64,000 nt of DNA from an uncultured virus (IMG/VR IMGVR_UViG_3300046524_000574) (IMGVR_UViG_3300046524_000574), one strand, 5' to 3'; counted from the first letter of the stretch, positions 1 to 64,000 are shown. Notes: generated by a model from the sequence alone, not told the origin. Program-made: numbers and translations.

Positions 1-2
1 AG

Positions 3-608
3 GAAATCTGGAATCAGGACAAATCGGCGTTCCACCTCCTGCTGACGATGCACGATGGTGAACAAGGCGAATTCACGTTTGTGCGCAAAATCACGACGGA
101 CGACCTGAACCGGTTGGCGGGCCTCTATGCGCCAGTCGAGCCGCAGAAGCCGGCACCGGAGATGACCGCAAAGGCAGCGCCAGCGCAGGATGAGGAGCCA
201 CGTCCGCCGCCGATACAACCGTCCGAGGACGCCGCAGCCGAAGTTCCTCCTGTCATCCAGCCGGTAGCCGCCGTCATCCAGCCGGTGGCCGCCGTCACAC
301 AGCCGGTGGCGCCCGTCGCTGCCGTCGTGCCGAGTTTCGACTGCGCCAAAGCCTCGAGCAACGTCGAGCATATGATTTGTGCCTCACCGCGGCTCGCCAC
401 GCTCGACCAACTCCTGGCGGAGGCCTATGAGCAATTGCGCAGCAACAGCGACAATGCGAGCGGACTGAAAGCAGACCAGATAGCCTGGCGCCAGAAAGAA
501 CGCGACGTCTGTACGACCGGCGAGTGCATTGAATCAGCCTACCTGACACGAACTGAAGACCTTGAGGCACGCAGTGCCAATCAGGCCAAGGCGTCCGCCG
601 CGAACTAG
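3..608 (+). CDS. 5'-truncated protein with Pro/Ala-rich linker and C-terminal LprI-like (lysozyme inhibitor-type) domain
   Basis: Frame is open from the window edge; C-terminal PSFDCAKAS..EHMIC....L..LD..L..AY...Q.AW...RD.C....C...Y..R pattern is typical of LprI-like domains. Confidence 0.7.
   Translation, partial: EIWNQDKSAFHLLLTMHDGEQGEFTFVRKITTDDLNRLAGLYAPVEPQKPAPEMTAKAAPAQDEEPRPPPIQPSEDAAAEVPPVIQPVAAVIQPVAAVTQPVAPVAAVVPSFDCAKASSNVEHMICASPRLATLDQLLAEAYEQLRSNSDNASGLKADQIAWRQKERDVCTTGECIESAYLTRTEDLEARSANQAKASAAN
252..314 (+). repeat. Three imperfect 21-bp tandem repeats encoding VIQPVAA/VIQPVAA/VTQPVAP
   Basis: gtcatccagccggtagccgcc / gtcatccagccggtggccgcc / gtcacacagccggtggcgccc. Confidence 0.85.
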
Positions 609-630
609 CAGGTTTAGCTAACGCGTACTG

Positions 631-655
631 AGGCTCGCCGGAGGCGGGCCTTTTT
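631..655 (+). terminator. Intrinsic terminator
   Basis: aggctcgcc-gga-ggcgggcct stem followed by a T run. Confidence 0.7.
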
Positions 656-715
656 CATTTGGCGCTGATGGTTTGGCCATGAGCAGCCGCCATCGTCCAC
701 ACCCGCTTTTTTTTC

Positions 716-721
716 CTATAC
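716..721 (+). promoter_or_regulatory. CTATAC motif upstream of adhesin paralog 1
   Basis: 28 nt before ATG 750; same motif and spacing before six other paralogs. Confidence 0.6.
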
Positions 722-749
722 AGGAGATTCGCACCTCAGCACACGGACT

Positions 750-2081
750 ATGCGCAAGACCCTTATCGCCGCCGTACTGGCGCTCACCAGTTTCTCCGCC
801 ATCGCCTCGGACTATTTTGTTGTGGTCCCTGTACCCAATCGCGCGGCGACGGTGGGTAACATCGTCGTTGCCCTCGCTGGCTACACCCTTCCGACGGGGT
901 TGGTAGGGCGGGCGTATGCGGGCTTCGACTTCAACAGTGTCCTGCAGGTCAAAGGCGACCCGGGCTTTAATGCGGATGGAGTGCAGTGGGCGCTTGCAAG
1001 CGGCGCGCTGCCGGCGGGGCTTACGTTCGGCGCGGATGGCAAGATAAGCGGCACGCCTACCGCGGCCGCGACCTCGGGCTTCCAGGTCAAGGCGTCGTAC
1101 CGAACCAAGTCAGGTGCGCAGGCCTACCAGGTCATCGTGGGCGAAGTCAGCGTGAGTCTCGCAGCCGCGACGCTGCCCGCTTTGACCGCCGGCACGGCGA
1201 TGGCGTACGACCTAAATACCAGCCTCACGGTCACAGGAGACACGGCGTTCAGCCGCGCAGACGTCGTCTGGAGCGCAACGAATCCGCTTCCCTTAGGTCT
1301 GGCGCTGGGCGCAGACGGCCGCATCACCGGGACGCCGACGGCAGTCGGTCCCGCGGCGGTCGACGTGACCGCAAGCTACCTGAACAAGACATCGGCGCCG
1401 GCTACCTACAACATGTCGGTGTCGGCAAACATCAGTGACCAGGGCGGGTTTCGAGGCTGGTCCGACGGCACCTACGCCACGAGCTGCAAGGGCTACCGGA
1501 CTCCGGCGCAGAACTACCTGTATTCCGGCTCGACCGGTGACGGGGTCTACCGAATCAAGGCTGATACAGCCGCGTATGACGTCCTGTGCGATATGACAAC
1601 GGACGGCGGAGGCTGGACGTTAGCCGCAAAGAACAGTGCAACAGGAGGCGCACTACGCCCGGCCTTCCTGGCCAATACTGGAAGCTTGCTGGGGTCGCTC
1701 ACAAGCCTGTCTGCGGGCGGCGCAAGGTTGCCCACTTCAGTCATCAATTCGATGTTCCAGAACGGCGGAGGGATTGCGCTCTACAAGGTTGGCGGCGCGC
1801 CGTACGCCTACTACAAGCGCCTAACGAGCCCCACGAGCTACGATTTTGCTTCCGCCTTCTTCACCTGGAGCGACGTCAACGCCGGCACGCTCAACGCCAA
1901 TTTCGCGCTTTACAGCTCGTTCGCGGCGCTGCAGAGCAATTCCGGCGCGTGGGCGTTTTGCAACTACGATGTCAATGTCGGATTCCCGCGCGATTGCGGA
2001 CCAAGCGGCAGCACGCCCTGGCAGTGGCTCGATTACGACGGTACCTTGCCGAGCGTAAACGGGTCACTCTGGCTCCGATAA
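750..2081 (+). CDS. Secreted Ig-like (He_PIG) repeat protein with fibrinogen-like hinge and variable tip, paralog 1 (2 stalk modules)
   Basis: Signal peptide, SDYFVVVPVPNR, GALPAGL..GADG.ISGTPT modules, DVLCDMTTDGGGWT, ends SLWLR. Confidence 0.85.
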   Translation: MRKTLIAAVLALTSFSAIASDYFVVVPVPNRAATVGNIVVALAGYTLPTGLVGRAYAGFDFNSVLQVKGDPGFNADGVQWALASGALPAGLTFGADGKISGTPTAAATSGFQVKASYRTKSGAQAYQVIVGEVSVSLAAATLPALTAGTAMAYDLNTSLTVTGDTAFSRADVVWSATNPLPLGLALGADGRITGTPTAVGPAAVDVTASYLNKTSAPATYNMSVSANISDQGGFRGWSDGTYATSCKGYRTPAQNYLYSGSTGDGVYRIKADTAAYDVLCDMTTDGGGWTLAAKNSATGGALRPAFLANTGSLLGSLTSLSAGGARLPTSVINSMFQNGGGIALYKVGGAPYAYYKRLTSPTSYDFASAFFTWSDVNAGTLNANFALYSSFAALQSNSGAWAFCNYDVNVGFPRDCGPSGSTPWQWLDYDGTLPSVNGSLWLR

Positions 2082-2105
2082 GCGACGCGCCGACGGCCAA
2101 CCTTC

Positions 2106-2139
2106 AACGCTCGACCTGTCGTCGGGCGTTTTGCTTTTC
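2106..2139 (+). terminator. Intrinsic terminator after paralog 1
   Basis: aacgctcgac-ctgtc-gtcgggcgtt plus T-rich tail. Confidence 0.6.
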
Positions 2140-2276
2140 TGACGTGCGGTGCGGCGCAGCCCCAATCCGTGTCAGTTGCCAAAAAAGCCAATAAACGATA
2201 TACTAAATTCAAGTTAAAAACCACCACAGAGCCTGCGGCCGGACGTGCATTGGCTCGCTAACTTGAAAAAGGACAC

Positions 2277-3110
2277 ATGAGCTCCTCGTCGACCTCCACC
2301 AATTCGAGCAGCAGCAAGCCCGTCTCGCCCACACGCATCGTGCAGTCTTTTCTGGGTGTTCTAATTTCGGTGCTGCTACTGACGCTGGTGCTGGGTCAGC
2401 TCAAATTGCCGCAAATCGGGTCGACGCTGTGGGAATTGGCCATTTACGGCATCGTGACCGGTTTTGAAGGGTTGGGCGTAGTGATTCCCGCTCTCGGCGA
2501 CGCAACTGCCTCGCACTACACGGTGTTGACCGGAGCGGTCGGTGTGTTCTGGCTGACCCACATCTACCTGCGCGTGAGCAAGACGGGGCACTACCGCGTG
2601 CGACCATTGGTCGACGCCCCCATGTTTTTGATGACGGCCTGGCTCCTCGTTATCTACTTCTCGTATTTCGAAAAAACACTGCCGCTCGACGCGACTTTCT
2701 TCTCCCGTGTTGCGCTTTATTGCGCCATCTCGCCGGTGGTGTTCAGTCTGACAGTGTCGCTGGGTTACCTCTCGAAGGTAGCCCAAGCAAAGCACGAGAA
2801 GGAAATGGAAGAGCCCTGGGTGATACTTTTCCTCATTTCACTGGTGCTCACCGTCGTTTGCGGAGTCGTCACCGGCTTTCGGGGCAGTGACTCGACGGTG
2901 CCGTTCTTGAGCTATCAGCTAACAAATGCGGTGCTCCACCTTCTGGCCAACATTGGTGGTTTCACGATGGGCGTATGGTTCCTTGATGGGGCTGACACGC
3001 CCGTACCGGAGAAAAAGGACCAACCCGGGGACGCGGCCGCAGTAGCAACTGAACCTGAGCAGCCCGCCCAACCGGCACCTGCTGGGGACTCGCGCGCGGA
3101 GAAACGCTAG
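2277..3110 (+). CDS. Multi-pass membrane protein, unknown function
   Basis: About 6-7 hydrophobic segments; AGGA RBS before ATG. Confidence 0.7.
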   Translation: MSSSSTSTNSSSSKPVSPTRIVQSFLGVLISVLLLTLVLGQLKLPQIGSTLWELAIYGIVTGFEGLGVVIPALGDATASHYTVLTGAVGVFWLTHIYLRVSKTGHYRVRPLVDAPMFLMTAWLLVIYFSYFEKTLPLDATFFSRVALYCAISPVVFSLTVSLGYLSKVAQAKHEKEMEEPWVILFLISLVLTVVCGVVTGFRGSDSTVPFLSYQLTNAVLHLLANIGGFTMGVWFLDGADTPVPEKKDQPGDAAAVATEPEQPAQPAPAGDSRAEKR

Positions 3111-3161
3111 GCGACGGGGATTTTCGGTCTATACCAAGAATCCCTTATGGCTCAATACCTC

Positions 3162-4997
3162 ATGTTCAAGAAAACGCTCCTTGCCTTGGCTGTGCTCTCG
3201 ACCAGCCTGCCTGCGTTCGCGAGCGACTACTACGTTGTCGTGCCTGTGCCGAATCGTTCGGCAACGTCAGGCAATATTCTCGTGACGTTGAGCGCCGTCG
3301 CCCCGCCTCAAGGCTTGGTCGGGGACGTCTACGCAGGATTTGATTTCAACACCGCGCTGCAGGTACTTGGGGACCCTGGCTTTGACGCCAGCAGCGTTCG
3401 CTGGTCGGTTACCGGCGGCGCGCTTCCCGCAGGACTTTCGCTCGGCGCGGACGGCAGGCTGACCGGCACGCTGACGGCAGCCGGCGCGTCCAATTTCCAG
3501 GTTATGGCTGCCTACAAAACCAAGGCTGGGCAGCAAACCTACACGGTCACCGTGAACAATCTTGTCATCGCGCTGGCGACCGCGAACTTGCCCAGCGGCG
3601 AACAGGGCGCGGCCTACTTTTTTGACCTGAAGCCGCGGCTCTCGGTCACCGGCGACCCGGCATACAGCCCCGCGCGCGTGAGCTGGAGCCTGGTGTCGGG
3701 CAGTCTGCCGGAGGGCTTGAATCTGAGCGCTGACGGCGTCATCTCCGGTACGCCGAGCGCAGAGAACACCGGCGCGCCGTTCGCGATTCAGGCTGCATAC
3801 AAAAACCGGAACGGCCAGGAGACCTATTCTGTCGTGGTGAGCGCCATCATCGTCAGTCTCGCAAACGCCACACCACCCACGGGCATCGTCGGCCAGACCT
3901 ATTCAGGGTTCGACCTGAAGCCATCGCTCACCGTGACGGGCGACGCAGCCTATCAGCCGGGCGCCGGCGTTTCGTGGTCCGTCGATAGCGGTACGCTGCC
4001 GGCCGGGCTCGCACTCGACGCCAATACGGGTGTCGTCGCCGGGTCACCGACCACGCCGAGCAGCACATCTGTCACGGTCAAGGCGACCTACAAGAGCAAG
4101 TCGGACAGCAAGGTCTACGCTTTTCCTGTTGTGGCCCAGTTGCAGCAGCAGTCCGGTTACCGCGCGTGGTCCGACGGCACGTATGCATCGAGCTGCAAGG
4201 GCTATCGCACACCGACCGACAGCAACTATCGCTACCAGGGAGCGACCGGGGACGGCACCTATCGCGTCAAGCCGGGCAGCTCGACGGTCGACGTCTATTG
4301 CGACCAGACAACGGACGGCGGCGGCTGGACACTGGTGCTTAAGTCGGATTTCAACGGCATGCGCTCGGACGTTATGGGTAAGGGCACCGCGGGTGTTTGT
4401 ACTCAGTTGACCGATGGCTGCCTGACGTCGGGCACGAGCGCTTTTTATCGTGGCACGGCGGTGCAGGCGACCATTCGCGATTACATGTTCCTGCAAAGCG
4501 CGAGTGGCCTGAACAATCTCTACGGCAACGTCATCCTGCTGGAAGCGGCAGGCAACTACATTCGCGGACCGGTTACAGCGCCTGGCACACAGCTCTTTGA
4601 CCTGATGACCGACACGACCGAGGGATGGGCGAGCCCGCTGAATCACAGTACGGACCCGAGCGACCAGAACTTGTACCGCTTCGGAAGCGCAGATGGGACG
4701 ACCATCTGGTCCGACGGCAACTGGCATGGTTGCGGAAGCAACTGGCCTATGGGCGTCAACGTCTCCGGTTGCGGGAGCTATCCGTATCAGGTGGGCGCGC
4801 AGGTGCTAACGCCGAGCAGCAACAATTGGGGTAACCACATGTACATGGGACCGCCGACGTATGACTCGTCTACCGCGCTGTATACGCTGCAGCCTTGGAC
4901 TTACTGGAATGTCGCACCCGAGCAGGCGTTCGGCAGCAACCGGACCATCGGTAAGGCGGCGCTCGAAGCCTGGCGCTGGGCAGCATTCGTGCGCTGA
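3162..4997 (+). CDS. He_PIG repeat / fibrinogen-hinge variable-tip protein, paralog 2 (3 modules)
   Basis: MFKKTLLALA signal peptide (ATG 3147 is an alternative start), SDYYVVVPVPNR, VYCDQTTDGGGWT, ends AAFVR; CTATAC at 3129-3134. Confidence 0.85.
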   Translation: MFKKTLLALAVLSTSLPAFASDYYVVVPVPNRSATSGNILVTLSAVAPPQGLVGDVYAGFDFNTALQVLGDPGFDASSVRWSVTGGALPAGLSLGADGRLTGTLTAAGASNFQVMAAYKTKAGQQTYTVTVNNLVIALATANLPSGEQGAAYFFDLKPRLSVTGDPAYSPARVSWSLVSGSLPEGLNLSADGVISGTPSAENTGAPFAIQAAYKNRNGQETYSVVVSAIIVSLANATPPTGIVGQTYSGFDLKPSLTVTGDAAYQPGAGVSWSVDSGTLPAGLALDANTGVVAGSPTTPSSTSVTVKATYKSKSDSKVYAFPVVAQLQQQSGYRAWSDGTYASSCKGYRTPTDSNYRYQGATGDGTYRVKPGSSTVDVYCDQTTDGGGWTLVLKSDFNGMRSDVMGKGTAGVCTQLTDGCLTSGTSAFYRGTAVQATIRDYMFLQSASGLNNLYGNVILLEAAGNYIRGPVTAPGTQLFDLMTDTTEGWASPLNHSTDPSDQNLYRFGSADGTTIWSDGNWHGCGSNWPMGVNVSGCGSYPYQVGAQVLTPSSNNWGNHMYMGPPTYDSSTALYTLQPWTYWNVAPEQAFGSNRTIGKAALEAWRWAAFVR

Positions 4998-5025
4998 GCC
5001 GGTAACGCAAATTTCGGCGCAAAAG

Positions 5026-5047
5026 AGGAGGCTAAGCCTCCTTTGTT
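5026..5047 (+). terminator. Intrinsic terminator (GGAGGC-taa-GCCTCC)
   Basis: Stem-loop with T-rich tail after paralog 2. Confidence 0.6.
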
Positions 5048-5171
5048 CGCTTTTTCCCAGGGAAATTATCGCTGCGAAACCCCGAATGGACAGAGGCCCG
5101 CAAGGCTCGACTCTCGGAGCGGGTGCGGTATGATTTGCGCTGTCTCTCGCAGTATCCGCTCAGGAGCTGAC

Positions 5172-5969
5172 ATGCCGCGCGCTACATCCCCTTCTTCGGC
5201 AGCGCAGGACCCAGAAAGAGAGCGACTGCTGAAGGCAGGCCTCGCAGTCCTGCCGGCGTATGTCGCCGGATTTTCCGTTGCCATTCAATCAAACCAGCCG
5301 GTGGCGCTTGGTGATTTCAGGCGTCGTGTGGGTGAGCTGGTCGAGCTCGCGAATCATGCTGCGACCCATATGGCTGGGTCCGACGAAGCGCATAACCTCC
5401 TCAAGCGGGCGAGCGAGTTGAGAGCCCTGAAGAGCTGGAATCCAAAATTGCCGGTCGACGCCGGCCTCGCGAATCTCGTCTCGCATCGCATTGGGGAGCC
5501 GCTCTACCGTCGAACTACGCCCGCGGGCAAGCCGTATCCGGTGCCCGAGCTCATGGGGCAGGCTGACCTGTCTTTGACCATCTGGGTTCCAGCTGAGGTC
5601 AGCCTGGACTTTGATGAAGAGCCAGTTAAAAGCAATCGACCATATCATCTAATGGACGAGTCCGAACCGCTGTGGCGCATCTCCGAGAAGCTCAAAAAAC
5701 CTGAATACGTCGTCAAAGGGCTCGAGTCTATCTACCGGTACGTTGTTGCTCCGCGCTCAATGGGCCTGCTCAAAACGTTCCGACAGCTGGAACAGCTCCG
5801 AACATGGGCCGAAGAAAACGCGGTCGTAGCCCACCCCAACTGGCCTGAAGCTACTGAGCGGCCGCACCTCGCAAACGAACGGTTTGGCGTATTGACGGAT
5901 GACGATGAAATCCGGAAAGAAGCTCGCTCCCTGTCTTTCCGGGTGCTTTTCGTCGAGTCGAGCACCTGA
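5172..5969 (+). CDS. Hypothetical protein
   Basis: ATG at 5172 preceded by AGGAG; long ORF, no recognisable motif. Confidence 0.6.
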   Translation: MPRATSPSSAAQDPERERLLKAGLAVLPAYVAGFSVAIQSNQPVALGDFRRRVGELVELANHAATHMAGSDEAHNLLKRASELRALKSWNPKLPVDAGLANLVSHRIGEPLYRRTTPAGKPYPVPELMGQADLSLTIWVPAEVSLDFDEEPVKSNRPYHLMDESEPLWRISEKLKKPEYVVKGLESIYRYVVAPRSMGLLKTFRQLEQLRTWAEENAVVAHPNWPEATERPHLANERFGVLTDDDEIRKEARSLSFRVLFVESST

Positions 5970-6094
5970 CGGCGAGCAACAAGAGCTGAAAATCCGCGCC
6001 CCGCACGTCCGGGGTCAAGGATGGTCTAAGGTACGCATAGACAAAAAGCATATATAATGCTATACCAAAGACTGCCCTAACCGTTTACCCCGCG

Positions 6095-7828
6095 ATGAAG
6101 AAAACCATTATCGCCGCCTTGCTGGCGGCGAGCAGCATGTCTGCGCTTGCGTCCGACTATTTCGTCGTAGTGCCGGTGCCAAACCGCTCGGCGACCGCCG
6201 GCAACATCCTGGTAACGCTCAACGGCTACTCGTTGCCGGCGGGCGTTATCGGCCGTGCGTACGCCGGATTCGATTTCAATTCCGTGCTTCAGGTGCTCGG
6301 AGACCCTGGTTACAGCGCGAGCAGCGTACGCTGGTCGGTGGTAGCTGGCGCGCTGCCCGCAGGTCTGACCCTGGGTGCTGACGGCAAGCTTACCGGTTTT
6401 CCGACTGCGGCTGCAACCTCGAGCTTCCAGGTGATGGCGGCGTACAAGACGAAGGCTGGAGAGCAGGCCTATCAGGTCCTCGTCAGCGACGTCAGCATTG
6501 TCCTGGCAGCCGATTCCGCGATGCCGGCCGGCGTGCAGGGTGCGCAATACAGCTATGACCTGAAGTCCCGTCTGAATGTGACGGGGGATGCGCAATACAC
6601 GCCGGCGCAGGTTTCCTGGACGGTCGCGAGCGGCGCGCTTCCTTCCGGGCTGCAGCTCAACGCAAATGGCACGATTACGGGCGTACCCGACGCGGAAGGG
6701 ACCTCTCCGTTCAACATCAAGGCGAGCTACCTGTCGAAGACGGGTCAGCAGAGCTATCAGGTCATCGTGGGCGCCATCTCGGTCAGCCTGAAGAGTGCTG
6801 CGCTCCCGTCCTTGACGGCGGGCACGGCGCTTACCTATGACCTTAAGCAGAACCTGACCATTTCGGGAGACGCGGCCTACGTAGGCGACGGCGCGAACGT
6901 GAACTGGAATCTCAGTGGCTCGCTGCCCGCCGGGCTGTCGCTGGGCTCTGACGGCCGCATCTCCGGCACGCCGACGGCAGTGGGCTCCTCGAGCATCACG
7001 GTGACGGCGGGATACAAGGCAAAATCCTCCCCGCCGGCGACCTACAGCATGTCGGTGACGGCCAACCTCAAGGACAACGGCGGCTTTCGGACCTGGTCCG
7101 ACGGCACATACGCGGCCAGCTGTCAGGGCTATCTGTCGCCCACCGCGCCGTATTTCTATACGGGAGCCACTGGCAACGGCGTCTATCGCATCAAGCCTTC
7201 GGGCACGCCGATGGATGTCTACTGCGACATGGTCAACGATGGCGGTGGCTGGATTCTGCTCATGAAGCAGGCCGCAGGTGACGGCGCAACGCTGCAGGGA
7301 GATGCCACCTACTGGACGAACGGCACGCCGCTGAATGACACCGTCTCGAACCTGAACATGAACAACGGCAATCTCGTGTCGGTGGCGTTTGCGGCCTTTC
7401 CGACGAGTCAGCTCAAGCTTCAGGCCAGCAACGAAACCACGACGCAAAAGCATACGAATACGAGTTCGATGACGGCTCAGGCGGCATTCAGCAACACACA
7501 CCTAACCAAATTCTCCGACCCTGTGAACGTCTATTTCCCGTCGGCGCCGAACTGGTTCGTTCACACCACGACTTATCCGACTGGCGCACCGCTGTCGTCG
7601 GCGCGCTTCGGATTCAACTTCAGCGAGACCTGGACTGCGGGAGACCCGACGGGAGTCCGATGCGCGGCGCGTTGGGGCTGGGCAGGCAACCAGGACACGA
7701 CGACGTCTGACGGCAGTCACGATGTCTGTGGTGGTCTCGGCGGCTGGGGCGTGGCCTACGGTTCCGAGTTCATGAACAACAACAAAGGCGCCTGGAATCC
7801 GGCGACGCTTTACCTCTGGGGCAAGTGA
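6095..7828 (+). CDS. He_PIG repeat / fibrinogen-hinge variable-tip protein, paralog 3 (3 modules)
   Basis: Signal peptide, SDYFVVVPVPNR, VYCDMVNDGGGW, ends YLWGK; CTATAC at 6060-6065. Confidence 0.85.
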   Translation: MKKTIIAALLAASSMSALASDYFVVVPVPNRSATAGNILVTLNGYSLPAGVIGRAYAGFDFNSVLQVLGDPGYSASSVRWSVVAGALPAGLTLGADGKLTGFPTAAATSSFQVMAAYKTKAGEQAYQVLVSDVSIVLAADSAMPAGVQGAQYSYDLKSRLNVTGDAQYTPAQVSWTVASGALPSGLQLNANGTITGVPDAEGTSPFNIKASYLSKTGQQSYQVIVGAISVSLKSAALPSLTAGTALTYDLKQNLTISGDAAYVGDGANVNWNLSGSLPAGLSLGSDGRISGTPTAVGSSSITVTAGYKAKSSPPATYSMSVTANLKDNGGFRTWSDGTYAASCQGYLSPTAPYFYTGATGNGVYRIKPSGTPMDVYCDMVNDGGGWILLMKQAAGDGATLQGDATYWTNGTPLNDTVSNLNMNNGNLVSVAFAAFPTSQLKLQASNETTTQKHTNTSSMTAQAAFSNTHLTKFSDPVNVYFPSAPNWFVHTTTYPTGAPLSSARFGFNFSETWTAGDPTGVRCAARWGWAGNQDTTTSDGSHDVCGGLGGWGVAYGSEFMNNNKGAWNPATLYLWGK

Positions 7829-7854
7829 GCGGGGGAGCTGCCAGAGCTAGATGC

Positions 7855-7877
7855 AAGGAGGCTTCGGCCTCCTTTTT
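7855..7877 (+). terminator. Intrinsic terminator (GGAGGC-ttcg-GCCTCC)
   Basis: aaggaggc-ttcg-gcctcctt plus T run. Confidence 0.8.
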
Positions 7878-7955
7878 GCGCGGTTCGAGAGACAATCGAC
7901 TCGACCAAATTGTAATATTACGCTATACCACGAAACATCCTTTGCTTCCCCTGCC

Positions 7956-9920
7956 ATGAAAAAGACCATTATCGCGGCGCTACTCGCGGGCAGTTGCCTG
8001 CCAGCTTTTGCGGCCAACTATTTCGTCGTCGTTCCGGTACCAAACCGCACGCCGACGGCCGGCAACATTCTGGTGACGCTCAGCGGCTACACGCTACCAG
8101 CTGGCGTGGTCGGTCGCGCGTACGCTGGTTTCGATTTCAACTCGGTGCTTCAGGTCCAAGGCGACCCGAACTTTGTCGCATCGAGCGTGCGCTGGTCGGC
8201 GGGCGCGCTGCCTGCCGGGATGACCCTGAGTTCGACTGGCAAGTTGAATGGCGTCCCGACGACCGGCGGCACCTCGACAATTCAGGTGCTCGCAAGTTAC
8301 AAGACGAAGGCAGGCCAGCAGGGCTATCAGGTTTTCGTGGCGGATGTGGCCGTGGCGCTTTTGAGCGCTGCGCTGCCAGACGGCGTTCAGGGCGCGACAT
8401 ACTCATACGATTTCAAGTCTCGCCTTTCAGTGACTGGAGATTCGCAATTCACGCCGGCGCAGGTCACGTGGTCGTCCATCGGAAGTCTGCCCACGGGTCT
8501 CCAGTTGCAAGCCGACGGCACGCTGACTGGCATTCCCACCGTGGCTGGCACGTACGCTTTCAAGGTGCAAGCGAGCTATCTCAACAAAGATGGTCAGCAG
8601 GACTACCAGGTATTGGTCGGGGCGATTACGGTCGCTCTCGGCAATGCGACGCTGCCTGCCGGCGTGCAGGGCGCCGCATACAGTTATGACCTGAAACAGA
8701 AGCTTTCCATCTCGGGAGATGCCGCTTACGCTGGCGCGGGTGTGACCTGGAGCCTGACCTCGGGGAGCCTGCCAGCAGGTCTAAGCCTTGGCGCGGATGG
8801 TGTCATTAACGGCACGCCGACGGCGGAAAACGCAGGCACGCCGTTCACAATTCAGGCCGCCTACAAGACGAAAGCCGGGCAGCAATCCTATTCGGTGCTG
8901 GTCGGCGCAATCACCGTGACGCTCAAGGGCAGCACGGCACCTGCGGCGACGGTCGGTCAGGCCTATAACAGCGGCAATGGCTGGGACCTCCAGCCCAATC
9001 TGACTATTGCCGGCGACGCAGGGTACAAAAACGATGGCGCGGGTGTGACGTGGGCAGTGACCGGCGGCGCGCTGCCGGCGGGTCTTGCGCTAAACAGCAA
9101 CGGTACGGTCACCGGCACGCCGACCGGAAGCAGCGGGACCAACCCGTTGCAGGTGACGGCCGCCTATAAGAGCAAGTCAACTGCCCAGAGCTACACCATC
9201 CCGTTCACGGGCGGCATAACGCAGTATTCCGGCTATCGCGCCTGGTCTGATGGCTCGATGGCCAAGAGCTGCCTCGAGTATTTCAACGGCAAGACGGGCT
9301 TTGCATACGCAGGCGCAACAGGCACCGGCGTCTACCGCGTCGACGTTGACGGGTCGGGTGCGCTGACGCCAGTTGATGTGGTCTGCGACATGACGAACGA
9401 CGGTGGCGGGTGGACCGTGTTCCAACGTCGCACGAATGGCGCGGTCAATTTCTACCAGACCTACGCAGCTTACGCGGCGGGCTTTGGTGCCGCGGCGACC
9501 GAATACTGGATGGGTAACGACCGGCTGGCCGCGCTCACAGCCGCGGGAGCTACTACCTTGCGCATCGACCTGACGCGATATACCGGCGCGACGGGTTATG
9601 CCAAGTACGCAGGGTTCAAGGTCGCTACGGCGGCGGATGCCTACCGCCTCTCCTTGACGTATTCGGGAGGCACGATTGGTGATTCGCTGACCTATCAGAA
9701 CGGCATGCAGTTCACTACTCAGGACGTCGACCACGACCCGTATCCGGATAACTGCGCGGTCACGTTCCATGGTGCCTGGTGGTACAACTCCTGCCACCAG
9801 TCGAATCTGAATGGCGGTTATCTCCATGGCGTCCACACGTCGTATGCCGACGGTATGGAATGGAACACCTGGACAGGCCAGTACGAGTCCATGGTGAAAA
9901 CCGAGATGAAGGTTCGGTAA
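7956..9920 (+). CDS. He_PIG repeat protein with complete fibrinogen C-terminal (FReD, ficolin-like) domain, paralog 4 (4 modules)
   Basis: MKKTII start matches paralogs; CDMTNDGGGWTVFQRR..G.VNFY, GFG..EYWMGN, LRIDL, NGMQFTTQDVDHD, NCA, GAWWYNSCHQSNLNG, TEMKVR; CTATAC at 7923-7928. Confidence 0.9.
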   Translation: MKKTIIAALLAGSCLPAFAANYFVVVPVPNRTPTAGNILVTLSGYTLPAGVVGRAYAGFDFNSVLQVQGDPNFVASSVRWSAGALPAGMTLSSTGKLNGVPTTGGTSTIQVLASYKTKAGQQGYQVFVADVAVALLSAALPDGVQGATYSYDFKSRLSVTGDSQFTPAQVTWSSIGSLPTGLQLQADGTLTGIPTVAGTYAFKVQASYLNKDGQQDYQVLVGAITVALGNATLPAGVQGAAYSYDLKQKLSISGDAAYAGAGVTWSLTSGSLPAGLSLGADGVINGTPTAENAGTPFTIQAAYKTKAGQQSYSVLVGAITVTLKGSTAPAATVGQAYNSGNGWDLQPNLTIAGDAGYKNDGAGVTWAVTGGALPAGLALNSNGTVTGTPTGSSGTNPLQVTAAYKSKSTAQSYTIPFTGGITQYSGYRAWSDGSMAKSCLEYFNGKTGFAYAGATGTGVYRVDVDGSGALTPVDVVCDMTNDGGGWTVFQRRTNGAVNFYQTYAAYAAGFGAAATEYWMGNDRLAALTAAGATTLRIDLTRYTGATGYAKYAGFKVATAADAYRLSLTYSGGTIGDSLTYQNGMQFTTQDVDHDPYPDNCAVTFHGAWWYNSCHQSNLNGGYLHGVHTSYADGMEWNTWTGQYESMVKTEMKVR

Positions 9921-9933
9921 TCCGGAGCGAGCA

Positions 9934-11889
9934 ATGAAAAAAACTATTCTTGCTGCGCTCATCGCCGCAGCCTCTGTTTCCGCGATGGCATCAGACTACT
10001 TCGTTGTGGTTCCCGTGCCGAACCGCTCGGCCACGACAGGTAACATTCTCGTTACGCTGAGCTCGTATGGTCTGCCGAACGCTGTCGCGGGCGACGCATA
10101 TGCAGGGTTCGATTTCAGCTCAGTGCTGCAAGTCAAAGGCGACCCGAACTTCACGCCTTCAAACGTGCGATGGTCCGTGTCAACGGGCGCGCTGCCGGCG
10201 GGTCTGTCGCTCAGTTCTGGCGGTCAACTGACGGGCACTCCCACGGTGGCGGGCACCTCTAACTTTGGGGTGATGGCGGCGTACAAGACTAAGGCCGGGC
10301 AACAGACCTACGCGGTGATGGTCAACAATCTGGTTGTGTCGCTCGCTTCGGCAAGTCTGCCTGTGGGCATTCAAGGAGCTGCATACAGCTATGACTTGAA
10401 GCCGAAACTCGCCATCACAGGGGACGCTGCGTACACGGGCCAGGGCATCACGTGGAGTGTTGCGGGTGGCAGCTTGCCCGCAGGCCTGAGCCTGAGTGCG
10501 GATGGCGTTATCTCCGGCACGCCAACGGCTGCAAACACCGGTACTCCGTTTGCCGTTCAGGCCTCGTACAAGACGAAGGCAGGGCAGCAGGCCTACCAGG
10601 TTGTCGTCGGCGCTATCGTGGTCACGCTCGGCGGCGCGGCGCTTCCTGCGGGCGTGCAAGGCGCGCCGTACAGCTACGACCTTAAGCCAAAGCTCGCCAT
10701 TACCGGCGATGCGGCATACGCAGGCACCGGCGTGACATGGAGTGTTGCGAGTGGCAGCTTGCCCGCGGGGCTGAGTCTGGGCGCAGACGGCGTCATCTCC
10801 GGCACTCCGAGCGCTGAAAGCGATGGCAGCACGCCGTTCACCGTTCAGGCGGCCTACAAGACCTCGACGGGGCAGCAGGGCTATGCCGTGGTGGTGGGTG
10901 CCATCACTGTGACATTGTCTGGCTCGACCTCGACGCCGCCGGGCGCGACGATTGGCCAGGCCTACAACAGCGGAAACGGTTGGAACCTCAAGCCGAATCT
11001 TGCGATTGCGGGCGATGCGGCGTACGCGGGAAATGGTGGCAGCGTCACCTGGTCGGTTGCCGGCGGCGCGCTCCCTACCGGGTTGAACCTCAACAGTGAT
11101 GGCACGGTGACTGGTACGCCGAGCGCGAACGGTACGAACCCGGTGCAGGTGAAGGCTGCGTACAAGGGAAAGTCTGCCACCCAGAGCTACACCTTCGCGG
11201 TCACGCAAATCCTGTCGCAGTTTTCGGGCTATCGGGCCTGGTCGGACAACACGTACGCCGCAAGTTGCAATGCGTATCTGAATCCCACGGCGGGACACCT
11301 GTATTCCGGCGCGACGGGCAATGGGGTGTACCGCTTGCAGACTGGCGGAACGGTCACCGATGCATACTGCGACATGACCGCGGATGGCGGCGGCTGGACA
11401 CTGGCGATGCGCGGCCTCGGCGGCAACATCACTGGATGGAACACCGCGGGCGCACTGAATCTGACACGCTCTGCGGCCGCTGATGCGTCGACGGGCATGA
11501 CCTTCAAGCTGGCCGACGCGACCATCAACCTGGTGCGCAACGGCGGACTCTATCGCCTGAAATCAGATGGGCTCATCAACCAGACGCGATTCGTGGCGCC
11601 TTTCGCTTATTCGCACACCACGCTGCTCACGCCGGCGATGACCGGCACGCCACCGACCGTCACATACGCGACTACCTCGTTCACGGGGCCCATGCGTGCG
11701 GCCAACCTGAGTCAGCCGTTCTACTACGGCATCTCCGACGACGGCGGGCAGTGGAACACGTACTTCTCGACCAACCGGACTGGTGGCGACTGGTCGCTCG
11801 GCATCAACGTAATCGGAAACGGAAACAACACTTCGCAATACTGCACGGGCGACATCGCCAACTGCAACTTCACGATGTGGGTGCGGTAA
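9934..11889 (+). CDS. He_PIG repeat / fibrinogen-hinge variable-tip protein, paralog 5 (4 modules)
   Basis: Starts 13 nt after paralog 4 with GGAG RBS; AYCDMTADGGGWT; ends TMWVR. Confidence 0.85.
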   Translation: MKKTILAALIAAASVSAMASDYFVVVPVPNRSATTGNILVTLSSYGLPNAVAGDAYAGFDFSSVLQVKGDPNFTPSNVRWSVSTGALPAGLSLSSGGQLTGTPTVAGTSNFGVMAAYKTKAGQQTYAVMVNNLVVSLASASLPVGIQGAAYSYDLKPKLAITGDAAYTGQGITWSVAGGSLPAGLSLSADGVISGTPTAANTGTPFAVQASYKTKAGQQAYQVVVGAIVVTLGGAALPAGVQGAPYSYDLKPKLAITGDAAYAGTGVTWSVASGSLPAGLSLGADGVISGTPSAESDGSTPFTVQAAYKTSTGQQGYAVVVGAITVTLSGSTSTPPGATIGQAYNSGNGWNLKPNLAIAGDAAYAGNGGSVTWSVAGGALPTGLNLNSDGTVTGTPSANGTNPVQVKAAYKGKSATQSYTFAVTQILSQFSGYRAWSDNTYAASCNAYLNPTAGHLYSGATGNGVYRLQTGGTVTDAYCDMTADGGGWTLAMRGLGGNITGWNTAGALNLTRSAAADASTGMTFKLADATINLVRNGGLYRLKSDGLINQTRFVAPFAYSHTTLLTPAMTGTPPTVTYATTSFTGPMRAANLSQPFYYGISDDGGQWNTYFSTNRTGGDWSLGINVIGNGNNTSQYCTGDIANCNFTMWVR

Positions 11890-11911
11890 GCCCGCTCGGG
11901 TAGCAGAAAGG

Positions 11912-11937
11912 GGGAGGCTAAATTGCCTCCCTTTCTC
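11912..11937 (+). terminator. Intrinsic terminator (GGAGGC-taaatt-GCCTCC)
   Basis: Stem-loop plus T-rich tail. Confidence 0.6.
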
Positions 11938-11994
11938 ATGGCATCAATCTAAGATTTTCCTATACGGGATACATTTCAAACCCCCGTGCAACTC

Positions 11995-13629
11995 ATGAAA
12001 AAAACCATCCTTGCCACCTTGCTCGCCGCCGGCAGCATTTCGGCGTTTGCGTCGGACTATTTCGTTGTCGTTCCTGTCCCAAATCGAACAGCGACCGCGG
12101 GCAATATCCTTGTTACGCTCAATGGATATTCGCTGCCGGCGGGCGTTCTTGGCCGGTCTTACGCAGGCTTTGATTTCAACGCGGTTCTACAGGTCAAGGG
12201 CGACCCAAGCTTTAGCCCCAGCAACGTACGATGGTCCCTCGCTGGCGGCGCGCTGCCGGCGGGACTCTCGCTTGGCGCGGACGGTAGGTTGAGCGGCACA
12301 CCGACTGTGGCAGTCACCTCGAGCTTCCAGGTGATGGCAAGCTACAAGACAAAAGCGGGCCAGCAGGCGTATCAGGTGTTCGTCGCAGACATCAACGTCG
12401 CATTGGCAGGGAACACGGCGATGCCGTCCGGCGTTCAGGGCGCGCAATACAGCTACGACCTGAAGAGTCTCCTGGCAGTCACAGGTGACCCGCAATACAC
12501 GCCTGCGCAGGTGTCATGGGCGCTTGCGAGCGGCGCCTTGCCTGTCGGTCTCCAGCTCAATTCCGACGGCAGGATTTCTGGGGTGCCAGGCGCGGAGGGG
12601 ACCTATCCTTTCACAGTCAAGGCGAGCTATCTCACCAAGTCCGGGCAGCAAAGCTACCAGATTGTGGTGGGCGCAATCACCATCAGCCTGGCTTCTGCAA
12701 CATTGCCTGACGCGCCGGCGGGAACCGCGTACACCTACGACCTGAAGCAGCACGTCACCGTGTCAGGAGACGCTGCGTATGCAGGCTCCGGGGCGGGTGT
12801 GAGCTGGAGCTCTGCTGGTCCACTTCCTGCCGGGCTGTCGATGGATGTGGCCGGTGTTATCTCGGGCACGCCGAGCGCCGCGGGCGTGAACACGCTGCAG
12901 GTTACGGCCGGCTACAAGGCCAAGACGTCCGCGCCAGCGAGCTACGCCCTGAAGGTGACGGCCAACGTCGTGGTCAGCAACGGTCACCGCGCGTGGTCGG
13001 ATGGCTCATTCGCGGCGAGCTGCAATGCCTATCGGAACCCCACTGGCCCGTATCTTTACACGGGCTCAACCGGGACCGGTGTTTATCGCATCAGTCTTGG
13101 TGGCACGCCAACCGACGTGTATTGCGACATGACCACGGCAGGCGGCGGCTGGACACTTGTTGGCCGCAGCGCGAGCGGCGGGACAGGCGTCTTCGGCTGG
13201 AACAGTGCTCAAGGTTCGCTGACAAATGAAGCTGTGCCGTATTCGCTCGGCAATACAGCGGCGCTCAATCCGACTCAGAGCTTACTCGGGAACTTCGCGG
13301 GCAATTTCACGTGGGGCGCATACGTTTACCAGACCAATTTGCCGGGTGGATTTCCGGGCAGTTGGGCCTCGACAGGTATTCAGTTGGGTAATCCGACGCC
13401 GGTAGCAGGTGGCAATCCGAATTTCGGTATGGCCCGAAGCATTGGATTCACGGCACGCACGGACGCGTTCTTCCTCCGCGATTGGGCGGAAACCTCTGGC
13501 GTCTATGGCCTGTTTCCGAATGGGTGGAACAGCGGCTACAACGACGGGAGTGACGACACTGCTGCGGGCTGGCCGATGGGTTGGGGCGGCTATATCAACA
13601 AGCAGCAGGGCTGGCTTTTCGTTCGCTAA
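11995..13629 (+). CDS. He_PIG repeat / fibrinogen-hinge variable-tip protein, paralog 6 (3 modules)
   Basis: MKKTIL start; VYCDMTTAGGGWT; ends WLFVR; CTATAC at 11960-11965. Confidence 0.85.
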   Translation: MKKTILATLLAAGSISAFASDYFVVVPVPNRTATAGNILVTLNGYSLPAGVLGRSYAGFDFNAVLQVKGDPSFSPSNVRWSLAGGALPAGLSLGADGRLSGTPTVAVTSSFQVMASYKTKAGQQAYQVFVADINVALAGNTAMPSGVQGAQYSYDLKSLLAVTGDPQYTPAQVSWALASGALPVGLQLNSDGRISGVPGAEGTYPFTVKASYLTKSGQQSYQIVVGAITISLASATLPDAPAGTAYTYDLKQHVTVSGDAAYAGSGAGVSWSSAGPLPAGLSMDVAGVISGTPSAAGVNTLQVTAGYKAKTSAPASYALKVTANVVVSNGHRAWSDGSFAASCNAYRNPTGPYLYTGSTGTGVYRISLGGTPTDVYCDMTTAGGGWTLVGRSASGGTGVFGWNSAQGSLTNEAVPYSLGNTAALNPTQSLLGNFAGNFTWGAYVYQTNLPGGFPGSWASTGIQLGNPTPVAGGNPNFGMARSIGFTARTDAFFLRDWAETSGVYGLFPNGWNSGYNDGSDDTAAGWPMGWGGYINKQQGWLFVR

Positions 13630-13635
13630 ATTCAC

Positions 13636-15078
13636 ATGAAAAAAACACTTCTCGCCGCCGTGCTTGCGGCCATCAGCTTCTCGGCATTCGCCGCCGATTA
13701 CTATGTTGTCGTGCCGGTACCGAATCGGGCAGCGAGCACGGGCAATATCCTCGTCACGCTCAATGGCTATTCGTTGGCGTCCGGCGTTGTTGGCCGCCCA
13801 TACATCGGCTTCGACTTTAACAACGCACTGCAGGTGCTTGGTGACCCCACATACACGCCGGGAAGTGTTCGCTGGTCTGTGGTGGGCGGCACGTTGCCTC
13901 CGGGGCTCGCGCTCGGCGCGGACGGAAAGCTCTCGGGCACCCCGAGGGCGGAGGCGTCATCGAGCTTCCAGGTGATGGCCGCGTACAAGAGTAAGGCAGG
14001 CCAGCAAAGCTATCAGGTGCTTGTGGCAAAGCTTGTCGTGAGCCTGGCCGGGGCAACACTTCCGGGCGGCATGGCGGGTGCGGCCTACAGCTACGACGTG
14101 AAGCCAAAGCTCCTGGTTACGGGAGACCCTCAATACTCGCCGACGTTAGTAGGCTGGTCGCTGACCGGCGGCGCGTTGCCAGCCGGTGTGCAGCTCGGCG
14201 CAGATGGGAACCTCATCGGAACGCCGACCGCAGCTGGGACTTTTCCTTTCACGCTTACGGCGAGCTATCAGGAGGGTTCGGGCTCGGCGAATTACAGCCT
14301 GGCGGTTGCAGCGAACGTTGTGAACAACGGGAGCTATCGTTCCTGGTCGGATGGCACCTACGCGGCGAGCTGCCAGGGTTACCTGAGCGCAAGTGCGCCT
14401 TACGTCTATTCCGGAGCGACCGGGGACGGCGTGTATCGCATTAATGTCGGCGGCGCGCCGACGGACGTGTATTGCAACCAGACAACGAACGGTGGCGGAT
14501 GGACGCTGGTGATGAAGCAGGCGCAGGGCGACGGGGCCACGCTTCAGGGCGATACGGCCTACTGGACGAGCGGCGTGACGCTCAATGACACAGCAGCGAG
14601 CCTGAACACGAACGACGGCAACTTCGTTTCATCCATGTTTGCGCGGATGAGCGCAACCCAGTACATGCTGCAGGCGGCCAATGAGTCGACAGTGAAGACG
14701 TATTCGCGCGCCGCGTCGACCCCTCTGGCCGCGTTCAGCAACGCCAACCGCACCCTGTACGATGATGCCAACGGCGTGCCTCAGGTTGACCCGGACTGGT
14801 TCATTCACGCAACGACTTATCCGACTGGGACCGTCATTACGCAGTCCCGCTTCGGATTCAACTTCATGGAGACCGTAGACGTGGTCGCCGGCACGGATTT
14901 GCCCTGTGGCGCGCGATGGGGATGGTCGTCTAATGAGAATCTGGCATCGAGCCCACTGAACGGGTCCAACGATGCGTGCGGCGGCCTGGGCGGGTATGGC
15001 TCACACTATGGCCTGTCCTGGATGAACAACAACCCAGGAGCCTGGCAACCCGCCACGCTGTACCTCTGGGCCAAATAG
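13636..15078 (+). CDS. He_PIG repeat / fibrinogen-hinge variable-tip protein, paralog 7 (2 modules)
   Basis: Starts 6 nt after paralog 6; ADYYVVVPVPNR; VYCNQTTNGGGWT; ends YLWAK. Confidence 0.85.
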   Translation: MKKTLLAAVLAAISFSAFAADYYVVVPVPNRAASTGNILVTLNGYSLASGVVGRPYIGFDFNNALQVLGDPTYTPGSVRWSVVGGTLPPGLALGADGKLSGTPRAEASSSFQVMAAYKSKAGQQSYQVLVAKLVVSLAGATLPGGMAGAAYSYDVKPKLLVTGDPQYSPTLVGWSLTGGALPAGVQLGADGNLIGTPTAAGTFPFTLTASYQEGSGSANYSLAVAANVVNNGSYRSWSDGTYAASCQGYLSASAPYVYSGATGDGVYRINVGGAPTDVYCNQTTNGGGWTLVMKQAQGDGATLQGDTAYWTSGVTLNDTAASLNTNDGNFVSSMFARMSATQYMLQAANESTVKTYSRAASTPLAAFSNANRTLYDDANGVPQVDPDWFIHATTYPTGTVITQSRFGFNFMETVDVVAGTDLPCGARWGWSSNENLASSPLNGSNDACGGLGGYGSHYGLSWMNNNPGAWQPATLYLWAK

Positions 15079-15160
15079 CTGACCGATTTGACCGGCATGC
15101 CGCAGCTCGGTACGCCGGTCGAAGCTATACATAGCAACGACAACGCCACCCAAGCTTTTC

Positions 15161-16870
15161 ATGAAAAAGACCGCCCTTGCCGCATTGCTCGCGGCCGCAA
15201 GCTTTTCTACCTTTGCCTCCGACTATTTTGTTGTCGTGCCGGTTCCAAGCCGCTCGGCCACGGCTGGCAATATCCTCGTTACGCTCAACGGATATTCGCT
15301 TCCTACCGGCGTCGTCGGTCGCACGTATGCAGGCTTCGATTTCAACGCCGTGCTCCAGGTGCTCGGAGACCCGTCTTATAGCCAGAGCAGTGTTCGCTGG
15401 TCCGTGGCCAGTGGCGCGCTTCCGGCTGGGCTCTCCCTGAGCGCCGACGGCAAACTCAGCGGCACGCCGACTGCCGCCGCGACATCGAGCTTCCAGGTGC
15501 TTGCGGCGTACAAGACCAAAGCAGGTCAGCAGGCCTACCAGGTGATGATTGCCGACATCGTCGTGGGACTCTCGAGCGCGACGCTCCCGCAGGGCGTGCA
15601 GGGCGCACCGTACAGCTATGACCTGAAGCAGAATCTGCAGGTTACCGGCGACCCGCAATACACTCCCGCGCAGGTGACGTGGTCGCTGGTGAGCGGCCCC
15701 TTGCCCGCGGGCGTGCAACTCAATACAAACGGCACGCTCAGCGGCACGCCTACGGCTGGCGGAACGTTCCCGGTTACCGTGCAGGCTAGTTACATGAACC
15801 GCGCTGGCCAGCGCACGTATCAGGTGATTGTTGCGACCGTCACCGTGGCGCTCTCGGATGTGGCGTTCCCCATGCTCACGGCGGGCACCGCGTACAGCTA
15901 CGACCTCAAGCAGAACCTTCAGGTCACCGGAGACACCGCGTACGCCGGCAATGGCGCCGGCGTGACGTGGTCGCTTTCGAGCGGTGCGCTGCCCGGCGGG
16001 TTGTCGCTCACGGGCGATGGCGTAATTTCTGGCTCGCCCACAACGGTCGGGGCCGCGTCGTTCGGAGTGAAGGCTGCGTATCTGCTCAGCTCGGGCAGCA
16101 AGGCCTACAGCATGGCGGTCAATGCCAACGTGAAGAACATGGGCAGCTATCGCGGGTGGTCCGACGGCACGTACGCGGCAAGCTGTCAGGCCTACCTGAG
16201 CCCGAGCGCGCCGTATATCTACGCGGGTGCGACGGGGGACGGCGTTTACCGAATCAGCGCTGGTGGCTCGACACTGGACGTCTACTGCAACCAGACTACC
16301 AACGGCGGCGGATGGGCGCTGCTCATGAAGCAGGCCCAGGGTGACTCGGCTACGCTGCGCTGGGGCACAGCATACTGGACGGGTACGACGCTCAACGAGC
16401 CGTCTGGCGCGAACACGGCCAACGGCAACTACGTCTCGACGGCCTTCAGCAAGATGCCGGTGACGCAGCTGGTGCTTCAGGCCGCGAATGAGGCTACGCT
16501 CAAGACTACCGCGGTCAGCAGCCAGACAGCGATGTCCGCCATGTCCGATGCGAAAGCAACCATCTACAGCGGCGACGTCGCAGGCATTCCGCAGACCTCG
16601 CCGAACTGGTCGACATACGTGACGAACTACCCGAATGACCTAGGCGGAGGAACACTGCTCAAGCAGTCTCGCTTCGGATTCAATTTCCGCGAGATGTCGG
16701 GCGGCAACAATGGCGTGTGTGGCGGCGCGAAATACGGCTGGGCAGTCGATGAAACGTCAACGGCGGCCATCAATGGCTGCGACGATTATGCAATCGGGCT
16801 GGGAGAACAGGGGGGGCAGGGCTTTCCGGCATTCAGCGCTCCGACAACCTACTACCTCTGGGGCAAATGA
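15161..16870 (+). CDS. He_PIG repeat / fibrinogen-hinge variable-tip protein, paralog 8 (3 modules)
   Basis: SDYFVVVPVPSR; VYCNQTTNGGGWA; ends YLWGK; CTATAC at 15125-15130. Confidence 0.85.
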   Translation: MKKTALAALLAAASFSTFASDYFVVVPVPSRSATAGNILVTLNGYSLPTGVVGRTYAGFDFNAVLQVLGDPSYSQSSVRWSVASGALPAGLSLSADGKLSGTPTAAATSSFQVLAAYKTKAGQQAYQVMIADIVVGLSSATLPQGVQGAPYSYDLKQNLQVTGDPQYTPAQVTWSLVSGPLPAGVQLNTNGTLSGTPTAGGTFPVTVQASYMNRAGQRTYQVIVATVTVALSDVAFPMLTAGTAYSYDLKQNLQVTGDTAYAGNGAGVTWSLSSGALPGGLSLTGDGVISGSPTTVGAASFGVKAAYLLSSGSKAYSMAVNANVKNMGSYRGWSDGTYAASCQAYLSPSAPYIYAGATGDGVYRISAGGSTLDVYCNQTTNGGGWALLMKQAQGDSATLRWGTAYWTGTTLNEPSGANTANGNYVSTAFSKMPVTQLVLQAANEATLKTTAVSSQTAMSAMSDAKATIYSGDVAGIPQTSPNWSTYVTNYPNDLGGGTLLKQSRFGFNFREMSGGNNGVCGGAKYGWAVDETSTAAINGCDDYAIGLGEQGGQGFPAFSAPTTYYLWGK

Positions 16871-16908
16871 AAAAGGAGGCTGGCGCGCGCGTCAGCCTCC
16901 TTTCATTT
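16871..16908. terminator. Probably bidirectional terminator (GGAGGC...GCCTCC) between the array and the Dsb gene
   Basis: aaaggaggctggc...gtcagcctccttt with flanking A and T runs, between convergent genes. Confidence 0.75.
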
Positions 16909-16963
16909 CCCGCTCGATGACGGGCCGCTTATGCTGTTTGCAGCTGAGCGGCCTTCGTCTTTC

Positions 16964-17806
16964 TTAGCGCGCGTACTGCGCGAACTTCGGGTCCGCCTTG
17001 ATAGCCGGCAGGTAGCTTTCCAGACCCAGCTTGGTCAGCAGTTCCGTCATGTTCGGCACGCCCGGCGAGACGTTGAGCGTCTGCGAGTTGCCCTTGCCCG
17101 ACATGTAGAACACCGCCGGTGTACCGTTCAGGCCGTACTTCGACATCAGCGCCCAGTTCGCCTTGACCTTCGCCGCAAGGTCCGCGTCCGTGCTTTGCTC
17201 GACCGGGCCGCGCACGATGTCCGAGGTCATGTATGCGCTCACGTCCTTCGTCTGCAGCAGGCCAGCAGCCTTTTGCGGCGAGTCCGGTGCTTCGAAGCCT
17301 ACCGGCACCAGATGCACCTTCAGCTTGCCGTCGTCGACAGCCTTAATGAGCATCGCCTCGAGGCGCTGACAGAACGGGCAGTTCGGGTCCGTCACGATAG
17401 TCATTTCGGCCTGCGCCTTCGGGTTACCCCACAGCACGCTCGTCGCTTCCGTGGTGAACGCCTTGTACGCTGGCGTGTAGTCCGTCGCCGGGACATACTG
17501 GTTCGTGTAGTCGTTGCTCAGATTCTTGCCGGTAGCGTCGAGCGCAATGCCCGCCAGCAGAACGGTGTCATCCGGCGTCGTGTAGACGATAATGTACTTC
17601 GACGAGCGGTCCTTCACGACCCAGCCATGCAGGCCGCCAGCGGCCGGGAAATTCTTGTAGATTTCCAGCCCGCCGACTTGTTGTGCGTGTTGCAGCACAG
17701 CCGGCACGTCGCCGGTGTACGGCGCATCAGCGGCGGTAGCAGCGAATGCACCTGCCGTACCAAACGAGGCCAGCAGTGCCAGGCCGATGAGTTTCTTCTT
17801 CAGCAT
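16964..17806 (-). CDS. Periplasmic thiol:disulfide isomerase, DsbG/DsbC family
   Basis: Signal peptide, DsbG-like N-domain (GLHGWVV..IVYTTPD..VLLAG..LDATGKNLS), TDPNCPFC active site, GTPA cis-Pro motif. Confidence 0.85.
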   Translation of the reverse strand: MLKKKLIGLALLASFGTAGAFAATAADAPYTGDVPAVLQHAQQVGGLEIYKNFPAAGGLHGWVVKDRSSKYIIVYTTPDDTVLLAGIALDATGKNLSNDYTNQYVPATDYTPAYKAFTTEATSVLWGNPKAQAEMTIVTDPNCPFCQRLEAMLIKAVDDGKLKVHLVPVGFEAPDSPQKAAGLLQTKDVSAYMTSDIVRGPVEQSTDADLAAKVKANWALMSKYGLNGTPAVFYMSGKGNSQTLNVSPGVPNMTELLTKLGLESYLPAIKADPKFAQYAR

Positions 17807-17929
17807 TTGTTACTCCGATTACGTGTGTGAGGTGTTGCAGCGATATTGATAGTATATCGTATAAAGCAACATTCGCAACAGTAATCGGAGTTCGGGCCGC
17901 CGACGGCCTGCTATTTTTGAGGCGACCCG

Positions 17930-18193
17930 CTAAATTTCAACGCGCGTCCAGACGCCTTTTTTGACCTGTTCGATTTCGCCTGCGTCGCGCAATTCGTTGA
18001 TGCAGGCGCGAGTGACCCGGTCTGCGATGATGGGCCAGTTTGATGGAATGTCGCTGATAAACAGCATGTATTCCTCGCCGTCGGATGCCAGGTGCTGCCG
18101 GACGTCGTCGGGCGTGAATGTGTCGTCGCGGCGCATACGTTCGCGCGCCATGTCGAAGAGCATGTCGGGGATTTCGCGCTGGCCGAATTTCAT
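17930..18193 (-). CDS. Small hypothetical protein, possible winged helix
   Basis: 4-bp overlap with upstream gene; INELRDAGEIEQVKKGVW resembles a wHTH wing. Confidence 0.55.
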   Translation of the reverse strand: MKFGQREIPDMLFDMARERMRRDDTFTPDDVRQHLASDGEEYMLFISDIPSNWPIIADRVTRACINELRDAGEIEQVKKGVWTRVEI

Positions 18194-18600
18194 CGGTCGT
18201 CCTGTTCTGTACTTTCGGGCATCGTGGCCCGGAGCTTTTCAAGCGTTTCCGGCCAGTTCGCATGCAGCTCCGGCCATTCCGCGCCGGGTGAGAGGGTACC
18301 TTCGTCTAGTCGCTTCGAAAACACCTCGAAGCGCACCTGCGGGTGCCGGTGGCCGACTGTCGCCAGCCAGCCGGCGCACAGAAATTCCGCGTTCGGCTTC
18401 GACTGATGGCAGGCGAACAGCTTGGCGTTCCATTCCGGACCGATATTGCGGCTGTCCGGGCTGCAGCTCGAGAGGTCTTCCGCCATCTCCATGCTGAAGT
18501 TCGGAATGGCTGCGGCTGTGCTTGTCTTGCGCCAGGGGCATGAAGCACACGGCTTGCCTGGCGTCTTCAGTTTGGGTGTAGTCGACACGACGGAATCCAT
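18190..18600 (-). CDS. Cys/His-rich protein, DUF6283-like
   Basis: PCASCPWRK...FACHQS...CAGWL...H pattern. Confidence 0.65.
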   Translation of the reverse strand: MDSVVSTTPKLKTPGKPCASCPWRKTSTAAAIPNFSMEMAEDLSSCSPDSRNIGPEWNAKLFACHQSKPNAEFLCAGWLATVGHRHPQVRFEVFSKRLDEGTLSPGAEWPELHANWPETLEKLRATMPESTEQDDR

Positions 18601-18636
18601 GAGTTTCTTTCTAAGGCAAGTCTAAGCGAGGGGGAG

Positions 18637-19122
18637 TCAGCCCACCTTGCGAACCCACTCGGTGATGGATTGACCGTGGTCTTCCGGGCTGGCGCTTCGG
18701 ATTGTATGGGATAGGCAGGGGCCTTTGAACCACACAAAGCTCTGCTGCGTCAGGTTGTCTTCCTGCAGACGGATGTGAAAATCCACGATACGAACCTCGC
18801 GCGGGCGGCCCCAACCCCCGAGCACGACTCTGTCGCCAGGCTGCACATCGTGGCGCAGCTTCAGCCACTCCAGACAAGCCTGACGGTAACCGACCTCGTC
18901 GTTCGCCTGCTGGCTGCGAAACGCCCGCTCCAGAATGGCCTTAAATGGCGCATCGGCTTTTTCGGTCTCAACGACGCGCTCATCCAACGCCGCGCGCATC
19001 CATTTGACCTGCAGGTTGCTTCGCATTTCCACGAAATCGAGCCCTCGCGTCGCGCACTCGCGACGAAGCAGGTCTTCAAGTTCAATGGTGGCTGTGTCCA
19101 TCGGGTTATTTTCGTTCGACAT
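18637..19122 (-). CDS. Hypothetical protein
   Basis: ATG 10 nt past the rtcR stop, same strand; protein-like composition. Confidence 0.6.
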   Translation of the reverse strand: MSNENNPMDTATIELEDLLRRECATRGLDFVEMRSNLQVKWMRAALDERVVETEKADAPFKAILERAFRSQQANDEVGYRQACLEWLKLRHDVQPGDRVVLGGWGRPREVRIVDFHIRLQEDNLTQQSFVWFKGPCLSHTIRSASPEDHGQSITEWVRKVG

Positions 19123-19132
19123 AGGGGCTCGG

Positions 19133-20731
19133 TCAGGCAAGAATCTTTTTTGTTTCCGCGTAGTCCATATCGAATCGCGCCAGGAACTTGCGCACGCGGT
19201 CCGAATCATTCGGGTTGGCCTTCGCCGCACGGGATTCGGCATAGAGCTCGCGGCCGGCTTCCGCCATCGAGTTCGTGTCTGCGACCACCTGCAGCACATC
19301 AGCAAGCTGGACCCGCTCAAACCGGTCAAGCGAGCGCTCAGCGAGAATCGCCTCGATGCGCGGATTGCGGCTCAATTCCTGGCTGCCCGAAGTGCCCCAC
19401 GCCGCGCGCAATTGCTCGACCTCGAACTGCACGTCGTCTTCGCTAATACGCCCGCCGTCGGCGAGTGTCGCCATACGGGTTACAGCGGCAGCCAGGTCCC
19501 GAAAGTTGCCCGGCCACGCAGCCTCGAGAGCAAACGTGAGGAACGACTCCCGTGCTTCGCGCGAGATGGAGATGTGCACGCCCAGTTCGCGCGTCACGCG
19601 CTCGAGCTCGAAGTCGAGATTTGGCTCGACGTCTTCCGGCCGTTCGGCAAGACCCGGCAGCTTGAACTGCCATACGTTGATGCGCGCGAGCAGGTCCGCA
19701 CGGAAACGCCCGGCCGCCACTTCCGCCGCAAGGTTCCGGTTGGTGCCAGCCAGTAGCTGAAATTCGCTCGTCACTTCCTTGTCCGAACCCATTGGCAGGA
19801 AACGCTTGTCTTCGAGGGCACGCAGCAGCATCGCCTGCTCGTCGAGGCCAAGCTCGCCGATTTCATCGAGAAACAGCGTGCCATTGTCGGCCGCGCGCAG
19901 TAGCCCGGGCCGGTCCGAGACCGCGCCAGTGAAAGCTCCCTTCTTATGCCCGAAGAGAGCCGACATTGCGTTGTCTCCGCGCAGCGTCGCGCAGTTCACT
20001 TCGACGAATGCGCCTGCTACGAGATGGCGGCGCGCGCGCAGCCCGTACACACGCTGAGCGAGTGCGCTCTTACCCGCGCCAGTCGGCCCAGTCAGCAGCA
20101 ACGGGGCGGTCGACTTGAGCGCAACGCGTTCGAGCCGGCCGATGAGTGCGTTGAACGCAGCGTTCTTCGTGACGATGCCACCCTTGAGCAGGTCCTGGCT
20201 CTCGACGCTTTCCTTCTGGAATCGCTTGGCGAGCTGGTCGTATTTCGACAGGTCGAGGTCGATGACTTCCAGGCGGCCACGCCAGGCTTTCACGTCCGAG
20301 TCGCGCTTAGGCAACGACGTTTCGACGATACGCGCCGGCAGGTAGCGGGATTCCGTCAGCAAGAAGAGACAAATCTGTGCCACGTGCGTACCCGTCGTGA
20401 GATGCACGTAGTAGTCGGTGTCGTCGCGAAACGTATATCCGCGCGCGAATTCATGCAGCGCCGCGTAGACGTGCTGAAAGCTCCATGCGTCCGTCACCGG
20501 CAGGCTGTGCGTGGTCACACGCGCCTCAGGCTTCAGGGACTGGATGTCGGACGTCACGCGCTCGACGAGTGGCTGGTAGTCGCCATTGAAGGTCAGCAAC
20601 TCAATAGCGTCCGGCACGAACTTATCATGGCCGAAGAGGGCCACCGTCGGGCGCCAGCGCTCCCAGCGCTTCTCGGTCAGCCCTGAGTCCAGCTTCGTGC
20701 CCAGAAATCCGATGACAACCTTCTTTTTCAT
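19133..20731 (-). CDS. rtcR: RNA repair transcriptional activator RtcR (sigma54 enhancer-binding protein)
   Basis: MKKKVVIGFLGTKLD..RW..WRPTV, HLTTGTHVAQIC RtcR/CARF-like domain; Walker A GPTGAGKS, GAFTGA, LFLDEIGEL, WPGNFRDL; C-terminal NDSDRVRKFLARF; 532 aa. Confidence 0.93.
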   Translation of the reverse strand: MKKKVVIGFLGTKLDSGLTEKRWERWRPTVALFGHDKFVPDAIELLTFNGDYQPLVERVTSDIQSLKPEARVTTHSLPVTDAWSFQHVYAALHEFARGYTFRDDTDYYVHLTTGTHVAQICLFLLTESRYLPARIVETSLPKRDSDVKAWRGRLEVIDLDLSKYDQLAKRFQKESVESQDLLKGGIVTKNAAFNALIGRLERVALKSTAPLLLTGPTGAGKSALAQRVYGLRARRHLVAGAFVEVNCATLRGDNAMSALFGHKKGAFTGAVSDRPGLLRAADNGTLFLDEIGELGLDEQAMLLRALEDKRFLPMGSDKEVTSEFQLLAGTNRNLAAEVAAGRFRADLLARINVWQFKLPGLAERPEDVEPNLDFELERVTRELGVHISISREARESFLTFALEAAWPGNFRDLAAAVTRMATLADGGRISEDDVQFEVEQLRAAWGTSGSQELSRNPRIEAILAERSLDRFERVQLADVLQVVADTNSMAEAGRELYAESRAAKANPNDSDRVRKFLARFDMDYAETKKILA

Positions 20732-20733
20732 TT

Positions 20734-21027
20734 TCAATCCTTGACCGATTTTTCGGTACTTTCGATTTGCTCCAGCATCTCCAGAGCTTCTTCGCCTGCA
20801 AGCGACGGGCACAGCTTGAACGCTTCCTGCCAGATGTCGCCGACATCGTGGATGAACAGGAAGCCGGCGTCGCTCAGTTGATGGGCAGCCAGGGAGACCT
20901 TTCCTCGGGCGACTTCCTGATGCTCGACACATTCCTCCAGCAGCTTTCGAGCGCGAGCGCCGAGCTTGCACAGGACCTGCGCAGCTTCCTTGACGGCATC
21001 CTCGCTTTCGTAGGCCAGCAGGAACAT
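20734..21027 (-). CDS. Hypothetical protein
   Basis: Tightly packed upstream of rtcR; GGAG RBS. Confidence 0.55.
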   Translation of the reverse strand: MFLLAYESEDAVKEAAQVLCKLGARARKLLEECVEHQEVARGKVSLAAHQLSDAGFLFIHDVGDIWQEAFKLCPSLAGEEALEMLEQIESTEKSVKD

Positions 21028-21043
21028 CTCGACTCCGGTTTGC

Positions 21044-21256
21044 TTACTGCGGCCCGTGGGCCACGTTCCATTCGTGGATGGCTTCGCGCTTGGTCTTCAT
21101 CGTGTGCCCCGCGACCTTGAACATATGCGCGGTGGCGCAGCGTGTGACCCAGTACGAGCCAGTCTTGACGGATTCCGGCTGCTTGCCGCACTTCGGGCAT
21201 GGCACAGGATTTTCCGTGGCGCTCGCAGTCTTCGTGACCATGGCGTGTCCGCTCAA
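21044..21256 (-). CDS. Small zinc-ribbon protein, Lar (restriction alleviation)-like
   Basis: PCPKCG...C...H...EAIHEWN pattern; start may be 21241. Confidence 0.5.
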   Translation of the reverse strand: MSGHAMVTKTASATENPVPCPKCGKQPESVKTGSYWVTRCATAHMFKVAGHTMKTKREAIHEWNVAHGPQ

Positions 21257-21453
21257 AGCGCCGGGGTGTGGTCGGTGACCGCGTCGGCGGTAAGCTCGCG
21301 CGCGATGGTGGCCTTGCCGTCCTGACGCGCAGCATGGCGTGCGGTCTTGGCGACCTTGTTCGCGCCTTCCTTCGGCAAATCCGCGGTGCGATGGTGGATG
21401 TCGTGGCCACCTTTTGCGCGGCCACGGTCGGTTTCCGGGGTGTAGGGCTTCAT
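21253..21453 (-). CDS. Small basic hypothetical protein
   Basis: AAGGA RBS; overlaps next gene. Confidence 0.5.
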   Translation of the reverse strand: MKPYTPETDRGRAKGGHDIHHRTADLPKEGANKVAKTARHAARQDGKATIARELTADAVTDHTPAL

Positions 21454-21493
21454 GGCTGAGTTCCTTGTCTTTTGATTGTCCGAGCAGGTCGGG

Positions 21494-21958
21494 TCACTTC
21501 TGCGTTTCGGCGCCGAAGTCGACTATCGCGCCCCACTGCGCAGCTGAGAACACGCTGGCCACGTCGGGGTATTGTGCCTTCACCGCAGATTCCGCCACGC
21601 TACGTGCAGTGCTCAGCGCCGAATAGGCTTGACGACGAACGGCTGCAAGTTCGGTGGTGTTGTGCCGGTCGCCGACACCCTTGAGCGACTGTTCAAGTTG
21701 CGCTAGCTGAGCTCGAATGGCGGCCTCTTCCTCCCTCGCTGCGGCGAATGCTGCGTCGAATGCGGCATCGGCGAGCCACGCGGCTTGAACAACAGCGGCT
21801 GGCGCAACCTTTGGGTCCGTCTCATCAGGCCGCAGCGGCAGCGGGGCGAGCGCAGCGTCCAGCGCGTCGCGGTACGTCGCACGACGCTCGCGGAACGCGC
21901 GGTCGCGCGCCTGAGTCTTTACTTTATTCGCTGCTTTCTGTTCTGCGGTCAGTGCCAT
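21494..21958 (-). CDS. Hypothetical helical protein
   Basis: First ORF of the leftward unit, divergent from rtcB. Confidence 0.6.
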   Translation of the reverse strand: MALTAEQKAANKVKTQARDRAFRERRATYRDALDAALAPLPLRPDETDPKVAPAAVVQAAWLADAAFDAAFAAAREEEAAIRAQLAQLEQSLKGVGDRHNTTELAAVRRQAYSALSTARSVAESAVKAQYPDVASVFSAAQWGAIVDFGAETQK

Positions 21959-21990
21959 GACATCAAGGTTCCGTTAAGTTGCGACGCCAA

Positions 21991-22008
21991 TCTATCTATT
22001 TGGATAGA
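21991..22008. promoter_or_regulatory. Inverted repeat, candidate RtcR enhancer site
   Basis: TCTATC-N6-GATAGA about 115 bp upstream of the sigma54 -24 box. Confidence 0.4.
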
Positions 22009-22124
22009 GTATATCTTACAAAATAGTATTTGTCACGTTTAATTTGTTTTGAGGCGTCGGCGCGGTGCTCGCATCCTCAATTAAATCAACAACATATAGC
22101 TTAAAACAACTAAAACGCAACATC

Positions 22125-22140
22125 TGGCACGGTCCTCGCA
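22125..22140 (+). promoter_or_regulatory. Sigma54 (-24/-12) promoter of rtcB
   Basis: TGGCACG-GTCC-TCGCA with correct GG-N10-GC spacing; AT-rich, IHF-like AATCAACAAC just upstream. Confidence 0.85.
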
Positions 22141-22178
22141 ATAAGTAGTGCATCCACCTAACACACAAGGAGTGAATC

Positions 22179-23402
22179 ATGGATGCACAACAACTGAAGG
22201 GTTTCTTTGGCGATAAGGTTCGTCTGTGGACTGGCTCGATGTCGGTTGAAGACGCAGCGGTCAAGCAGCTGCACAACATCTCCGAGCTTCCTATCCTCTG
22301 CGGCCATATTGCGGTTATGCCGGACGTACACCTCGGGAAGGGAGCTACCGTGGGCTCGGTGATTCCGACGCTGTCGGCCGTGATTCCGTCCGCGGTTGGA
22401 GTCGATATTGGATGTGGAATGGTAGCAGTCCGAACTGGTTTGAGTGCTTCGGACCTGCCGGAGTCGCTGGCGGCGATGCGCGCGGCAATTGAGTGTGCGG
22501 TGCCGGTGGGCTTTGCATACCACTCGAAGCAGTTGGCTATCGGTGAGCAAAGCATGGCTGCGGCTGAGCTGCAGCGGCGATACGACGGCCTGATGGCTGG
22601 GTTTTCGGGTCTGTCGCTGTTCACGGGCCTTGGACACTTCAACGCGGAACGCATGACGCAACAGGTCGGAACTCTGGGCGGCGGGAATCACTTCATCGAA
22701 GTGTGTCTCGATGAGTCGCAGCAGGTTTGGCTGATGCTGCACTCGGGTTCGCGCAACGTCGGCAAGACAGTAGGTGAAGCGGCGATGGAGGCAGCAAAGA
22801 AGCATGTTGCGTCGCTGGACATCACGCTGAAGGACCAGGACCTCGCATGGCTGGATGACGGTACGGAGGCCTTCGATTCATACACGAAGGCTCTGTCATG
22901 GGCACAGGACTACGCGCGGCTGAACCGAGATGTGATGCTGCACCTGGTTATTCAGGCCGTTGAGAAGACGCTGGGCCGGTCATTGTCCATCACCGCCGAA
23001 GCGATTAACTCGCACCACAACTACCTCTCGAAGGAAGAGTTTGGCGGCCGGTCTGTGTGGATTACGCGCAAGGGTGCGGTGTCGGCGCGCACGGGCCAGC
23101 TGGGTATCATCCCGGGCTCGATGGGGGCGAAGTCGTTCATCGTGTGCGGTAAGGGACATGAGGCTGCGTACTGCTCGTGCTCACACGGCGCCGGTCGCAA
23201 GATGTCGCGTACCGCGGCGAAGAAGTACTTCACGACGGACGACCTCGAAGCTCAAACGGCTGGCGTGGAGTGCCGTAAGGACGACGCCGTGGTCGATGAA
23301 ATTCCCGGGGCATACAAAGATATAGATGAAGTGATGGCTGCGCAGTCCGAACTGGTCGACATCAAGCACACCTTAAAGCAAGTGCTCTGCGTCAAGGGCT
23401 GA
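22179..23402 (+). CDS. rtcB: RNA 3'-phosphate/5'-OH ligase RtcB
   Basis: MPDVHLGKGATVG, GVDIGCG, GTLGGGNHFIE, LHSGSR, HHNY, IIPGSMG, SCSHGAGR, DEIPGAYKDI, LKQVLCVKG. Confidence 0.96.
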   Translation: MDAQQLKGFFGDKVRLWTGSMSVEDAAVKQLHNISELPILCGHIAVMPDVHLGKGATVGSVIPTLSAVIPSAVGVDIGCGMVAVRTGLSASDLPESLAAMRAAIECAVPVGFAYHSKQLAIGEQSMAAAELQRRYDGLMAGFSGLSLFTGLGHFNAERMTQQVGTLGGGNHFIEVCLDESQQVWLMLHSGSRNVGKTVGEAAMEAAKKHVASLDITLKDQDLAWLDDGTEAFDSYTKALSWAQDYARLNRDVMLHLVIQAVEKTLGRSLSITAEAINSHHNYLSKEEFGGRSVWITRKGAVSARTGQLGIIPGSMGAKSFIVCGKGHEAAYCSCSHGAGRKMSRTAAKKYFTTDDLEAQTAGVECRKDDAVVDEIPGAYKDIDEVMAAQSELVDIKHTLKQVLCVKG

Positions 23403-23414
23403 GGTGTAACGTAT

Positions 23415-23450
23415 GTCAGGGGCCGCTCATTGAGCGGCCCCTGACCTTTC
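23415..23450. terminator. Long hairpin between convergent genes
   Basis: gtcaggggccgctca-t-tgagcggcccctgac. Confidence 0.75.
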
Positions 23451-23468
23451 GTTTAGCCCGATTGGGAC

Positions 23469-24623
23469 TTAGAACCAGCCATCCCGAACTTCATTGGGAG
23501 CCTTCTTGGCAAGCGTGATGGTGTTCACGATGCCGACCGGGGCGTTCTCAGGCAAGGGCTGCTCGCCTTTCTTGTTGCCGAGCGCCGCGACGCTGTCGAG
23601 CTTGCGCAGCTTGTCGGAGCCCGGTACCGCGCGAAGCCCTTCCGCATAGTAGTCGTACCACGGCAAGCCGGCACGGGTATAGCTCTCCGCGGTCGGTGCC
23701 TGCGTCGGCGGCCGGCGGCCCGTCACCTGCTCGAACTGCCGGCTGTTGAGCAGATGCACGAAGCACTTCGCGCTGTGCGTCTGGTCCCATTTTGCGATGC
23801 CGTGCCGGTCGGTGAACACCTCCTGCTTCATCAGTCCACCGGGCGCCAGTCCCATCTGGGCGGACTCTGCGGAGGCGCTAAAGCTCATGCTGTTCGCGAC
23901 CGCGCACGAAGCGTTCGTCATGACGAATCCGCCCGGATACCCGTTCCACAGTCCGCCGGCAATGCCCCGGGTGATGGGGCGCGGTGGCGTGTAGTAGCGC
24001 GGGTCCAGCGGATAGATGATGAGCTGCAGGCCACCGTGTACCGCCTCGCCGGTAATCTGCTCTTCGACCGTGTAGCCGTCGCCGAGCGGCATCGCCACGA
24101 ACTGGCGAATCTGCCCGTTGCCGACATTGAAACCGTCGAGCCACGGTTGGTCCGGAATCGTGACGTAATCCTGTGCTCCCGCCACACGTGTCTGTGGCGT
24201 GCTTGCAATCTGCTGCAGGTACGAAGCCTGGTCATCCGGCGTGCGAGCCAGCAGGTCGTGAGCGGGACCGACCCGGTGTTCCGCGTGCTGCAGCTGCGGG
24301 GTCCAGGCTTCGCCAGATACCGCGTTGATTTTGCCGGTGGCAATCTTCACTGCAAACGGGTACTTCGAGCTGAAGCGAATCCACATCGCCTCGGCCTGAT
24401 ACATCGGCAGAAATACGCCGCCATGCCCGGCCCAGTGCGCAGGCAGCTTGCCCGCGTAGTCGTCGACATGGCAGAGGGGGAAGGTGCCCAGGCTGGGCGG
24501 CAGCCCGTGAACCCGGTTATCGTCGGGAATGCGTAGGGTGCGTTGGAATTCGATGGTGCAATGGGCATCCGCGTGCACTTCGGGGAAACGGACGACCAGG
24601 CGGTTATTTTCAAGCGTCAGCAT
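23469..24623 (-). CDS. Uncharacterised protein
   Basis: GGAG RBS; motifs FQRTLRIPDD, GGVFLPMYQAEAMW, QPWLDG, RQFVAMPLG.GYTVE.Q, MGLAPGG, Y...GLPWYDYY look like a conserved family; function not assignable. Confidence 0.75.
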   Translation of the reverse strand: MLTLENNRLVVRFPEVHADAHCTIEFQRTLRIPDDNRVHGLPPSLGTFPLCHVDDYAGKLPAHWAGHGGVFLPMYQAEAMWIRFSSKYPFAVKIATGKINAVSGEAWTPQLQHAEHRVGPAHDLLARTPDDQASYLQQIASTPQTRVAGAQDYVTIPDQPWLDGFNVGNGQIRQFVAMPLGDGYTVEEQITGEAVHGGLQLIIYPLDPRYYTPPRPITRGIAGGLWNGYPGGFVMTNASCAVANSMSFSASAESAQMGLAPGGLMKQEVFTDRHGIAKWDQTHSAKCFVHLLNSRQFEQVTGRRPPTQAPTAESYTRAGLPWYDYYAEGLRAVPGSDKLRKLDSVAALGNKKGEQPLPENAPVGIVNTITLAKKAPNEVRDGWF

Positions 24624-24653
24624 TGACGGCTCCTTGGTTGATTTTGAAATGGC

Positions 24654-25010
24654 TTACCATTGACCATCACGCACTTCGCGCACGACGCTCAGGATGGCGT
24701 GCTCCGGCGCATCCTTTAGTTCGCGCAGCAGACTTGCGAAGAGCTGCGGTCGCTTCAGGATGATGTCCTGCAGTTCCTTGCTGACTTTGCCAGCCAGACC
24801 CAGCAGGAGGTCCCTATCGAGCCGCAATACCTCGGCAAGCCTTGAAATTGTCGCCTCCGAAGGCGGTGGCACTTCGCTGCGCTCAATCTTGCTCAGGTAC
24901 GCTGGCTCGATTTCGACACGTGCCGCGACCTGCCGCAACGAAAAGCTGCGACCTTCGCTGACCTGCAAGGCTTCGCGTGTCGCCCGAAGGAAGGTTCCGA
25001 AGTGTGTCAT
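24654..25010 (-). CDS. XRE-family HTH transcriptional regulator
   Basis: FGTFLRATRE..SLRQVAARVEIEPAYLSKIERSE. Confidence 0.85.
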   Translation of the reverse strand: MTHFGTFLRATREALQVSEGRSFSLRQVAARVEIEPAYLSKIERSEVPPPSEATISRLAEVLRLDRDLLLGLAGKVSKELQDIILKRPQLFASLLRELKDAPEHAILSVVREVRDGQW

Positions 25011-25341
25011 GTGTAGTATATAGTCAACAGTTTGCAAGTAGTATAGCGAAAAACGGAGTAATGTCAATACAATGTTTGGGTTTGCGAAAACTGGCCGCAA
25101 GCGCACGCTGTTTTCATGTGCGCGAGGGTAGGCGTGCCCCGCTCGTTGTGTGAACCTCAGGACGTCCGGCTATACGGGGAACCATGATATAGCGTTGATT
25201 TGGTAATGGCGGCGTCTCACCGGCGCCATAGCGCGCAGAGCTATGAACGCTATACGGGTTGAGGCCATTACCTATAGCTGCGGCAAGCGCAGGCCTTTTT
25301 TATTCGAAAGAACGCGCGTCGCGCCACACAGAGGAACCAAT

Positions 25342-25578
25342 ATGCAGCCTGTTCGCAAAAAAGTTGAAGACCTGGTTGAAGGTGACCTGGTCGACCTCGA
25401 GTCATGCCCGTTTTTGAAGCACGACCCGCTCGCGCCGTATGAGTACGGTCGCGTCGAGGCAGTCGAATTGGAAGACAACGGCAACTGCGTCGTCGTCTAC
25501 TACGAAAACTTCAGCGCCACCGGCTACCCGGCCGGCACCGAAGTCAACATTGCAGTCGAAGAAGCGGAGGCAGCATGA
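25342..25578 (+). CDS. Small acidic hypothetical protein
   Basis: GAGGA RBS before ATG 25342; 4-bp overlap with the NADAR gene. Confidence 0.6.
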   Translation: MQPVRKKVEDLVEGDLVDLESCPFLKHDPLAPYEYGRVEAVELEDNGNCVVVYYENFSATGYPAGTEVNIAVEEAEAA

Positions 25579-26081
25579 AAACCACCTTCAAGATGGTCCT
25601 GTTTTACGGGCAGTCGGAGTGCTATTCGAACTGGAATCCCACCGGCTTCACGGTGAAAGGCATCCCGTTTGCGAACGGCGAGCAATACATGATGTACTGC
25701 AAGGCCATGTTCTTCAAAGACGCGGATACGGCAAAGCTGATTCTGGCTGAACCGGACCCCTCCAAGGTGAAGGCACTCGGCCGTCAGGTGAAGCCCTTTG
25801 TCGAACAGGAATGGGTCGACAACCGGCTTCGATTCGTTCGACGCGGTCTGCTCGAGAAGGCACGTCAGAACCCGGAAATCGCACGGCAGCTTCTGGCCAC
25901 CGGTAACCGTATTCTGGTCGAGGCAAGCCCAAGCGACAAAATCTGGGGCATCGGTCTGAGGGAGACGGACCCTCTCGCGCTGGACCCGGCGAAATGGCGG
26001 GGTCAGAACTTGTTGGGTCAGGCCTGGATGTGGGTTCGCGACCTGTTGCGCGCAGAACAACAGTTGCCGCTTGCTGCATAA
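25575..26081 (+). CDS. NADAR/YbiA family protein
   Basis: SNW, GEQYMMYCKA..F.D, K.LGRQV, K..QNP, LLATG...LVEASP.D.IWGIG, W.GQNLLG. Confidence 0.92.
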   Translation: MKTTFKMVLFYGQSECYSNWNPTGFTVKGIPFANGEQYMMYCKAMFFKDADTAKLILAEPDPSKVKALGRQVKPFVEQEWVDNRLRFVRRGLLEKARQNPEIARQLLATGNRILVEASPSDKIWGIGLRETDPLALDPAKWRGQNLLGQAWMWVRDLLRAEQQLPLAA

Positions 26082-26100
26082 AATTCTTGATTCAAACTCA

Positions 26101-26129
26101 AACCGCGCAATGCTGCGCGGTTTTCTTTT
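26101..26129 (+). terminator. Intrinsic terminator
   Basis: aaaccgcgca-atgc-tgcgcggttt plus T run. Confidence 0.7.
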
Positions 26130-26162
26130 GGCCAAGCGCAAAAGGCGTAGGAGAACGGGAGC

Positions 26163-26519
26163 ATGCCCGTGGGCGGCGACACCCGCGCACTTCCCGCCGC
26201 GCATCGCGAACGCATTGGCCTGCGGATGCCACCGTGCACGCGTTGTGGCGGGCACTTCGTGGCGCATGCCCAGGATGTCGTCAAACACCTGGTCTGCGGC
26301 CTTTGCCAGCCACCATCGCGAGCTAACGCGACAAAGGCCAATCGCAAAGCAACGGTCGAGGTCGGCGGAGAAGGTTACGTCGACCAACTCCGCAACCAAG
26401 AACGCTGTTCGAGAAAAGGGAGCTGTCGCGCTCTCCCGGTAGTGCGCTGCTGGAACCCGTTGCGCGAGGGCGCCGTGGAATGTGTGTTCAACGGGCTGCG
26501 CATGTCGATTTTCAATTAA
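26163..26519 (+). pseudogene. flhC: Fragment matching only the FlhC C-terminal zinc finger
   Basis: CTRCGGHFVAHA......VCGLCQPPSRA matches the betaproteobacterial FlhC C-terminus; N-terminal FlhC body absent. Confidence 0.65.
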
Positions 26520-26569
26520 CAAAAGTCCATTTTCATAGTATAATTCACACTATTCTAAGGGAGATTTTG

Positions 26570-26938
26570 ATGGCTTTGACGGCGCGGGACGTGGAACTGC
26601 TGAAGATGTCGGCCATTACGGAGCAGATGCCGCTTCAGTTCGACAACGGCTTCCGCTGGACCACGCTCTCGTGCAACTGTTTTCGATGTGGCCAGGCCAT
26701 GAAAGACGAGCGCGTCAAAGGAGTGCTGACCAAGCACACGCCGCACATGGCTGTGCTGGAAGCCATCGGAAACTGCCCGACGTGCGAACTGTACACCCGG
26801 TTCCTCTATCGCCTCTACGATGACAAGCGCATCATGGGGCCGCAGAACGGTAAATGGCAGACCTGGCAGGTTCGCCGCAATCCTTTCTACAAGCGAGTGT
26901 TGTACTCGCTTCGACGCGTGCTCAGCCGGGTCTCATAG
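26570..26938 (+). CDS. Hypothetical protein with two CxxC motifs
   Basis: AAGGGAG RBS, TATAAT upstream; CFRC and CPTC. Confidence 0.65.
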   Translation: MALTARDVELLKMSAITEQMPLQFDNGFRWTTLSCNCFRCGQAMKDERVKGVLTKHTPHMAVLEAIGNCPTCELYTRFLYRLYDDKRIMGPQNGKWQTWQVRRNPFYKRVLYSLRRVLSRVS

Positions 26939-26959
26939 TAGCCCGGCCGGCGGCGCGCT

Positions 26960-27271
26960 TCAGCGCTTGAATAGCGCCGCAGTGCTCGACGTCATCATCC
27001 ACGCGATGCGCCCGCGCAGCGATGCCTGCTCCGTAATCGGAGGCAGCGCGTAGCGACACTCCCACAGTTCTATGCCGAGAAAGCGCTTGAAGCGCGCCCG
27101 GCGCCAATCGCAATACTCCCATGGCGCAGGTATCTCCGCCAGCTCAGCAGGCGTCAACCCGATGTGGGCGATGTCGCTCGTGGACACCGGCTTCTTCGGG
27201 TCCAGCGGGAGGTTCTGGTTCAGCCAGGGTATGAGGTCGGCTAACAGCCGCTCGAGGGTGGTCTGGGGCAT
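26960..27271 (-). CDS. Hypothetical protein
   Basis: Co-oriented downstream of the 252-aa ORF. Confidence 0.5.
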   Translation of the reverse strand: MPQTTLERLLADLIPWLNQNLPLDPKKPVSTSDIAHIGLTPAELAEIPAPWEYCDWRRARFKRFLGIELWECRYALPPITEQASLRGRIAWMMTSSTAALFKR

Positions 27272-27304
27272 TGCAGGTCTCGTATCAAGCTCGACAAAAT
27301 GTCA

Positions 27305-28063
27305 TTAGGTAGCAGTAGGCGCCGGCAGCAGCGACGCGCCGCCGTTGGCGATGACGGATAGGAGCCGCTGCTCGTCGTGGGCGAACTCCTGAATCCGGCG
27401 CGACAACTCAGCCATGCCCAGCAACAGCCGATGGAAAAACAGGGCGGCTTCTGGCGAATAGGGCATCTCGGGGCAGTCATCCGGCAGCGAGAACGCGGCC
27501 CATGACTGCAGCAGGTACAGCGGGTCGTTGCGCTCACCGGCTGCGCCGACCTTTTCGTATTTGACGGTAACGGTGTTCCCGCGCCTGAGCGTCTTCTTGT
27601 CGACCACTCGCGCGCCGATTACGAGCGAGTAGCCATCTCGGGACGGATTGCCTGAGTGATGATTGCCGTACCACTTGTCCGGGGCCCAGCGAGCGTCCGG
27701 CCACGAGGCATTCGGAACGACGGTGCCATCCGGTGTTTCTGCGAACGAGACGTGCGAGCCAAGGTGGTAGAGGATGACGCGCTCGACTGTTACATCGGGC
27801 GTCAACACCTGAAGGTACGCCTGCTGAAGCGCCTCACGAAGGGTGGCCAGCACCGGCCCGCGCAGGTGCGTGTGGCCACGTACGCTCACGCGCGCAACGG
27901 TCTTTCCATCGAATTGGGTCGCACGCACAACCTCGAGTAGCTCTTCAGGCACCCGCACCTGGAACACGCCTGCATCGTCGATGCTCGTGACGCACTTCAG
28001 TTCGAGGCGCTCGTCCGTGGCGGGGTCCTTAACGGCAATCTTGGTGTCTTGAATTTTGGCCAC
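27305..28063 (-). CDS. Hypothetical protein
   Basis: GTG start with TAAGGAG RBS. Confidence 0.7.
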   Translation of the reverse strand: MAKIQDTKIAVKDPATDERLELKCVTSIDDAGVFQVRVPEELLEVVRATQFDGKTVARVSVRGHTHLRGPVLATLREALQQAYLQVLTPDVTVERVILYHLGSHVSFAETPDGTVVPNASWPDARWAPDKWYGNHHSGNPSRDGYSLVIGARVVDKKTLRRGNTVTVKYEKVGAAGERNDPLYLLQSWAAFSLPDDCPEMPYSPEAALFFHRLLLGMAELSRRIQEFAHDEQRLLSVIANGGASLLPAPTAT

Positions 28064-28073
28064 AGCGGGCTCC

Positions 28074-28241
28074 TTACTTGAACCTAAGAATCAGATACTC
28101 TGTCCAGCAGTTGTGCTCGTCGTGACCGACGTTTTCAAACACCCGCACGACCACATACTTGCCGAGCACTCGCCGGCCGCGATGCCACGGGCCGTGCAGG
28201 TACATGGCCGTGGGGCGGCGGCGCAGCGCTCGCATTTTCAT
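28074..28241 (-). CDS. 55-aa hypothetical protein (below ORF-track cutoff)
   Basis: MKMRALRRRP...YLILRFK; stop overlaps the RBS of the next gene. Confidence 0.4.
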   Translation of the reverse strand: MKMRALRRRPTAMYLHGPWHRGRRVLGKYVVVRVFENVGHDEHNCWTEYLILRFK

Positions 28242-28384
28242 GGCTCGTCCGGTTAGTGTGGTTCATTATATCAAATAATGACAATATAAGCGACGATTCG
28301 CCTTATTGCAAGTTTACAGGTATACTATCGGGAGCCCGTGGCAAAGCCACGCAAACGTCAACCTTCCGTCATCGGAGTACGGAC

Positions 28385-29374
28385 ATGAATGTTCTCATCG
28401 TGACCGAGAAACCATCGGTCGCTAGCTGTATCGCGCCGCTCGCGCGCAAGCACTGGCCCGACGCCAGCATCACGTTTGTTCACGCCAACCCGTTTAGCAA
28501 CATCCGCTTCAGCTATCCGCGCGGACACAAGTTGCACGAGTATCCTTTGCTATCGGAGCCGAACAATCGCCTTGCTCCCTGGAGCGAATGGCAGTGCGCC
28601 CCGTACATCATGACTGCCGATGGTTCCCTCGTGAAGGCCGCAATGAGCGCTGAGCTGTTTACTTCGGCGGACCTCATCGTGTCTGCCTGCGACTCTGACC
28701 ATACTGGAGCGACCGCTTTTGCGGTGCTGCTCGAACAGGTGTTCGGAGATGTCCGCTTTCTGGCGTCCCCGGCGCTCTCGCTCTCCGCTCTGGACGATGC
28801 GTTTATCGTGAGGGCATTCGCGCAGATGGCTCCGTTTGGAGAGCTCTGCACCGAAAGCTTCGAGTACGGGCGTGTAAAGCGCTATTTCGACTGGAACTGG
28901 AACGTGAACAGCCTCGCCATTCTGGGTGAAACGCAGCGCCGAGCCGGCGTGCCGGCTGACGCACCGCCGCTGTCGAAATATGCGCTGCAGCTTCTGTACA
29001 ACCTGCGTAACAAACAGCCGATGACCGACGGAATTGTCATCCAGCTGATGCATCGCTGGCCGGGCACGGGCCGCTACCAGGTGATGCCTGGCGAGTGGCG
29101 CACGCGGCTCGGAAGTGCGGCATCGCGGTCTCCGATTCTGGATAACCTCATCGCGGCAGGGCTCCTCGCTCGCACAACGGTGGATGGCAAACACGCCGTT
29201 GTAATCTCAGCGCGCGGCCTGGCATTGCTGGAGTTATTGCATCCGGATTGCGAGGACCTGGACCTGCCGTTCCGCCTGCACGCCTGGTGCGAGCAGGGTG
29301 CAGCATCAAAGCCGGCCATCGACCGTTACATCAAGACATTTTTCGGAAAACAGAAGCGCTTTCTTGCGCATTAA
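28385..29374 (+). CDS. Short topoisomerase IA-like protein (TOPRIM domain; catalytic Tyr region not evident)
   Basis: LIVTEKPSVA, ACDSD (DxD), LGSAASRSPILDNL similar to the topo IA LGTPATRA.II motif; only 329 aa. Confidence 0.7.
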   Translation: MNVLIVTEKPSVASCIAPLARKHWPDASITFVHANPFSNIRFSYPRGHKLHEYPLLSEPNNRLAPWSEWQCAPYIMTADGSLVKAAMSAELFTSADLIVSACDSDHTGATAFAVLLEQVFGDVRFLASPALSLSALDDAFIVRAFAQMAPFGELCTESFEYGRVKRYFDWNWNVNSLAILGETQRRAGVPADAPPLSKYALQLLYNLRNKQPMTDGIVIQLMHRWPGTGRYQVMPGEWRTRLGSAASRSPILDNLIAAGLLARTTVDGKHAVVISARGLALLELLHPDCEDLDLPFRLHAWCEQGAASKPAIDRYIKTFFGKQKRFLAH

Positions 29375-29392
29375 TCCGACGGGGGCAGCACT

Positions 29393-30130
29393 ATGACGCA
29401 CGACGACACCAACGGCCCGCGGCTCATCGTCATCTCAGGCGCCGGGCTCTCCGCGGAAAGCGGCATCGCGACTTTTCGCGACACAGGCGGCATCTGGTCG
29501 CAGTTCAACCTCGAGGAGGTCTGCAACTATCGCGTCTGGAGACGGAACCGCACGAAGGTTTTCGACTTCTATGCGAAGCGTAAGGAAGAGGTGCTTGCCG
29601 CGCAACCCAATGAGGCGCACCGGTGCCTGGCGCACTGGCAATCCAAGTGGGGCGTCGCGCGCGTGCGTCTGCTCACCCAGAACGTCGACGACCTGCTCGA
29701 GCGCGCCGGCGCGAAGGGTGTCACTCACCTGCACGGCGAGCTCACCACGATGCTGTGCGACAACTGCTATCGCAAGTTCGACATCGGGCAGGCGGCTATC
29801 GACCCGACGGTCCCATGTCCACGGTGCGGTGATGTCGACCCGGTCAAGCCCGGTGTGGTTTTCTTCGGTGAATCGAGTCCGGGCTATCACATTCTGGGCG
29901 AAGAGCTGGAGCGGCTACGCGGAGAAGACATCCTGCTCATCGTGGGCTCATCCTTGCAGGTCATCCCCGTCGAGATGCTCGTGCCGGCGGCGCGTGCCGG
30001 CGACAGCCGGGTCTGGCAGGTTAATCCGGAGCTGGTCGACGAGACATACTTCGGCCGCAACGTACGCGCGACGGCGACGGAAGGCTTGGCGCAGCTGGAG
30101 CCGCTGCTCGTGCAGTTGATGGGTAGCTAA
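29393..30130 (+). CDS. Sir2/CobB-family NAD-dependent deacylase
   Basis: SGAGLSAESGIATFR, PNEAH, TQNVDDL.ERAG, HLHG, CxxC..CxxC, KPGVVFFGE, VGSS. Confidence 0.93.
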   Translation: MTHDDTNGPRLIVISGAGLSAESGIATFRDTGGIWSQFNLEEVCNYRVWRRNRTKVFDFYAKRKEEVLAAQPNEAHRCLAHWQSKWGVARVRLLTQNVDDLLERAGAKGVTHLHGELTTMLCDNCYRKFDIGQAAIDPTVPCPRCGDVDPVKPGVVFFGESSPGYHILGEELERLRGEDILLIVGSSLQVIPVEMLVPAARAGDSRVWQVNPELVDETYFGRNVRATATEGLAQLEPLLVQLMGS

Positions 30131-30237
30131 TACGCGGCCGGCATAAGAGGCGCAATTGCGTCTCTTAATGGCTTGAAACACGGTTAAGCGCCCTGAAAGT
30201 GCCGCTTATGCCGAGGGACAGGACGTCGCTTTGGACG

Positions 30238-30266
30238 AAAAAAGCCCTGCAAAGATGCAGGGCTCG
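30238..30266 (-). terminator. Intrinsic terminator for the leftward unit
   Basis: aaaaa-agccctgca-aaga-tgcagggct. Confidence 0.65.
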
Positions 30267-30280
30267 TGAGTTGCAGTAAA

Positions 30281-31276
30281 TCAGATTTCAAAGGCGGCTT
30301 GCAGCAAGACGCGTTTGCGCTCTTTTTCGGCAGCGTATTTCCTGTCTGCTTCAGGGTCGGAGTTCTTCAGCCCGTCGAGCATCTTCAGAATTGCCGCGCT
30401 TCCTTCAGCTTTTCGTGCGGCCTTATCCGATTCAGAGAGTGCGTCGAACTCCGCCATCTGCCGCACATGCTCTTCGAATTCCGCCTGCGAATGCGCTGCA
30501 GGTGCCGACTGGACCATCACCTTCAACACGGGATTGCCGGTCGTCACGATGCGCTCGTACAGCATGTCGGGCGCGTGCAACTGGGGCAAAGCAACAACCA
30601 CGTCTTGGGCCAGCCTGTGCGTATTTAGGAACTCGGTGATACCCAGAAAGTGGGCAAATACCGCACCGACTAATGCAGCGGATGCCTTGCAGTTGCGGTT
30701 CTTCTCGTCGTGCATGACATAGGGCACCGCGACGCGGCCGGGAAAATAGTCCGACCGTGAGCCTTGAACCCGGACGCCCTGGAAGAGGTCCTGGTCCGGC
30801 TCAGGGTCATACTCATCCTGCCCCGCATAGTCTTTCCATCGCGGCTCCAGCTCGGCCCAGCCCAAAGGACGAGCGTTTGTCAGGTCCGGATAGCGGACTT
30901 CGAGGTTGATGCTCAGCTTCTTTACTCGAGCTTCGAAATTCCACCGCTGGCCATCGAGCGACCGGGCGACATCACTCACCTCGCGTGCGTCGTTTCTGAT
31001 GTGCTGGAGCAACGTCACCAGTGCGTCATACAGGTCCGGATAAACGGTCGGGCCGTACTTTGCAGCAAGCAACGCCGTTCGCTTATCTGCGAGCTCATTC
31101 GTGGCTAGCCACAACGGGTGTGAGTCGAACCAGGTGCGTGCGGCATACTCCGCGGCTGCGCGGACTTCGGTGAAAAGTGCTTCCAGGTCGGCAACGGGTG
31201 TCCACTTCTGGCGGATGTACTCTGCCAGATGCTTCACTTCGTCGTCGAGATTGATGTCTGCAGTCAGGTTTTTCAT
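30281..31276 (-). CDS. Hypothetical protein
   Basis: GAGG RBS; CTATAC on the minus strand at 31310-31315. Confidence 0.7.
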   Translation of the reverse strand: MKNLTADINLDDEVKHLAEYIRQKWTPVADLEALFTEVRAAAEYAARTWFDSHPLWLATNELADKRTALLAAKYGPTVYPDLYDALVTLLQHIRNDAREVSDVARSLDGQRWNFEARVKKLSINLEVRYPDLTNARPLGWAELEPRWKDYAGQDEYDPEPDQDLFQGVRVQGSRSDYFPGRVAVPYVMHDEKNRNCKASAALVGAVFAHFLGITEFLNTHRLAQDVVVALPQLHAPDMLYERIVTTGNPVLKVMVQSAPAAHSQAEFEEHVRQMAEFDALSESDKAARKAEGSAAILKMLDGLKNSDPEADRKYAAEKERKRVLLQAAFEI

Positions 31277-31324
31277 GCTTTGGCCTCAGGATGTAATTGA
31301 ACACATCCCGTATAGGCCGGGCCG

Positions 31325-32071
31325 CTACTCGGGCATATCATCCGCGCGGGCGATGACACCCCGGCTGCCAGGGATTGCGTGCAGGTCTCCGATGCCGACC
31401 CAGGTGAAGGCCTTGTCGGGCTGTTTCGACTCGAGCAGCCGCACGTTCGCCGTCGGACCAACCGGGCCGTGAAACAGCTCAGTGATGATGGCTGGCGCCG
31501 GCGCCAGGTCTTCGCGGCCGCGGTAGATGACGTGCACACGCTGGTCGACGGCGAAGCGACCCAGGCTGCGATAGAGCGGAGTGCCGTTCGGGTGATGGCC
31601 GACTGTCTCCGGGCCGGGCACGAGGCATCGAAGAAATTTGCCGAGCTGCTGCCGCTGAATTCCAATGCCGCCAGACGTTTCCTGCACCTTCACGTTGCTC
31701 GCAAGGTGGCCGCGCTCGAGCTGGCGCTGTACGGCGGCGCGCATCACGCGCCGGTATTCCTGGCCACCCGCCAACAGCACCGTCCGCGAACCAGAGGGAA
31801 TCTGGCCATGTATGAAAGCGTCAAGCTTCGCGAGCATCTCGTTGGCGCGCTCAGGCGTCAGACGCTGCTCGTACGGCTCGATGACTTCGTCGCTCGGAAT
31901 GAAGCCGTGCTGGGCCGAGAGGATGACGACATGCGGGCGGGCATCGCGCTTCACGTTCGCGCGAAATGTGCTGTACATGACCCCCTGGTACAGCTCGAGT
32001 GCGGGTGCAGCGTGAGCCTGCTTGGTCGCCGAGCAGGCCATGATGACGACAGCCGAAGAGTCGCGTTCCAT
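31325..32071 (-). CDS. DUF6884-like protein with C-terminal extension
   Basis: CSATK....PALELYQG...ILSAQHGFI....IEPYEQRL..LAGGQEY..GGIG.QRQQL. Confidence 0.65.
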   Translation of the reverse strand: MERDSSAVVIMACSATKQAHAAPALELYQGVMYSTFRANVKRDARPHVVILSAQHGFIPSDEVIEPYEQRLTPERANEMLAKLDAFIHGQIPSGSRTVLLAGGQEYRRVMRAAVQRQLERGHLASNVKVQETSGGIGIQRQQLGKFLRCLVPGPETVGHHPNGTPLYRSLGRFAVDQRVHVIYRGREDLAPAPAIITELFHGPVGPTANVRLLESKQPDKAFTWVGIGDLHAIPGSRGVIARADDMPE

Positions 32072-32142
32072 GTGCGGAGTATGAGTTTGGACTTGGATTG
32101 CCGGCTACGCGTGCGTGAACCGGAACGTGTTGAACCAGGCGC

Positions 32143-32982
32143 TCAATCCCTGGCGCCCGGTGGGGCGCTAGACGCTTGGGCGCGACGGTAGTCGCTAACC
32201 GTGGTAAACCGCCTGGCCCTGAGTGTTCTTGCAAGGTGGCTTCCGTCTCTAAAGCCACATATGCGCGCAAGCTTGTCTGCCGGATAATCGCATTGCTCAA
32301 GCAATTCACATACGCGGTCCAGCCGAGCGTTTATCAGAAAATCAGAGGGCGCTATGCCGATGACCTGCCGAAAGTTCCTGAGATACGACCGCTCGCTCAT
32401 AGACACTTGTTCCGCGGCATCGGCCACCGTTATTTTCTTGGAAAGATTCTCGACCAGCCACCTGGCCGAAGCCCTCATCCGGGCTTCCCGGGAGCTCGTA
32501 TCGCTCCGAAGAAGCGGATGCATGCTGAATTTTTGCTCGACGAGAGTTATCAGGCGTTGCGCCTCTCCTTGTTCGCAATCTTCCCGAATCAGGCTTACGA
32601 CCGCATTCACCGCGTCCAGTGATGTGACTTGTTTGGGATGTTCCCTCAAGATGACGCTACCCGAGCCCTTTCCATTCTCGCATTGCACCAACCTTGCTAT
32701 GAAGTCGCCCTCAACGAAAGAAAACAATGTATCTCCGTCCAGACGAAATATTCGCCGGAAACCACTCGCTTTGGCGGGCTCGAGCTTGTCCGTCGACACT
32801 TTAAGATTATGTCCGGACTGCACAGCAGACCCTTGCTGCGATAAGAGTTCAACGGAGTAACCGCCGCTCGTGAAAAGCGCCTTCGCTTGGTTCACCTCTT
32901 CAATCAGGTCCACAAGAGCAGCGAGTTTCAGAAATGAAAAACCGCCTGAAAGCAAGATGCCAATTCGCACAAGATTTCCCAA
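32143..32982 (-). CDS. AraC/GlxA-family regulator with degenerate DJ-1-like N-domain
   Basis: AAEQVSMSERSYLRNFRQVIG..PSDFL...RLDR..LARICGF double HTH; TTG start. Confidence 0.75.
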   Translation of the reverse strand: MGNLVRIGILLSGGFSFLKLAALVDLIEEVNQAKALFTSGGYSVELLSQQGSAVQSGHNLKVSTDKLEPAKASGFRRIFRLDGDTLFSFVEGDFIARLVQCENGKGSGSVILREHPKQVTSLDAVNAVVSLIREDCEQGEAQRLITLVEQKFSMHPLLRSDTSSREARMRASARWLVENLSKKITVADAAEQVSMSERSYLRNFRQVIGIAPSDFLINARLDRVCELLEQCDYPADKLARICGFRDGSHLARTLRARRFTTVSDYRRAQASSAPPGARD

Positions 32983-33131
32983 TATCCCTCGATGTCGTTT
33001 TCAGCCTGCGAGAAACACCTGCCTGTTTCGATAGCGGAGAGCGGAGAGCGCTGGCCTTGAACGGAATCCAGCGCAGCGAACGTCGCGCGCCGGTGGCGTA
33101 ACAATCCACCTCGTAGGCCCGAGCCAAAGCT

Positions 33132-33485
33132 CTAAAAACGCTGCACACCCAGCGCGGTACAGCAGTTCCAAACCTGATTCACGAGCTCACGCAGGGCGCG
33201 AGCGCGCTTGTGGCCAGCAGAACACGCCCCACGTTTTCCCGGAGCACGCGCAGGGTGGTAGAGCCCGGAATACCGGTAATCGACCTCGCCGAACCAGGCG
33301 AGCAGCCGCGGGATTTGAACATGACGGTCCTGCCAGAAGAGCGACTTCTGCTGCCAGTCCATCTGGTCGCGACAGAACGCGAACAGCGACTCGTGCTCTG
33401 CCGTTGACAGGAATTCCGGTATCCACAACACATCCGGTTGTGGCAGCGCCAGTTCAGGGAAAAGAGAATCCATGTGAAGCTCCAT
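33132..33485 (-). pseudogene. Truncated AlkB-like 2OG-Fe(II) dioxygenase
   Basis: WIPEFLS...MDWQQ....QIPRLLAWFGEVDYRYSG N-terminus; no HxD...H/R catalytic half follows. Confidence 0.6.
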
Positions 33486-33549
33486 GTATACGATAAATTA
33501 TATCAAAAACGGTCTCTATTCTCAAGTTTAGTTATCCCTTTGGCGGCCA

Positions 33550-33578
33550 TTGTTATAAAAGCCATTTAATGGTATACT
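33550..33578 (+). promoter_or_regulatory. Sigma70-type promoter of the RNA ligase operon
   Basis: TTGTTA-17-TATACT with TG extended -10. Confidence 0.6.
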
Positions 33579-33605
33579 TCGGTCAACTCAAAACGCTATA
33601 TCACC

Positions 33606-34673
33606 ATGCAGCTGCGCAAATTCTCGGAAATCGAGCAGTTCCGCCACGTCGTTGGCGACGTCACTCACAGTGCAGAATACATCGGACAGGACTCGAACAA
33701 CGAGCCCATGTACGATGCGAGCAGCCGCAAGCCGGTGCTGACCTTCAATGGCACCGTCAAGCTGCATGGCAGCAACTGCGGCGTTGCGTTTGACGTGCTC
33801 ACCGGTACGGTGGAGGCTCAAAGCCACTTCAGCTACCTGAGCGTCGAAGATGATAACTTCGGCTTCTGTGCTTGGGTGAAGTCTCCGAGCGGCACAGCCG
33901 ATTTGTGGAGTCTGCGTCTTCGCATTCTCGCAACTGCTCTGGACTACGTGTACCAGCCCATCTTGGCCATCCGCACGTTCGGAGAATGGTGCGGGCAGGG
34001 CATTTACGGCAAGACCGCTATCGGCTATCTGCCGGTGCGCTGGGTGGTATTCGGCGTGCTGATTACGCTCGCGGATGGCAGCGAAAAATGGATTCCGGTC
34101 GGCGAGGTAGCGGCCAAGTGGGCCGAGCATATCGTCGGCAAGGAAAGCTTGCTCATTCACTTCATCACCGACTTCCCGACGTACGCCATCGACATCGACT
34201 TCAACGACCCGGGCGCGAGTCTCGACGAGCTGGAGCGATTGACGCTCGAGGTCGAAGCCGAATGCCCGGTCGCGAAAGCGCTGGGTCTCATCGGCGTGGG
34301 CGAGGGCATCGTCTGGGAGTGCTTCCATCCGAAGCTCGGCCGCCTCACGTTCAAGACCAAGGGCAGCAAGCACAAGGGCACGAAGAACTCACGCATCGTC
34401 CAGATTGAACCTGAAGTGCTCGCCAGCATGGCGGCGTTCACCGAGGCAGTGCTGACCGAGAGCCGGCTTGAGCAGGGCTACGGAATTCTCGTTGCCGACC
34501 ACGGCGAGGTGACGGATAAGCACATCGGCGCCTTCCTGAAATGGGTGGGACAGGACGTACTCAAGGAAGAGACGGACACGATGGAGGCGAGCGGCCTGGA
34601 ACGCCAGCACGTGATGGGTCGCATCAACCGCCGCGCGAAGGAGTGGCTGCTTCCGCGGCTCGCTCAGGTCTGA
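33606..34673 (+). CDS. ATP-dependent RNA ligase (Rnl2-like nucleotidyltransferase)
   Basis: Motif I TVKLHGSN, motif III FGEWCGQGI, motif IV GEGIVW, motif V FKTKGSKH. Confidence 0.8.
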   Translation: MQLRKFSEIEQFRHVVGDVTHSAEYIGQDSNNEPMYDASSRKPVLTFNGTVKLHGSNCGVAFDVLTGTVEAQSHFSYLSVEDDNFGFCAWVKSPSGTADLWSLRLRILATALDYVYQPILAIRTFGEWCGQGIYGKTAIGYLPVRWVVFGVLITLADGSEKWIPVGEVAAKWAEHIVGKESLLIHFITDFPTYAIDIDFNDPGASLDELERLTLEVEAECPVAKALGLIGVGEGIVWECFHPKLGRLTFKTKGSKHKGTKNSRIVQIEPEVLASMAAFTEAVLTESRLEQGYGILVADHGEVTDKHIGAFLKWVGQDVLKEETDTMEASGLERQHVMGRINRRAKEWLLPRLAQV

Positions 34674-34701
34674 CACAAACAACACACACACTGGATTGCG
34701 C

Positions 34702-35712
34702 ATGTCCCGCCCATATCTGCTCTCAGGCTCTTTTGCGTACGACACGGTTTTCTCGCATCCCCATGCTTTCGGCGCTCGCATCAAGCCCGACGCCATCGAC
34801 AAGCTGAACGCATCGTTTCAGCTCGATTCGGTCAACGAGGCGTTCGGCGGTTGCGCCGGGAACATCGCCTATACCGCATCCATACTCGGCGACAAGCCGA
34901 TGCTTTTGGGAAACGTCGGCTCCGACGGTGAGCGATACCTGCGCCGCATCGAGAGCTGGGGCCTGGACGCATCCACAATCGGGGTTGTGCGCGAACTGCC
35001 GACCGCGCACGCGTGGGTGCTCACGGATAAAGATGGGAACCAGCTGACCTCGTTTTATGCGGGCGCAATGGCAACGCCGCTACAGTCAGTCTACAGAGGC
35101 GCGCTGCCGACCAGTATCTACGGCAAGGCGCCATCGCTTTGGCATATTGCGCCTGAGGACCCTGTCAACATGGTCAAACTGGCGTCGACTGCGCGCGAGG
35201 TAGGTGCGCAATATCTCTTTGACCCGGGTCAGGCATTACCATCACTACTCAATCATGACGCATCGCACATTTCGCCCCTGAGCGTCGTACTGCGGGAGGC
35301 AAAGGGCATTTTCCTGAACGAGTACGAGGCGGAGCTCCTGCGCTCGGAAGTCATTGACCTGAACCATCTGTTGACCGGGCGCGACCAGTTCATTGTGCGC
35401 ACGCGCGGCGCGAAGGGTGTCGACCTTATCCGTCGGGATGGTCTGATTTCCCTGCCGCCTGCGACCCCGGACAGGGTGCTGGACCCGACGGGATGCGGAG
35501 ACGCATTCCGCGCTGGCTTTCTTCACGCCTACACGCGGGGACACCGCCTCGAGGACTGCGTGGCGCTCGGCGCCGTGATGGGCGCGGTCGTGGTGGGCTG
35601 TGAGGGTGGCCAGAACTATACCGCATCTCGCGAGGACCTCTATGCGCGCTGGGAACAATACAAGTCGGAAGTGTTGGGCCCTATTCGGCCCGCCGCCCCC
35701 ATCGTGGGCTAA
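34702..35712 (+). CDS. PfkB-family carbohydrate/nucleoside kinase
   Basis: GSFAYDT, FGGCAGNIAY, FDPGQ, NEYE, TRGAKG, DPTGCGDAFRAG. Confidence 0.9.
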   Translation: MSRPYLLSGSFAYDTVFSHPHAFGARIKPDAIDKLNASFQLDSVNEAFGGCAGNIAYTASILGDKPMLLGNVGSDGERYLRRIESWGLDASTIGVVRELPTAHAWVLTDKDGNQLTSFYAGAMATPLQSVYRGALPTSIYGKAPSLWHIAPEDPVNMVKLASTAREVGAQYLFDPGQALPSLLNHDASHISPLSVVLREAKGIFLNEYEAELLRSEVIDLNHLLTGRDQFIVRTRGAKGVDLIRRDGLISLPPATPDRVLDPTGCGDAFRAGFLHAYTRGHRLEDCVALGAVMGAVVVGCEGGQNYTASREDLYARWEQYKSEVLGPIRPAAPIVG

Positions 35713-35730
35713 CCAGTAAAAGGAAATGAG

Positions 35731-36021
35731 ATGAAGCGAATTGCGTTTTTTATGTTGTTGGCGGCGTGGGCTGGGATGTGTTGCTACGGCCTTCGAGCGA
35801 TGCCGCATGCCCTTGCGCTATCGTTGGATGCAGCGTGGGCACGGATGACAGCGGGCACGCTGATTCCGCTGTTCGCGGACTTCCGACCGGGAGCGTTTGG
35901 CCTTGCCGAGATTTCTATCGTGGGCGGTGGTTTCATTGTGCTTGCCGCATATTTCTGGGCTTTTCACCCAGATAACCCAGATGCCAATCCGTATGTTCAA
36001 GAGAACGGAGCAGTGTCATGA
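35731..36021 (+). CDS. Small membrane protein
   Basis: Two hydrophobic segments; AAGGA RBS; overlaps next gene. Confidence 0.55.
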   Translation: MKRIAFFMLLAAWAGMCCYGLRAMPHALALSLDAAWARMTAGTLIPLFADFRPGAFGLAEISIVGGGFIVLAAYFWAFHPDNPDANPYVQENGAVS

Positions 36022-36686
36022 TGTTTTGCAAAGTGATTCCGGTGATTCACTACAAGGACGACGCGCAGGCCATGCGCAACGCCGAGCGCGCATACGATGC
36101 GGGTTGCGACGGCGTTTTCCTGATTCACATGGAGGGTGACAACGAGCTGCTGGCTGCAATCGCGTGCCGTATCAAATCGCGCTGGACTGACAATCTCCTC
36201 GTCGGTATCAACTATCTGGGCATGGACCCGGCGAAGGCGGTGCTCCGGAATGTCGCTGACGGGCTTGATATGACCTGGACGGACGTGCAGCTCACGCACA
36301 GTTCGGCGGACCCGTGGACGTACGCTGAAATGATTCAGACGGCGCTCGCGAAGCTCCCGACGCATCTGGTCTTTGCCGGCGTCGCATTCAAGCACCAACG
36401 CCCGGAGCCAAACCCTGAACTGGCGGCGCGCATGGCCAACAAATTCGGGTTCATCGCGACCACGAGCGGCTCGGCAACGGGCATCGCCGCAGAAGTCGAC
36501 AAGATTGGGCACCTGCGCGCGGCGCTGGGTGATGCACCGCTGGCCATCGCAAGTGGCGTCACGCCCGAGAACGTGCACGAGTACGCGCCATACCTCAGCC
36601 ACATCCTGGTCGCGACCGGCGTGTCCGAGTCGTTTCACGAGTTCGACTACGAAAAGCTGTACCGGTTGCGCAGCCTCTGCCAGTGA
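36018..36686 (+). CDS. BtpA/SgcQ-like TIM-barrel protein
   Basis: IPVIH, DGVFLI, VGINYL, GVAFKHQ, TTSGSATG, ASGVTPEN, LVATGVS phosphate-binding signature. Confidence 0.75.
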   Translation: MMFCKVIPVIHYKDDAQAMRNAERAYDAGCDGVFLIHMEGDNELLAAIACRIKSRWTDNLLVGINYLGMDPAKAVLRNVADGLDMTWTDVQLTHSSADPWTYAEMIQTALAKLPTHLVFAGVAFKHQRPEPNPELAARMANKFGFIATTSGSATGIAAEVDKIGHLRAALGDAPLAIASGVTPENVHEYAPYLSHILVATGVSESFHEFDYEKLYRLRSLCQ

Positions 36687-36706
36687 TTGAAGGCTTGTGA
36701 AGTTAC

Positions 36707-36734
36707 TTGCAAAAAGCGAATAACGTGGTATAAT
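36707..36734 (+). promoter_or_regulatory. Sigma70-type promoter
   Basis: TTGCAA-16-TATAAT with TG extended -10. Confidence 0.6.
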
Positions 36735-36760
36735 GCAAGTAATTTTTCGAGGACTGTCAC

Positions 36761-37228
36761 ATGGACAACAATCTTCCGCGCGCCACATCTGAATGGCAAC
36801 ACAGCAACGGCGCGATTTACGTCGTGCTGTGCATTGCCAACGAATTCACCGAGCAGCCCGACCGCTATCCGCAGACCGTCGTCTACATGGGCCTGAATGG
36901 TCGCGTGTGGTCTCGCGCGGCGACGGACTGGTATCGCTCGATGACGCTCGTGCGCGATGCCGCCGACGCGCCTGTCGAGCAAGCGAAACAGTCGCAGTTC
37001 GACGCGAGCCGTCCGGTGTCGGCCGCGAACCTGCCCGACAGCATGAAAATCACGCCTGACGCGGCGAAGACGTTCCTGTCGCGCTGGCGCGGAGTCATCC
37101 AGGACCTGCCCATCACGCGCAGCGAGGATGGCCCGGCGCGTGTGGAGTCCACGTTCGCGCAAGATGCGCCGCCCGTGACCGCCGCGCGCGGCACGATAGT
37201 CGGTGAGCCTGACGGTGAAAGCGAATGA
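36761..37228 (+). CDS. Hypothetical protein with DUF1653-like N-terminus
   Basis: WQHSNGAIYVVLCIAN...VVY....GRVWSR; GAGGA RBS. Confidence 0.6.
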   Translation: MDNNLPRATSEWQHSNGAIYVVLCIANEFTEQPDRYPQTVVYMGLNGRVWSRAATDWYRSMTLVRDAADAPVEQAKQSQFDASRPVSAANLPDSMKITPDAAKTFLSRWRGVIQDLPITRSEDGPARVESTFAQDAPPVTAARGTIVGEPDGESE

Positions 37229-37437
37229 GTGAGCGCAACACCGAACAGGGCACGGAGCCAAGCGTTTTCGAAAACGTGGTGTTCGACCCGTATGCCCACA
37301 CGATGCTGTTCGAAGACCGGCGGCACTACCCGAGCGCAGGCGGAGAACAGTTCGTACGCTGGCGCGATGTCGCGACACCGCGCTTGAGTCGCACCGAGGT
37401 ATTCCACCCTGATACGACGGACGGCGCCACGGCATGA
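37225..37437 (+). CDS. Small hypothetical protein
   Basis: ATGA overlap with previous gene. Confidence 0.4.
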   Translation: MSERNTEQGTEPSVFENVVFDPYAHTMLFEDRRHYPSAGGEQFVRWRDVATPRLSRTEVFHPDTTDGATA

Positions 37438-37591
37438 GAAACGACATCGAAGTCAACGTATTTGAAAAACCATCGGGCAACATGAAGTGAGGGCCGGGCG
37501 CTGTATCAAGGAAGTTCGAGACCTCCACACAGCACTTCAGCGCTGAACCTATACGGATAGCAGCGTTTTGCTGTTAACCTGAGGACATATC

Positions 37592-37963
37592 ATGCTGAAA
37601 GTCGATTTCAAAATCCTGGCGCAGGTGCATCATCAACCGGTGACGGTCCGCGCGCGTGACCTGGCAGACCAGACGCCGCGCACGCTCGCACTCGGCTTCA
37701 CCAACAAAGGCGCGTTTCACATCTACCTCGCGGCAGATGGAATTCACAAAGTGGTATACCAAAATACGGTGCCGGCCGTGCTTCTTTCGCACAAACACGA
37801 ACGCGACGGACTGCAGCCTGGTGAATGCGTACCCAACGGGCATCTCTACCCGGAAGCGTGCGACTTCGCGTTTTGTACGCTGCTCAAAACCCGCGGTGTC
37901 GAGCTGCCGTTTCTGGAATGGAATGACCGCCAGATGGCCCGGGCAACCGGCCTCGTGGCTTAA
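37592..37963 (+). CDS. Hypothetical protein
   Basis: GAGGA RBS; CTATAC at 37549-37554. Confidence 0.65.
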   Translation: MLKVDFKILAQVHHQPVTVRARDLADQTPRTLALGFTNKGAFHIYLAADGIHKVVYQNTVPAVLLSHKHERDGLQPGECVPNGHLYPEACDFAFCTLLKTRGVELPFLEWNDRQMARATGLVA

Positions 37964-37981
37964 CCAAGAGGTCATCGAGCC

Positions 37982-38158
37982 ATGAACATCCGCCAGGCCA
38001 TCGAACTGCTTCAGAAACGCGAGGCAGAGGAAGGTAGCGAAATCGAGCTGACCACGCTCGAATACAACGGTGGGGATGATGTCCCCTGCGATGTACTCGA
38101 TTTCGAGGTCGATAAGGAAACCGGCACGCTCCGCATCCGGACCTGTTATCGCCGCTAA
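37982..38158 (+). CDS. 58-aa acidic hypothetical protein (below ORF-track cutoff)
   Basis: MNIRQAIELLQKREAEEG...RTCYRR; GAGG upstream; terminator follows. Confidence 0.55.
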   Translation: MNIRQAIELLQKREAEEGSEIELTTLEYNGGDDVPCDVLDFEVDKETGTLRIRTCYRR

Positions 38159-38180
38159 ACCGGCATAGTTCCTTCTCATG

Positions 38181-38209
38181 AGCCGCAGCTTTGCCTGCGG
38201 CTTTTTTTT
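38181..38209 (+). terminator. Intrinsic terminator
   Basis: agccgcag-ctttgc-ctgcggct plus long T run. Confidence 0.8.
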
Positions 38210-38342
38210 CGCCTAATGAAATTATTAATTGCCCCGCCTATCTAAAGTTTTTCAAACATCTGCCGTTATTTCCGGCCATGCCTGGGCGCACCTCAACCAT
38301 TTTGCATGGTCGGATGTGCTTACACACACTGTCGAGGAAGTA

Positions 38343-38950
38343 ATGAAGTTGCAGGACATCTCCGTAGCAAGGAAGTTTTTGGCTTCAAACTTTGTTCTCG
38401 TAATTCTCAGCCTGGCGGTACTTGGTGCGATGAACGCCTGGTTGCGACGCGTGGTCTCCGAGGTGCGCCGTGGGGTTGAGGAAGCCGACCAACAAATCGG
38501 GCGACCAGGAAGCGATTGCCGGAATCGGGGAACTTCGCCAAACCGTCGTCTCGCACTCGGCCGATTCCGCCCGGCAGGCGAGCACGCTGGTCCACTCGGC
38601 GGGGCAGGCGGCGCGCCGGGGACATGACGTCGTCGACCAGGTGGTCGTGCGCATGACTGAAATATCAGATAGTTCGCATAAAATATCAGAAATTACCAGC
38701 ACCATCGACGGTATTGCGTTCCAAAACCAATCTTCTCGCGCACAATGCTGCCGTTGAAGCGGCGCGTGCACAGGGAAAAGGCTCTTTGCCGTGGTAGCAT
38801 CCGAGGTTCGGGCGTTAGCCTCTCGCAGCTCAGAGGCGGCCAAGCAAATCAAGGCGCCTATCGCCGCCTCCGTAGATAAAGTGGACACCGGAGCGGCTCT
38901 TGTAGCCCAGACTGGTGAGGTAATGTCCGAGATTGTCCTGTGCATTAACC
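38343..38950 (+). pseudogene. Frameshifted, internally deleted methyl-accepting chemotaxis protein
   Basis: SADSARQAS..A.RGHDVV.QVV..M.EI..SS.KI.EI...IDGIAFQ, then in another frame VASEVRALA.RS.EAAKQIK; the signalling hairpin is broken. Confidence 0.85.
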
Positions 38951-39107
38951 CGCGACGGATGATGAACGAACGAAATCTCGGCGGCCACGACGGAATTGAC
39001 GTTCGGTCACAGAATCCTGGCGGACCGGGGGAGCGGGCAGCGGGCTGATGCGTCCGGAGCAGACGCCGGTCGGCGGCTGCGGCACACTCGAATATCATCA
39101 AGACAAC

Positions 39108-40592
39108 ATGAAGAAAGCAAAGCTGTTTGACCTCCTGCGGGAACGTACCCGGGAACGCGGAGAGTTTCCAGCGCTCAAGAAGGCGCTCAGCGCCATCGCA
39201 GAAGCGATGAATGATGAAAAGGCGAGCAACGCCGAGCTCGCGGCCACCGTGCTTGGAGATTTCACGCTTACCCAGAAAGTTCTGAAGCTCGCCAACTCGG
39301 CGACGTACCACGCCTACGCGCGGGACGTGACCACCGTGTCTCGCGCGCTCCTTATTCTCGGTTCGGCCACCGTTGCCTACACGGCCATAAACATTCAGCT
39401 GATTGATACCTTCGAAGGCCTGGCAGAGTCGCGTGTGGAAGCGACCGAAGAACTGACGAAGGCCTCGTTTGCCGGTAAGCTCGCCAGAGAGTTCGCGACC
39501 AAGAGCGGTGAGGCTTTCGGAGAGGAAGCGGCCGTCGCCACCCTCATGTATCAACTGGCCCGACTGCTGGTCGTCTTCTATTTCCCCGATGAGTGGGAGC
39601 GTATTCGTGAGCTGCTGGAGCTGGGGCTCACCGAAGAGGATGCTTTTCTTCAGGTATTGGGGGTCACCCCGGACGAGCTGAGCGAAGAGACCCTAAAGGA
39701 ATGGTCGTTACCGCATCGAGTCATCCCTAAGTCAGCGGCCCGGCCCAAGGCGCCGGGGCAGCTCGTCACCAATCATGCAGAATATCTGGCCTGTCTAGCG
39801 GGATTGTCTACTGAGCTTGCTCAGGAGCTAACGCGCGGCGGTGATGAGGCCCGCGTGCAGGCGTTGCTGCAGACCTATGCGCCCTCGCTCGGGCAGGACC
39901 CGATAGAGCTCGAGCAACTGGCTCGCGAGATGTTTGCAGCCGAGACTCGGGAAAAGGAGCCACGTTCGCAGGAAGAACTTGAATTGCCGAGCCTGTCGGG
40001 AGGCAAGCCACTAGACGCGGAAATGCGGCTGAGCACGGCTGTAGAAGATTTGGCGTCGACCGCGCAAGGCACAGAAGTATCATTGCTGACCCAGATGGTC
40101 CTGGAATCCATGATGCAGGGCCTGGGACTGGCCACGTGTGTAGCCTTTTTCCGAATACCGGCGAAGCAAAACTTCGAGGCGCGACTCGGGTTCGGAGTGG
40201 CCAAGGACAGTCTGCCAAAGATGGCTTTTGAAGAAGCCTTTGTGCCGGACATCTTCCATCTAGCGTTGGCGCAGGGCCGCTCGATTTTCATGGACGACAC
40301 CCAGAACTCAAAAAATGAGTCGCGCATTCCAGAGTGGCACAAAAAAGCGTTCCCCAATGTGCGCTCAGTCTTGCTTGTGCCGCTTCAACTGAACGACCGC
40401 GCTATCGGACTGCTCTATGGAAACTGGGGCGAACAGAACTGTTCGAGCTTGAGCGACCAGGAATATGAGCATCTGCATTCGATGCGCAACATGGTGTCCT
40501 CAGCCTTCGAAGAAGCGCTGAAGGCCCCACTCGGGGCCTTCTCGTTGATTGACGCGACCCAAAGAAAGCGGGGCCGCAAGCCAACGGTTTAA
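39108..40592 (+). CDS. HDOD-domain protein with C-terminal GAF-like domain
   Basis: FPAL, VLGDFTLTQKVLKLANSA.Y, VTTVSRALLILG, EWSLP; SVLLVPL..IGLLYG. Confidence 0.85.
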   Translation: MKKAKLFDLLRERTRERGEFPALKKALSAIAEAMNDEKASNAELAATVLGDFTLTQKVLKLANSATYHAYARDVTTVSRALLILGSATVAYTAINIQLIDTFEGLAESRVEATEELTKASFAGKLAREFATKSGEAFGEEAAVATLMYQLARLLVVFYFPDEWERIRELLELGLTEEDAFLQVLGVTPDELSEETLKEWSLPHRVIPKSAARPKAPGQLVTNHAEYLACLAGLSTELAQELTRGGDEARVQALLQTYAPSLGQDPIELEQLAREMFAAETREKEPRSQEELELPSLSGGKPLDAEMRLSTAVEDLASTAQGTEVSLLTQMVLESMMQGLGLATCVAFFRIPAKQNFEARLGFGVAKDSLPKMAFEEAFVPDIFHLALAQGRSIFMDDTQNSKNESRIPEWHKKAFPNVRSVLLVPLQLNDRAIGLLYGNWGEQNCSSLSDQEYEHLHSMRNMVSSAFEEALKAPLGAFSLIDATQRKRGRKPTV

Positions 40593-40633
40593 TATGCGGG
40601 ATGGTCGAGCCGCGTCGTCCGCCGGCCGGCAGT

Positions 40634-41218
<585 letters not shown>

Positions 41219-41339
41219 GAATATGTCCTTGCGGTGCAGTAATAGTTAACAATCGGAATGTCGAGCAGTCTACCACAAAAACGACATAATGACCACGACA
41301 ACCGGGTGTTAACTATCGAGAGTCCATCAGGATAAGGGC

Positions 41340-41597
41340 TCAGGTGCCTGCGTAGGCGCGGACTCGGTCAAGTACCTCCGTCCAGTCCTGCGCAAAGTGG
41401 TCGCCATCGTAAGGGTCTTCGCCTGCGAAACCGCGGGGCGGCCATACGTTGAAGCCACTGTCGATGGGCTCGATGTCGATGTTGTGCTGATTTGCCAACG
41501 CCTTGGCGGTCTCCCGTGACTTGCGGTGCGTGTCTGGCCGGCGCGCGACCGGCGCCTTAAACGTGCGCGAAATCATACTGGAGAGGGTTTTTGCCAT
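41340..41597 (-). CDS. Hypothetical protein
   Basis: Compact ORF co-oriented with clpP. Confidence 0.5.
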   Translation of the reverse strand: MAKTLSSMISRTFKAPVARRPDTHRKSRETAKALANQHNIDIEPIDSGFNVWPPRGFAGEDPYDGDHFAQDWTEVLDRVRAYAGT

Positions 41598-41602
41598 CGG
41601 GG

Positions 41603-41857
41603 TTACGCCTTATCAATGTTGAGCCCGTCAGCCACGCGCTGCGCCAGCTCCTTCGAGCCGCTCACACGGATGCAGACGTTTTCGTCAGTGCCGTTCTCAT
41701 CGTACAGCAGCCATTTGCCGGCGTCCTGCACGTCATCCACTACCCAGTGTTCCATAGGGTCTCCAAGCTCGTCAATGAACGAGATGTCATTATAGTAAAG
41801 AATGACGCTAACGTCAAATCCCCCTCGGGTTAGGGCTATTTTTGATTTTGCGCACAC
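41603..41857 (-). CDS. Hypothetical protein (start uncertain)
   Basis: Acidic ORF abutting next gene. Confidence 0.4.
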   Translation of the reverse strand: MCAKSKIALTRGGFDVSVILYYNDISFIDELGDPMEHWVVDDVQDAGKWLLYDENGTDENVCIRVSGSKELAQRVADGLNIDKA

Positions 41858-42016
41858 TATCGATAGTTCTCCAAAGCCCGGGCGGCTAGCGCTATTAGTG
41901 ACGAAGAGGGTGCCCGCGGTGAACCGTCTGTACTTTGTCGCATTTTGCGAAAAAGAGTCGGTAATGTGGCGTTTAATGATATACTCGCCTCATCGTAAAT
42001 TACAGCAGGACACGAC

Positions 42017-42385
42017 ATGTCGCACGCAGGAATGACCACGGCACATCCGGACTGGCTGAGCCAGGTCGAGACCGTCAACGTGAAACCCGAGCACACGCAG
42101 GGCCGCTCGGAAACGGGTGCTGTGCTGGCCGCGGTGGCCGACGCAATGGACCAGGAAAACGAGCCATTCAAGGCGGGCGAGATGATGGGGGTTGTCATCG
42201 AGCGGGGCGTCAGCGTCGTGTATGCGATGACGGCGTCGACCGGCAAGTCAGGCGCCGACGTCACGCGTATCGCGACGCAGTACGGTGTCGACGAGTGCAA
42301 CGTCGGACTCATGTCTGCATACGTGATGCTTCAGGCTCACTTTAACGGCATCGCACGTTGCGTCGAATTCGTTCAAGGGAAATAA
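42017..42385 (+). CDS. Hypothetical protein
   Basis: AGGA RBS; first of a tight run of small genes. Confidence 0.6.
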   Translation: MSHAGMTTAHPDWLSQVETVNVKPEHTQGRSETGAVLAAVADAMDQENEPFKAGEMMGVVIERGVSVVYAMTASTGKSGADVTRIATQYGVDECNVGLMSAYVMLQAHFNGIARCVEFVQGK

Positions 42386-42388
42386 GTC

Positions 42389-42622
42389 ATGCGAGTCACT
42401 ATCGACGAATTGATTGCTGAGCTGCAGAAGCAGAAAGACGCCGGCGTCGCAGGCGACACCTTCCTGGCGCTGCCGGGTACCGACAACAACGCGCGCGCGG
42501 GCTTCGTGAACTTCGAAGTGCAGCCGCAGCTGGTGTCGGTTGCAAAGACTGATTTCGAAAAAGGCTGGACCGTCGCGAAGGTCGTGTCGCAGCGTGGTGT
42601 TCAAGTTCTGGTGCTGGGCTGA
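42389..42622 (+). CDS. Hypothetical protein
   Basis: 3-nt gap from previous gene. Confidence 0.6.
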   Translation: MRVTIDELIAELQKQKDAGVAGDTFLALPGTDNNARAGFVNFEVQPQLVSVAKTDFEKGWTVAKVVSQRGVQVLVLG

Positions 42623-42633
42623 GGAGATATTCG

Positions 42634-42963
42634 ATGGGTTTCAGAACTGTGGTGCTGCTCGAGAACGACCGGTCTTCGGAATGGGAAAACGACCAGGGCC
42701 TAGGCAAGAAAATCGCGCATGCTGCCATGTTCGCGTCGGCGCGCATTGAGGCCTGCGACCGTGCGTCGTTCGTCGGCGGTCGCGTGCTCCAATGCACGCA
42801 TGCTGACACGCAGACCCTGGCCGTGCTCGACAGTTACAACATGAATGCGCTGGCTCACTCGAACTGGCAGCGCGGGCAGTCTGCCGACGATGTGGCACTT
42901 CAGTTGCTGCGCCAGGCTGCAGACAAGCTGGGCTACACGCTCACGAAGAAACGCTCGCAATAA
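42634..42963 (+). CDS. Hypothetical protein
   Basis: GAGGAG RBS. Confidence 0.65.
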   Translation: MGFRTVVLLENDRSSEWENDQGLGKKIAHAAMFASARIEACDRASFVGGRVLQCTHADTQTLAVLDSYNMNALAHSNWQRGQSADDVALQLLRQAADKLGYTLTKKRSQ

Positions 42964-43033
42964 ACCCGGGCTCGGGCGCCGGAGGCCTGCGCGTCGTCAC
43001 CCGAGCCTGGATGAACCTTAGAGGAAACAGTCC

Positions 43034-43243
43034 ATGTACACAGTCATCGTTGAAGTCAAGGTCGTCAACACCATGGGTGAAGTTGTCGACGCACAGGGCT
43101 ATGCCGATATGGGCAGCCCGCATCACAAGCATCGCCCGTTGAAGGCGGAGCAACGCTTCGTGACGTTCGATAGCATCGAGAAAGCGCACAAGGCCTTGAC
43201 TGGCGTGCACGGTCTCGTCAAGGCGGCTCAGGACCTGGCTTAA
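43034..43243 (+). CDS. Hypothetical protein
   Basis: GAGGA RBS. Confidence 0.55.
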   Translation: MYTVIVEVKVVNTMGEVVDAQGYADMGSPHHKHRPLKAEQRFVTFDSIEKAHKALTGVHGLVKAAQDLA

Positions 43244-43275
43244 GCGCTCACAAACTGATAATCGGGAGCAAGAAT

Positions 43276-43722
43276 ATGAATTTGGGTGAACGACTGAAGG
43301 CCGCGACGGCTGCAGAAGAAGAGGCGGCGCGGCGAGCCGCGCGGGCCCGGCAGGCAGCGCAAGATGAAAAAACGTTCGAGGTCAGGCTGCGGGCGCAGCA
43401 TTTCTTCGACTATGCGTATCAGCTCTTTGCGTTTCGCCTTGTGAACGACCAGCCGGTTGGTAAGGTCGAACTCGGCGGGAAAAGCTTTCGCGATGTGGCC
43501 GCGCTGCTCAACGTCTCCAGCTGGAAGATTCCGAGCGGCGTGCCTGGCGCATGGCGTCATGGTAGTGGTGTCTGGAGGTCGGACAATCCGCTGTACGACG
43601 TCTGGGCGGGATTTGCCGCGCGTTGCGCCTCCGCGGGTCTCGAGCCCCAATGGTCGTACGAGCACGACGGCATGGCCGGCGATTCGTGGTGCGTGTTGAC
43701 CGTCACACCGGCGGCCGCGTAA
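43276..43722 (+). CDS. Hypothetical protein
   Basis: GGAG RBS. Confidence 0.6.
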   Translation: MNLGERLKAATAAEEEAARRAARARQAAQDEKTFEVRLRAQHFFDYAYQLFAFRLVNDQPVGKVELGGKSFRDVAALLNVSSWKIPSGVPGAWRHGSGVWRSDNPLYDVWAGFAARCASAGLEPQWSYEHDGMAGDSWCVLTVTPAAA

Positions 43723-44138
43723 TGCAACTCGACGCGAAAGTCGTTCTCCCAGTCTTCAGCGACGCGTGGCGAGCGCTCGCGCAGCCCGCGCGGCTCGCGC
43801 CGGTGCAGGGTTACGAAGCGGGGATTCCGTGGTCGCTGCACCTCGATGCGTACGCGGAGTATTGCAAGCGCTACAGTCCCCAACCGAGATTGATTCAAGG
43901 CAACTGCCGCGGAGGCTTCGATGTTAGCGAGCTCGACAGCTTCATTCCGGGCTGGCGCGAGCGGGTGTCGACTGACGCTTCGAAGAAGATGCCTTCAGGT
44001 GCGGAAGCGCGCGTGCGCACTGCCTTTTTAGATTTTGTTGAAGCGGCGAGTGTAGTGCCCAGCACCGCAATGGCGACCGCGTTCATCCGCGCTACGCTTC
44101 CGCTGCTCGCGGGCGGCGCCGTATCCTCAAAAACCTGA
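43722..44138 (+). CDS. Hypothetical protein
   Basis: TAATG stop/start overlap. Confidence 0.55.
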   Translation: MQLDAKVVLPVFSDAWRALAQPARLAPVQGYEAGIPWSLHLDAYAEYCKRYSPQPRLIQGNCRGGFDVSELDSFIPGWRERVSTDASKKMPSGAEARVRTAFLDFVEAASVVPSTAMATAFIRATLPLLAGGAVSSKT

Positions 44139-44155
44139 AGTTCACGGAGGTTGTC

Positions 44156-44533
44156 ATGAAAAAACTTCTGCCGTATGCCCGCCAGCTCTCAGCAGGTCTC
44201 GCCCTCGTATTGGGCATGACGGGGCTCGCGTTCAGTGGAGCGACCTTCTTGCCCTCGATTGCCGAGCAGGCCGATAAGGCGTCGACGCTTATCCTGGGCG
44301 TGGCCGCCTTCAGCGGCGCAGCGATGCTCTTCGGCTTCGCCATCTATTTCGCGACACTGGTCAGCCTCGTGGTCGCCGGCCGCGGGCGGACTGCGCTCGC
44401 CTTCGCGCCGCTTTCGGACTGCAATGACCTGGCCGGGTGGCTTTACTTCAGATGGAACTTCTTCGGCGAAGGCGGGCAGCAGGCAGGCCTACGGTTCTTC
44501 GGTCTCGAAGTCGCGCTGCAGGGCCGGCTGTAA
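44156..44533 (+). CDS. Membrane protein
   Basis: GGAGG RBS; two hydrophobic helices. Confidence 0.6.
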   Translation: MKKLLPYARQLSAGLALVLGMTGLAFSGATFLPSIAEQADKASTLILGVAAFSGAAMLFGFAIYFATLVSLVVAGRGRTALAFAPLSDCNDLAGWLYFRWNFFGEGGQQAGLRFFGLEVALQGRL

Positions 44534-44547
44534 CTGCGTGGACGAAC

Positions 44548-45042
44548 ATGGTTTCCATCCCAGACCTCAATGTCACGTTCGAGCGGCCGTTCAGGCTCAC
44601 ACAGGCGCTGCGCGAGCACACCGAGACGTTCTTCTCGAATCAGACTGATGTGATTCAGGGCCCGGCGGAGCTGACCGTAATGGGCATTGTGCCGGACCTC
44701 GTGCTGACGAAGGAGGCGTGGCCACATGTGGACGCTCACTGGAAGGGCCACGTGTTTTACACGATGACGGCGGACGGCAGCATGTACGAATTCGGAACGC
44801 CGGCTATACCGGATGGAATCATCGTCGCCGCCGGCAAGGTGTTTCGCATCGACCCGCTCGTGCTGCACTGGCTTCGCCCGGACCCGGTGGTCTCGCACAC
44901 ATGGACGGCGCTGCAATGGGTGGTGCCTGTCGAGCAGGAGCCTGCCTTCGTCGACGCCCTGGCTGCCGCCATCCGCGCATGGAACGAGCCCGGGTTTGCC
45001 CTTCCTATCCTATGCCTGGCTGAGAACCCATTCTTGGCCTGA
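44548..45042 (+). CDS. Hypothetical protein
   Basis: ATG 14 nt after previous stop. Confidence 0.55.
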   Translation: MVSIPDLNVTFERPFRLTQALREHTETFFSNQTDVIQGPAELTVMGIVPDLVLTKEAWPHVDAHWKGHVFYTMTADGSMYEFGTPAIPDGIIVAAGKVFRIDPLVLHWLRPDPVVSHTWTALQWVVPVEQEPAFVDALAAAIRAWNEPGFALPILCLAENPFLA

Positions 45043-45161
45043 GCCCCCGCATTATCCAGAGGTGCCACGCCTGCGCCGAGCGAAGCTTGACTCGGAGTAT
45101 GCTTTAGCCAATTTGGTATCAAAAGCATTGCCGTCGGTACAACTTTCGCGAGGTCTACCAG

Positions 45162-47330
45162 ATGATTTCCTCGAGTTCCTTGGCTAAGCCACCAGCTACA
45201 GCACCCAGTTCCGTCGCAAATATGTTGCGCATGCTGTCCGGGCAGTACGTGAGGCAATTCGCAACTCAGTTCACCACGATTGACTTCATCGCGCATTTCC
45301 AGCTGACAGCGCTCGAGGGCTATCAGCGCCTGAATGAGATGGCAGAAGACGGACTTATCGCGAGTGTTGCAGGTTCTGCTGGCGAAAAATGGCAACTGAC
45401 GAGAGATGGCGCGTACGTTTTCAGCCCTAACAAGAAGCGCCTAACAAGGAGATTCATAGCCGACGTTAAGGCATGCCTCGTCGCGATTGGCCCAGAGCTG
45501 TTGCGGCAAGGCGCGGCGGAGCTGAGCGTAGGTGGGCGGTTGATTGAGGGGAAGTCGAGCGGACATCTCCTGATTGGCCTTCGGCTGCGACACGCACCGT
45601 TCGACTCTACGCTCGACTTGGGATTACTGTTGCAGCTTTGCACCGCGATTGATGGAGCCGCAGGACAAGTCGGGTACGAGATTATGATGTTTGCGGATAG
45701 GGTGCCTCTTCGAATGCGGAGCCGCGTCGTCGTGGCGGTTGGCGACCCGCGGGCCGAAATCAGCGCGAGGGTAGACGTCATTGACGAAGACGAAGCGGAC
45801 CAGTCCGGTTGGCGTGAAAAGTTACGCACAATGTATAACTTCGATAAGGACAACATCCGGTGGGCTCGTTCTGAAAAACTGCCGTGGGGCTTACAAAATT
45901 CGTTGCAGCTTGCTCACTTGGCCGAACCATTGCCCATCTGCGGGGTCGCATCAACTTGGCGGCCCGACGAACGCGTCGTTATCAGTTATTGCAAAGAACA
46001 TTGCCCAACGACAGTTGAAGACCTTCCTCCTTATTTCTGGGAATCGTGGTCGCCTAGGCTTTTTGCTACGCTTGAATTTAAGGCCTTAGCCAATACGCTG
46101 CCTACATTCTGTAAAAAGCTTGCCGAACGCAAGAAGCGAAATTTGGCCCGAAGTGATAGTTTCCTTTATCCCTTGCTTGAGGTTGCCCAAGAGGAATCAA
46201 GCATGGAATGGCTCGCCGCTCGAGCTCTCATTTATTATCGTTCAGCGCTCAAAGAGAACAGAGAAAGCAAGGAGGAGGCGAATCGAACAAAGCCAAAACT
46301 GGTGCCGTATTACCAGCTTTTTTTCGACACGCTCAATTTCCCTGAGCCTATCCTGGTCGGGATGGTCCGACAACCAGCAGGCAATCATGCCCGCGTGAAT
46401 GAGTTTTTAGAGGAATGGGACGGGGTGCTGCAAGGCTTTAAGCATATCCCGGCGACCGTTTTACGTGAATCTGGCTACTATGCTGGAGAGCTTTCGCTTG
46501 ATGTTCGGGACGCGACGCTCGAGGAGCGGAAGCTTTTCGACGAGCTGTGCAAGCGGGAAGGCATCCTTTTTCGGTCAATGCTGTTTATGCCCGACAAGAG
46601 CATGGTGTGCAGAAGATTCGACCGCCGCGATTTCTCACGAGTAGAGTTGCAGACACCTCCGCTTTTTCTCAAAGCAGAGCTGGGTCGCCCTGTGTACCCC
46701 CGGCTCGTCTCTGCTTGGGAGGAGAGGGGCAACAAACCCTTGGCCGAGGTGATTCAGACAGCCCCACCTCTGCTTAGGGAGGTGCTGGAAGCGAATGTCG
46801 TGTCGCTGAAGGCGGCATCCATGAGCAAGTTCGCAGTGGGCGCTACGTTGAAGCCATGCATCGACCGAGTGGTTCTCGCATCAGGACTTCTCGACGCGTG
46901 GACGTTTTCGTCGACGCAAGAAGGCGAATGGGCGGCTCGTGCGGGACGGGATGACTGGAGGCTCGTACTTACTGCCAGCGGAGAGGCTCTCCACCTTACC
47001 GTGGTATTGGGTACCCAGGCAACGAGCTATAGTCTCGCATCGCCTAAACCACGCTTTCGCACGGAAAGTCGACCCTACGACAATACGCTTGGAGCGTTGA
47101 TGTCCTTTTTCGATGGAGTGCGAACGCTGTGCCAGGAGGGTACTGGCACAGCCTTGGCGAAGGTCGGCGCCGGTCCGGGAGAAGCGGGCGACGTCAAAAA
47201 GCTCCGAGTGCTCTCGGAGATACTTTGCAATGCACTTCACGGCCACCAGTCGTCGTGGGGGATGATGCTTATTGATTGGCCCTACTTCCCGCACGAGGGT
47301 AAAGAAGAGGTTGCCTCGAACGCAGAATAG
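45162..47330 (+). CDS. Large hypothetical protein, N-terminal winged-helix-like region
   Basis: 722-aa ORF, visibly more AT-rich than neighbours; LNEMAEDGLI...WQLTRDG resembles a wHTH. Confidence 0.65.
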   Translation: MISSSSLAKPPATAPSSVANMLRMLSGQYVRQFATQFTTIDFIAHFQLTALEGYQRLNEMAEDGLIASVAGSAGEKWQLTRDGAYVFSPNKKRLTRRFIADVKACLVAIGPELLRQGAAELSVGGRLIEGKSSGHLLIGLRLRHAPFDSTLDLGLLLQLCTAIDGAAGQVGYEIMMFADRVPLRMRSRVVVAVGDPRAEISARVDVIDEDEADQSGWREKLRTMYNFDKDNIRWARSEKLPWGLQNSLQLAHLAEPLPICGVASTWRPDERVVISYCKEHCPTTVEDLPPYFWESWSPRLFATLEFKALANTLPTFCKKLAERKKRNLARSDSFLYPLLEVAQEESSMEWLAARALIYYRSALKENRESKEEANRTKPKLVPYYQLFFDTLNFPEPILVGMVRQPAGNHARVNEFLEEWDGVLQGFKHIPATVLRESGYYAGELSLDVRDATLEERKLFDELCKREGILFRSMLFMPDKSMVCRRFDRRDFSRVELQTPPLFLKAELGRPVYPRLVSAWEERGNKPLAEVIQTAPPLLREVLEANVVSLKAASMSKFAVGATLKPCIDRVVLASGLLDAWTFSSTQEGEWAARAGRDDWRLVLTASGEALHLTVVLGTQATSYSLASPKPRFRTESRPYDNTLGALMSFFDGVRTLCQEGTGTALAKVGAGPGEAGDVKKLRVLSEILCNALHGHQSSWGMMLIDWPYFPHEGKEEVASNAE

Positions 47331-47411
47331 GGTGAGGAGGCCGAGGCATTGCCGAGGTCGACGCAATTGCCAAGCCGTTTTTTGACTACAATTCGTGCTT
47401 CAGCACCCTGC

Positions 47412-47437
47412 AAAGCGACTCAATGAGTCGCTTTTTT
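47412..47437 (+). terminator. Intrinsic terminator
   Basis: aaagcgactca-a-tgagtcgcttt plus T run. Confidence 0.75.
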
Positions 47438-47558
47438 ATTGCCGGTTTCACTTGGCAAGTCGCCCAATAAATGTTAGGCACGTATTGGCGTAACTTTTCG
47501 TTATATGATATACTGCGTCTCAACAGTTAACAAAGCATCATCTTGCGAAGAGACAGCC

Positions 47559-48044
47559 ATGAACTTCTTCACCCGTATCGACTACATGACCCTGAAGCCG
47601 GGCAACAAGACCGCGGGCTTTTTCCTCGCGGTCGCGGTTTTGGCGCTGAAGACGCTCAGCACGGTCACCGTTACGGAAGAGGAGCATGCTCGCCTGGTCG
47701 AGGATGCGCGCACGCGAGTTCGACGCGCGGAACTGATTCCCGAGGAGCTCGCGAATGGTTGCGGCTTCGAGCTGCTGACCGGCGGAGTTCCGCGGTACTT
47801 CTGGGTGGACCAGATGTTCAGCGGCAGCCTGGGCGCCAATCCTGAGGAGCTGGACAAAATCTCGAGGCCCGACCAGGTGGAATGGCTCGGGGATGAGCTG
47901 ATGTATACACCGCATAACGTAGATGCGCCGAAGCAGGCGTTGGTGCTCATGATTCTCGTCCAGACCTGGGCGGAGTGGGCATGGGGCAAAATTCTGGTCG
48001 CGGAGCACGAACTACTGCGGCAGGAAAAGGAGAGCAAGACATGA
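47559..48044 (+). CDS. Hypothetical protein
   Basis: Overlaps next gene by 4 bp. Confidence 0.6.
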   Translation: MNFFTRIDYMTLKPGNKTAGFFLAVAVLALKTLSTVTVTEEEHARLVEDARTRVRRAELIPEELANGCGFELLTGGVPRYFWVDQMFSGSLGANPEELDKISRPDQVEWLGDELMYTPHNVDAPKQALVLMILVQTWAEWAWGKILVAEHELLRQEKESKT

Positions 48045-48259
48045 CCGTTCGACGGCTCGATGACATCCGCGCGGCCGCCCTGGGTGTAGGCGGCGCGCTG
48101 GCGGTGTATTACGGCTTTGCCGCAACTCAGGTGCTTGCTGGCAACAGCTCGCTGGACCGGCCGGCGACCTGGCTGGGACTCGTCGCAGGTGTTTCTGCTC
48201 TGGGATGGGTACTGATGTCGCGCATCTCGGTGCGGCGCCAGAACCAGGCAGACCTGTGA
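48041..48259 (+). CDS. Small two-helix membrane protein
   Basis: AGGAG RBS, ATGA overlap. Confidence 0.55.
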   Translation: MTVRRLDDIRAAALGVGGALAVYYGFAATQVLAGNSSLDRPATWLGLVAGVSALGWVLMSRISVRRQNQADL

Positions 48260-48354
48260 TGCAGCTGAACCGCGCCAACGGCTTTTGCGACAGGCTCGTC
48301 AAGGAACGAGACGCTCGAGCCGCGGCGCCGGCAGAAGCCCATATGCAATGACTA

Positions 48355-48379
48355 ACGGAGGCTTCTGCCTCCGTTTTTT
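48355..48379 (+). terminator. Intrinsic terminator (GGAGGC-ttct-GCCTCC)
   Basis: Stem plus T run. Confidence 0.75.
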
Positions 48380-48420
48380 ATTCGATGACTGTTTTTTGAG
48401 CAGATAAGCAGGAGAGGGTA

Positions 48421-48681
48421 ATGAAAGAGAAGTACATCAATGAGGCTTACCCCGAATGGATGGTGTTCGGCACCTATCCGGATGGAGACGTCAATCTGAC
48501 TGACGCTAACAGCACCTTCGACGCTCAGATGTCGCAGTCCGCCGCGGACGCCATCATGAAGCAGCATCAGGTTCTGTATCGTGCATTCGTGCGTATGGCG
48601 TCTGCCTTCGAAGACGCCGCTCCCGAAGCATTCAGGCAGTTTTGGTACGAAGGCGGCCGCACCGGTACGTCGACGTCGTAA
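48421..48681 (+). CDS. Hypothetical protein
   Basis: GGAGAGG RBS. Confidence 0.6.
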   Translation: MKEKYINEAYPEWMVFGTYPDGDVNLTDANSTFDAQMSQSAADAIMKQHQVLYRAFVRMASAFEDAAPEAFRQFWYEGGRTGTSTS

Positions 48682-48889
48682 AGCGCTTTCGCAGTACCTC
48701 CTTCCGCAGCACCACCTTCCTTCTGGGCAATCGCGCCAGCGCCGCGCGATTCTGCCGACTCCCGATTCCTATACTCAATGTCGTGACTTGACAGAAAACG
48801 TTAACTACTATCTGTCGGTCGCTCTAAGCGCTCAAATTGTGGTATACTACTTGCGTCCAATTTAAACCTTCGTAAGTGTAATTCGCACC

Positions 48890-49324
48890 ATGCCTAACAC
48901 CACCCTGCGTATCCTGCCGACGTTCGCCTGGCACACGGCGCAGCTGCTGAGTTTTCAGCACAATGGCCAGGGCCTGCCCCGTAGCGGCAGCCCGGCGTTG
49001 ATGCTTATGGTGGGACTGAAGCTGGCGCTGACCTGCATGGTTATCACGCTGATGATGCCTGAAGTAGGGGTGGTATCTGGTTTCCTGAAGTCGCTCATGG
49101 CTGTTGCCGCGCTCTATGCGTGCGCCAGCGCTTCGCGACGGTTTTACGCGTTCTCGGGCTATCTGTTGCTGTGGTCGGGAGTCGATGTCGGTCTGCTGGT
49201 ATTGAACCTGGCGGTCGACCACGTCCCGGAGGCATTCATCACGACCTGCTATGCCTGGGGTCTTTCAGCTTTTATCGTGCTGCTCATGCGGGCAGCGACA
49301 CTACATGAGAAAAACACAAGTTAA
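48890..49324 (+). CDS. Four-helix membrane protein
   Basis: Hydrophobic segments; TG-G-TATACT extended -10 at 48840-48848. Confidence 0.6.
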   Translation: MPNTTLRILPTFAWHTAQLLSFQHNGQGLPRSGSPALMLMVGLKLALTCMVITLMMPEVGVVSGFLKSLMAVAALYACASASRRFYAFSGYLLLWSGVDVGLLVLNLAVDHVPEAFITTCYAWGLSAFIVLLMRAATLHEKNTS

Positions 49325-49360
49325 CAATCGCGCTCTGGCGCTCCATGGAGAGGTGCGCTG

Positions 49361-51376
49361 ATGCTTCGCCGCAAGATTTCCTCTAACGACAGCCTGAACG
49401 GCGTCAGCCTAAGCGTCGCCCCCCGCAGCCAGGGCCCTGCTCATCTACCCGTCGTCAAGCCGCATGTGAAGGTCGCGGCCCTCTCGGGTACCGTCTCTCT
49501 CAATCCCCGCGGTTTTGGCTTCATCACTGGCACCGACGGCGAGTCGTATTTCCTGCGCGCAAACCTCGCGCGGTTCCTCCTCACCGGTGACACGGTCCGC
49601 TTCATTCCGCTCGAGGGCGGCGATGGCGACAGCCGTGAAGTGCGTGCGCTCTCTTCGGTCTCGCGGCCGGCAGGGCGCCTGCTGTGCGAAGTGCACCAGG
49701 TGGCGGACCTCACGCATCTGGTTCCGGATGACCCGTGCTTCCTGCCGTTGCAGCTCGCCGACGGCGGAACGGCAGCGTTTGCACCGGGCGATGTCGTCTC
49801 CGTGCGCGTGCCCGCCTACGAAGGCGCGCCTATCGCGCGGCCGCTCAACGTAACGGTCGAGCGCAATCTGGGCCCGCGTACGCGGCCTGGTTTTGACCTC
49901 GACTACGCACGCGTGCGCTTTCAGTTCGACGAAGTGATGTCGGCGGACCTCGAGGCGCTGCGCGGACTGGGGGCCAGCCAGGTCGATTGGGAGGGTGGCA
50001 ACGAAGCGCCCTTCGTGACTATCGACGGGGAGAGCACGCGCGACTTCGACGACGCGGTCTACGGCCGCCCGCTGCCGCAAGGTGGCTGGGAGGTCCAGGT
50101 GGCCATCGCTGATGTCTCCTGGTATGTGACGGAAGGCTCTGACCTCGATTTGTGGTCGGCCAAGCGCTGCACGTCGCTCTATCTGCCGGGCCGCACGTAC
50201 CCGATGTTGCCTGAAGGTCTGTCGACGGACCGTTGCTCGCTCGTTCCGGGTAAGCCGCGGCGCGTTGTCGTGCTCAAGCTCGAGCTCGACGCCGCCGGCA
50301 ACGTGCTCTCTACGGAGCTCGAGCGTACGCTCATCGAGTCGGCAGCCCGCCTGACTTACACGCAGGTCGCAGGCTTCATGGCGAACAAGCCGGACGTTCG
50401 GTTCGCCATGCCAGTTGAACACAGCCTGGCGGCACTGACCGATGTCTACCGCGTGCTCTCCGAGCGTCGCGAGCAGGCGGGGCGCCTTGATTTCGACGAG
50501 CCTGAGCCGACGATGGTGCAGGCCGAGGATGGTACCTGGTCATTGAAGTGGGAAAGCCGTAACGACGCGCACAAGCTCATCGAAGAGCTGATGCTGCTCG
50601 CGAACCGCACCGCGGCCGCGATGCTCATCAAGCGCTACGGCGCGGGGCTCTTCCGCTTCCAGCCGGCGCCGGATGCGCAGGCCTGGGGAGAGCTGAAGGA
50701 ATGGGCGTTCGCGCACAGCTACACGCTGCCCGATGCGCCGAGCCTTCGCGCGATGTCGGAGCTCGTGTCGTCGCAGCCGGATGCCGAAGCGCAAGCTGCG
50801 GCGTCGCTCAAGATTCGCTCGGCGATGCAGCCGGCGCGCTACGTGGTTCAGCGCAGCACCGAGCAGGGCGGTCACTTCTCGCTGAGCGTGGACTGGTACA
50901 CCCACTTCACGAGCCCGATTCGCCGCTACGCGGACCTGCTGGTCCATCGGCTGCTGCTGGCGCCGGAAGGCCATCAGCTGTCGGCGGCGGACTGGGCAAC
51001 ACTGTCCACGCAGGTGGAGCACTGCTCCGAACGCGCGCACGGGGCCCGCCTCGCTGAGCGTATGGTCTGGGACCGCCTGAAGCTGCAAAGCTTCATGAGC
51101 GCGAACTCGGTCGACGATGTCGTGGCTGCACGCATCGTGCGCACCAACCAGCGTGGTCTTCGCGTGGTGGTGTCCGGCTGGCAGTGCAGTGCCTGGCTGC
51201 CTGCGGCGGACCTGCGCGAGAACGGGCATCAGTGGCTCGACGATGTCTGGGTGGGTGGCGAGCCGGGAGCGGCGCGCGTGCTCAATGAGGGCGTTCAGGT
51301 CGCGGTTTCCTGGACCTCACTGTCTCTGGCTCGGCCTGCATATCCCGAGCTGCAGGTGAAACTGAACAGGGGGTAA
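49361..51376 (+). CDS. RNase II/RNase R family exoribonuclease (RNB domain)
   Basis: Cold-shock domain (PRGFGFI), FVTIDGESTRDFDDAV catalytic motif, VAIADVS, AHKLIEELMLLAN, YTHFTSPIRRYADLLVHR. Confidence 0.92.
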   Translation: MLRRKISSNDSLNGVSLSVAPRSQGPAHLPVVKPHVKVAALSGTVSLNPRGFGFITGTDGESYFLRANLARFLLTGDTVRFIPLEGGDGDSREVRALSSVSRPAGRLLCEVHQVADLTHLVPDDPCFLPLQLADGGTAAFAPGDVVSVRVPAYEGAPIARPLNVTVERNLGPRTRPGFDLDYARVRFQFDEVMSADLEALRGLGASQVDWEGGNEAPFVTIDGESTRDFDDAVYGRPLPQGGWEVQVAIADVSWYVTEGSDLDLWSAKRCTSLYLPGRTYPMLPEGLSTDRCSLVPGKPRRVVVLKLELDAAGNVLSTELERTLIESAARLTYTQVAGFMANKPDVRFAMPVEHSLAALTDVYRVLSERREQAGRLDFDEPEPTMVQAEDGTWSLKWESRNDAHKLIEELMLLANRTAAAMLIKRYGAGLFRFQPAPDAQAWGELKEWAFAHSYTLPDAPSLRAMSELVSSQPDAEAQAAASLKIRSAMQPARYVVQRSTEQGGHFSLSVDWYTHFTSPIRRYADLLVHRLLLAPEGHQLSAADWATLSTQVEHCSERAHGARLAERMVWDRLKLQSFMSANSVDDVVAARIVRTNQRGLRVVVSGWQCSAWLPAADLRENGHQWLDDVWVGGEPGAARVLNEGVQVAVSWTSLSLARPAYPELQVKLNRG

Positions 51377-51379
51377 CCG

Positions 51380-52069
51380 ATGATGGCTATCCCGATGATT
51401 CGGCGTTCCACGTTCTCGGCGCGGCTGACGAGCCTGCTCTCCGGGGTGCTGATGAGCGCAATCGCGCTCGCGAGCATCCCGGGATTCGACTACACGACGC
51501 ACCTGCCTTTCGGTCTCGAGCGCACACAAGTCGAAGTGGCGACCCAGGTTCCTGATGCGAGGCCCGTCCCGCAGACGACGGCTCCTTTCAACCAGGGCAC
51601 GATGGCGAACTATCTCTCGCGCGAATGGAACCTGGATGGCTCCTACGCCAGCCAGGTCGCATCAGCTTTCCTCTCGGCCTCCCAGCGGCACGGCGTGGAC
51701 CCGTTGCTCCTCATGGCGGTGGCGGCGACCGAATCGTCGTTCAACCACAAGGTGGGCAACCCCGGTGGCGGCCAGGACCCGATGAAGCCCTTCGGCATCA
51801 TGCAGGTGGCTGGGCGCTACCACACGGGCCTCTTTCCCGGCGGCAACGTGAAGGCGACCTCCGTCGGCGAGAACGTTGACATCGGTGCTCAGGTACTCAA
51901 GGAGTATCTCGCGAACGAGGGTGGCAACGAGCGGCGCGCGCTCTTGCGCTACAACGGTTCGCTCCACGTGAGCGACAAATATTTTCGGCGCGTGAATGAA
52001 CTGAAGCGCCGGTTGATGCGGGGCCTGTCGGCACAGCGCGACATCGACGGAGATGCTGAGCCAGCCTGA
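51380..52069 (+). CDS. Lytic transglycosylase (SLT domain)
   Basis: VDPLLLMAVAATESSFN, GIMQV, NVDIGAQVLKEY, ALLRYNG. Confidence 0.9.
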   Translation: MMAIPMIRRSTFSARLTSLLSGVLMSAIALASIPGFDYTTHLPFGLERTQVEVATQVPDARPVPQTTAPFNQGTMANYLSREWNLDGSYASQVASAFLSASQRHGVDPLLLMAVAATESSFNHKVGNPGGGQDPMKPFGIMQVAGRYHTGLFPGGNVKATSVGENVDIGAQVLKEYLANEGGNERRALLRYNGSLHVSDKYFRRVNELKRRLMRGLSAQRDIDGDAEPA

Positions 52070-52176
52070 GCACTTGAGTACAAACGCAATCCCAAATAGA
52101 CGGCAGCCCACGGGTTGCCGTTTTCTTTTGCACACCAGAGTTTACGTCGGGCTGGAAACGAGAGTTTGAAAAGCAG

Positions 52177-52204
52177 TTGCGAAAAGTCTATTTGATGTTA
52201 TACT
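52177..52204 (+). promoter_or_regulatory. Sigma70-type promoter upstream of the HU gene
   Basis: TTGCGA-16-TATACT with TG extended -10. Confidence 0.55.
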
Positions 52205-52265
52205 AATTCTCATCGCAGTCGAACAAGTCTCTGCGACCCGAAACCAACACTGGAGTAACACTAGC

Positions 52266-52553
52266 ATGACCACCCCGACGTTCAACATGAAAGACCTGTC
52301 CGATGCAGTCGCCGGTCGTTTCGACCTGACGCATCAAGCCGGCGCCGAAGTCGCGCGCTTCGTGTTCGACCGAATCAAGGACGAACTGGCAGCAGGCAAG
52401 CAAGTCCGTCTGCACAAGTTCGGCACGTTCGAAGCGCGTCAGCGCGCAGCCGGCGTTGCACGCAATCCAGTGACGGGCGACCGCATTACGGTCCCGGCAC
52501 GCCGCGTGGTCAAGCTGACGGTGTCGCCGGCACTGAAGGGCGCGCTGCACTGA
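52266..52553 (+). CDS. HU/IHF-family histone-like DNA-binding protein
   Basis: V.LHKFGTFEARQRAAGVARNPVTGDRITVPA. Confidence 0.92.
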   Translation: MTTPTFNMKDLSDAVAGRFDLTHQAGAEVARFVFDRIKDELAAGKQVRLHKFGTFEARQRAAGVARNPVTGDRITVPARRVVKLTVSPALKGALH

Positions 52554-52674
52554 GCAGTTCATCGTTGTAGGCCAGGCGCGTTCTGCGTCTGGCACCGCCC
52601 CCATTTCTCGCTATACGGTTTGCTGGCGCTACGCAGGTATCGCCGTATTTCCACCATAGAAGGAGCTCACACAC

Positions 52675-53436
52675 ATGAAGTTGAAACATCTGGCCGTTGC
52701 TGCATTGGTTGGTCTGGGTCTTGCCGGTTCCGCGATGGCGGCCGACAGCCTGGCTGGCATGAAGGCGCTGGCCCAGTCGGAAAATGGCCTGACCGTGTCC
52801 GGTGACGTGCACGCGCAATCGTCGTATCAGTATCGCGGCGCGCAGTTCTCGGACGGCAACCCGTCCATCGGCGCGAGCATCACCGCACGCCACTCGTCGG
52901 GCCTGTACGGCACCATCGAGAGCGACACGGTGAACCTGACGCCGGGCGCCTCGAACCTGCATCAACTGCAAAACCAGCTGACGGTCGGCTACGACTTCCA
53001 TCTGCCCCACGACGTGACCGTCGGCGGCGGTTTCACCCGCAACATCTTCACGGGCCAGAACCACGTGAACGACCTGTCGTTCAGCGAGGCGTTCGTCGGT
53101 GCCGAGTGGAATGGTTTGACCGCGAAGGTGTCTACCGTCATCGAAAGTGCGTCGCTCCCCGTAGCGGGCTACCAGACCGGCGATACGTACGCGCAAGTCG
53201 GCTACACGTACAACCTGGGCAAGTTCAGCCTGGGCGGTGACGTCGGCTACGGCCTGCACAACCACGCGGACGTGGGCCAGAAGGATGGCCTCTCGCTCGC
53301 GCAGGTGCGTGTCGGCTACGCATTCAACAGTCAGGTTGACGTCGGCGTGACGTACCAGTTCGCGGGTAACGACGCGTACGGGTTCACGAACACCGGCACG
53401 CACAAGGTCTTCGGAACGGTCGGCTACAAGTTCTGA
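52675..53436 (+). CDS. Outer-membrane beta-barrel protein, TorF/Gcw_chp-like putative porin
   Basis: Signal peptide, SSYQYRGAQFSDGNPSI..HSSGLY, alternating beta strands, C-terminal GYKF; AGGAG RBS. Confidence 0.75.
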   Translation: MKLKHLAVAALVGLGLAGSAMAADSLAGMKALAQSENGLTVSGDVHAQSSYQYRGAQFSDGNPSIGASITARHSSGLYGTIESDTVNLTPGASNLHQLQNQLTVGYDFHLPHDVTVGGGFTRNIFTGQNHVNDLSFSEAFVGAEWNGLTAKVSTVIESASLPVAGYQTGDTYAQVGYTYNLGKFSLGGDVGYGLHNHADVGQKDGLSLAQVRVGYAFNSQVDVGVTYQFAGNDAYGFTNTGTHKVFGTVGYKF

Positions 53437-53460
53437 CCATCGCAGGCGGCTGTAAGCTTC

Positions 53461-53500
53461 AAAAAACCCACCATTTGGAATGGTGGGTTTTTTGTTTTTT
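53461..53500 (+). terminator. Intrinsic terminator
   Basis: aaaaaacccaccatt-tgg-aatggtgggtttttt. Confidence 0.8.
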
Positions 53501-53564
53501 GACTGTGGTATAGCGAATAGCATCACGAAAGTCGATTAGCACGCCGTCTGGTCAGGTGTTCTCG

Positions 53565-53619
53565 TTGTAGGACAGTAACGATTGTCAAGTAGCACAAATT
53601 CATCGGATTTGTCCTACAA
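53565..53619. promoter_or_regulatory. Inverted repeat upstream of the two-component operon
   Basis: TTGTAGGACA (53565-53574) ... TGTCCTACAA (53610-53619). Confidence 0.5.
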
Positions 53620-53858
53620 TAGTAGCAATTTGGAAGCGGGTCCAAAATCGTTAAAGTTTTGTAAAAACTTGCCGTTACCCTCAACTATCTTGTGACGCTT
53701 TGCGAACGTGCTTGAAGAGCATGATTGCCCGCCGGAATGGGGGTCAGAGTGCTCCAGAGTGCACGTCGGTAGTACGGCCTGGTGCCTTGTCGTACAAGTA
53801 GAAAAGGGTTAATCTTTTGTGTTTGAATCGGAGGGTTCGTCCTTCCTGGAACGTGCGT

Positions 53859-55355
53859 ATGGGTTTGCAGGCTTGGTTCGAACGGCTTGTGCCCCGGAAA
53901 AGCGGTACTGCTGTTGAGTCGTCCACATTCCCTGTCGAAGTATTCTGGCGGTCGGTATGCAGCCTCAAGCAGCCTGTGTTGCTTGTAACCGGTGCGAGCG
54001 TGCTGAAGGTTCTGGCTGCAACTGAAGAGGCGCATGCGCTTCTTGGTTGCAGCAATGCGGCGGAAATCAGCAATCTGGTTCACAGCGGGCTTGACCCGCA
54101 TACGCTGTCGCGTATACAGATTGCTGTTGCGAACCCGGGCAACATCGTGAACGACCTGCCTATCCGTATGCAAACCTCGGATAACTACGTCACGGTCAAT
54201 GTTTCGGTATCGGCGCTGCCGGAGTATCCCGAGAAGAACGCCGCGCTGCTGTTTCTGAAGGACAGCAAGGACTCGCTGTATCCGGCCTGGTCGAGTCTTA
54301 CTCGCGACCTCTTGTCGGTTATGCCGCATCCGTGCTGGGTCGTCGATGCGGCGGGCAGCACTGTGTTTTCGAACGCGGCGTTTGGTGGCTCTCCGATGGA
54401 TGTGTTGCGCGCACGCACGTCTGCTAGCCAGAGTCGCGACCTGGCGGAGCTTGAGCAGCTGGGCGCGTTGCGGGCGGACTTGAAAGACCGTCCGGCGCAG
54501 GTGCGCAATGGGGACTCGATTGCCTCGCACATTTACGACCTCGGGGTCGACGGTCGCTGGGATGTTTTGCACTTTCCGCTGACGAGCCGGGATGGCGAGG
54601 GGTTTGTCGGCGTCATGGCGCTTTCACTTGAGCCGCGTGAAGGCATGCGCTACGTGATACAGAATGGGGCGCTCGGCAAGCAGGAGCTGCAACGCATGCT
54701 TGCGGTGAAGGAAGCCGAACGCACGATGCTTGCACGCGAAATACACGACTCGCTGGGCCAGCAGTTTACGGTGCTCAAGCTTGCCATGCGCCGGCTGGAC
54801 AAGCTGGTGCTGGGGTCGAACACCGCGTCCGCGGAAGCGGTCCAGCAGTTCCAGTCCGTGCGTGCGCTGGTCGACTCGCTCGCCAAGGCGGCGCGCCGTA
54901 TCGCGTTCGAGATGCGTGAAGATAACGTGACGCTGCAGGGTCTCGCGCATTCCATCCACGAGCTGGTGTCGGACCTGCGCACCCGACTCGGGATTCAGAT
55001 TCAGTTCGAGCTGGCGCCAGGCTTTGTGGAGCCGGAGCAGAAGTTGGCGCAGAACATGCACCGCAGCGTGCAGGAGCTGCTCAACAACGTGAGCAAACAC
55101 GCCAAAGCGAGCCGTTGTCTCGTGCGAATGGGCCTCGACGAGAACACATACTGGCTCGAAGTGCAGGACAACGGGGTGGGCATGCCGTCCCACCTGAAAA
55201 CGCGGTCGATGGGACTGCGCAGCATGAAAGAACGAGCGGACCTCTACGGCGGCAAGGTCATCTTCACGACCCGGCCTGACGTGGAGGGAACGCTGGCGCG
55301 TATGGAGCTGCCCGAGCGACGGATACCACCTGCGGGAGTACCAGCAGGGGAATAG
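53859..55355 (+). CDS. Cytoplasmic sensor histidine kinase, HisKA_3 (NarX/UhpB-type), PAS-like input
   Basis: ERTMLAREIHDSLGQ H-box, VQELLNNVSKHAKA N-box, VQDNGVG, MGLRSMKERA. Confidence 0.9.
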   Translation: MGLQAWFERLVPRKSGTAVESSTFPVEVFWRSVCSLKQPVLLVTGASVLKVLAATEEAHALLGCSNAAEISNLVHSGLDPHTLSRIQIAVANPGNIVNDLPIRMQTSDNYVTVNVSVSALPEYPEKNAALLFLKDSKDSLYPAWSSLTRDLLSVMPHPCWVVDAAGSTVFSNAAFGGSPMDVLRARTSASQSRDLAELEQLGALRADLKDRPAQVRNGDSIASHIYDLGVDGRWDVLHFPLTSRDGEGFVGVMALSLEPREGMRYVIQNGALGKQELQRMLAVKEAERTMLAREIHDSLGQQFTVLKLAMRRLDKLVLGSNTASAEAVQQFQSVRALVDSLAKAARRIAFEMREDNVTLQGLAHSIHELVSDLRTRLGIQIQFELAPGFVEPEQKLAQNMHRSVQELLNNVSKHAKASRCLVRMGLDENTYWLEVQDNGVGMPSHLKTRSMGLRSMKERADLYGGKVIFTTRPDVEGTLARMELPERRIPPAGVPAGE

Positions 55356-55406
55356 TGGGTCATTCCGCGGTATTACAACAACATAAAATTGAACGAGGGG
55401 TTTAGG

Positions 55407-56045
55407 GTGAGTGTGCCAGAGGTTGTAGTTGTCGATGACCACAGCATGGTGCGCAAAGGCATCGCCATGCTTGTGCAGGAGCTCGGATGGTCGATTTGCT
55501 ATGAAGCGTCCTCGCTTCAGCAGGCGCGCATGGCTGTCCGGACGACGGGTTGGACCATGATGGTGCTGGACCTGCAGTTGCCCGACGGGGACGGGCTCGA
55601 ACTGATTCAGGAGTTGCGCTCGGCTGGCTACAAGCAGCCGATTCTCGTGCACAGCCTGATGCCTGATTCCGCAGCGGCTGGCCGGGTGTTCAAGGTCGGC
55701 GGAAGCGGCTTCATCAACAAGACGTGCGACCCGTCGGAATTCCTTGTGGCTTGCCAGAAGGTGGCCAAAGGCGGCCGGTACGTGAGCCCGGAGTACGCGG
55801 AAGAACTGGTCATGCAGGCGGGCGGCGTGCCGTCGACCAATCCGCATGAAAAGCTCTCGGAACGGGAGTACCAGGTGATGTGTCACCTGGCGGCGGGCAA
55901 GTCACCCTCCGAAGTCGCGGCCGCGCTCAACGTTGAGGTGGGCACCATCTCGACCTTCCGCGCGCGCGTGCTGAAAAAACTCGGGCTGAAAACCAACGCG
56001 GACATCATGCGTTACGCGCTGAGCCGCAAGCTGGTCACCATTTAA
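55407..56045 (+). CDS. NarL/FixJ-family response regulator
   Basis: VVDDHSMVRKG, LDLQLPDGDG, LSEREYQV...TISTFRARVLKKL LuxR HTH; start GTG 55407 (TTG 55389 possible). Confidence 0.92.
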   Translation: MSVPEVVVVDDHSMVRKGIAMLVQELGWSICYEASSLQQARMAVRTTGWTMMVLDLQLPDGDGLELIQELRSAGYKQPILVHSLMPDSAAAGRVFKVGGSGFINKTCDPSEFLVACQKVAKGGRYVSPEYAEELVMQAGGVPSTNPHEKLSEREYQVMCHLAAGKSPSEVAAALNVEVGTISTFRARVLKKLGLKTNADIMRYALSRKLVTI

Positions 56046-56193
56046 GCCGGCGACCGAGGAGGGAGCGTAGACCCTCTTTTTTGACCACCTTGCTTCGACC
56101 GTGGAGCAAAAAAACGCGGTTTTTCCAAGCCTGCAGCCTTCAAGGCAGGGCGCCTCGCGCTATACCACAGCAGACCTCAAGGTATACCGCCAA

Positions 56194-58143
56194 ATGTCCG
56201 CCACATCCACAGCTTTCCTTCGCAAGACCGTCCTCGCTGCTGCCCTGGCTGCCAGCATGTCCGCGTTCGCGTCCAACTATTACGTCGTCGTGCCGGTCCC
56301 CGCGCGCACTGACACGGGCGCCGCCAACATCTCCGTATCCCTGAACGCCTACACACCGCCCGCGGGTTTTGTAGGTGACGCCTACCCGGGTTTCGACTTC
56401 AACCAGGCGCTGCAAGTCACCGGCGACCAGAATTTCAATCCATCGAACGTGCGCTGGCAGGTCTCCGCCGGCGCGCTGCCTGCGGGGCTCACGCTGAACC
56501 CGACCGGCAAACTCACCGGGACACCAACCGCAGCCGGTACATCAAGCTTCGTGGTCACGGCGGTATCCCGCACAAAATCGGGCACGAACACTTTTCAGGT
56601 CAGCGTGACGAACCTGCAGGTGAGTCTCGGCAGTGCGGCATTGCCGAATGCGACCCAGGGCGCAACGTACAGCTACGACATGAAGACGCGCCTGTCGGTG
56701 ACCGGGGACTCGAGCTACTCGGGCGCAGGAGTCAGCTGGAGCATCGCGAGCGGCAACCCTCCCGCGGGCCTGAGCCTGGGCGCGGATGGTGTCATCACAG
56801 GTGTGGCCACCGCAGAAGGCACGTACCCGTTCACGGTGAGGGCCGCATATCGGACGAAGTCCGGCACCCAGGGCTATCAAGTTGTCGTCGGCGCCATCAC
56901 GGTCGGCCTGCAATCGGCTACCTTGCCTGATGCGAAGCAGGGCACAGCTTACAGCTATGACCTCAAGACGCTGCTCACGGTCAGTGGCGACGCAGCCTAC
57001 TCGAGCTCGGGCGTGAGCTGGAGCGTCACGAGTGGTGCGCTGCCCGCCGGCCTCAGCATCGGAGCCGATGGCGTCATCACGGGAAGTGCTACGGCCGAAG
57101 GTACTTTTCCGTTCACGGTGAAGGCCGCGTACAAGACGAAATCGGGCACGCAGGGCTATCAGGTCGTGGTGGGCGCCATCACGGTCGCATTGGCCGCGGC
57201 CACGCCGCCGGGCGGCATCGTGGGCCTGGCCTATAACAATGGTTCGGGTTTCGACCTGAAGCCGTCGGTCAACGTGAACGGCGACGGTGCTTATGCCGGC
57301 ACCGGCGCCGGCGTCACATGGTCGGTGACCGGAGGCGCGTTGCCCGCGGGCATGAGCCTCTCGACTGCCGGCGTCATTGGCGGCACGCCGACGACAACCG
57401 CGGTATCGTCGACTGTCCAGGTGCAGGCCTCGTACAAGGGCAAGACTGCTACCCAGTCGTACTCGCTGCCCATCACTGGGTCCATCAAGCAGTTCAGCGG
57501 ATACCGCGCGTACGCGGACGGTACCTATGCGTCGACTTGCAATGCATATCGCAATCCGAGCGCGCCGCACTACTACCAGGGTGCCACGGGCGACGGCATT
57601 TATCGCATCACGCCGGGCGGTACGCCGTACGACGTGTACTGCGACATGACAACAAACGGCGGTGGCTACACCGTCATCGAAGCGCTGCACGACACCCGGT
57701 ATTACGCGGGCGCCAGCTTCAACGAAGCTCCCGCCGGCTCGCCGCCAGTTCCGGGTGAAGCGAACGGGTCGTACCTGACATCGTCGGTTGCAATTGCCCT
57801 GGCGAATCTGTCGTCGGAAGTGCGTATCTCCGAATACGGCACAAGTAACGCCGCCTGGACGACGAGCGCAACGATGCTGAACAACCTGCGCCAGGGGCTG
57901 CTCGCGAATTACAACACGCAAACGACTTACGACCCGACGTCACTGTGGTCGGTGAGCTCGGCGGGTCTCACGCAGTTCAATACTGCCCAGAGCATTGCCG
58001 GCATGGGAGCCGACAACTACCCAACGATTTTCTGGTCGGGCGGCAACAGCAGCGGGCTGCATGTAACCGGCGGCGGTGGCGTCGCTAACGCATCGTGGCA
58101 CTTCAACATCCAGAACGGTCCGATGGTCGTCAGCTACCGCTGA
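56194..58143 (+). CDS. He_PIG repeat / fibrinogen-hinge variable-tip protein, paralog 9 (4 modules), outside the array
   Basis: Signal peptide, SNYYVVVPVPAR, VYCDMTTNGGGYT, ends VVSYR; CTATAC at 56160-56165. Confidence 0.85.
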   Translation: MSATSTAFLRKTVLAAALAASMSAFASNYYVVVPVPARTDTGAANISVSLNAYTPPAGFVGDAYPGFDFNQALQVTGDQNFNPSNVRWQVSAGALPAGLTLNPTGKLTGTPTAAGTSSFVVTAVSRTKSGTNTFQVSVTNLQVSLGSAALPNATQGATYSYDMKTRLSVTGDSSYSGAGVSWSIASGNPPAGLSLGADGVITGVATAEGTYPFTVRAAYRTKSGTQGYQVVVGAITVGLQSATLPDAKQGTAYSYDLKTLLTVSGDAAYSSSGVSWSVTSGALPAGLSIGADGVITGSATAEGTFPFTVKAAYKTKSGTQGYQVVVGAITVALAAATPPGGIVGLAYNNGSGFDLKPSVNVNGDGAYAGTGAGVTWSVTGGALPAGMSLSTAGVIGGTPTTTAVSSTVQVQASYKGKTATQSYSLPITGSIKQFSGYRAYADGTYASTCNAYRNPSAPHYYQGATGDGIYRITPGGTPYDVYCDMTTNGGGYTVIEALHDTRYYAGASFNEAPAGSPPVPGEANGSYLTSSVAIALANLSSEVRISEYGTSNAAWTTSATMLNNLRQGLLANYNTQTTYDPTSLWSVSSAGLTQFNTAQSIAGMGADNYPTIFWSGGNSSGLHVTGGGGVANASWHFNIQNGPMVVSYR

Positions 58144-58162
58144 GCGGTACCGGGGCAAACAG

Positions 58163-58190
58163 AAAAACGCCGCGAGAGTCTCGCGGCGTT
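58163..58190. terminator. Hairpin between convergent genes
   Basis: aacgccgcgaga-g-tctcgcggcgtt. Confidence 0.7.
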
Positions 58191-58193
58191 GAG

Positions 58194-58706
58194 TTAGTCA
58201 ATCTGCCCAGCCTCTTTCAACCTTTCCGGGCGCAAAACCTTCCACAGTCGACGTAGGGCTAGCCCATCCGGGCAGTTTTTGCGAAGGTCGCAAATCCCGG
58301 AAAGGACGAACAAGGCTCCGAAAATCGACGCCGTATAAACGTGGCTATGCTGGACCAGCAGAAAAAACAACGGTCCCGCACATACGACCGACAATGGGCC
58401 AGCAAGGTACGTCACCAGCACCTGCCACGTGTCCGGAAAATTCCCTTCATCCACGAAAGTCGTGTGGCCCGAGGTAGGCAGCCAGCCCACGGTGATGGAA
58501 TAGCCGAGCACAACTACCTTAAATATCGGCCTGGTTCCAATCCGGATTCCCGTTGACGGAACGCCAAGTAGCGCTCCAGCAACAGCATGGCCGCCTTCAT
58601 GAATGACGAGCATCATGTGCGAAAACAAGAAGTACACGCCAATCGTGAAGGGGTACTGCTTGACCGAATCTTCGATAGCCCACAAGAAAAACTGAAACGA
58701 AACCAT
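58194..58706 (-). CDS. M50 / site-2-protease family membrane metallopeptidase
   Basis: HEGGH in hydrophobic context, LAGP, terminal DG. Confidence 0.75.
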   Translation of the reverse strand: MVSFQFFLWAIEDSVKQYPFTIGVYFLFSHMMLVIHEGGHAVAGALLGVPSTGIRIGTRPIFKVVVLGYSITVGWLPTSGHTTFVDEGNFPDTWQVLVTYLAGPLSVVCAGPLFFLLVQHSHVYTASIFGALFVLSGICDLRKNCPDGLALRRLWKVLRPERLKEAGQID

Positions 58707-58832
58707 TTACGTACCTCAGCAATTGTCCTACCCAGTATAAGGGTCAAGGCGCGTGAAAGCCTTACGCAGCGAGACGGTAGCAATAAAAAAGCGCCCCGAA
58801 GAAGGGCGCTGAGTGAAGAGTTGGTCGACGAG

Positions 58833-59222
58833 TTACTGGTGGGCGCCTACGATGAAAATGCCCAGTTCGTTGGCCGTTTCTTTTGCCTCGGACTTGCGCA
58901 TGTCCCACGGCTGGACCAGGTCGGAACCCGCTTCAGTCACGATGCGCCAGGCAGTCACGAACCAGCCACGCTTCGTGTTAAAGCGTTCCATGCGGTCACG
59001 CTTGAAGTAGCCGACCTTTTTGAAGCCGTCTTCACGCGGGCGGAATGTGTCCAACAGTTCCGCGCCGCCATTGTTGCGCAACTGCTGCAACAGGCACTGG
59101 TCGGAGGCGCTCGTGGTCACGGGATAAATACCGCACATCCAGCTCGAAAAGAGCCTGTCTTTCCAGCCACGTTTGTGTTCGAGAGCGAAACGGTTCAGGG
59201 CGTTAATTTGGTCGATGTTCAT
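58833..59222 (-). CDS. Hypothetical protein
   Basis: GAGGA RBS; minus-strand CTATAC at 59260-59265; terminator at 58785-58810. Confidence 0.65.
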   Translation of the reverse strand: MNIDQINALNRFALEHKRGWKDRLFSSWMCGIYPVTTSASDQCLLQQLRNNGGAELLDTFRPREDGFKKVGYFKRDRMERFNTKRGWFVTAWRIVTEAGSDLVQPWDMRKSEAKETANELGIFIVGAHQ

Positions 59223-59329
59223 GAGATTCCTCGCAAAATAGTAGTTGGCCTGCAGTCCCGTATAGGCCGCGGCCGCCTGAATGAAAAAACCCGGGCAGGT
59301 GCCCGGGTGCGAGGAGTTGCTGAGTCGAA

Positions 59330-60124
59330 TTACTTTGCCGGCTTCGGTGGCTTTTGCGGCAACAATGCGATTTCCGACATCTGGTAGATGAAGACTTCGA
59401 CACTGCGCAACTTGAAACCGCCCGTTGAGCGACCGTGGTGGTTCTCGAACGAGGTGACCTTTGCCGACGGCAGCCGTTGGGCAAAGAGCTTCATGAGTGC
59501 GTCGCGGCTTGCGTCGCAGTCACGAATTTCCCAGTCACGGTCTTCCTCTTCGACCACAAAGCCTCGCTCCTGAAGACTCGCCAGCCACAGTGCCTTGCGC
59601 TCCTTATCCGACACGGGGGTATCCGACTGGAAGCTGAAATCGCCGAACAGCGAGCAGCTGAACTTCACCTTGCAGCCGTACTTGCCGAACGATAGGTCGT
59701 TGATGTGACCGAAACCTTCAAGGTCCCACCAGCTGTTGAGCTGCTCATCGAGCTTCTGCAGGCAGGCTTTCGTCACGTCCGGGCCTTGCGCGGCACCAAG
59801 CTGGGATTCCAGCTCGCGTACGCGCATGTTCGCAGCACGGATACGCGCGAAACGTTGTTCTAGCTCCGCAGCCGAATCGGTCTCGATGGCCAACAGCTTA
59901 CCCAGGTCGGCCATGCGGTGTTCGGCGAGCGACAGGCAATTGGTCGCAAGTCCACGCGGCAGGCCATCCTTGAACACGCTGCTGTCGGGCCCTTTGAGAG
60001 CGCTCGCCATAGTGCCCATCGCCTGCTGCAGCTCCAGGATTTGTCGCAACGCGACGGCCCGCTGGTCGGCGGTTACTGCAATGATGCTGTGGTCTTCGGG
60101 GGGAATGCTGATTTCGAACGTCAT
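59330..60124 (-). CDS. Hypothetical protein with coiled-coil segment
   Basis: AAGGA RBS before ATG 60124; minus-strand CTATAC at 60159-60164; terminator at 59284-59308. Confidence 0.7.
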   Translation of the reverse strand: MTFEISIPPEDHSIIAVTADQRAVALRQILELQQAMGTMASALKGPDSSVFKDGLPRGLATNCLSLAEHRMADLGKLLAIETDSAAELEQRFARIRAANMRVRELESQLGAAQGPDVTKACLQKLDEQLNSWWDLEGFGHINDLSFGKYGCKVKFSCSLFGDFSFQSDTPVSDKERKALWLASLQERGFVVEEEDRDWEIRDCDASRDALMKLFAQRLPSAKVTSFENHHGRSTGGFKLRSVEVFIYQMSEIALLPQKPPKPAK

Positions 60125-60237
60125 GATGTTCCTTTCATAAGTGAGTTGGCCTGACTCCGTATAGCCCGCCAACTCACGGCGGCAATATCTTATTAAATGG
60201 TATACTAAATCAGTTATCTATTCTGGAGTTATCGCAC

Positions 60238-60861
60238 GTGAGCACTGAATCAAACGAGTCCCCATCGTGGGGTTCGCGGCTATTGGGCACCGCAAAGACG
60301 GCGCTGACTTCGATATTCCCTGCGCTTGGTGCCGTTGACGCAGCCAGGGAATTCATCTCGGACGCTGTGGCACAGAAAATCCGTGACGAAGCCTGCGTCA
60401 AGGCTCAGGCGCTGATTGCGCAGGCGCACCGGAAGGTCATCTTCTCCATCGTCTGGCAGAACGGACTGCTCATGCTCTCGATGGTGCCGGTCTACTTCCT
60501 GCGCGCGCAATGGCCGTTCTATGTGGCGTACGCGTGCGTGTTCGGCTACTCCGCGTGGTCGGCATACGAGTATCGCGGCATCATCTGGCGCCTGTGCAAG
60601 ACACGCAGCGTGACTCAGACTCTCGCGCTCGAGGTTCGGGGAGCTATCGAGACCGAGCTGACGTCGCGTCAGTTCTACGAGCGTAAGGCCGTCGAATGGC
60701 TGGGCCCCGACATGAAGCGCCTGGCGGACGACGTCGCGCGTAAGCTCAAGCCCGACGTGCTGATGGCGGGCTTCAACATGGGCTTCACGCTTTTGACGGC
60801 TTTCCTGGCCTTCCGGGTGTTCGTGATTCCGCTGCTCGAGCATCGCGCACTTATGCATTGA
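60238..60861 (+). CDS. Membrane protein
   Basis: GGAG RBS, GTG start, three hydrophobic segments; TGGTATACT upstream. Confidence 0.65.
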   Translation: MSTESNESPSWGSRLLGTAKTALTSIFPALGAVDAAREFISDAVAQKIRDEACVKAQALIAQAHRKVIFSIVWQNGLLMLSMVPVYFLRAQWPFYVAYACVFGYSAWSAYEYRGIIWRLCKTRSVTQTLALEVRGAIETELTSRQFYERKAVEWLGPDMKRLADDVARKLKPDVLMAGFNMGFTLLTAFLAFRVFVIPLLEHRALMH

Positions 60862-60961
60862 CCGGCGGTCCGCGTCCGGCCGTACCCGCGCGATATGGAC
60901 AAAATAGCATTAAAACGCTATAGTATTATTTCCTGCAACCAATCAGTAAAAAGCAAACAGT

Positions 60962-61348
60962 ATGAACACTGCAAGTGCACAAGGTCTCGTTTCGTTCGCC
61001 TTCGACAAGGTCGTGGCCAGTCTGACCGCTGACGAGGTTCGCTGCGCGTTGTCCGCTGCAATGGGCGAGGGCGTGGCGCTGGTCCATGTCGCGTACCCGA
61101 GCGTGGACAGCCGCAACCACAAGAGCCTCGAATCGCTCGTGTCGCAGCTCTCCGGCCACGGTTTTACCGAAACGGCTGCGCTGGTCCACGAAGAAGTCCC
61201 ATATCTCGCATTCAAAGACCTGAGGGAAGCCTTGCACGTGTACCAGGAAATCCAGAAAGACTCGATGGCCATTTCTGCATCGCTGTACTACGGCGGCGTG
61301 AATGGACTGCGCGCCGAAGCTGCCATTCTGCAGGCTACCGGCCAATGA
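60962..61348 (+). CDS. Hypothetical protein coupled to ruvB
   Basis: ATGA overlap with ruvB; no RuvA OB-fold/HhH signature seen. Confidence 0.65.
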
Positions 61349-62562
61349 CCGCTGCGCCGCGCAAACGCCGCTCGAGCGCGAAGGCCAGTGCGGACGCCGC
61401 GCCGGCCGCGGTCGCACCCATCGTCTCTCCTGTTGCGCAAGCCGGTGAGCCGGTCGAAGACCGTGCGCTGCGCCCCAAGCGCCTCGCAGACTACATCGGT
61501 CAGCAGGCGCTGCGCGCGCAGCTTAGCATTTTCCTGAACGCGGCCAAGCATCGCGCTGAGGCGCTCGACCATGTACTGCTGTCCGGCCCGCCGGGCCTGG
61601 GCAAGACGACGCTCGCGCAAATCATCGCTGCCGAGCTCGGGGTCGGGCTCAAGGTGACAACGGGGCCGGTGCTCGAGAAGCCGGGTGACATCGCCGCGCT
61701 GCTCACCGGACTCAATCCGCACGACGTGCTCTTCATCGACGAGATTCACCGGATGCCTCCCGTTGTTGAGGAAATGCTGTACCCGGCGATGGAAGACTAC
61801 AAACTCGACATCCTGGTCGGAGAAGGGCAGGAGGCCCGCACGGTGACCGTGCCGCTGGCTCCCTTCACGCTCGTTGGCGCCACCACGCGTGCGGGCAGTC
61901 TCTCTGCGCCACTGCGCGACCGCTTCGGTATTACCGGGCGCATGGAGTTCTACACCGACGAGGAGCTTGAGGCCATCGTGAACCGCTCGGCGGGGCTTCT
62001 GGGTGTGGGTATGGCCCCTGACGCAGCGCTCGAAGTAGCCCGGCGCTCGCGCGGCACGCCGCGTATTGCCAACCGGCTTCTGCGTCGTGTTCGCGACTAC
62101 GCGACGGTTCTCGGTGCAAACAAGAACGAAGTCGCCTCGCTCGATGCGCAGGCGGCACTTGCGATGCTCGGCGTCGACTCGCGCGGGCTGGATTCGATTG
62201 ACCGCCGGCTGCTTCAGGCCATGGTCGATTTCTATAACGGCGGCCCGGTTGGCCTGAACACGCTTTGCGCTGCCATCAGTGAAGCGGAAGACACGGTGGA
62301 GGATGCGGTCGAGCCGTTCCTCATTCAGCAGGGGCTTCTGCAGCGCACACCGCGCGGCCGCGTCATCACCGAGCTGGGTCGTGAGCATCTCGGCGCCTGT
62401 CCTGGTCAGCCACCCGTGCAGGCCTCGCGCGCTGGTGGCCCGGTGTATGTCGGCGGTATCCATCCGGCCGGGCAAGGGAAGGGCGCAGTGCTGAAGCTGG
62501 ACCCGAGTGGCCTTGGTGTCGTGCGGGACCCGAAAACGGGCGAATACCTTCCGACCTATTGA
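61345..62562 (+). CDS. ruvB: Holliday junction branch migration ATPase RuvB with N- and C-terminal extensions
   Basis: [76 protein letters not shown]...RTPRGR. Confidence 0.95.
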
Positions 62563-62584
62563 ATACATAAACCGGAGCCAGAAG

Positions 62585-62848
62585 ATGACTCGACTCAAGC
62601 AGATGACCCACGGCATGGATGTCGCGTTCTATGAGCGGCTCGCTGTGGTTTTCGCTTACTACGGCGCGATTGTGGCGACGGGTCGTTTCTGGTTGGTTCC
62701 GGCGTTTGTCTGGATGGACCAGCACCATCCCCAGGCTCATGAATACGCGGTGTGGGCCGCGGTCTTGCCGCTTTCGCTTATCGGCGCGGTGCTTCTTGCC
62801 CGGACGCTTACCGCGCCGGCGCCGGCGCATACCCAACACGTGAGGTGA
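62585..62848 (+). CDS. Small membrane protein
   Basis: GGAG RBS; two hydrophobic helices. Confidence 0.55.
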   Translation: MTRLKQMTHGMDVAFYERLAVVFAYYGAIVATGRFWLVPAFVWMDQHHPQAHEYAVWAAVLPLSLIGAVLLARTLTAPAPAHTQHVR

Positions 62849-62853
62849 CCAAA

Positions 62854-63288
62854 ATGGAAAATAACCAGCCTGATTTCACGATGCCTCGTTGGACCGAGGC
62901 TCAAATCGTCAACATCCGACGTAATCTTAGATTCTGGATGGCGAGCTTCACGGCGGTCGCCAGCATCGCGCTGTTCTTCCTGTCGCTGTACAAGCTCGCC
63001 GAAGCGATGGGCGCCATGCCTCAGCCCGCGGTTGTGGTGCTCTTTGCCGCGCTCAGCATCTTTCTCTCGAGCTGTGGAATTCTCCTCGTCTTTCAGCTCG
63101 CGCCGCCGCTGAATCTGCGTCGCTACGCATGGGTGCATGACGAGCAGAACCGGCACCTGGGTCGATTGTGTGCCGAGAATCCCGGGTTACGGCATTACCG
63201 GAACCTCGTGATGGCGCAAGGGCGGCCCATGATGGTCGGCGAGTACCTCGCGATGCGCGCCTGGGTCGTGCGTCAGTCGAAATCGTGA
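62854..63288 (+). CDS. Membrane protein
   Basis: GAGGTG RBS; two hydrophobic helices. Confidence 0.6.
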   Translation: MENNQPDFTMPRWTEAQIVNIRRNLRFWMASFTAVASIALFFLSLYKLAEAMGAMPQPAVVVLFAALSIFLSSCGILLVFQLAPPLNLRRYAWVHDEQNRHLGRLCAENPGLRHYRNLVMAQGRPMMVGEYLAMRAWVVRQSKS

Positions 63289-63350
63289 CCAAAGGCTATA
63301 CGCTCAGGTAGGAACAATTAAACTTGAGTGAATAGCCCAGAGGACACATC

Positions 63351-63851
63351 ATGAAAGAATGGCGAGTACGTGGAAGGCGCGACGGTTCCAGCAAGATTGT
63401 GGAACTCATCGTCGACGCAAAGAGCTGGGCAGGGGCAGTCTCCGAAGCACAATCGGGCGCGCATCAGCTCAAGGTACGTGATGCGGTGCGTATCGACCTC
63501 GAAGCACTGGCAATCGGCCGGCTCATCACTGAGCATGGCTGGATGTCGTATGCGCAGCACCCGTGGAAGTCGTACCGCGATAATCCGATTTTCACCACAA
63601 AAGACTTTCCGACTGCAGTTGGCCCGCAAATGGCAGTGATTCGCCCGATTGTGCCGGACAACGGAATGGGTCAATTGTGGCTCGTTGGCGAATACATCAG
63701 CGAAGGAAACAACGCACTGGTGGGCACGATGGCCATTATCTCGCAAGACGCTGACGACGCTGAGGTATTCAAGCACGTCGACGACTTCGCGGCGCGCGTT
63801 ACGCAGCGCATCTCCGAGACGTATGCGGCACGCCTGCTTAAGGTAGCCTGA
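63351..63851 (+). CDS. Hypothetical protein
   Basis: GAGGA RBS; CTATAC at 63296-63301; terminator agcccagcaa-tc-ttgctgggct at 63874-63903. Confidence 0.65.
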   Translation: MKEWRVRGRRDGSSKIVELIVDAKSWAGAVSEAQSGAHQLKVRDAVRIDLEALAIGRLITEHGWMSYAQHPWKSYRDNPIFTTKDFPTAVGPQMAVIRPIVPDNGMGQLWLVGEYISEGNNALVGTMAIISQDADDAEVFKHVDDFAARVTQRISETYAARLLKVA

Positions 63852-64000
63852 CACACTCTGAAGCAGCATCTCGAGCCCAGCAATCTTGCTGGGCTTTTTC
63901 TTTGAGAGCCAGGCCCGGCGCGGCTCTTGAGACAATCCAACATGCTCTATACCGAATTACGCGAGCGCAAACGCTCATATCGTGTAATCCCGTTGGAGTT

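Follow-up and report, generated by a model that had tools for sequence, protein, structure and literature searches.

The 64,000-nucleotide stretch of DNA analysed here (the window) comes from a soil bacterium of the Burkholderia group and carries nine same-strand paralogs built to one common plan, eight of them clustered and the ninth (g9) lying further on. From N to C terminus, each product consists of a Sec signal peptide, an N-terminal extension, a stalk of He_PIG modules, a GGGW hinge and a variable head body. We consider it probable that the array encodes secreted modular lectin-type adhesins, analogous to the MAT fibres of Bdellovibrio. Since the heads differ from one another and recall ficolin and intelectin, immune lectins of animals, an adhesin set for different sugars is the most likely reading.

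The single plan that an earlier note had described for these nine genes was borne out by the ORF listing and by an alignment of the products. All genes are complete and lie on the plus strand, and their starts were set by a conserved M(K/R)KT start. Gene g1 (750-2081) encodes 443 aa, comprising the signal peptide, the N-terminal strand, two He_PIG modules, the GGGW hinge and head T1 (nt 1617-2078). It is followed by g2 (3162-4997, the ORF opening at 3147; 611 aa), with three modules, the hinge and head T2 (nt 4329-4994), and by g3 (6095-7828; 577 aa), in which three modules and the hinge precede the intelectin-like head T3 (nt 7253-7825). The product of g4 (7956-9920, the ORF opening at 7851; 654 aa) combines four modules with a canonical full fibrinogen-related domain, head T4 being encoded by nt 9414-9917. 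Four modules and the hinge are likewise found in g5 (9934-11889; 651 aa; head T5, nt 11398-11886), three and the hinge in g6 (11995-13629, the ORF opening at 11986; 544 aa; head T6, nt 13153-13626). The last two clustered genes both carry the hinge and a T3 head: g7 (13636-15078; 480 aa) with two modules and its head at nt 14503-15075, and g8 (15161-16870; 569 aa) with three modules and its head at nt 16316-16867. The separate g9 (56194-58143, the ORF opening at 56101; 649 aa) has four modules, a hinge that reads GGGY and head T9 (nt 57670-58140).

The array also encloses two ORFs that are not family members, which were absent from the earlier note. The first (2277-3110, plus strand, GC3 0.716) would encode 277 aa with a Ser/Thr-rich N-terminus and about five hydrophobic segments in a hydropathy scan. 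It matched no Pfam, NCBIfam or PHROGs family, and no counterpart was found beside the relatives in loci L001 and L003-L007. The second (5043-5969, plus strand, 308 aa from a TTG start) is doubtful as a gene; its GC3 of 0.634 lies below that of its neighbours and it had no family match in Pfam, NCBIfam or PHROGs. Contigs of runs X2 and X3 nevertheless contain the DNA of this region, with roughly 90% identity.

In all nine products the signal peptide was recognisable in the alignment by a K/R-rich start, a hydrophobic core and an A-x-A motif, and the mature N-terminus is a conserved extension of about 16 residues, Y-F/Y-V-V-V-P-V-P-x-R. Among the best 120 of 662 matches, this motif stands in strict or relaxed form directly after the signal peptide in 117 relatives; the strict form is present in 76 of the 120, the others were judged by eye, and the remaining three (P0003, P0019 and P0057) are without an intact N-terminus. 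Pfam placed He_PIG (PF05345) in all nine proteins at 52.7-151.5 bits (cut-off 24 bits), confirming the original naming of the repeat, and returned exactly the module counts first proposed (2, 3, 3, 4, 4, 3, 2, 3 and 4 from g1 to g9). Besides He_PIG and Fibrinogen_C, g2 showed one sub-threshold match to Big_1.

The hinge, common to all nine, corresponds to NCBIfam NF040941 (GGGWT_bact; 35.2-46.4 bits, cut-off 30 bits) and constitutes the disulfide-bonded first subdomain of a fibrinogen-related domain. That it opens such a domain had been suggested from the sequence, and is supported both by these matches and by matches to the start of Pfam Fibrinogen_C (PF00147, 221 positions). A full-length Fibrinogen_C match was found in g4 alone, the other eight covering approximately positions 7-65, above the 22-bit cut-off in g1, g3, g6 and g9 and below it in g2, g5, g7 and g8. 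Each hinge-plus-head class has 2-6 conserved Cys residues, and all nine proteins end, as first observed, in a hydrophobic strand closed by R or K. Averaged over pairs of paralogs, identity is 80% in the N-terminal extension, 64% in the first Ig module, 54.5% in the middle stalk, 58% in the hinge and 18.7% in the head.

The heads are 154-222 residues long, T2 being the largest (222 aa). BLAST clustering of the sequence after GGGW gave seven classes, matching the previous count of about seven tip types. Class T3 unites g3, g7 and g8 at 44-53% identity (BLAST), and the other six genes are singletons. The g7 head is 53% identical to that of g3 by BLAST and 55% in alignment A4, and the g8 head is 44% identical to those of both g3 and g7 by BLAST and 46% identical to that of g3 in A4. 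No similarity between head classes was detected in any of 55 profile-profile comparisons covering 11 classes (probability at most 5.1%), and for other heads against the g4 class the probability was at most 0.4%. In contrast to a canonical fibrinogen domain, eight of the nine array heads depart after the first subdomain. A fold could be assigned in two of the seven classes, namely T4 (g4) and T3 (g3, g7 and g8).

Fibrinogen_C matched g4 with an E-value of 1.3e-62 over profile positions 11-219 of 221, and 68 PDB chains matched g4 at E ≤ 1e-5. The g4 head aligns end to end, terminal strand included, with ficolin-2, ficolin-1, FIBCD1 and tachylectin 5A; residues 471-654 match ficolin-2 (4r9j) at E 3e-58, with approximately 51% identity by our own count on the printed alignment. 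A D-x-D...C...GAWWY..CH.SNLNG.Y stretch is almost intact relative to ficolin-2 and is conserved in 28 members of class T4; its D-x-D, Cys...Cys-His and WWY...NLNG elements are putative counterparts of the Ca2+ and acetyl pocket of ficolins. Judged by its sequence, the g4 head is a canonical ficolin-like fibrinogen-related domain, although its stalk is made of bacterial He_PIG Ig modules and not, as in ficolins, of a collagen-like or coiled-coil region.

The head of g3, g7 and g8 is predicted to adopt an intelectin fold, the T3 model having a pLDDT of 88.5, and its likeness to intelectins is one of fold only. Its identity to human intelectin-1 (4wmq), Xenopus XEEL (4wmo) and lamprey serum lectin (7e1e) is 12-16%, and the sequence-level match is confined to the hinge. 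A T3 profile that included the hinge matched XEEL at profile positions 358-415 only, and the head-only profile retrieved zero PDB intelectin chains even at E up to 10. Among 1.84 billion representatives, the head-only profile gave 24 matches at E ≤ 0.001, and none of the 15 examined was an animal-intelectin-like protein.

Profile-profile comparison of the T1, T2, T5, T6 and T9 heads with T3 and T4 revealed no similarity, and these five classes may therefore not be lectin folds. The AlphaFold2 model of the T2 head has a pLDDT of 40.9. In a set of 5.8 billion proteins the T1 head is rare, with three clusters of which one is the window's own. For the T2 head there are 13 clusters, again including the window's own; 12 of them carry He_PIG and one lists no family. 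A protein-language-model look-up with the T5 head alone returned unnamed clusters and one with Fibrinogen_C in 15% of its members, which we treat as a lead only towards a link with that family. The ligand-binding, lectin-type reading of the tips in the earlier note fits the two fold-assigned heads, ficolin-like in g4 and intelectin-like in g3, g7 and g8.

That reading is also in keeping with relatives in which the same N-terminus and stalk carry other lectin or adhesin heads, such as a ConA-like Laminin_G_3 domain (53.8 bits, cut-off 27.6) or, in two relatives, a phage Gp38 adhesin head (31.4 and 40.1 bits, cut-off 25). Elsewhere the same scaffold bears four TSP1 (thrombospondin) repeats or ASH/HYDIN Ig modules. 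The T3 head in turn forms the distal tip of other surface scaffolds in bacteria. Seven of its 15 scanned carriers have He_PIG stalks, one has four Calx-beta/LapA-like modules, one, of 2103 aa, has SprB and InlB-type repeats, and a type IV pilin-like methylation motif opens two others (22.9 and 20.0 bits, cut-off 21.2). The remaining four are without a stalk family, three having the hinge only (Fibrinogen_C, in one case with a weak COLFI match) and one giving no match. The presence of other heads on this scaffold, and of the T3 head on other scaffolds, speaks for the head being a swappable binding tip.

The family is found in Burkholderia ubonensis, B. multivorans, Paraburkholderia and soil metagenomes, with several copies per contig and differing head sets. 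Named RefSeq relatives have the same architecture and are 60-68% identical over their full length, and the B. ubonensis locus tags (WJ96_05405, WJ96_05410 and WJ96_05420; WJ97_12335 and WJ97_12340) imply neighbouring copies there too. Head sets were compared for the best 120 of 662 matches, with proteins grouped by their shared longest contig as a genome proxy. A contig of 642,938 bp carries T3, T3, T4, T2, Tc, T4 and Tb, and one of 630,577 bp carries three T3, two T4 and one Ta; tip content does vary between relatives, as had been anticipated. The number of stalk modules varies inside a single head class, for example from three to seven in T4, and the closest N-terminal modules to those of g2, g4 and g5 carry other head classes. 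The argument for mosaicism is based on a tree of N-terminal modules (FastTree, 115 columns, poor resolution), on which head class changes 36 times, compared with a floor of 11 and with 78-80 changes in five shuffles.

A comparison of g9 with its ortholog in locus L003 (81% identity) gave dN/dS values of 0.153 (stalk), 0.049 (hinge) and 0.087 (head); in this pair, the only orthologous one tested, the head evolves under purifying selection. The tips had been described as polymorphic, which holds in that head sets differ between relatives, but needs qualifying by that selection and in that the classes themselves are discrete and conserved across genomes.

The statement that this is not a described system stands only in part. 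Literature searches retrieved no paper on this family, and no function or structure for it. The hinge, however, is catalogued as NF040941 (fibrinogen-like YCDxxxxGGGW domain-containing protein), an annotation label only, which covers 46 hinge residues and is silent on the variable heads. Relatives are already named in RefSeq as 'fibrinogen-related protein' or 'putative Ig domain-containing protein', and tip-swapping adhesins have been published, as the available text on the Bdellovibrio MAT fibres documents (PMC10769870). The finding thus has precedents, both in the catalogued hinge domain and in described families of tip-swapping adhesins.

According to that text, all 21 MAT fibres have a beta-rich domain of about 130 aa directly after the signal peptide, and varied lectin-like tips; the authors assign the N-terminal domain to the cell surface, where it would bind an element not yet identified (PMC10769870). 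Like the MATs as described there, the array is a multi-paralog secreted family with a conserved post-signal domain, a shaft of variable length and tips, adhesive or lectin-like, that can be exchanged. The MATs themselves are beta-helix fibres, trimeric and some 1000 aa long, and 13 of the 21 have an S74 chaperone-protease (PMC10769870), whereas the array shaft is made of tandem Ig modules and Pfam found no S74 domain in any of the nine proteins. We regard the likeness as one of analogy and not of membership. The FREPs of Biomphalaria glabrata, in the available account (PMC7588048), resemble the array in placing a fibrinogen-type head after Ig-like domains and in forming an expanded gene family. 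The Ig modules of the array are, however, He_PIG, those of FREPs are IgSF, and the two are unrelated. FREP diversity is reported to arise partly by somatic diversification, in contrast to the discrete germline paralogs of the array, under purifying selection in the one pair tested. The resemblance between array and FREPs is convergent.

If the array encodes adhesins of this kind, the proteins would be exported by Sec, oxidised in the periplasm and then released or displayed. Oxidation may be helped by a DsbC/DsbG-like periplasmic thioredoxin-fold protein with a signal peptide, whose gene (16964-17806, minus strand; Pfam Thioredoxin_2 E 4e-10, Thioredoxin_4 E 2.7e-6) converges on the array's end; from this proximity and the conserved Cys pairs, we infer that it is tied to the disulfide-bearing heads. 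The invariant N-terminal end and first Ig module might, purely conjecturally, tether all paralogs to a single shared partner or element of the surface. Reach would depend on the stalk, and each head class would address a different glycan or other surface ligand; the probable ligands of g4 are acetylated sugars (GlcNAc polymers, for example), with Ca2+-dependent binding as in ficolins. Between strains, the repertoire would shift by gain or loss of whole paralogs, by changes in stalk module number and by stalk-head recombination, and not by hypermutation or DNA inversion. In soil and rhizosphere, the proteins would likely serve to attach the cell to surfaces of fungi, plants or microbes. Upstream of g9, Pfam identified a HisKA_3 histidine kinase (53817-55355, plus strand) and, directly adjacent to g9, a LuxR-type response regulator (55389-56045, plus strand). 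The same order, kinase then regulator then family member, is seen again in locus L003 (80%, 87% and 81% identity) and in locus L005 (56%, 70% and 46%), and the two-component pair may regulate g9.

A secreted lectin-type architecture would also fit proteins that bind the cell's own exopolysaccharides or LPS and organise the biofilm matrix, which is the adhesin reading with a different target. Bacterial matrix lectins exist, such as LecA and LecB of Pseudomonas and RbmC and Bap1 of Vibrio. We nevertheless consider this unlikely here, as the 51 window ORFs scanned include zero polysaccharide-synthesis genes, at least seven unrelated head classes per genome seems beyond the needs of one matrix, and ficolin-like and intelectin-like heads in animals bind foreign glycans.

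The proteins could instead be periplasmic or otherwise non-adhesive, the five remaining heads having other activities, for instance as enzymes or small-molecule binders. The Pfam scan identified no outer-membrane export route in the window, only two of seven head classes have an assigned fold, and the adjoining DsbC/G-like protein is itself periplasmic. Both assigned folds are, however, those of lectins, the scaffold carries adhesin or lectin domains in relatives, and a long Ig stalk is usually a mark of proteins that are secreted or exposed at the surface; we judge a non-adhesive role decidedly improbable.

The earlier note's alternative, that these are recipient-recognition adhesins of a conjugative element and a whole-gene counterpart of the PilV shufflon, did not survive and now appears very improbable. 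Alternative tips on one body do resemble PilV variants, and two type IV pilin-like proteins of other organisms carry the T3 head. None of the nine proteins, however, has a pilin N-terminus (N_methyl motif), all having ordinary Sec signal peptides, and the 51 window ORFs scanned contain no T4SS, relaxase, pilus/pilin or recombinase family. There was no near match among 72,556 plasmid records, where protein matches were to stalk repeats only. In place of a shufflon-type inverted-repeat set, positions 1-18000 hold just three weak inverted-repeat pairs (20-26 nt, 77-85% complementary), and the array genes are complete and all on the same strand. A role as fibres by which a phage, tailocin or contractile injection system binds its receptor is scarcely credible. 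The T3 model did match cyanophage proteins that are uncharacterised (Prochlorococcus phage P-HM2, E 6.5e-11, TM 0.59) as well as a 'phage tail fiber-like protein' (E 7e-4), and two relatives have the Gp38 head, but the Sec signal peptides on all nine are unexpected for phage or tailocin fibres, the 28 ORFs scanned gave no PHROGs structural phage family, zero tRNAs were found, and tblastn against 50,697 phage records matched T3 in the hinge only and T2 not at all.

Fibrinogen-related and intelectin lectins are usually regarded as proteins of animal innate immunity. Here one bacterial scaffold presents, in tandem, a near-canonical ficolin head, a head of predicted intelectin fold and at least five further heads. 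A bolder proposal, which we advance as speculation with a small chance of being right, is that bacteria have in this array an equivalent of the ficolin, intelectin and FREP repertoires of animals: a germline panel of glycan receptors whose N-terminal strand and first Ig module would plug the paralogs into one anchor or into mixed oligomers. The resulting combinatorial surface would be re-tooled by head and stalk swaps, switched on by the adjacent two-component system, and able to tell apart fungal, plant, amoebal and bacterial partners in the rhizosphere. If this were true, a head about 51% identical to human ficolin-2 next to an intelectin-like head would bear on the origin of 'animal' lectin domains. 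A phage and bacterial origin has been proposed for the intelectin domain in the available text of a lamprey lectin paper (PMC9682848), and the array adds data to the debate over domain transfer among bacteria, phages and animals. Its heads are compact, disulfide-stabilised candidate glycan binders, possibly with new specificities. The array also offers a way to study how an adhesin repertoire evolves by module exchange, and its relatives in culturable Burkholderia and Paraburkholderia strains provide a tractable system for finding what such domains bind in bacteria.

Alignment of the nine proteins, together with the ORF lists, bore out the common plan proposed in the earlier note: eight tandem paralogs (g1–g8) occupy the + strand at 750–16870 and a ninth (g9) runs from 56194. 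All nine proteins showed an ordinary Sec signal peptide ending A-x-A and a near-invariant Y-F/Y-V-V-V-P-V-P-x-R stretch. Each carries 2–4 Ig-like modules in its stalk, and Pfam He_PIG was matched in nine of nine, with 2, 3, 3, 4, 4, 3, 2, 3 and 4 stretches from g1 to g9, the counts claimed previously. The hinge, R.WSDG..A.SC..Y...G.TG.G.YR...C(D/N)....GGG(W/Y), is conserved throughout, and the variable heads that follow it are 154–222 residues long, each with a hydrophobic end stretch closed by R or K. All nine passed NCBIfam model NF040941 (‘GGGWT_bact’, a fibrinogen-like YCDxxxxGGGW domain). Pfam Fibrinogen_C spans the entire domain in g4 only (E 1.3e-62); in the other eight paralogs it covers only the first 45–55 profile positions, with g2, g5, g7 and g8 falling below the cut-off.

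The starts of g2, g4, g6 and g9 are likely to lie slightly inside their longest ORFs, at 3162, 7956, 11995 and 56194 respectively. Two further + strand ORFs within the array do not belong to the family: that at 2277–3110 codes for a product with about five hydrophobic segments, while that at 5043–5969, with its lower GC3, is of questionable status as a gene. Terminator-like hairpins follow g1 and g2, and the intergenic gaps across g3–g8 measure 6–128 nt. The arms of an imperfect 20-nt inverted repeat (649–668/16857–16876, 85% complementary) lie almost exactly at the two ends of the eight-gene array; this may be chance, or may reflect two terminator-like T/A runs.

BLAST comparison of the sequence downstream of GGGW sorted the nine proteins into seven classes, in agreement with the roughly seven tip types read from the sequence earlier. 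Class T3 comprises g3, g7 and g8 (44–53% identity) and the remaining six genes were singletons. We then surveyed the window proteins with the best 120 of 662 database relatives, five of the 120 being the window's own, and the counts include the window copies. In this set the head classes form discrete groups that reappear on different contigs: T3 was represented by 34 entries, T4 (the g4 class) by 29, T2 (g2) by 14, T6 (g6) by nine, T5 (g5) by seven and T9 (g9) by six. Three head classes absent from the window accounted for 6, 5 and 3 entries, two singleton heads for one each and relatives lacking the hinge for 14. The T1 head (g1) is very rare, being found in three clusters; the T2 head occurs in 13 clusters, 12 of which carry He_PIG and one of which lists no family. 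Profile–profile comparison of 11 head classes revealed no relationship in any of the 55 pairs (probability ≤5.1%), and at the sequence level the heads are mutually unrelated.

By sequence, the g4 head is a canonical fibrinogen-related domain. Residues 471–654 matched human ficolin-2 with an E value of 3e-58 and approximately 51% identity (94 of 185 aligned positions, counted by hand from the alignment), followed by ficolin-1, FIBCD1, MFAP4, tenascins and tachylectin 5A. The D-x-D...C...GAWWY..CH.SNLNG.Y stretch, which we take to hold the Ca2+ site and acetyl pocket, is retained in g4 and across 28 members of class T4. For the head (nt 9414–9917) against the fibrinogen-like domain of ficolin-2, such identity is unusually high for a pair drawn from a bacterium and an animal, and suggests an inter-domain transfer, in either direction.

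The T3 hinge and head gave an AlphaFold2 model from 30 sequences (pLDDT 88.5, pTM 0.89), for which Foldseek ranked lamprey serum lectin, XEEL and human intelectin-1 at the top. On the basis of this model and ranking, we assign the T3 head to the intelectin fold, the likeness being at the level of predicted fold only, and its closing R/K strand corresponds in the model to the terminal strand of that fold. With a head-only profile, an E limit as high as 10 brought up no intelectin from the PDB, and the search of 1.84 billion representatives gave only 24 proteins. Matches of the model in a viral structure library were to a ‘phage tail fiber-like protein’ and to uncharacterised cyanophage proteins (E 6.5e-11, TM 0.59). 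Among the 15 of the 24 profile hits that were scanned for scaffold families, He_PIG stalks were present in seven, four Calx-beta/LapA-like modules in one, and SprB and InlB-type repeats in one protein of 2103 aa. A type IV pilin-like methylation motif opens two more, scoring over the Pfam cut-off in one and just under it in the other, and four showed no stalk family (three with a hinge match only, one with no match). The T3 head lies at the C-terminal end of those other scaffolds. On inspection both pilin-like proteins (P0138 and P0139) were seen to begin G-F-T-x-x-E, and both are candidates for lectin-tipped pilins of other bacteria.

With T3 and T4, the T1, T2, T5, T6 and T9 heads have in common a disulfide-bonded first subdomain, similar length and a terminal strand, and some of these five classes contain further conserved Cys pairs. 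The AlphaFold2 model of the T2 head reached a pLDDT of 40.9. A protein-language-model look-up of T2 (hinge included) and T5 (head only) returned clusters from viruses and Myxococcota, most of them unnamed; in some, a minority of the members have Fibrinogen_C, which gives weak leads only.

Other heads joined to the same N-terminus and stalk in relatives were a phage Gp38 adhesin (two proteins, both over the cut-off), ASH/HYDIN Ig modules, a set of four thrombospondin type 1 repeats and, in locus L004, a ConA-like Laminin_G_3 domain (53.8 bits). By sequence comparison, heads and scaffolds are exchangeable, which supports a reading of the head as a swappable binding tip, and the head classes are discrete and conserved. 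DNA identity between the paralogs is 60–78% with no long near-identical tracts, and the paralogs are old. Mean identity among the nine was highest for the N-terminal extension (80%), followed by the first Ig module (64%), the hinge (58%) and the middle stalk (54.5%), and lowest for the head (18.7%). For g9 and its 81% ortholog in locus L003, the one pair compared, dN/dS was lowest for the hinge (0.049), then the head (0.087) and the stalk (0.153), values indicative of purifying, not diversifying, selection on this pair. A FastTree phylogeny of the N-terminal 115 residues (121 rows, three truncated rows dropped) required 36 head-class changes, with a floor of 11 and 78–80 in the five shuffles listed; so short a tree is weak evidence alone. 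For g3, g6, g7, g8 and g9, the closest N-terminal module comes from a protein of the matching head class on another contig (87–98%); for g2, g4 and g5 it comes from a different head class. Stalk module number ranged from 3–7 in T4, 3–6 in both T5 and T2, and 2–4 in T3. Taken together, the identity gradient, dN/dS, tree, nearest modules and module counts point to a repertoire shaped by duplication of whole genes, by stalk modules being gained and lost, and by some stalk–head recombination.

An array identical across relatives would have spoken against the earlier note; indirect evidence indicates that it differs between them. Using the shared longest contig as a proxy for the genome, we grouped the best 120 of 662 relatives and found that multi-copy sets recur and differ in head content. 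This follows from the differing head sets per contig, namely T3, T3, T4, T2, Tc, T4 and Tb on a contig of 642,938 bp, three T3, two T4 and Ta on one of 630,577 bp, and two T3, T6, T4 and a hingeless protein on one of 631,135 bp (Ta–Tc being head classes among relatives), and from consecutive Burkholderia ubonensis locus tags, which indicate that family members are neighbours there. Named relatives (‘fibrinogen-related protein’, ‘Fibrinogen C-terminal domain-containing protein’ and ‘putative Ig domain-containing protein’) come from B. ubonensis, B. multivorans and two Paraburkholderia strains, and many others from JGI, ENA and Logan assemblies. The longest contigs bearing family members cluster at 0.58–0.72 Mb in different species: 592,846, 630,577, 640,048, 640,310 and 642,938 bp in B. 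ubonensis, 625,319 and 631,135 bp in B. multivorans, 611,493 and 619,140 bp in Paraburkholderia spp. and 578,827 to 720,352 bp in JGI assemblies. They may represent one shared large replicon type.

Species-representative genome contigs yielded 31 pattern-matching stretches, of which one was confirmed, a hingeless protein of Paraburkholderia susongensis. Scans around this species at family level (one of 296 scored genomes, five more being unscored) and genus level (one of 201) matched the centre genome itself and no other. The family is rare among the species-representative genomes searched, a result that does not establish its absence. One rhizosphere metagenome run, probably the source of the window, contains pieces identical to it, and versions of window parts at 83–95% occur in two further rhizosphere runs. 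In a contig from one of the latter, 3654 nt separate the g1 head from the stretch after g2; the window has 2802 nt between them, which hints at a difference in the middle. Fibrinogen-type proteins also occur as tandem sets in unrelated organisms: four adjacent same-strand GGGW-domain genes lie at 9455–15193 of a 1.46-Mb contig (L012), and three adjacent ones plus another about 3.7 kb upstream, on the same strand, at 3–14995 of L036, in both cases without the family N-terminus.

The earlier suggestion of a role in conjugation, by analogy with the PilV shufflon, found no support. Pfam (51 window ORFs) and PHROGs (28 ORFs) detected no conjugation, pilus, phage-structural or polysaccharide-synthesis genes, the latter returning three ‘unknown function’ matches only, and neither tRNAs nor Rfam families were found in the window. 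Nucleotide searches of plasmid records gave no near match, only three of <100 nt in the RtcR region, and plasmid proteins matched the stalk repeats only (identity ≤37%). Against phage records T3 matched through its hinge only and T2 gave no match. A DsbC/G-like periplasmic thioredoxin gene, identified by Pfam (16964–17806, − strand), converges on the array end. Directly upstream of g9, Pfam identified a HisKA_3 kinase and a LuxR-type regulator on the + strand; the trio (53817–58143) recurs at L003 7536–11887 and L005 6093–11005, and the two may form a dedicated regulatory module for the family member. L003 is syntenic with 44.4–64 kb of the window at 75–90% protein identity. It also encodes, at 20045–21424, another member of the family, which lies some 8 kb downstream from the g9 ortholog and has an Ig module of ASH/HYDIN type; the parent contig of the window (73,804 bp) extends past it and may hold a tenth member there. 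Elsewhere, 19133–35712 contains an RNA-repair and ADP-ribose/NAD-linked cluster of RtcR (−), RtcB (+), NADAR, SIR2, DUF6884, an AraC regulator, an RNA ligase and a PfkB kinase.

The best-supported explanation is that g1–g9 are a family of secreted, modular lectin-type adhesins, whose architecture and two head folds, ficolin-like and intelectin-like, are established. The hinge is already catalogued as a bacterial domain (NF040941), relatives have been named, and fibrinogen or intelectin-like domains in proteins of bacteria and phages are mentioned in print (PMC9682848). Full-text literature searches returned no paper on the He_PIG-stalked family or its tandem arrays. In logic the nearest described analogue is the Bdellovibrio MAT fibre family, of which g1–g9 are not members. 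In all 21 members of that family a common domain of about 130 aa comes directly after the signal peptide, which the authors consider to bind an unidentified surface element, and the tips vary (PMC10769870); further tip domains are listed in Supplementary Tables 3 and 4 of that paper, and fibrinogen-type tips may be among them. In contrast, the shaft of g1–g9 consists of tandem Ig modules, and Pfam found no S74 domain in the nine proteins. Snail FREPs (PMC7588048) show the same order of Ig modules followed by a fibrinogen-type head, a likeness that is convergence.

We propose that the paralogs would be exported, oxidised in the periplasm and then displayed or released, every one docking via its invariant N-terminal strand and first Ig module. 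Each head class would recognise a different ligand, likely acetylated sugars for g4, and the repertoire would let the cell attach to the surfaces of fungi, plants or microbes in soil. Of interest are the tandem eight-gene panel, an intelectin-fold head, a ficolin head approximately 51% identical to its human counterpart and five further head classes, all in a group with culturable carriers.
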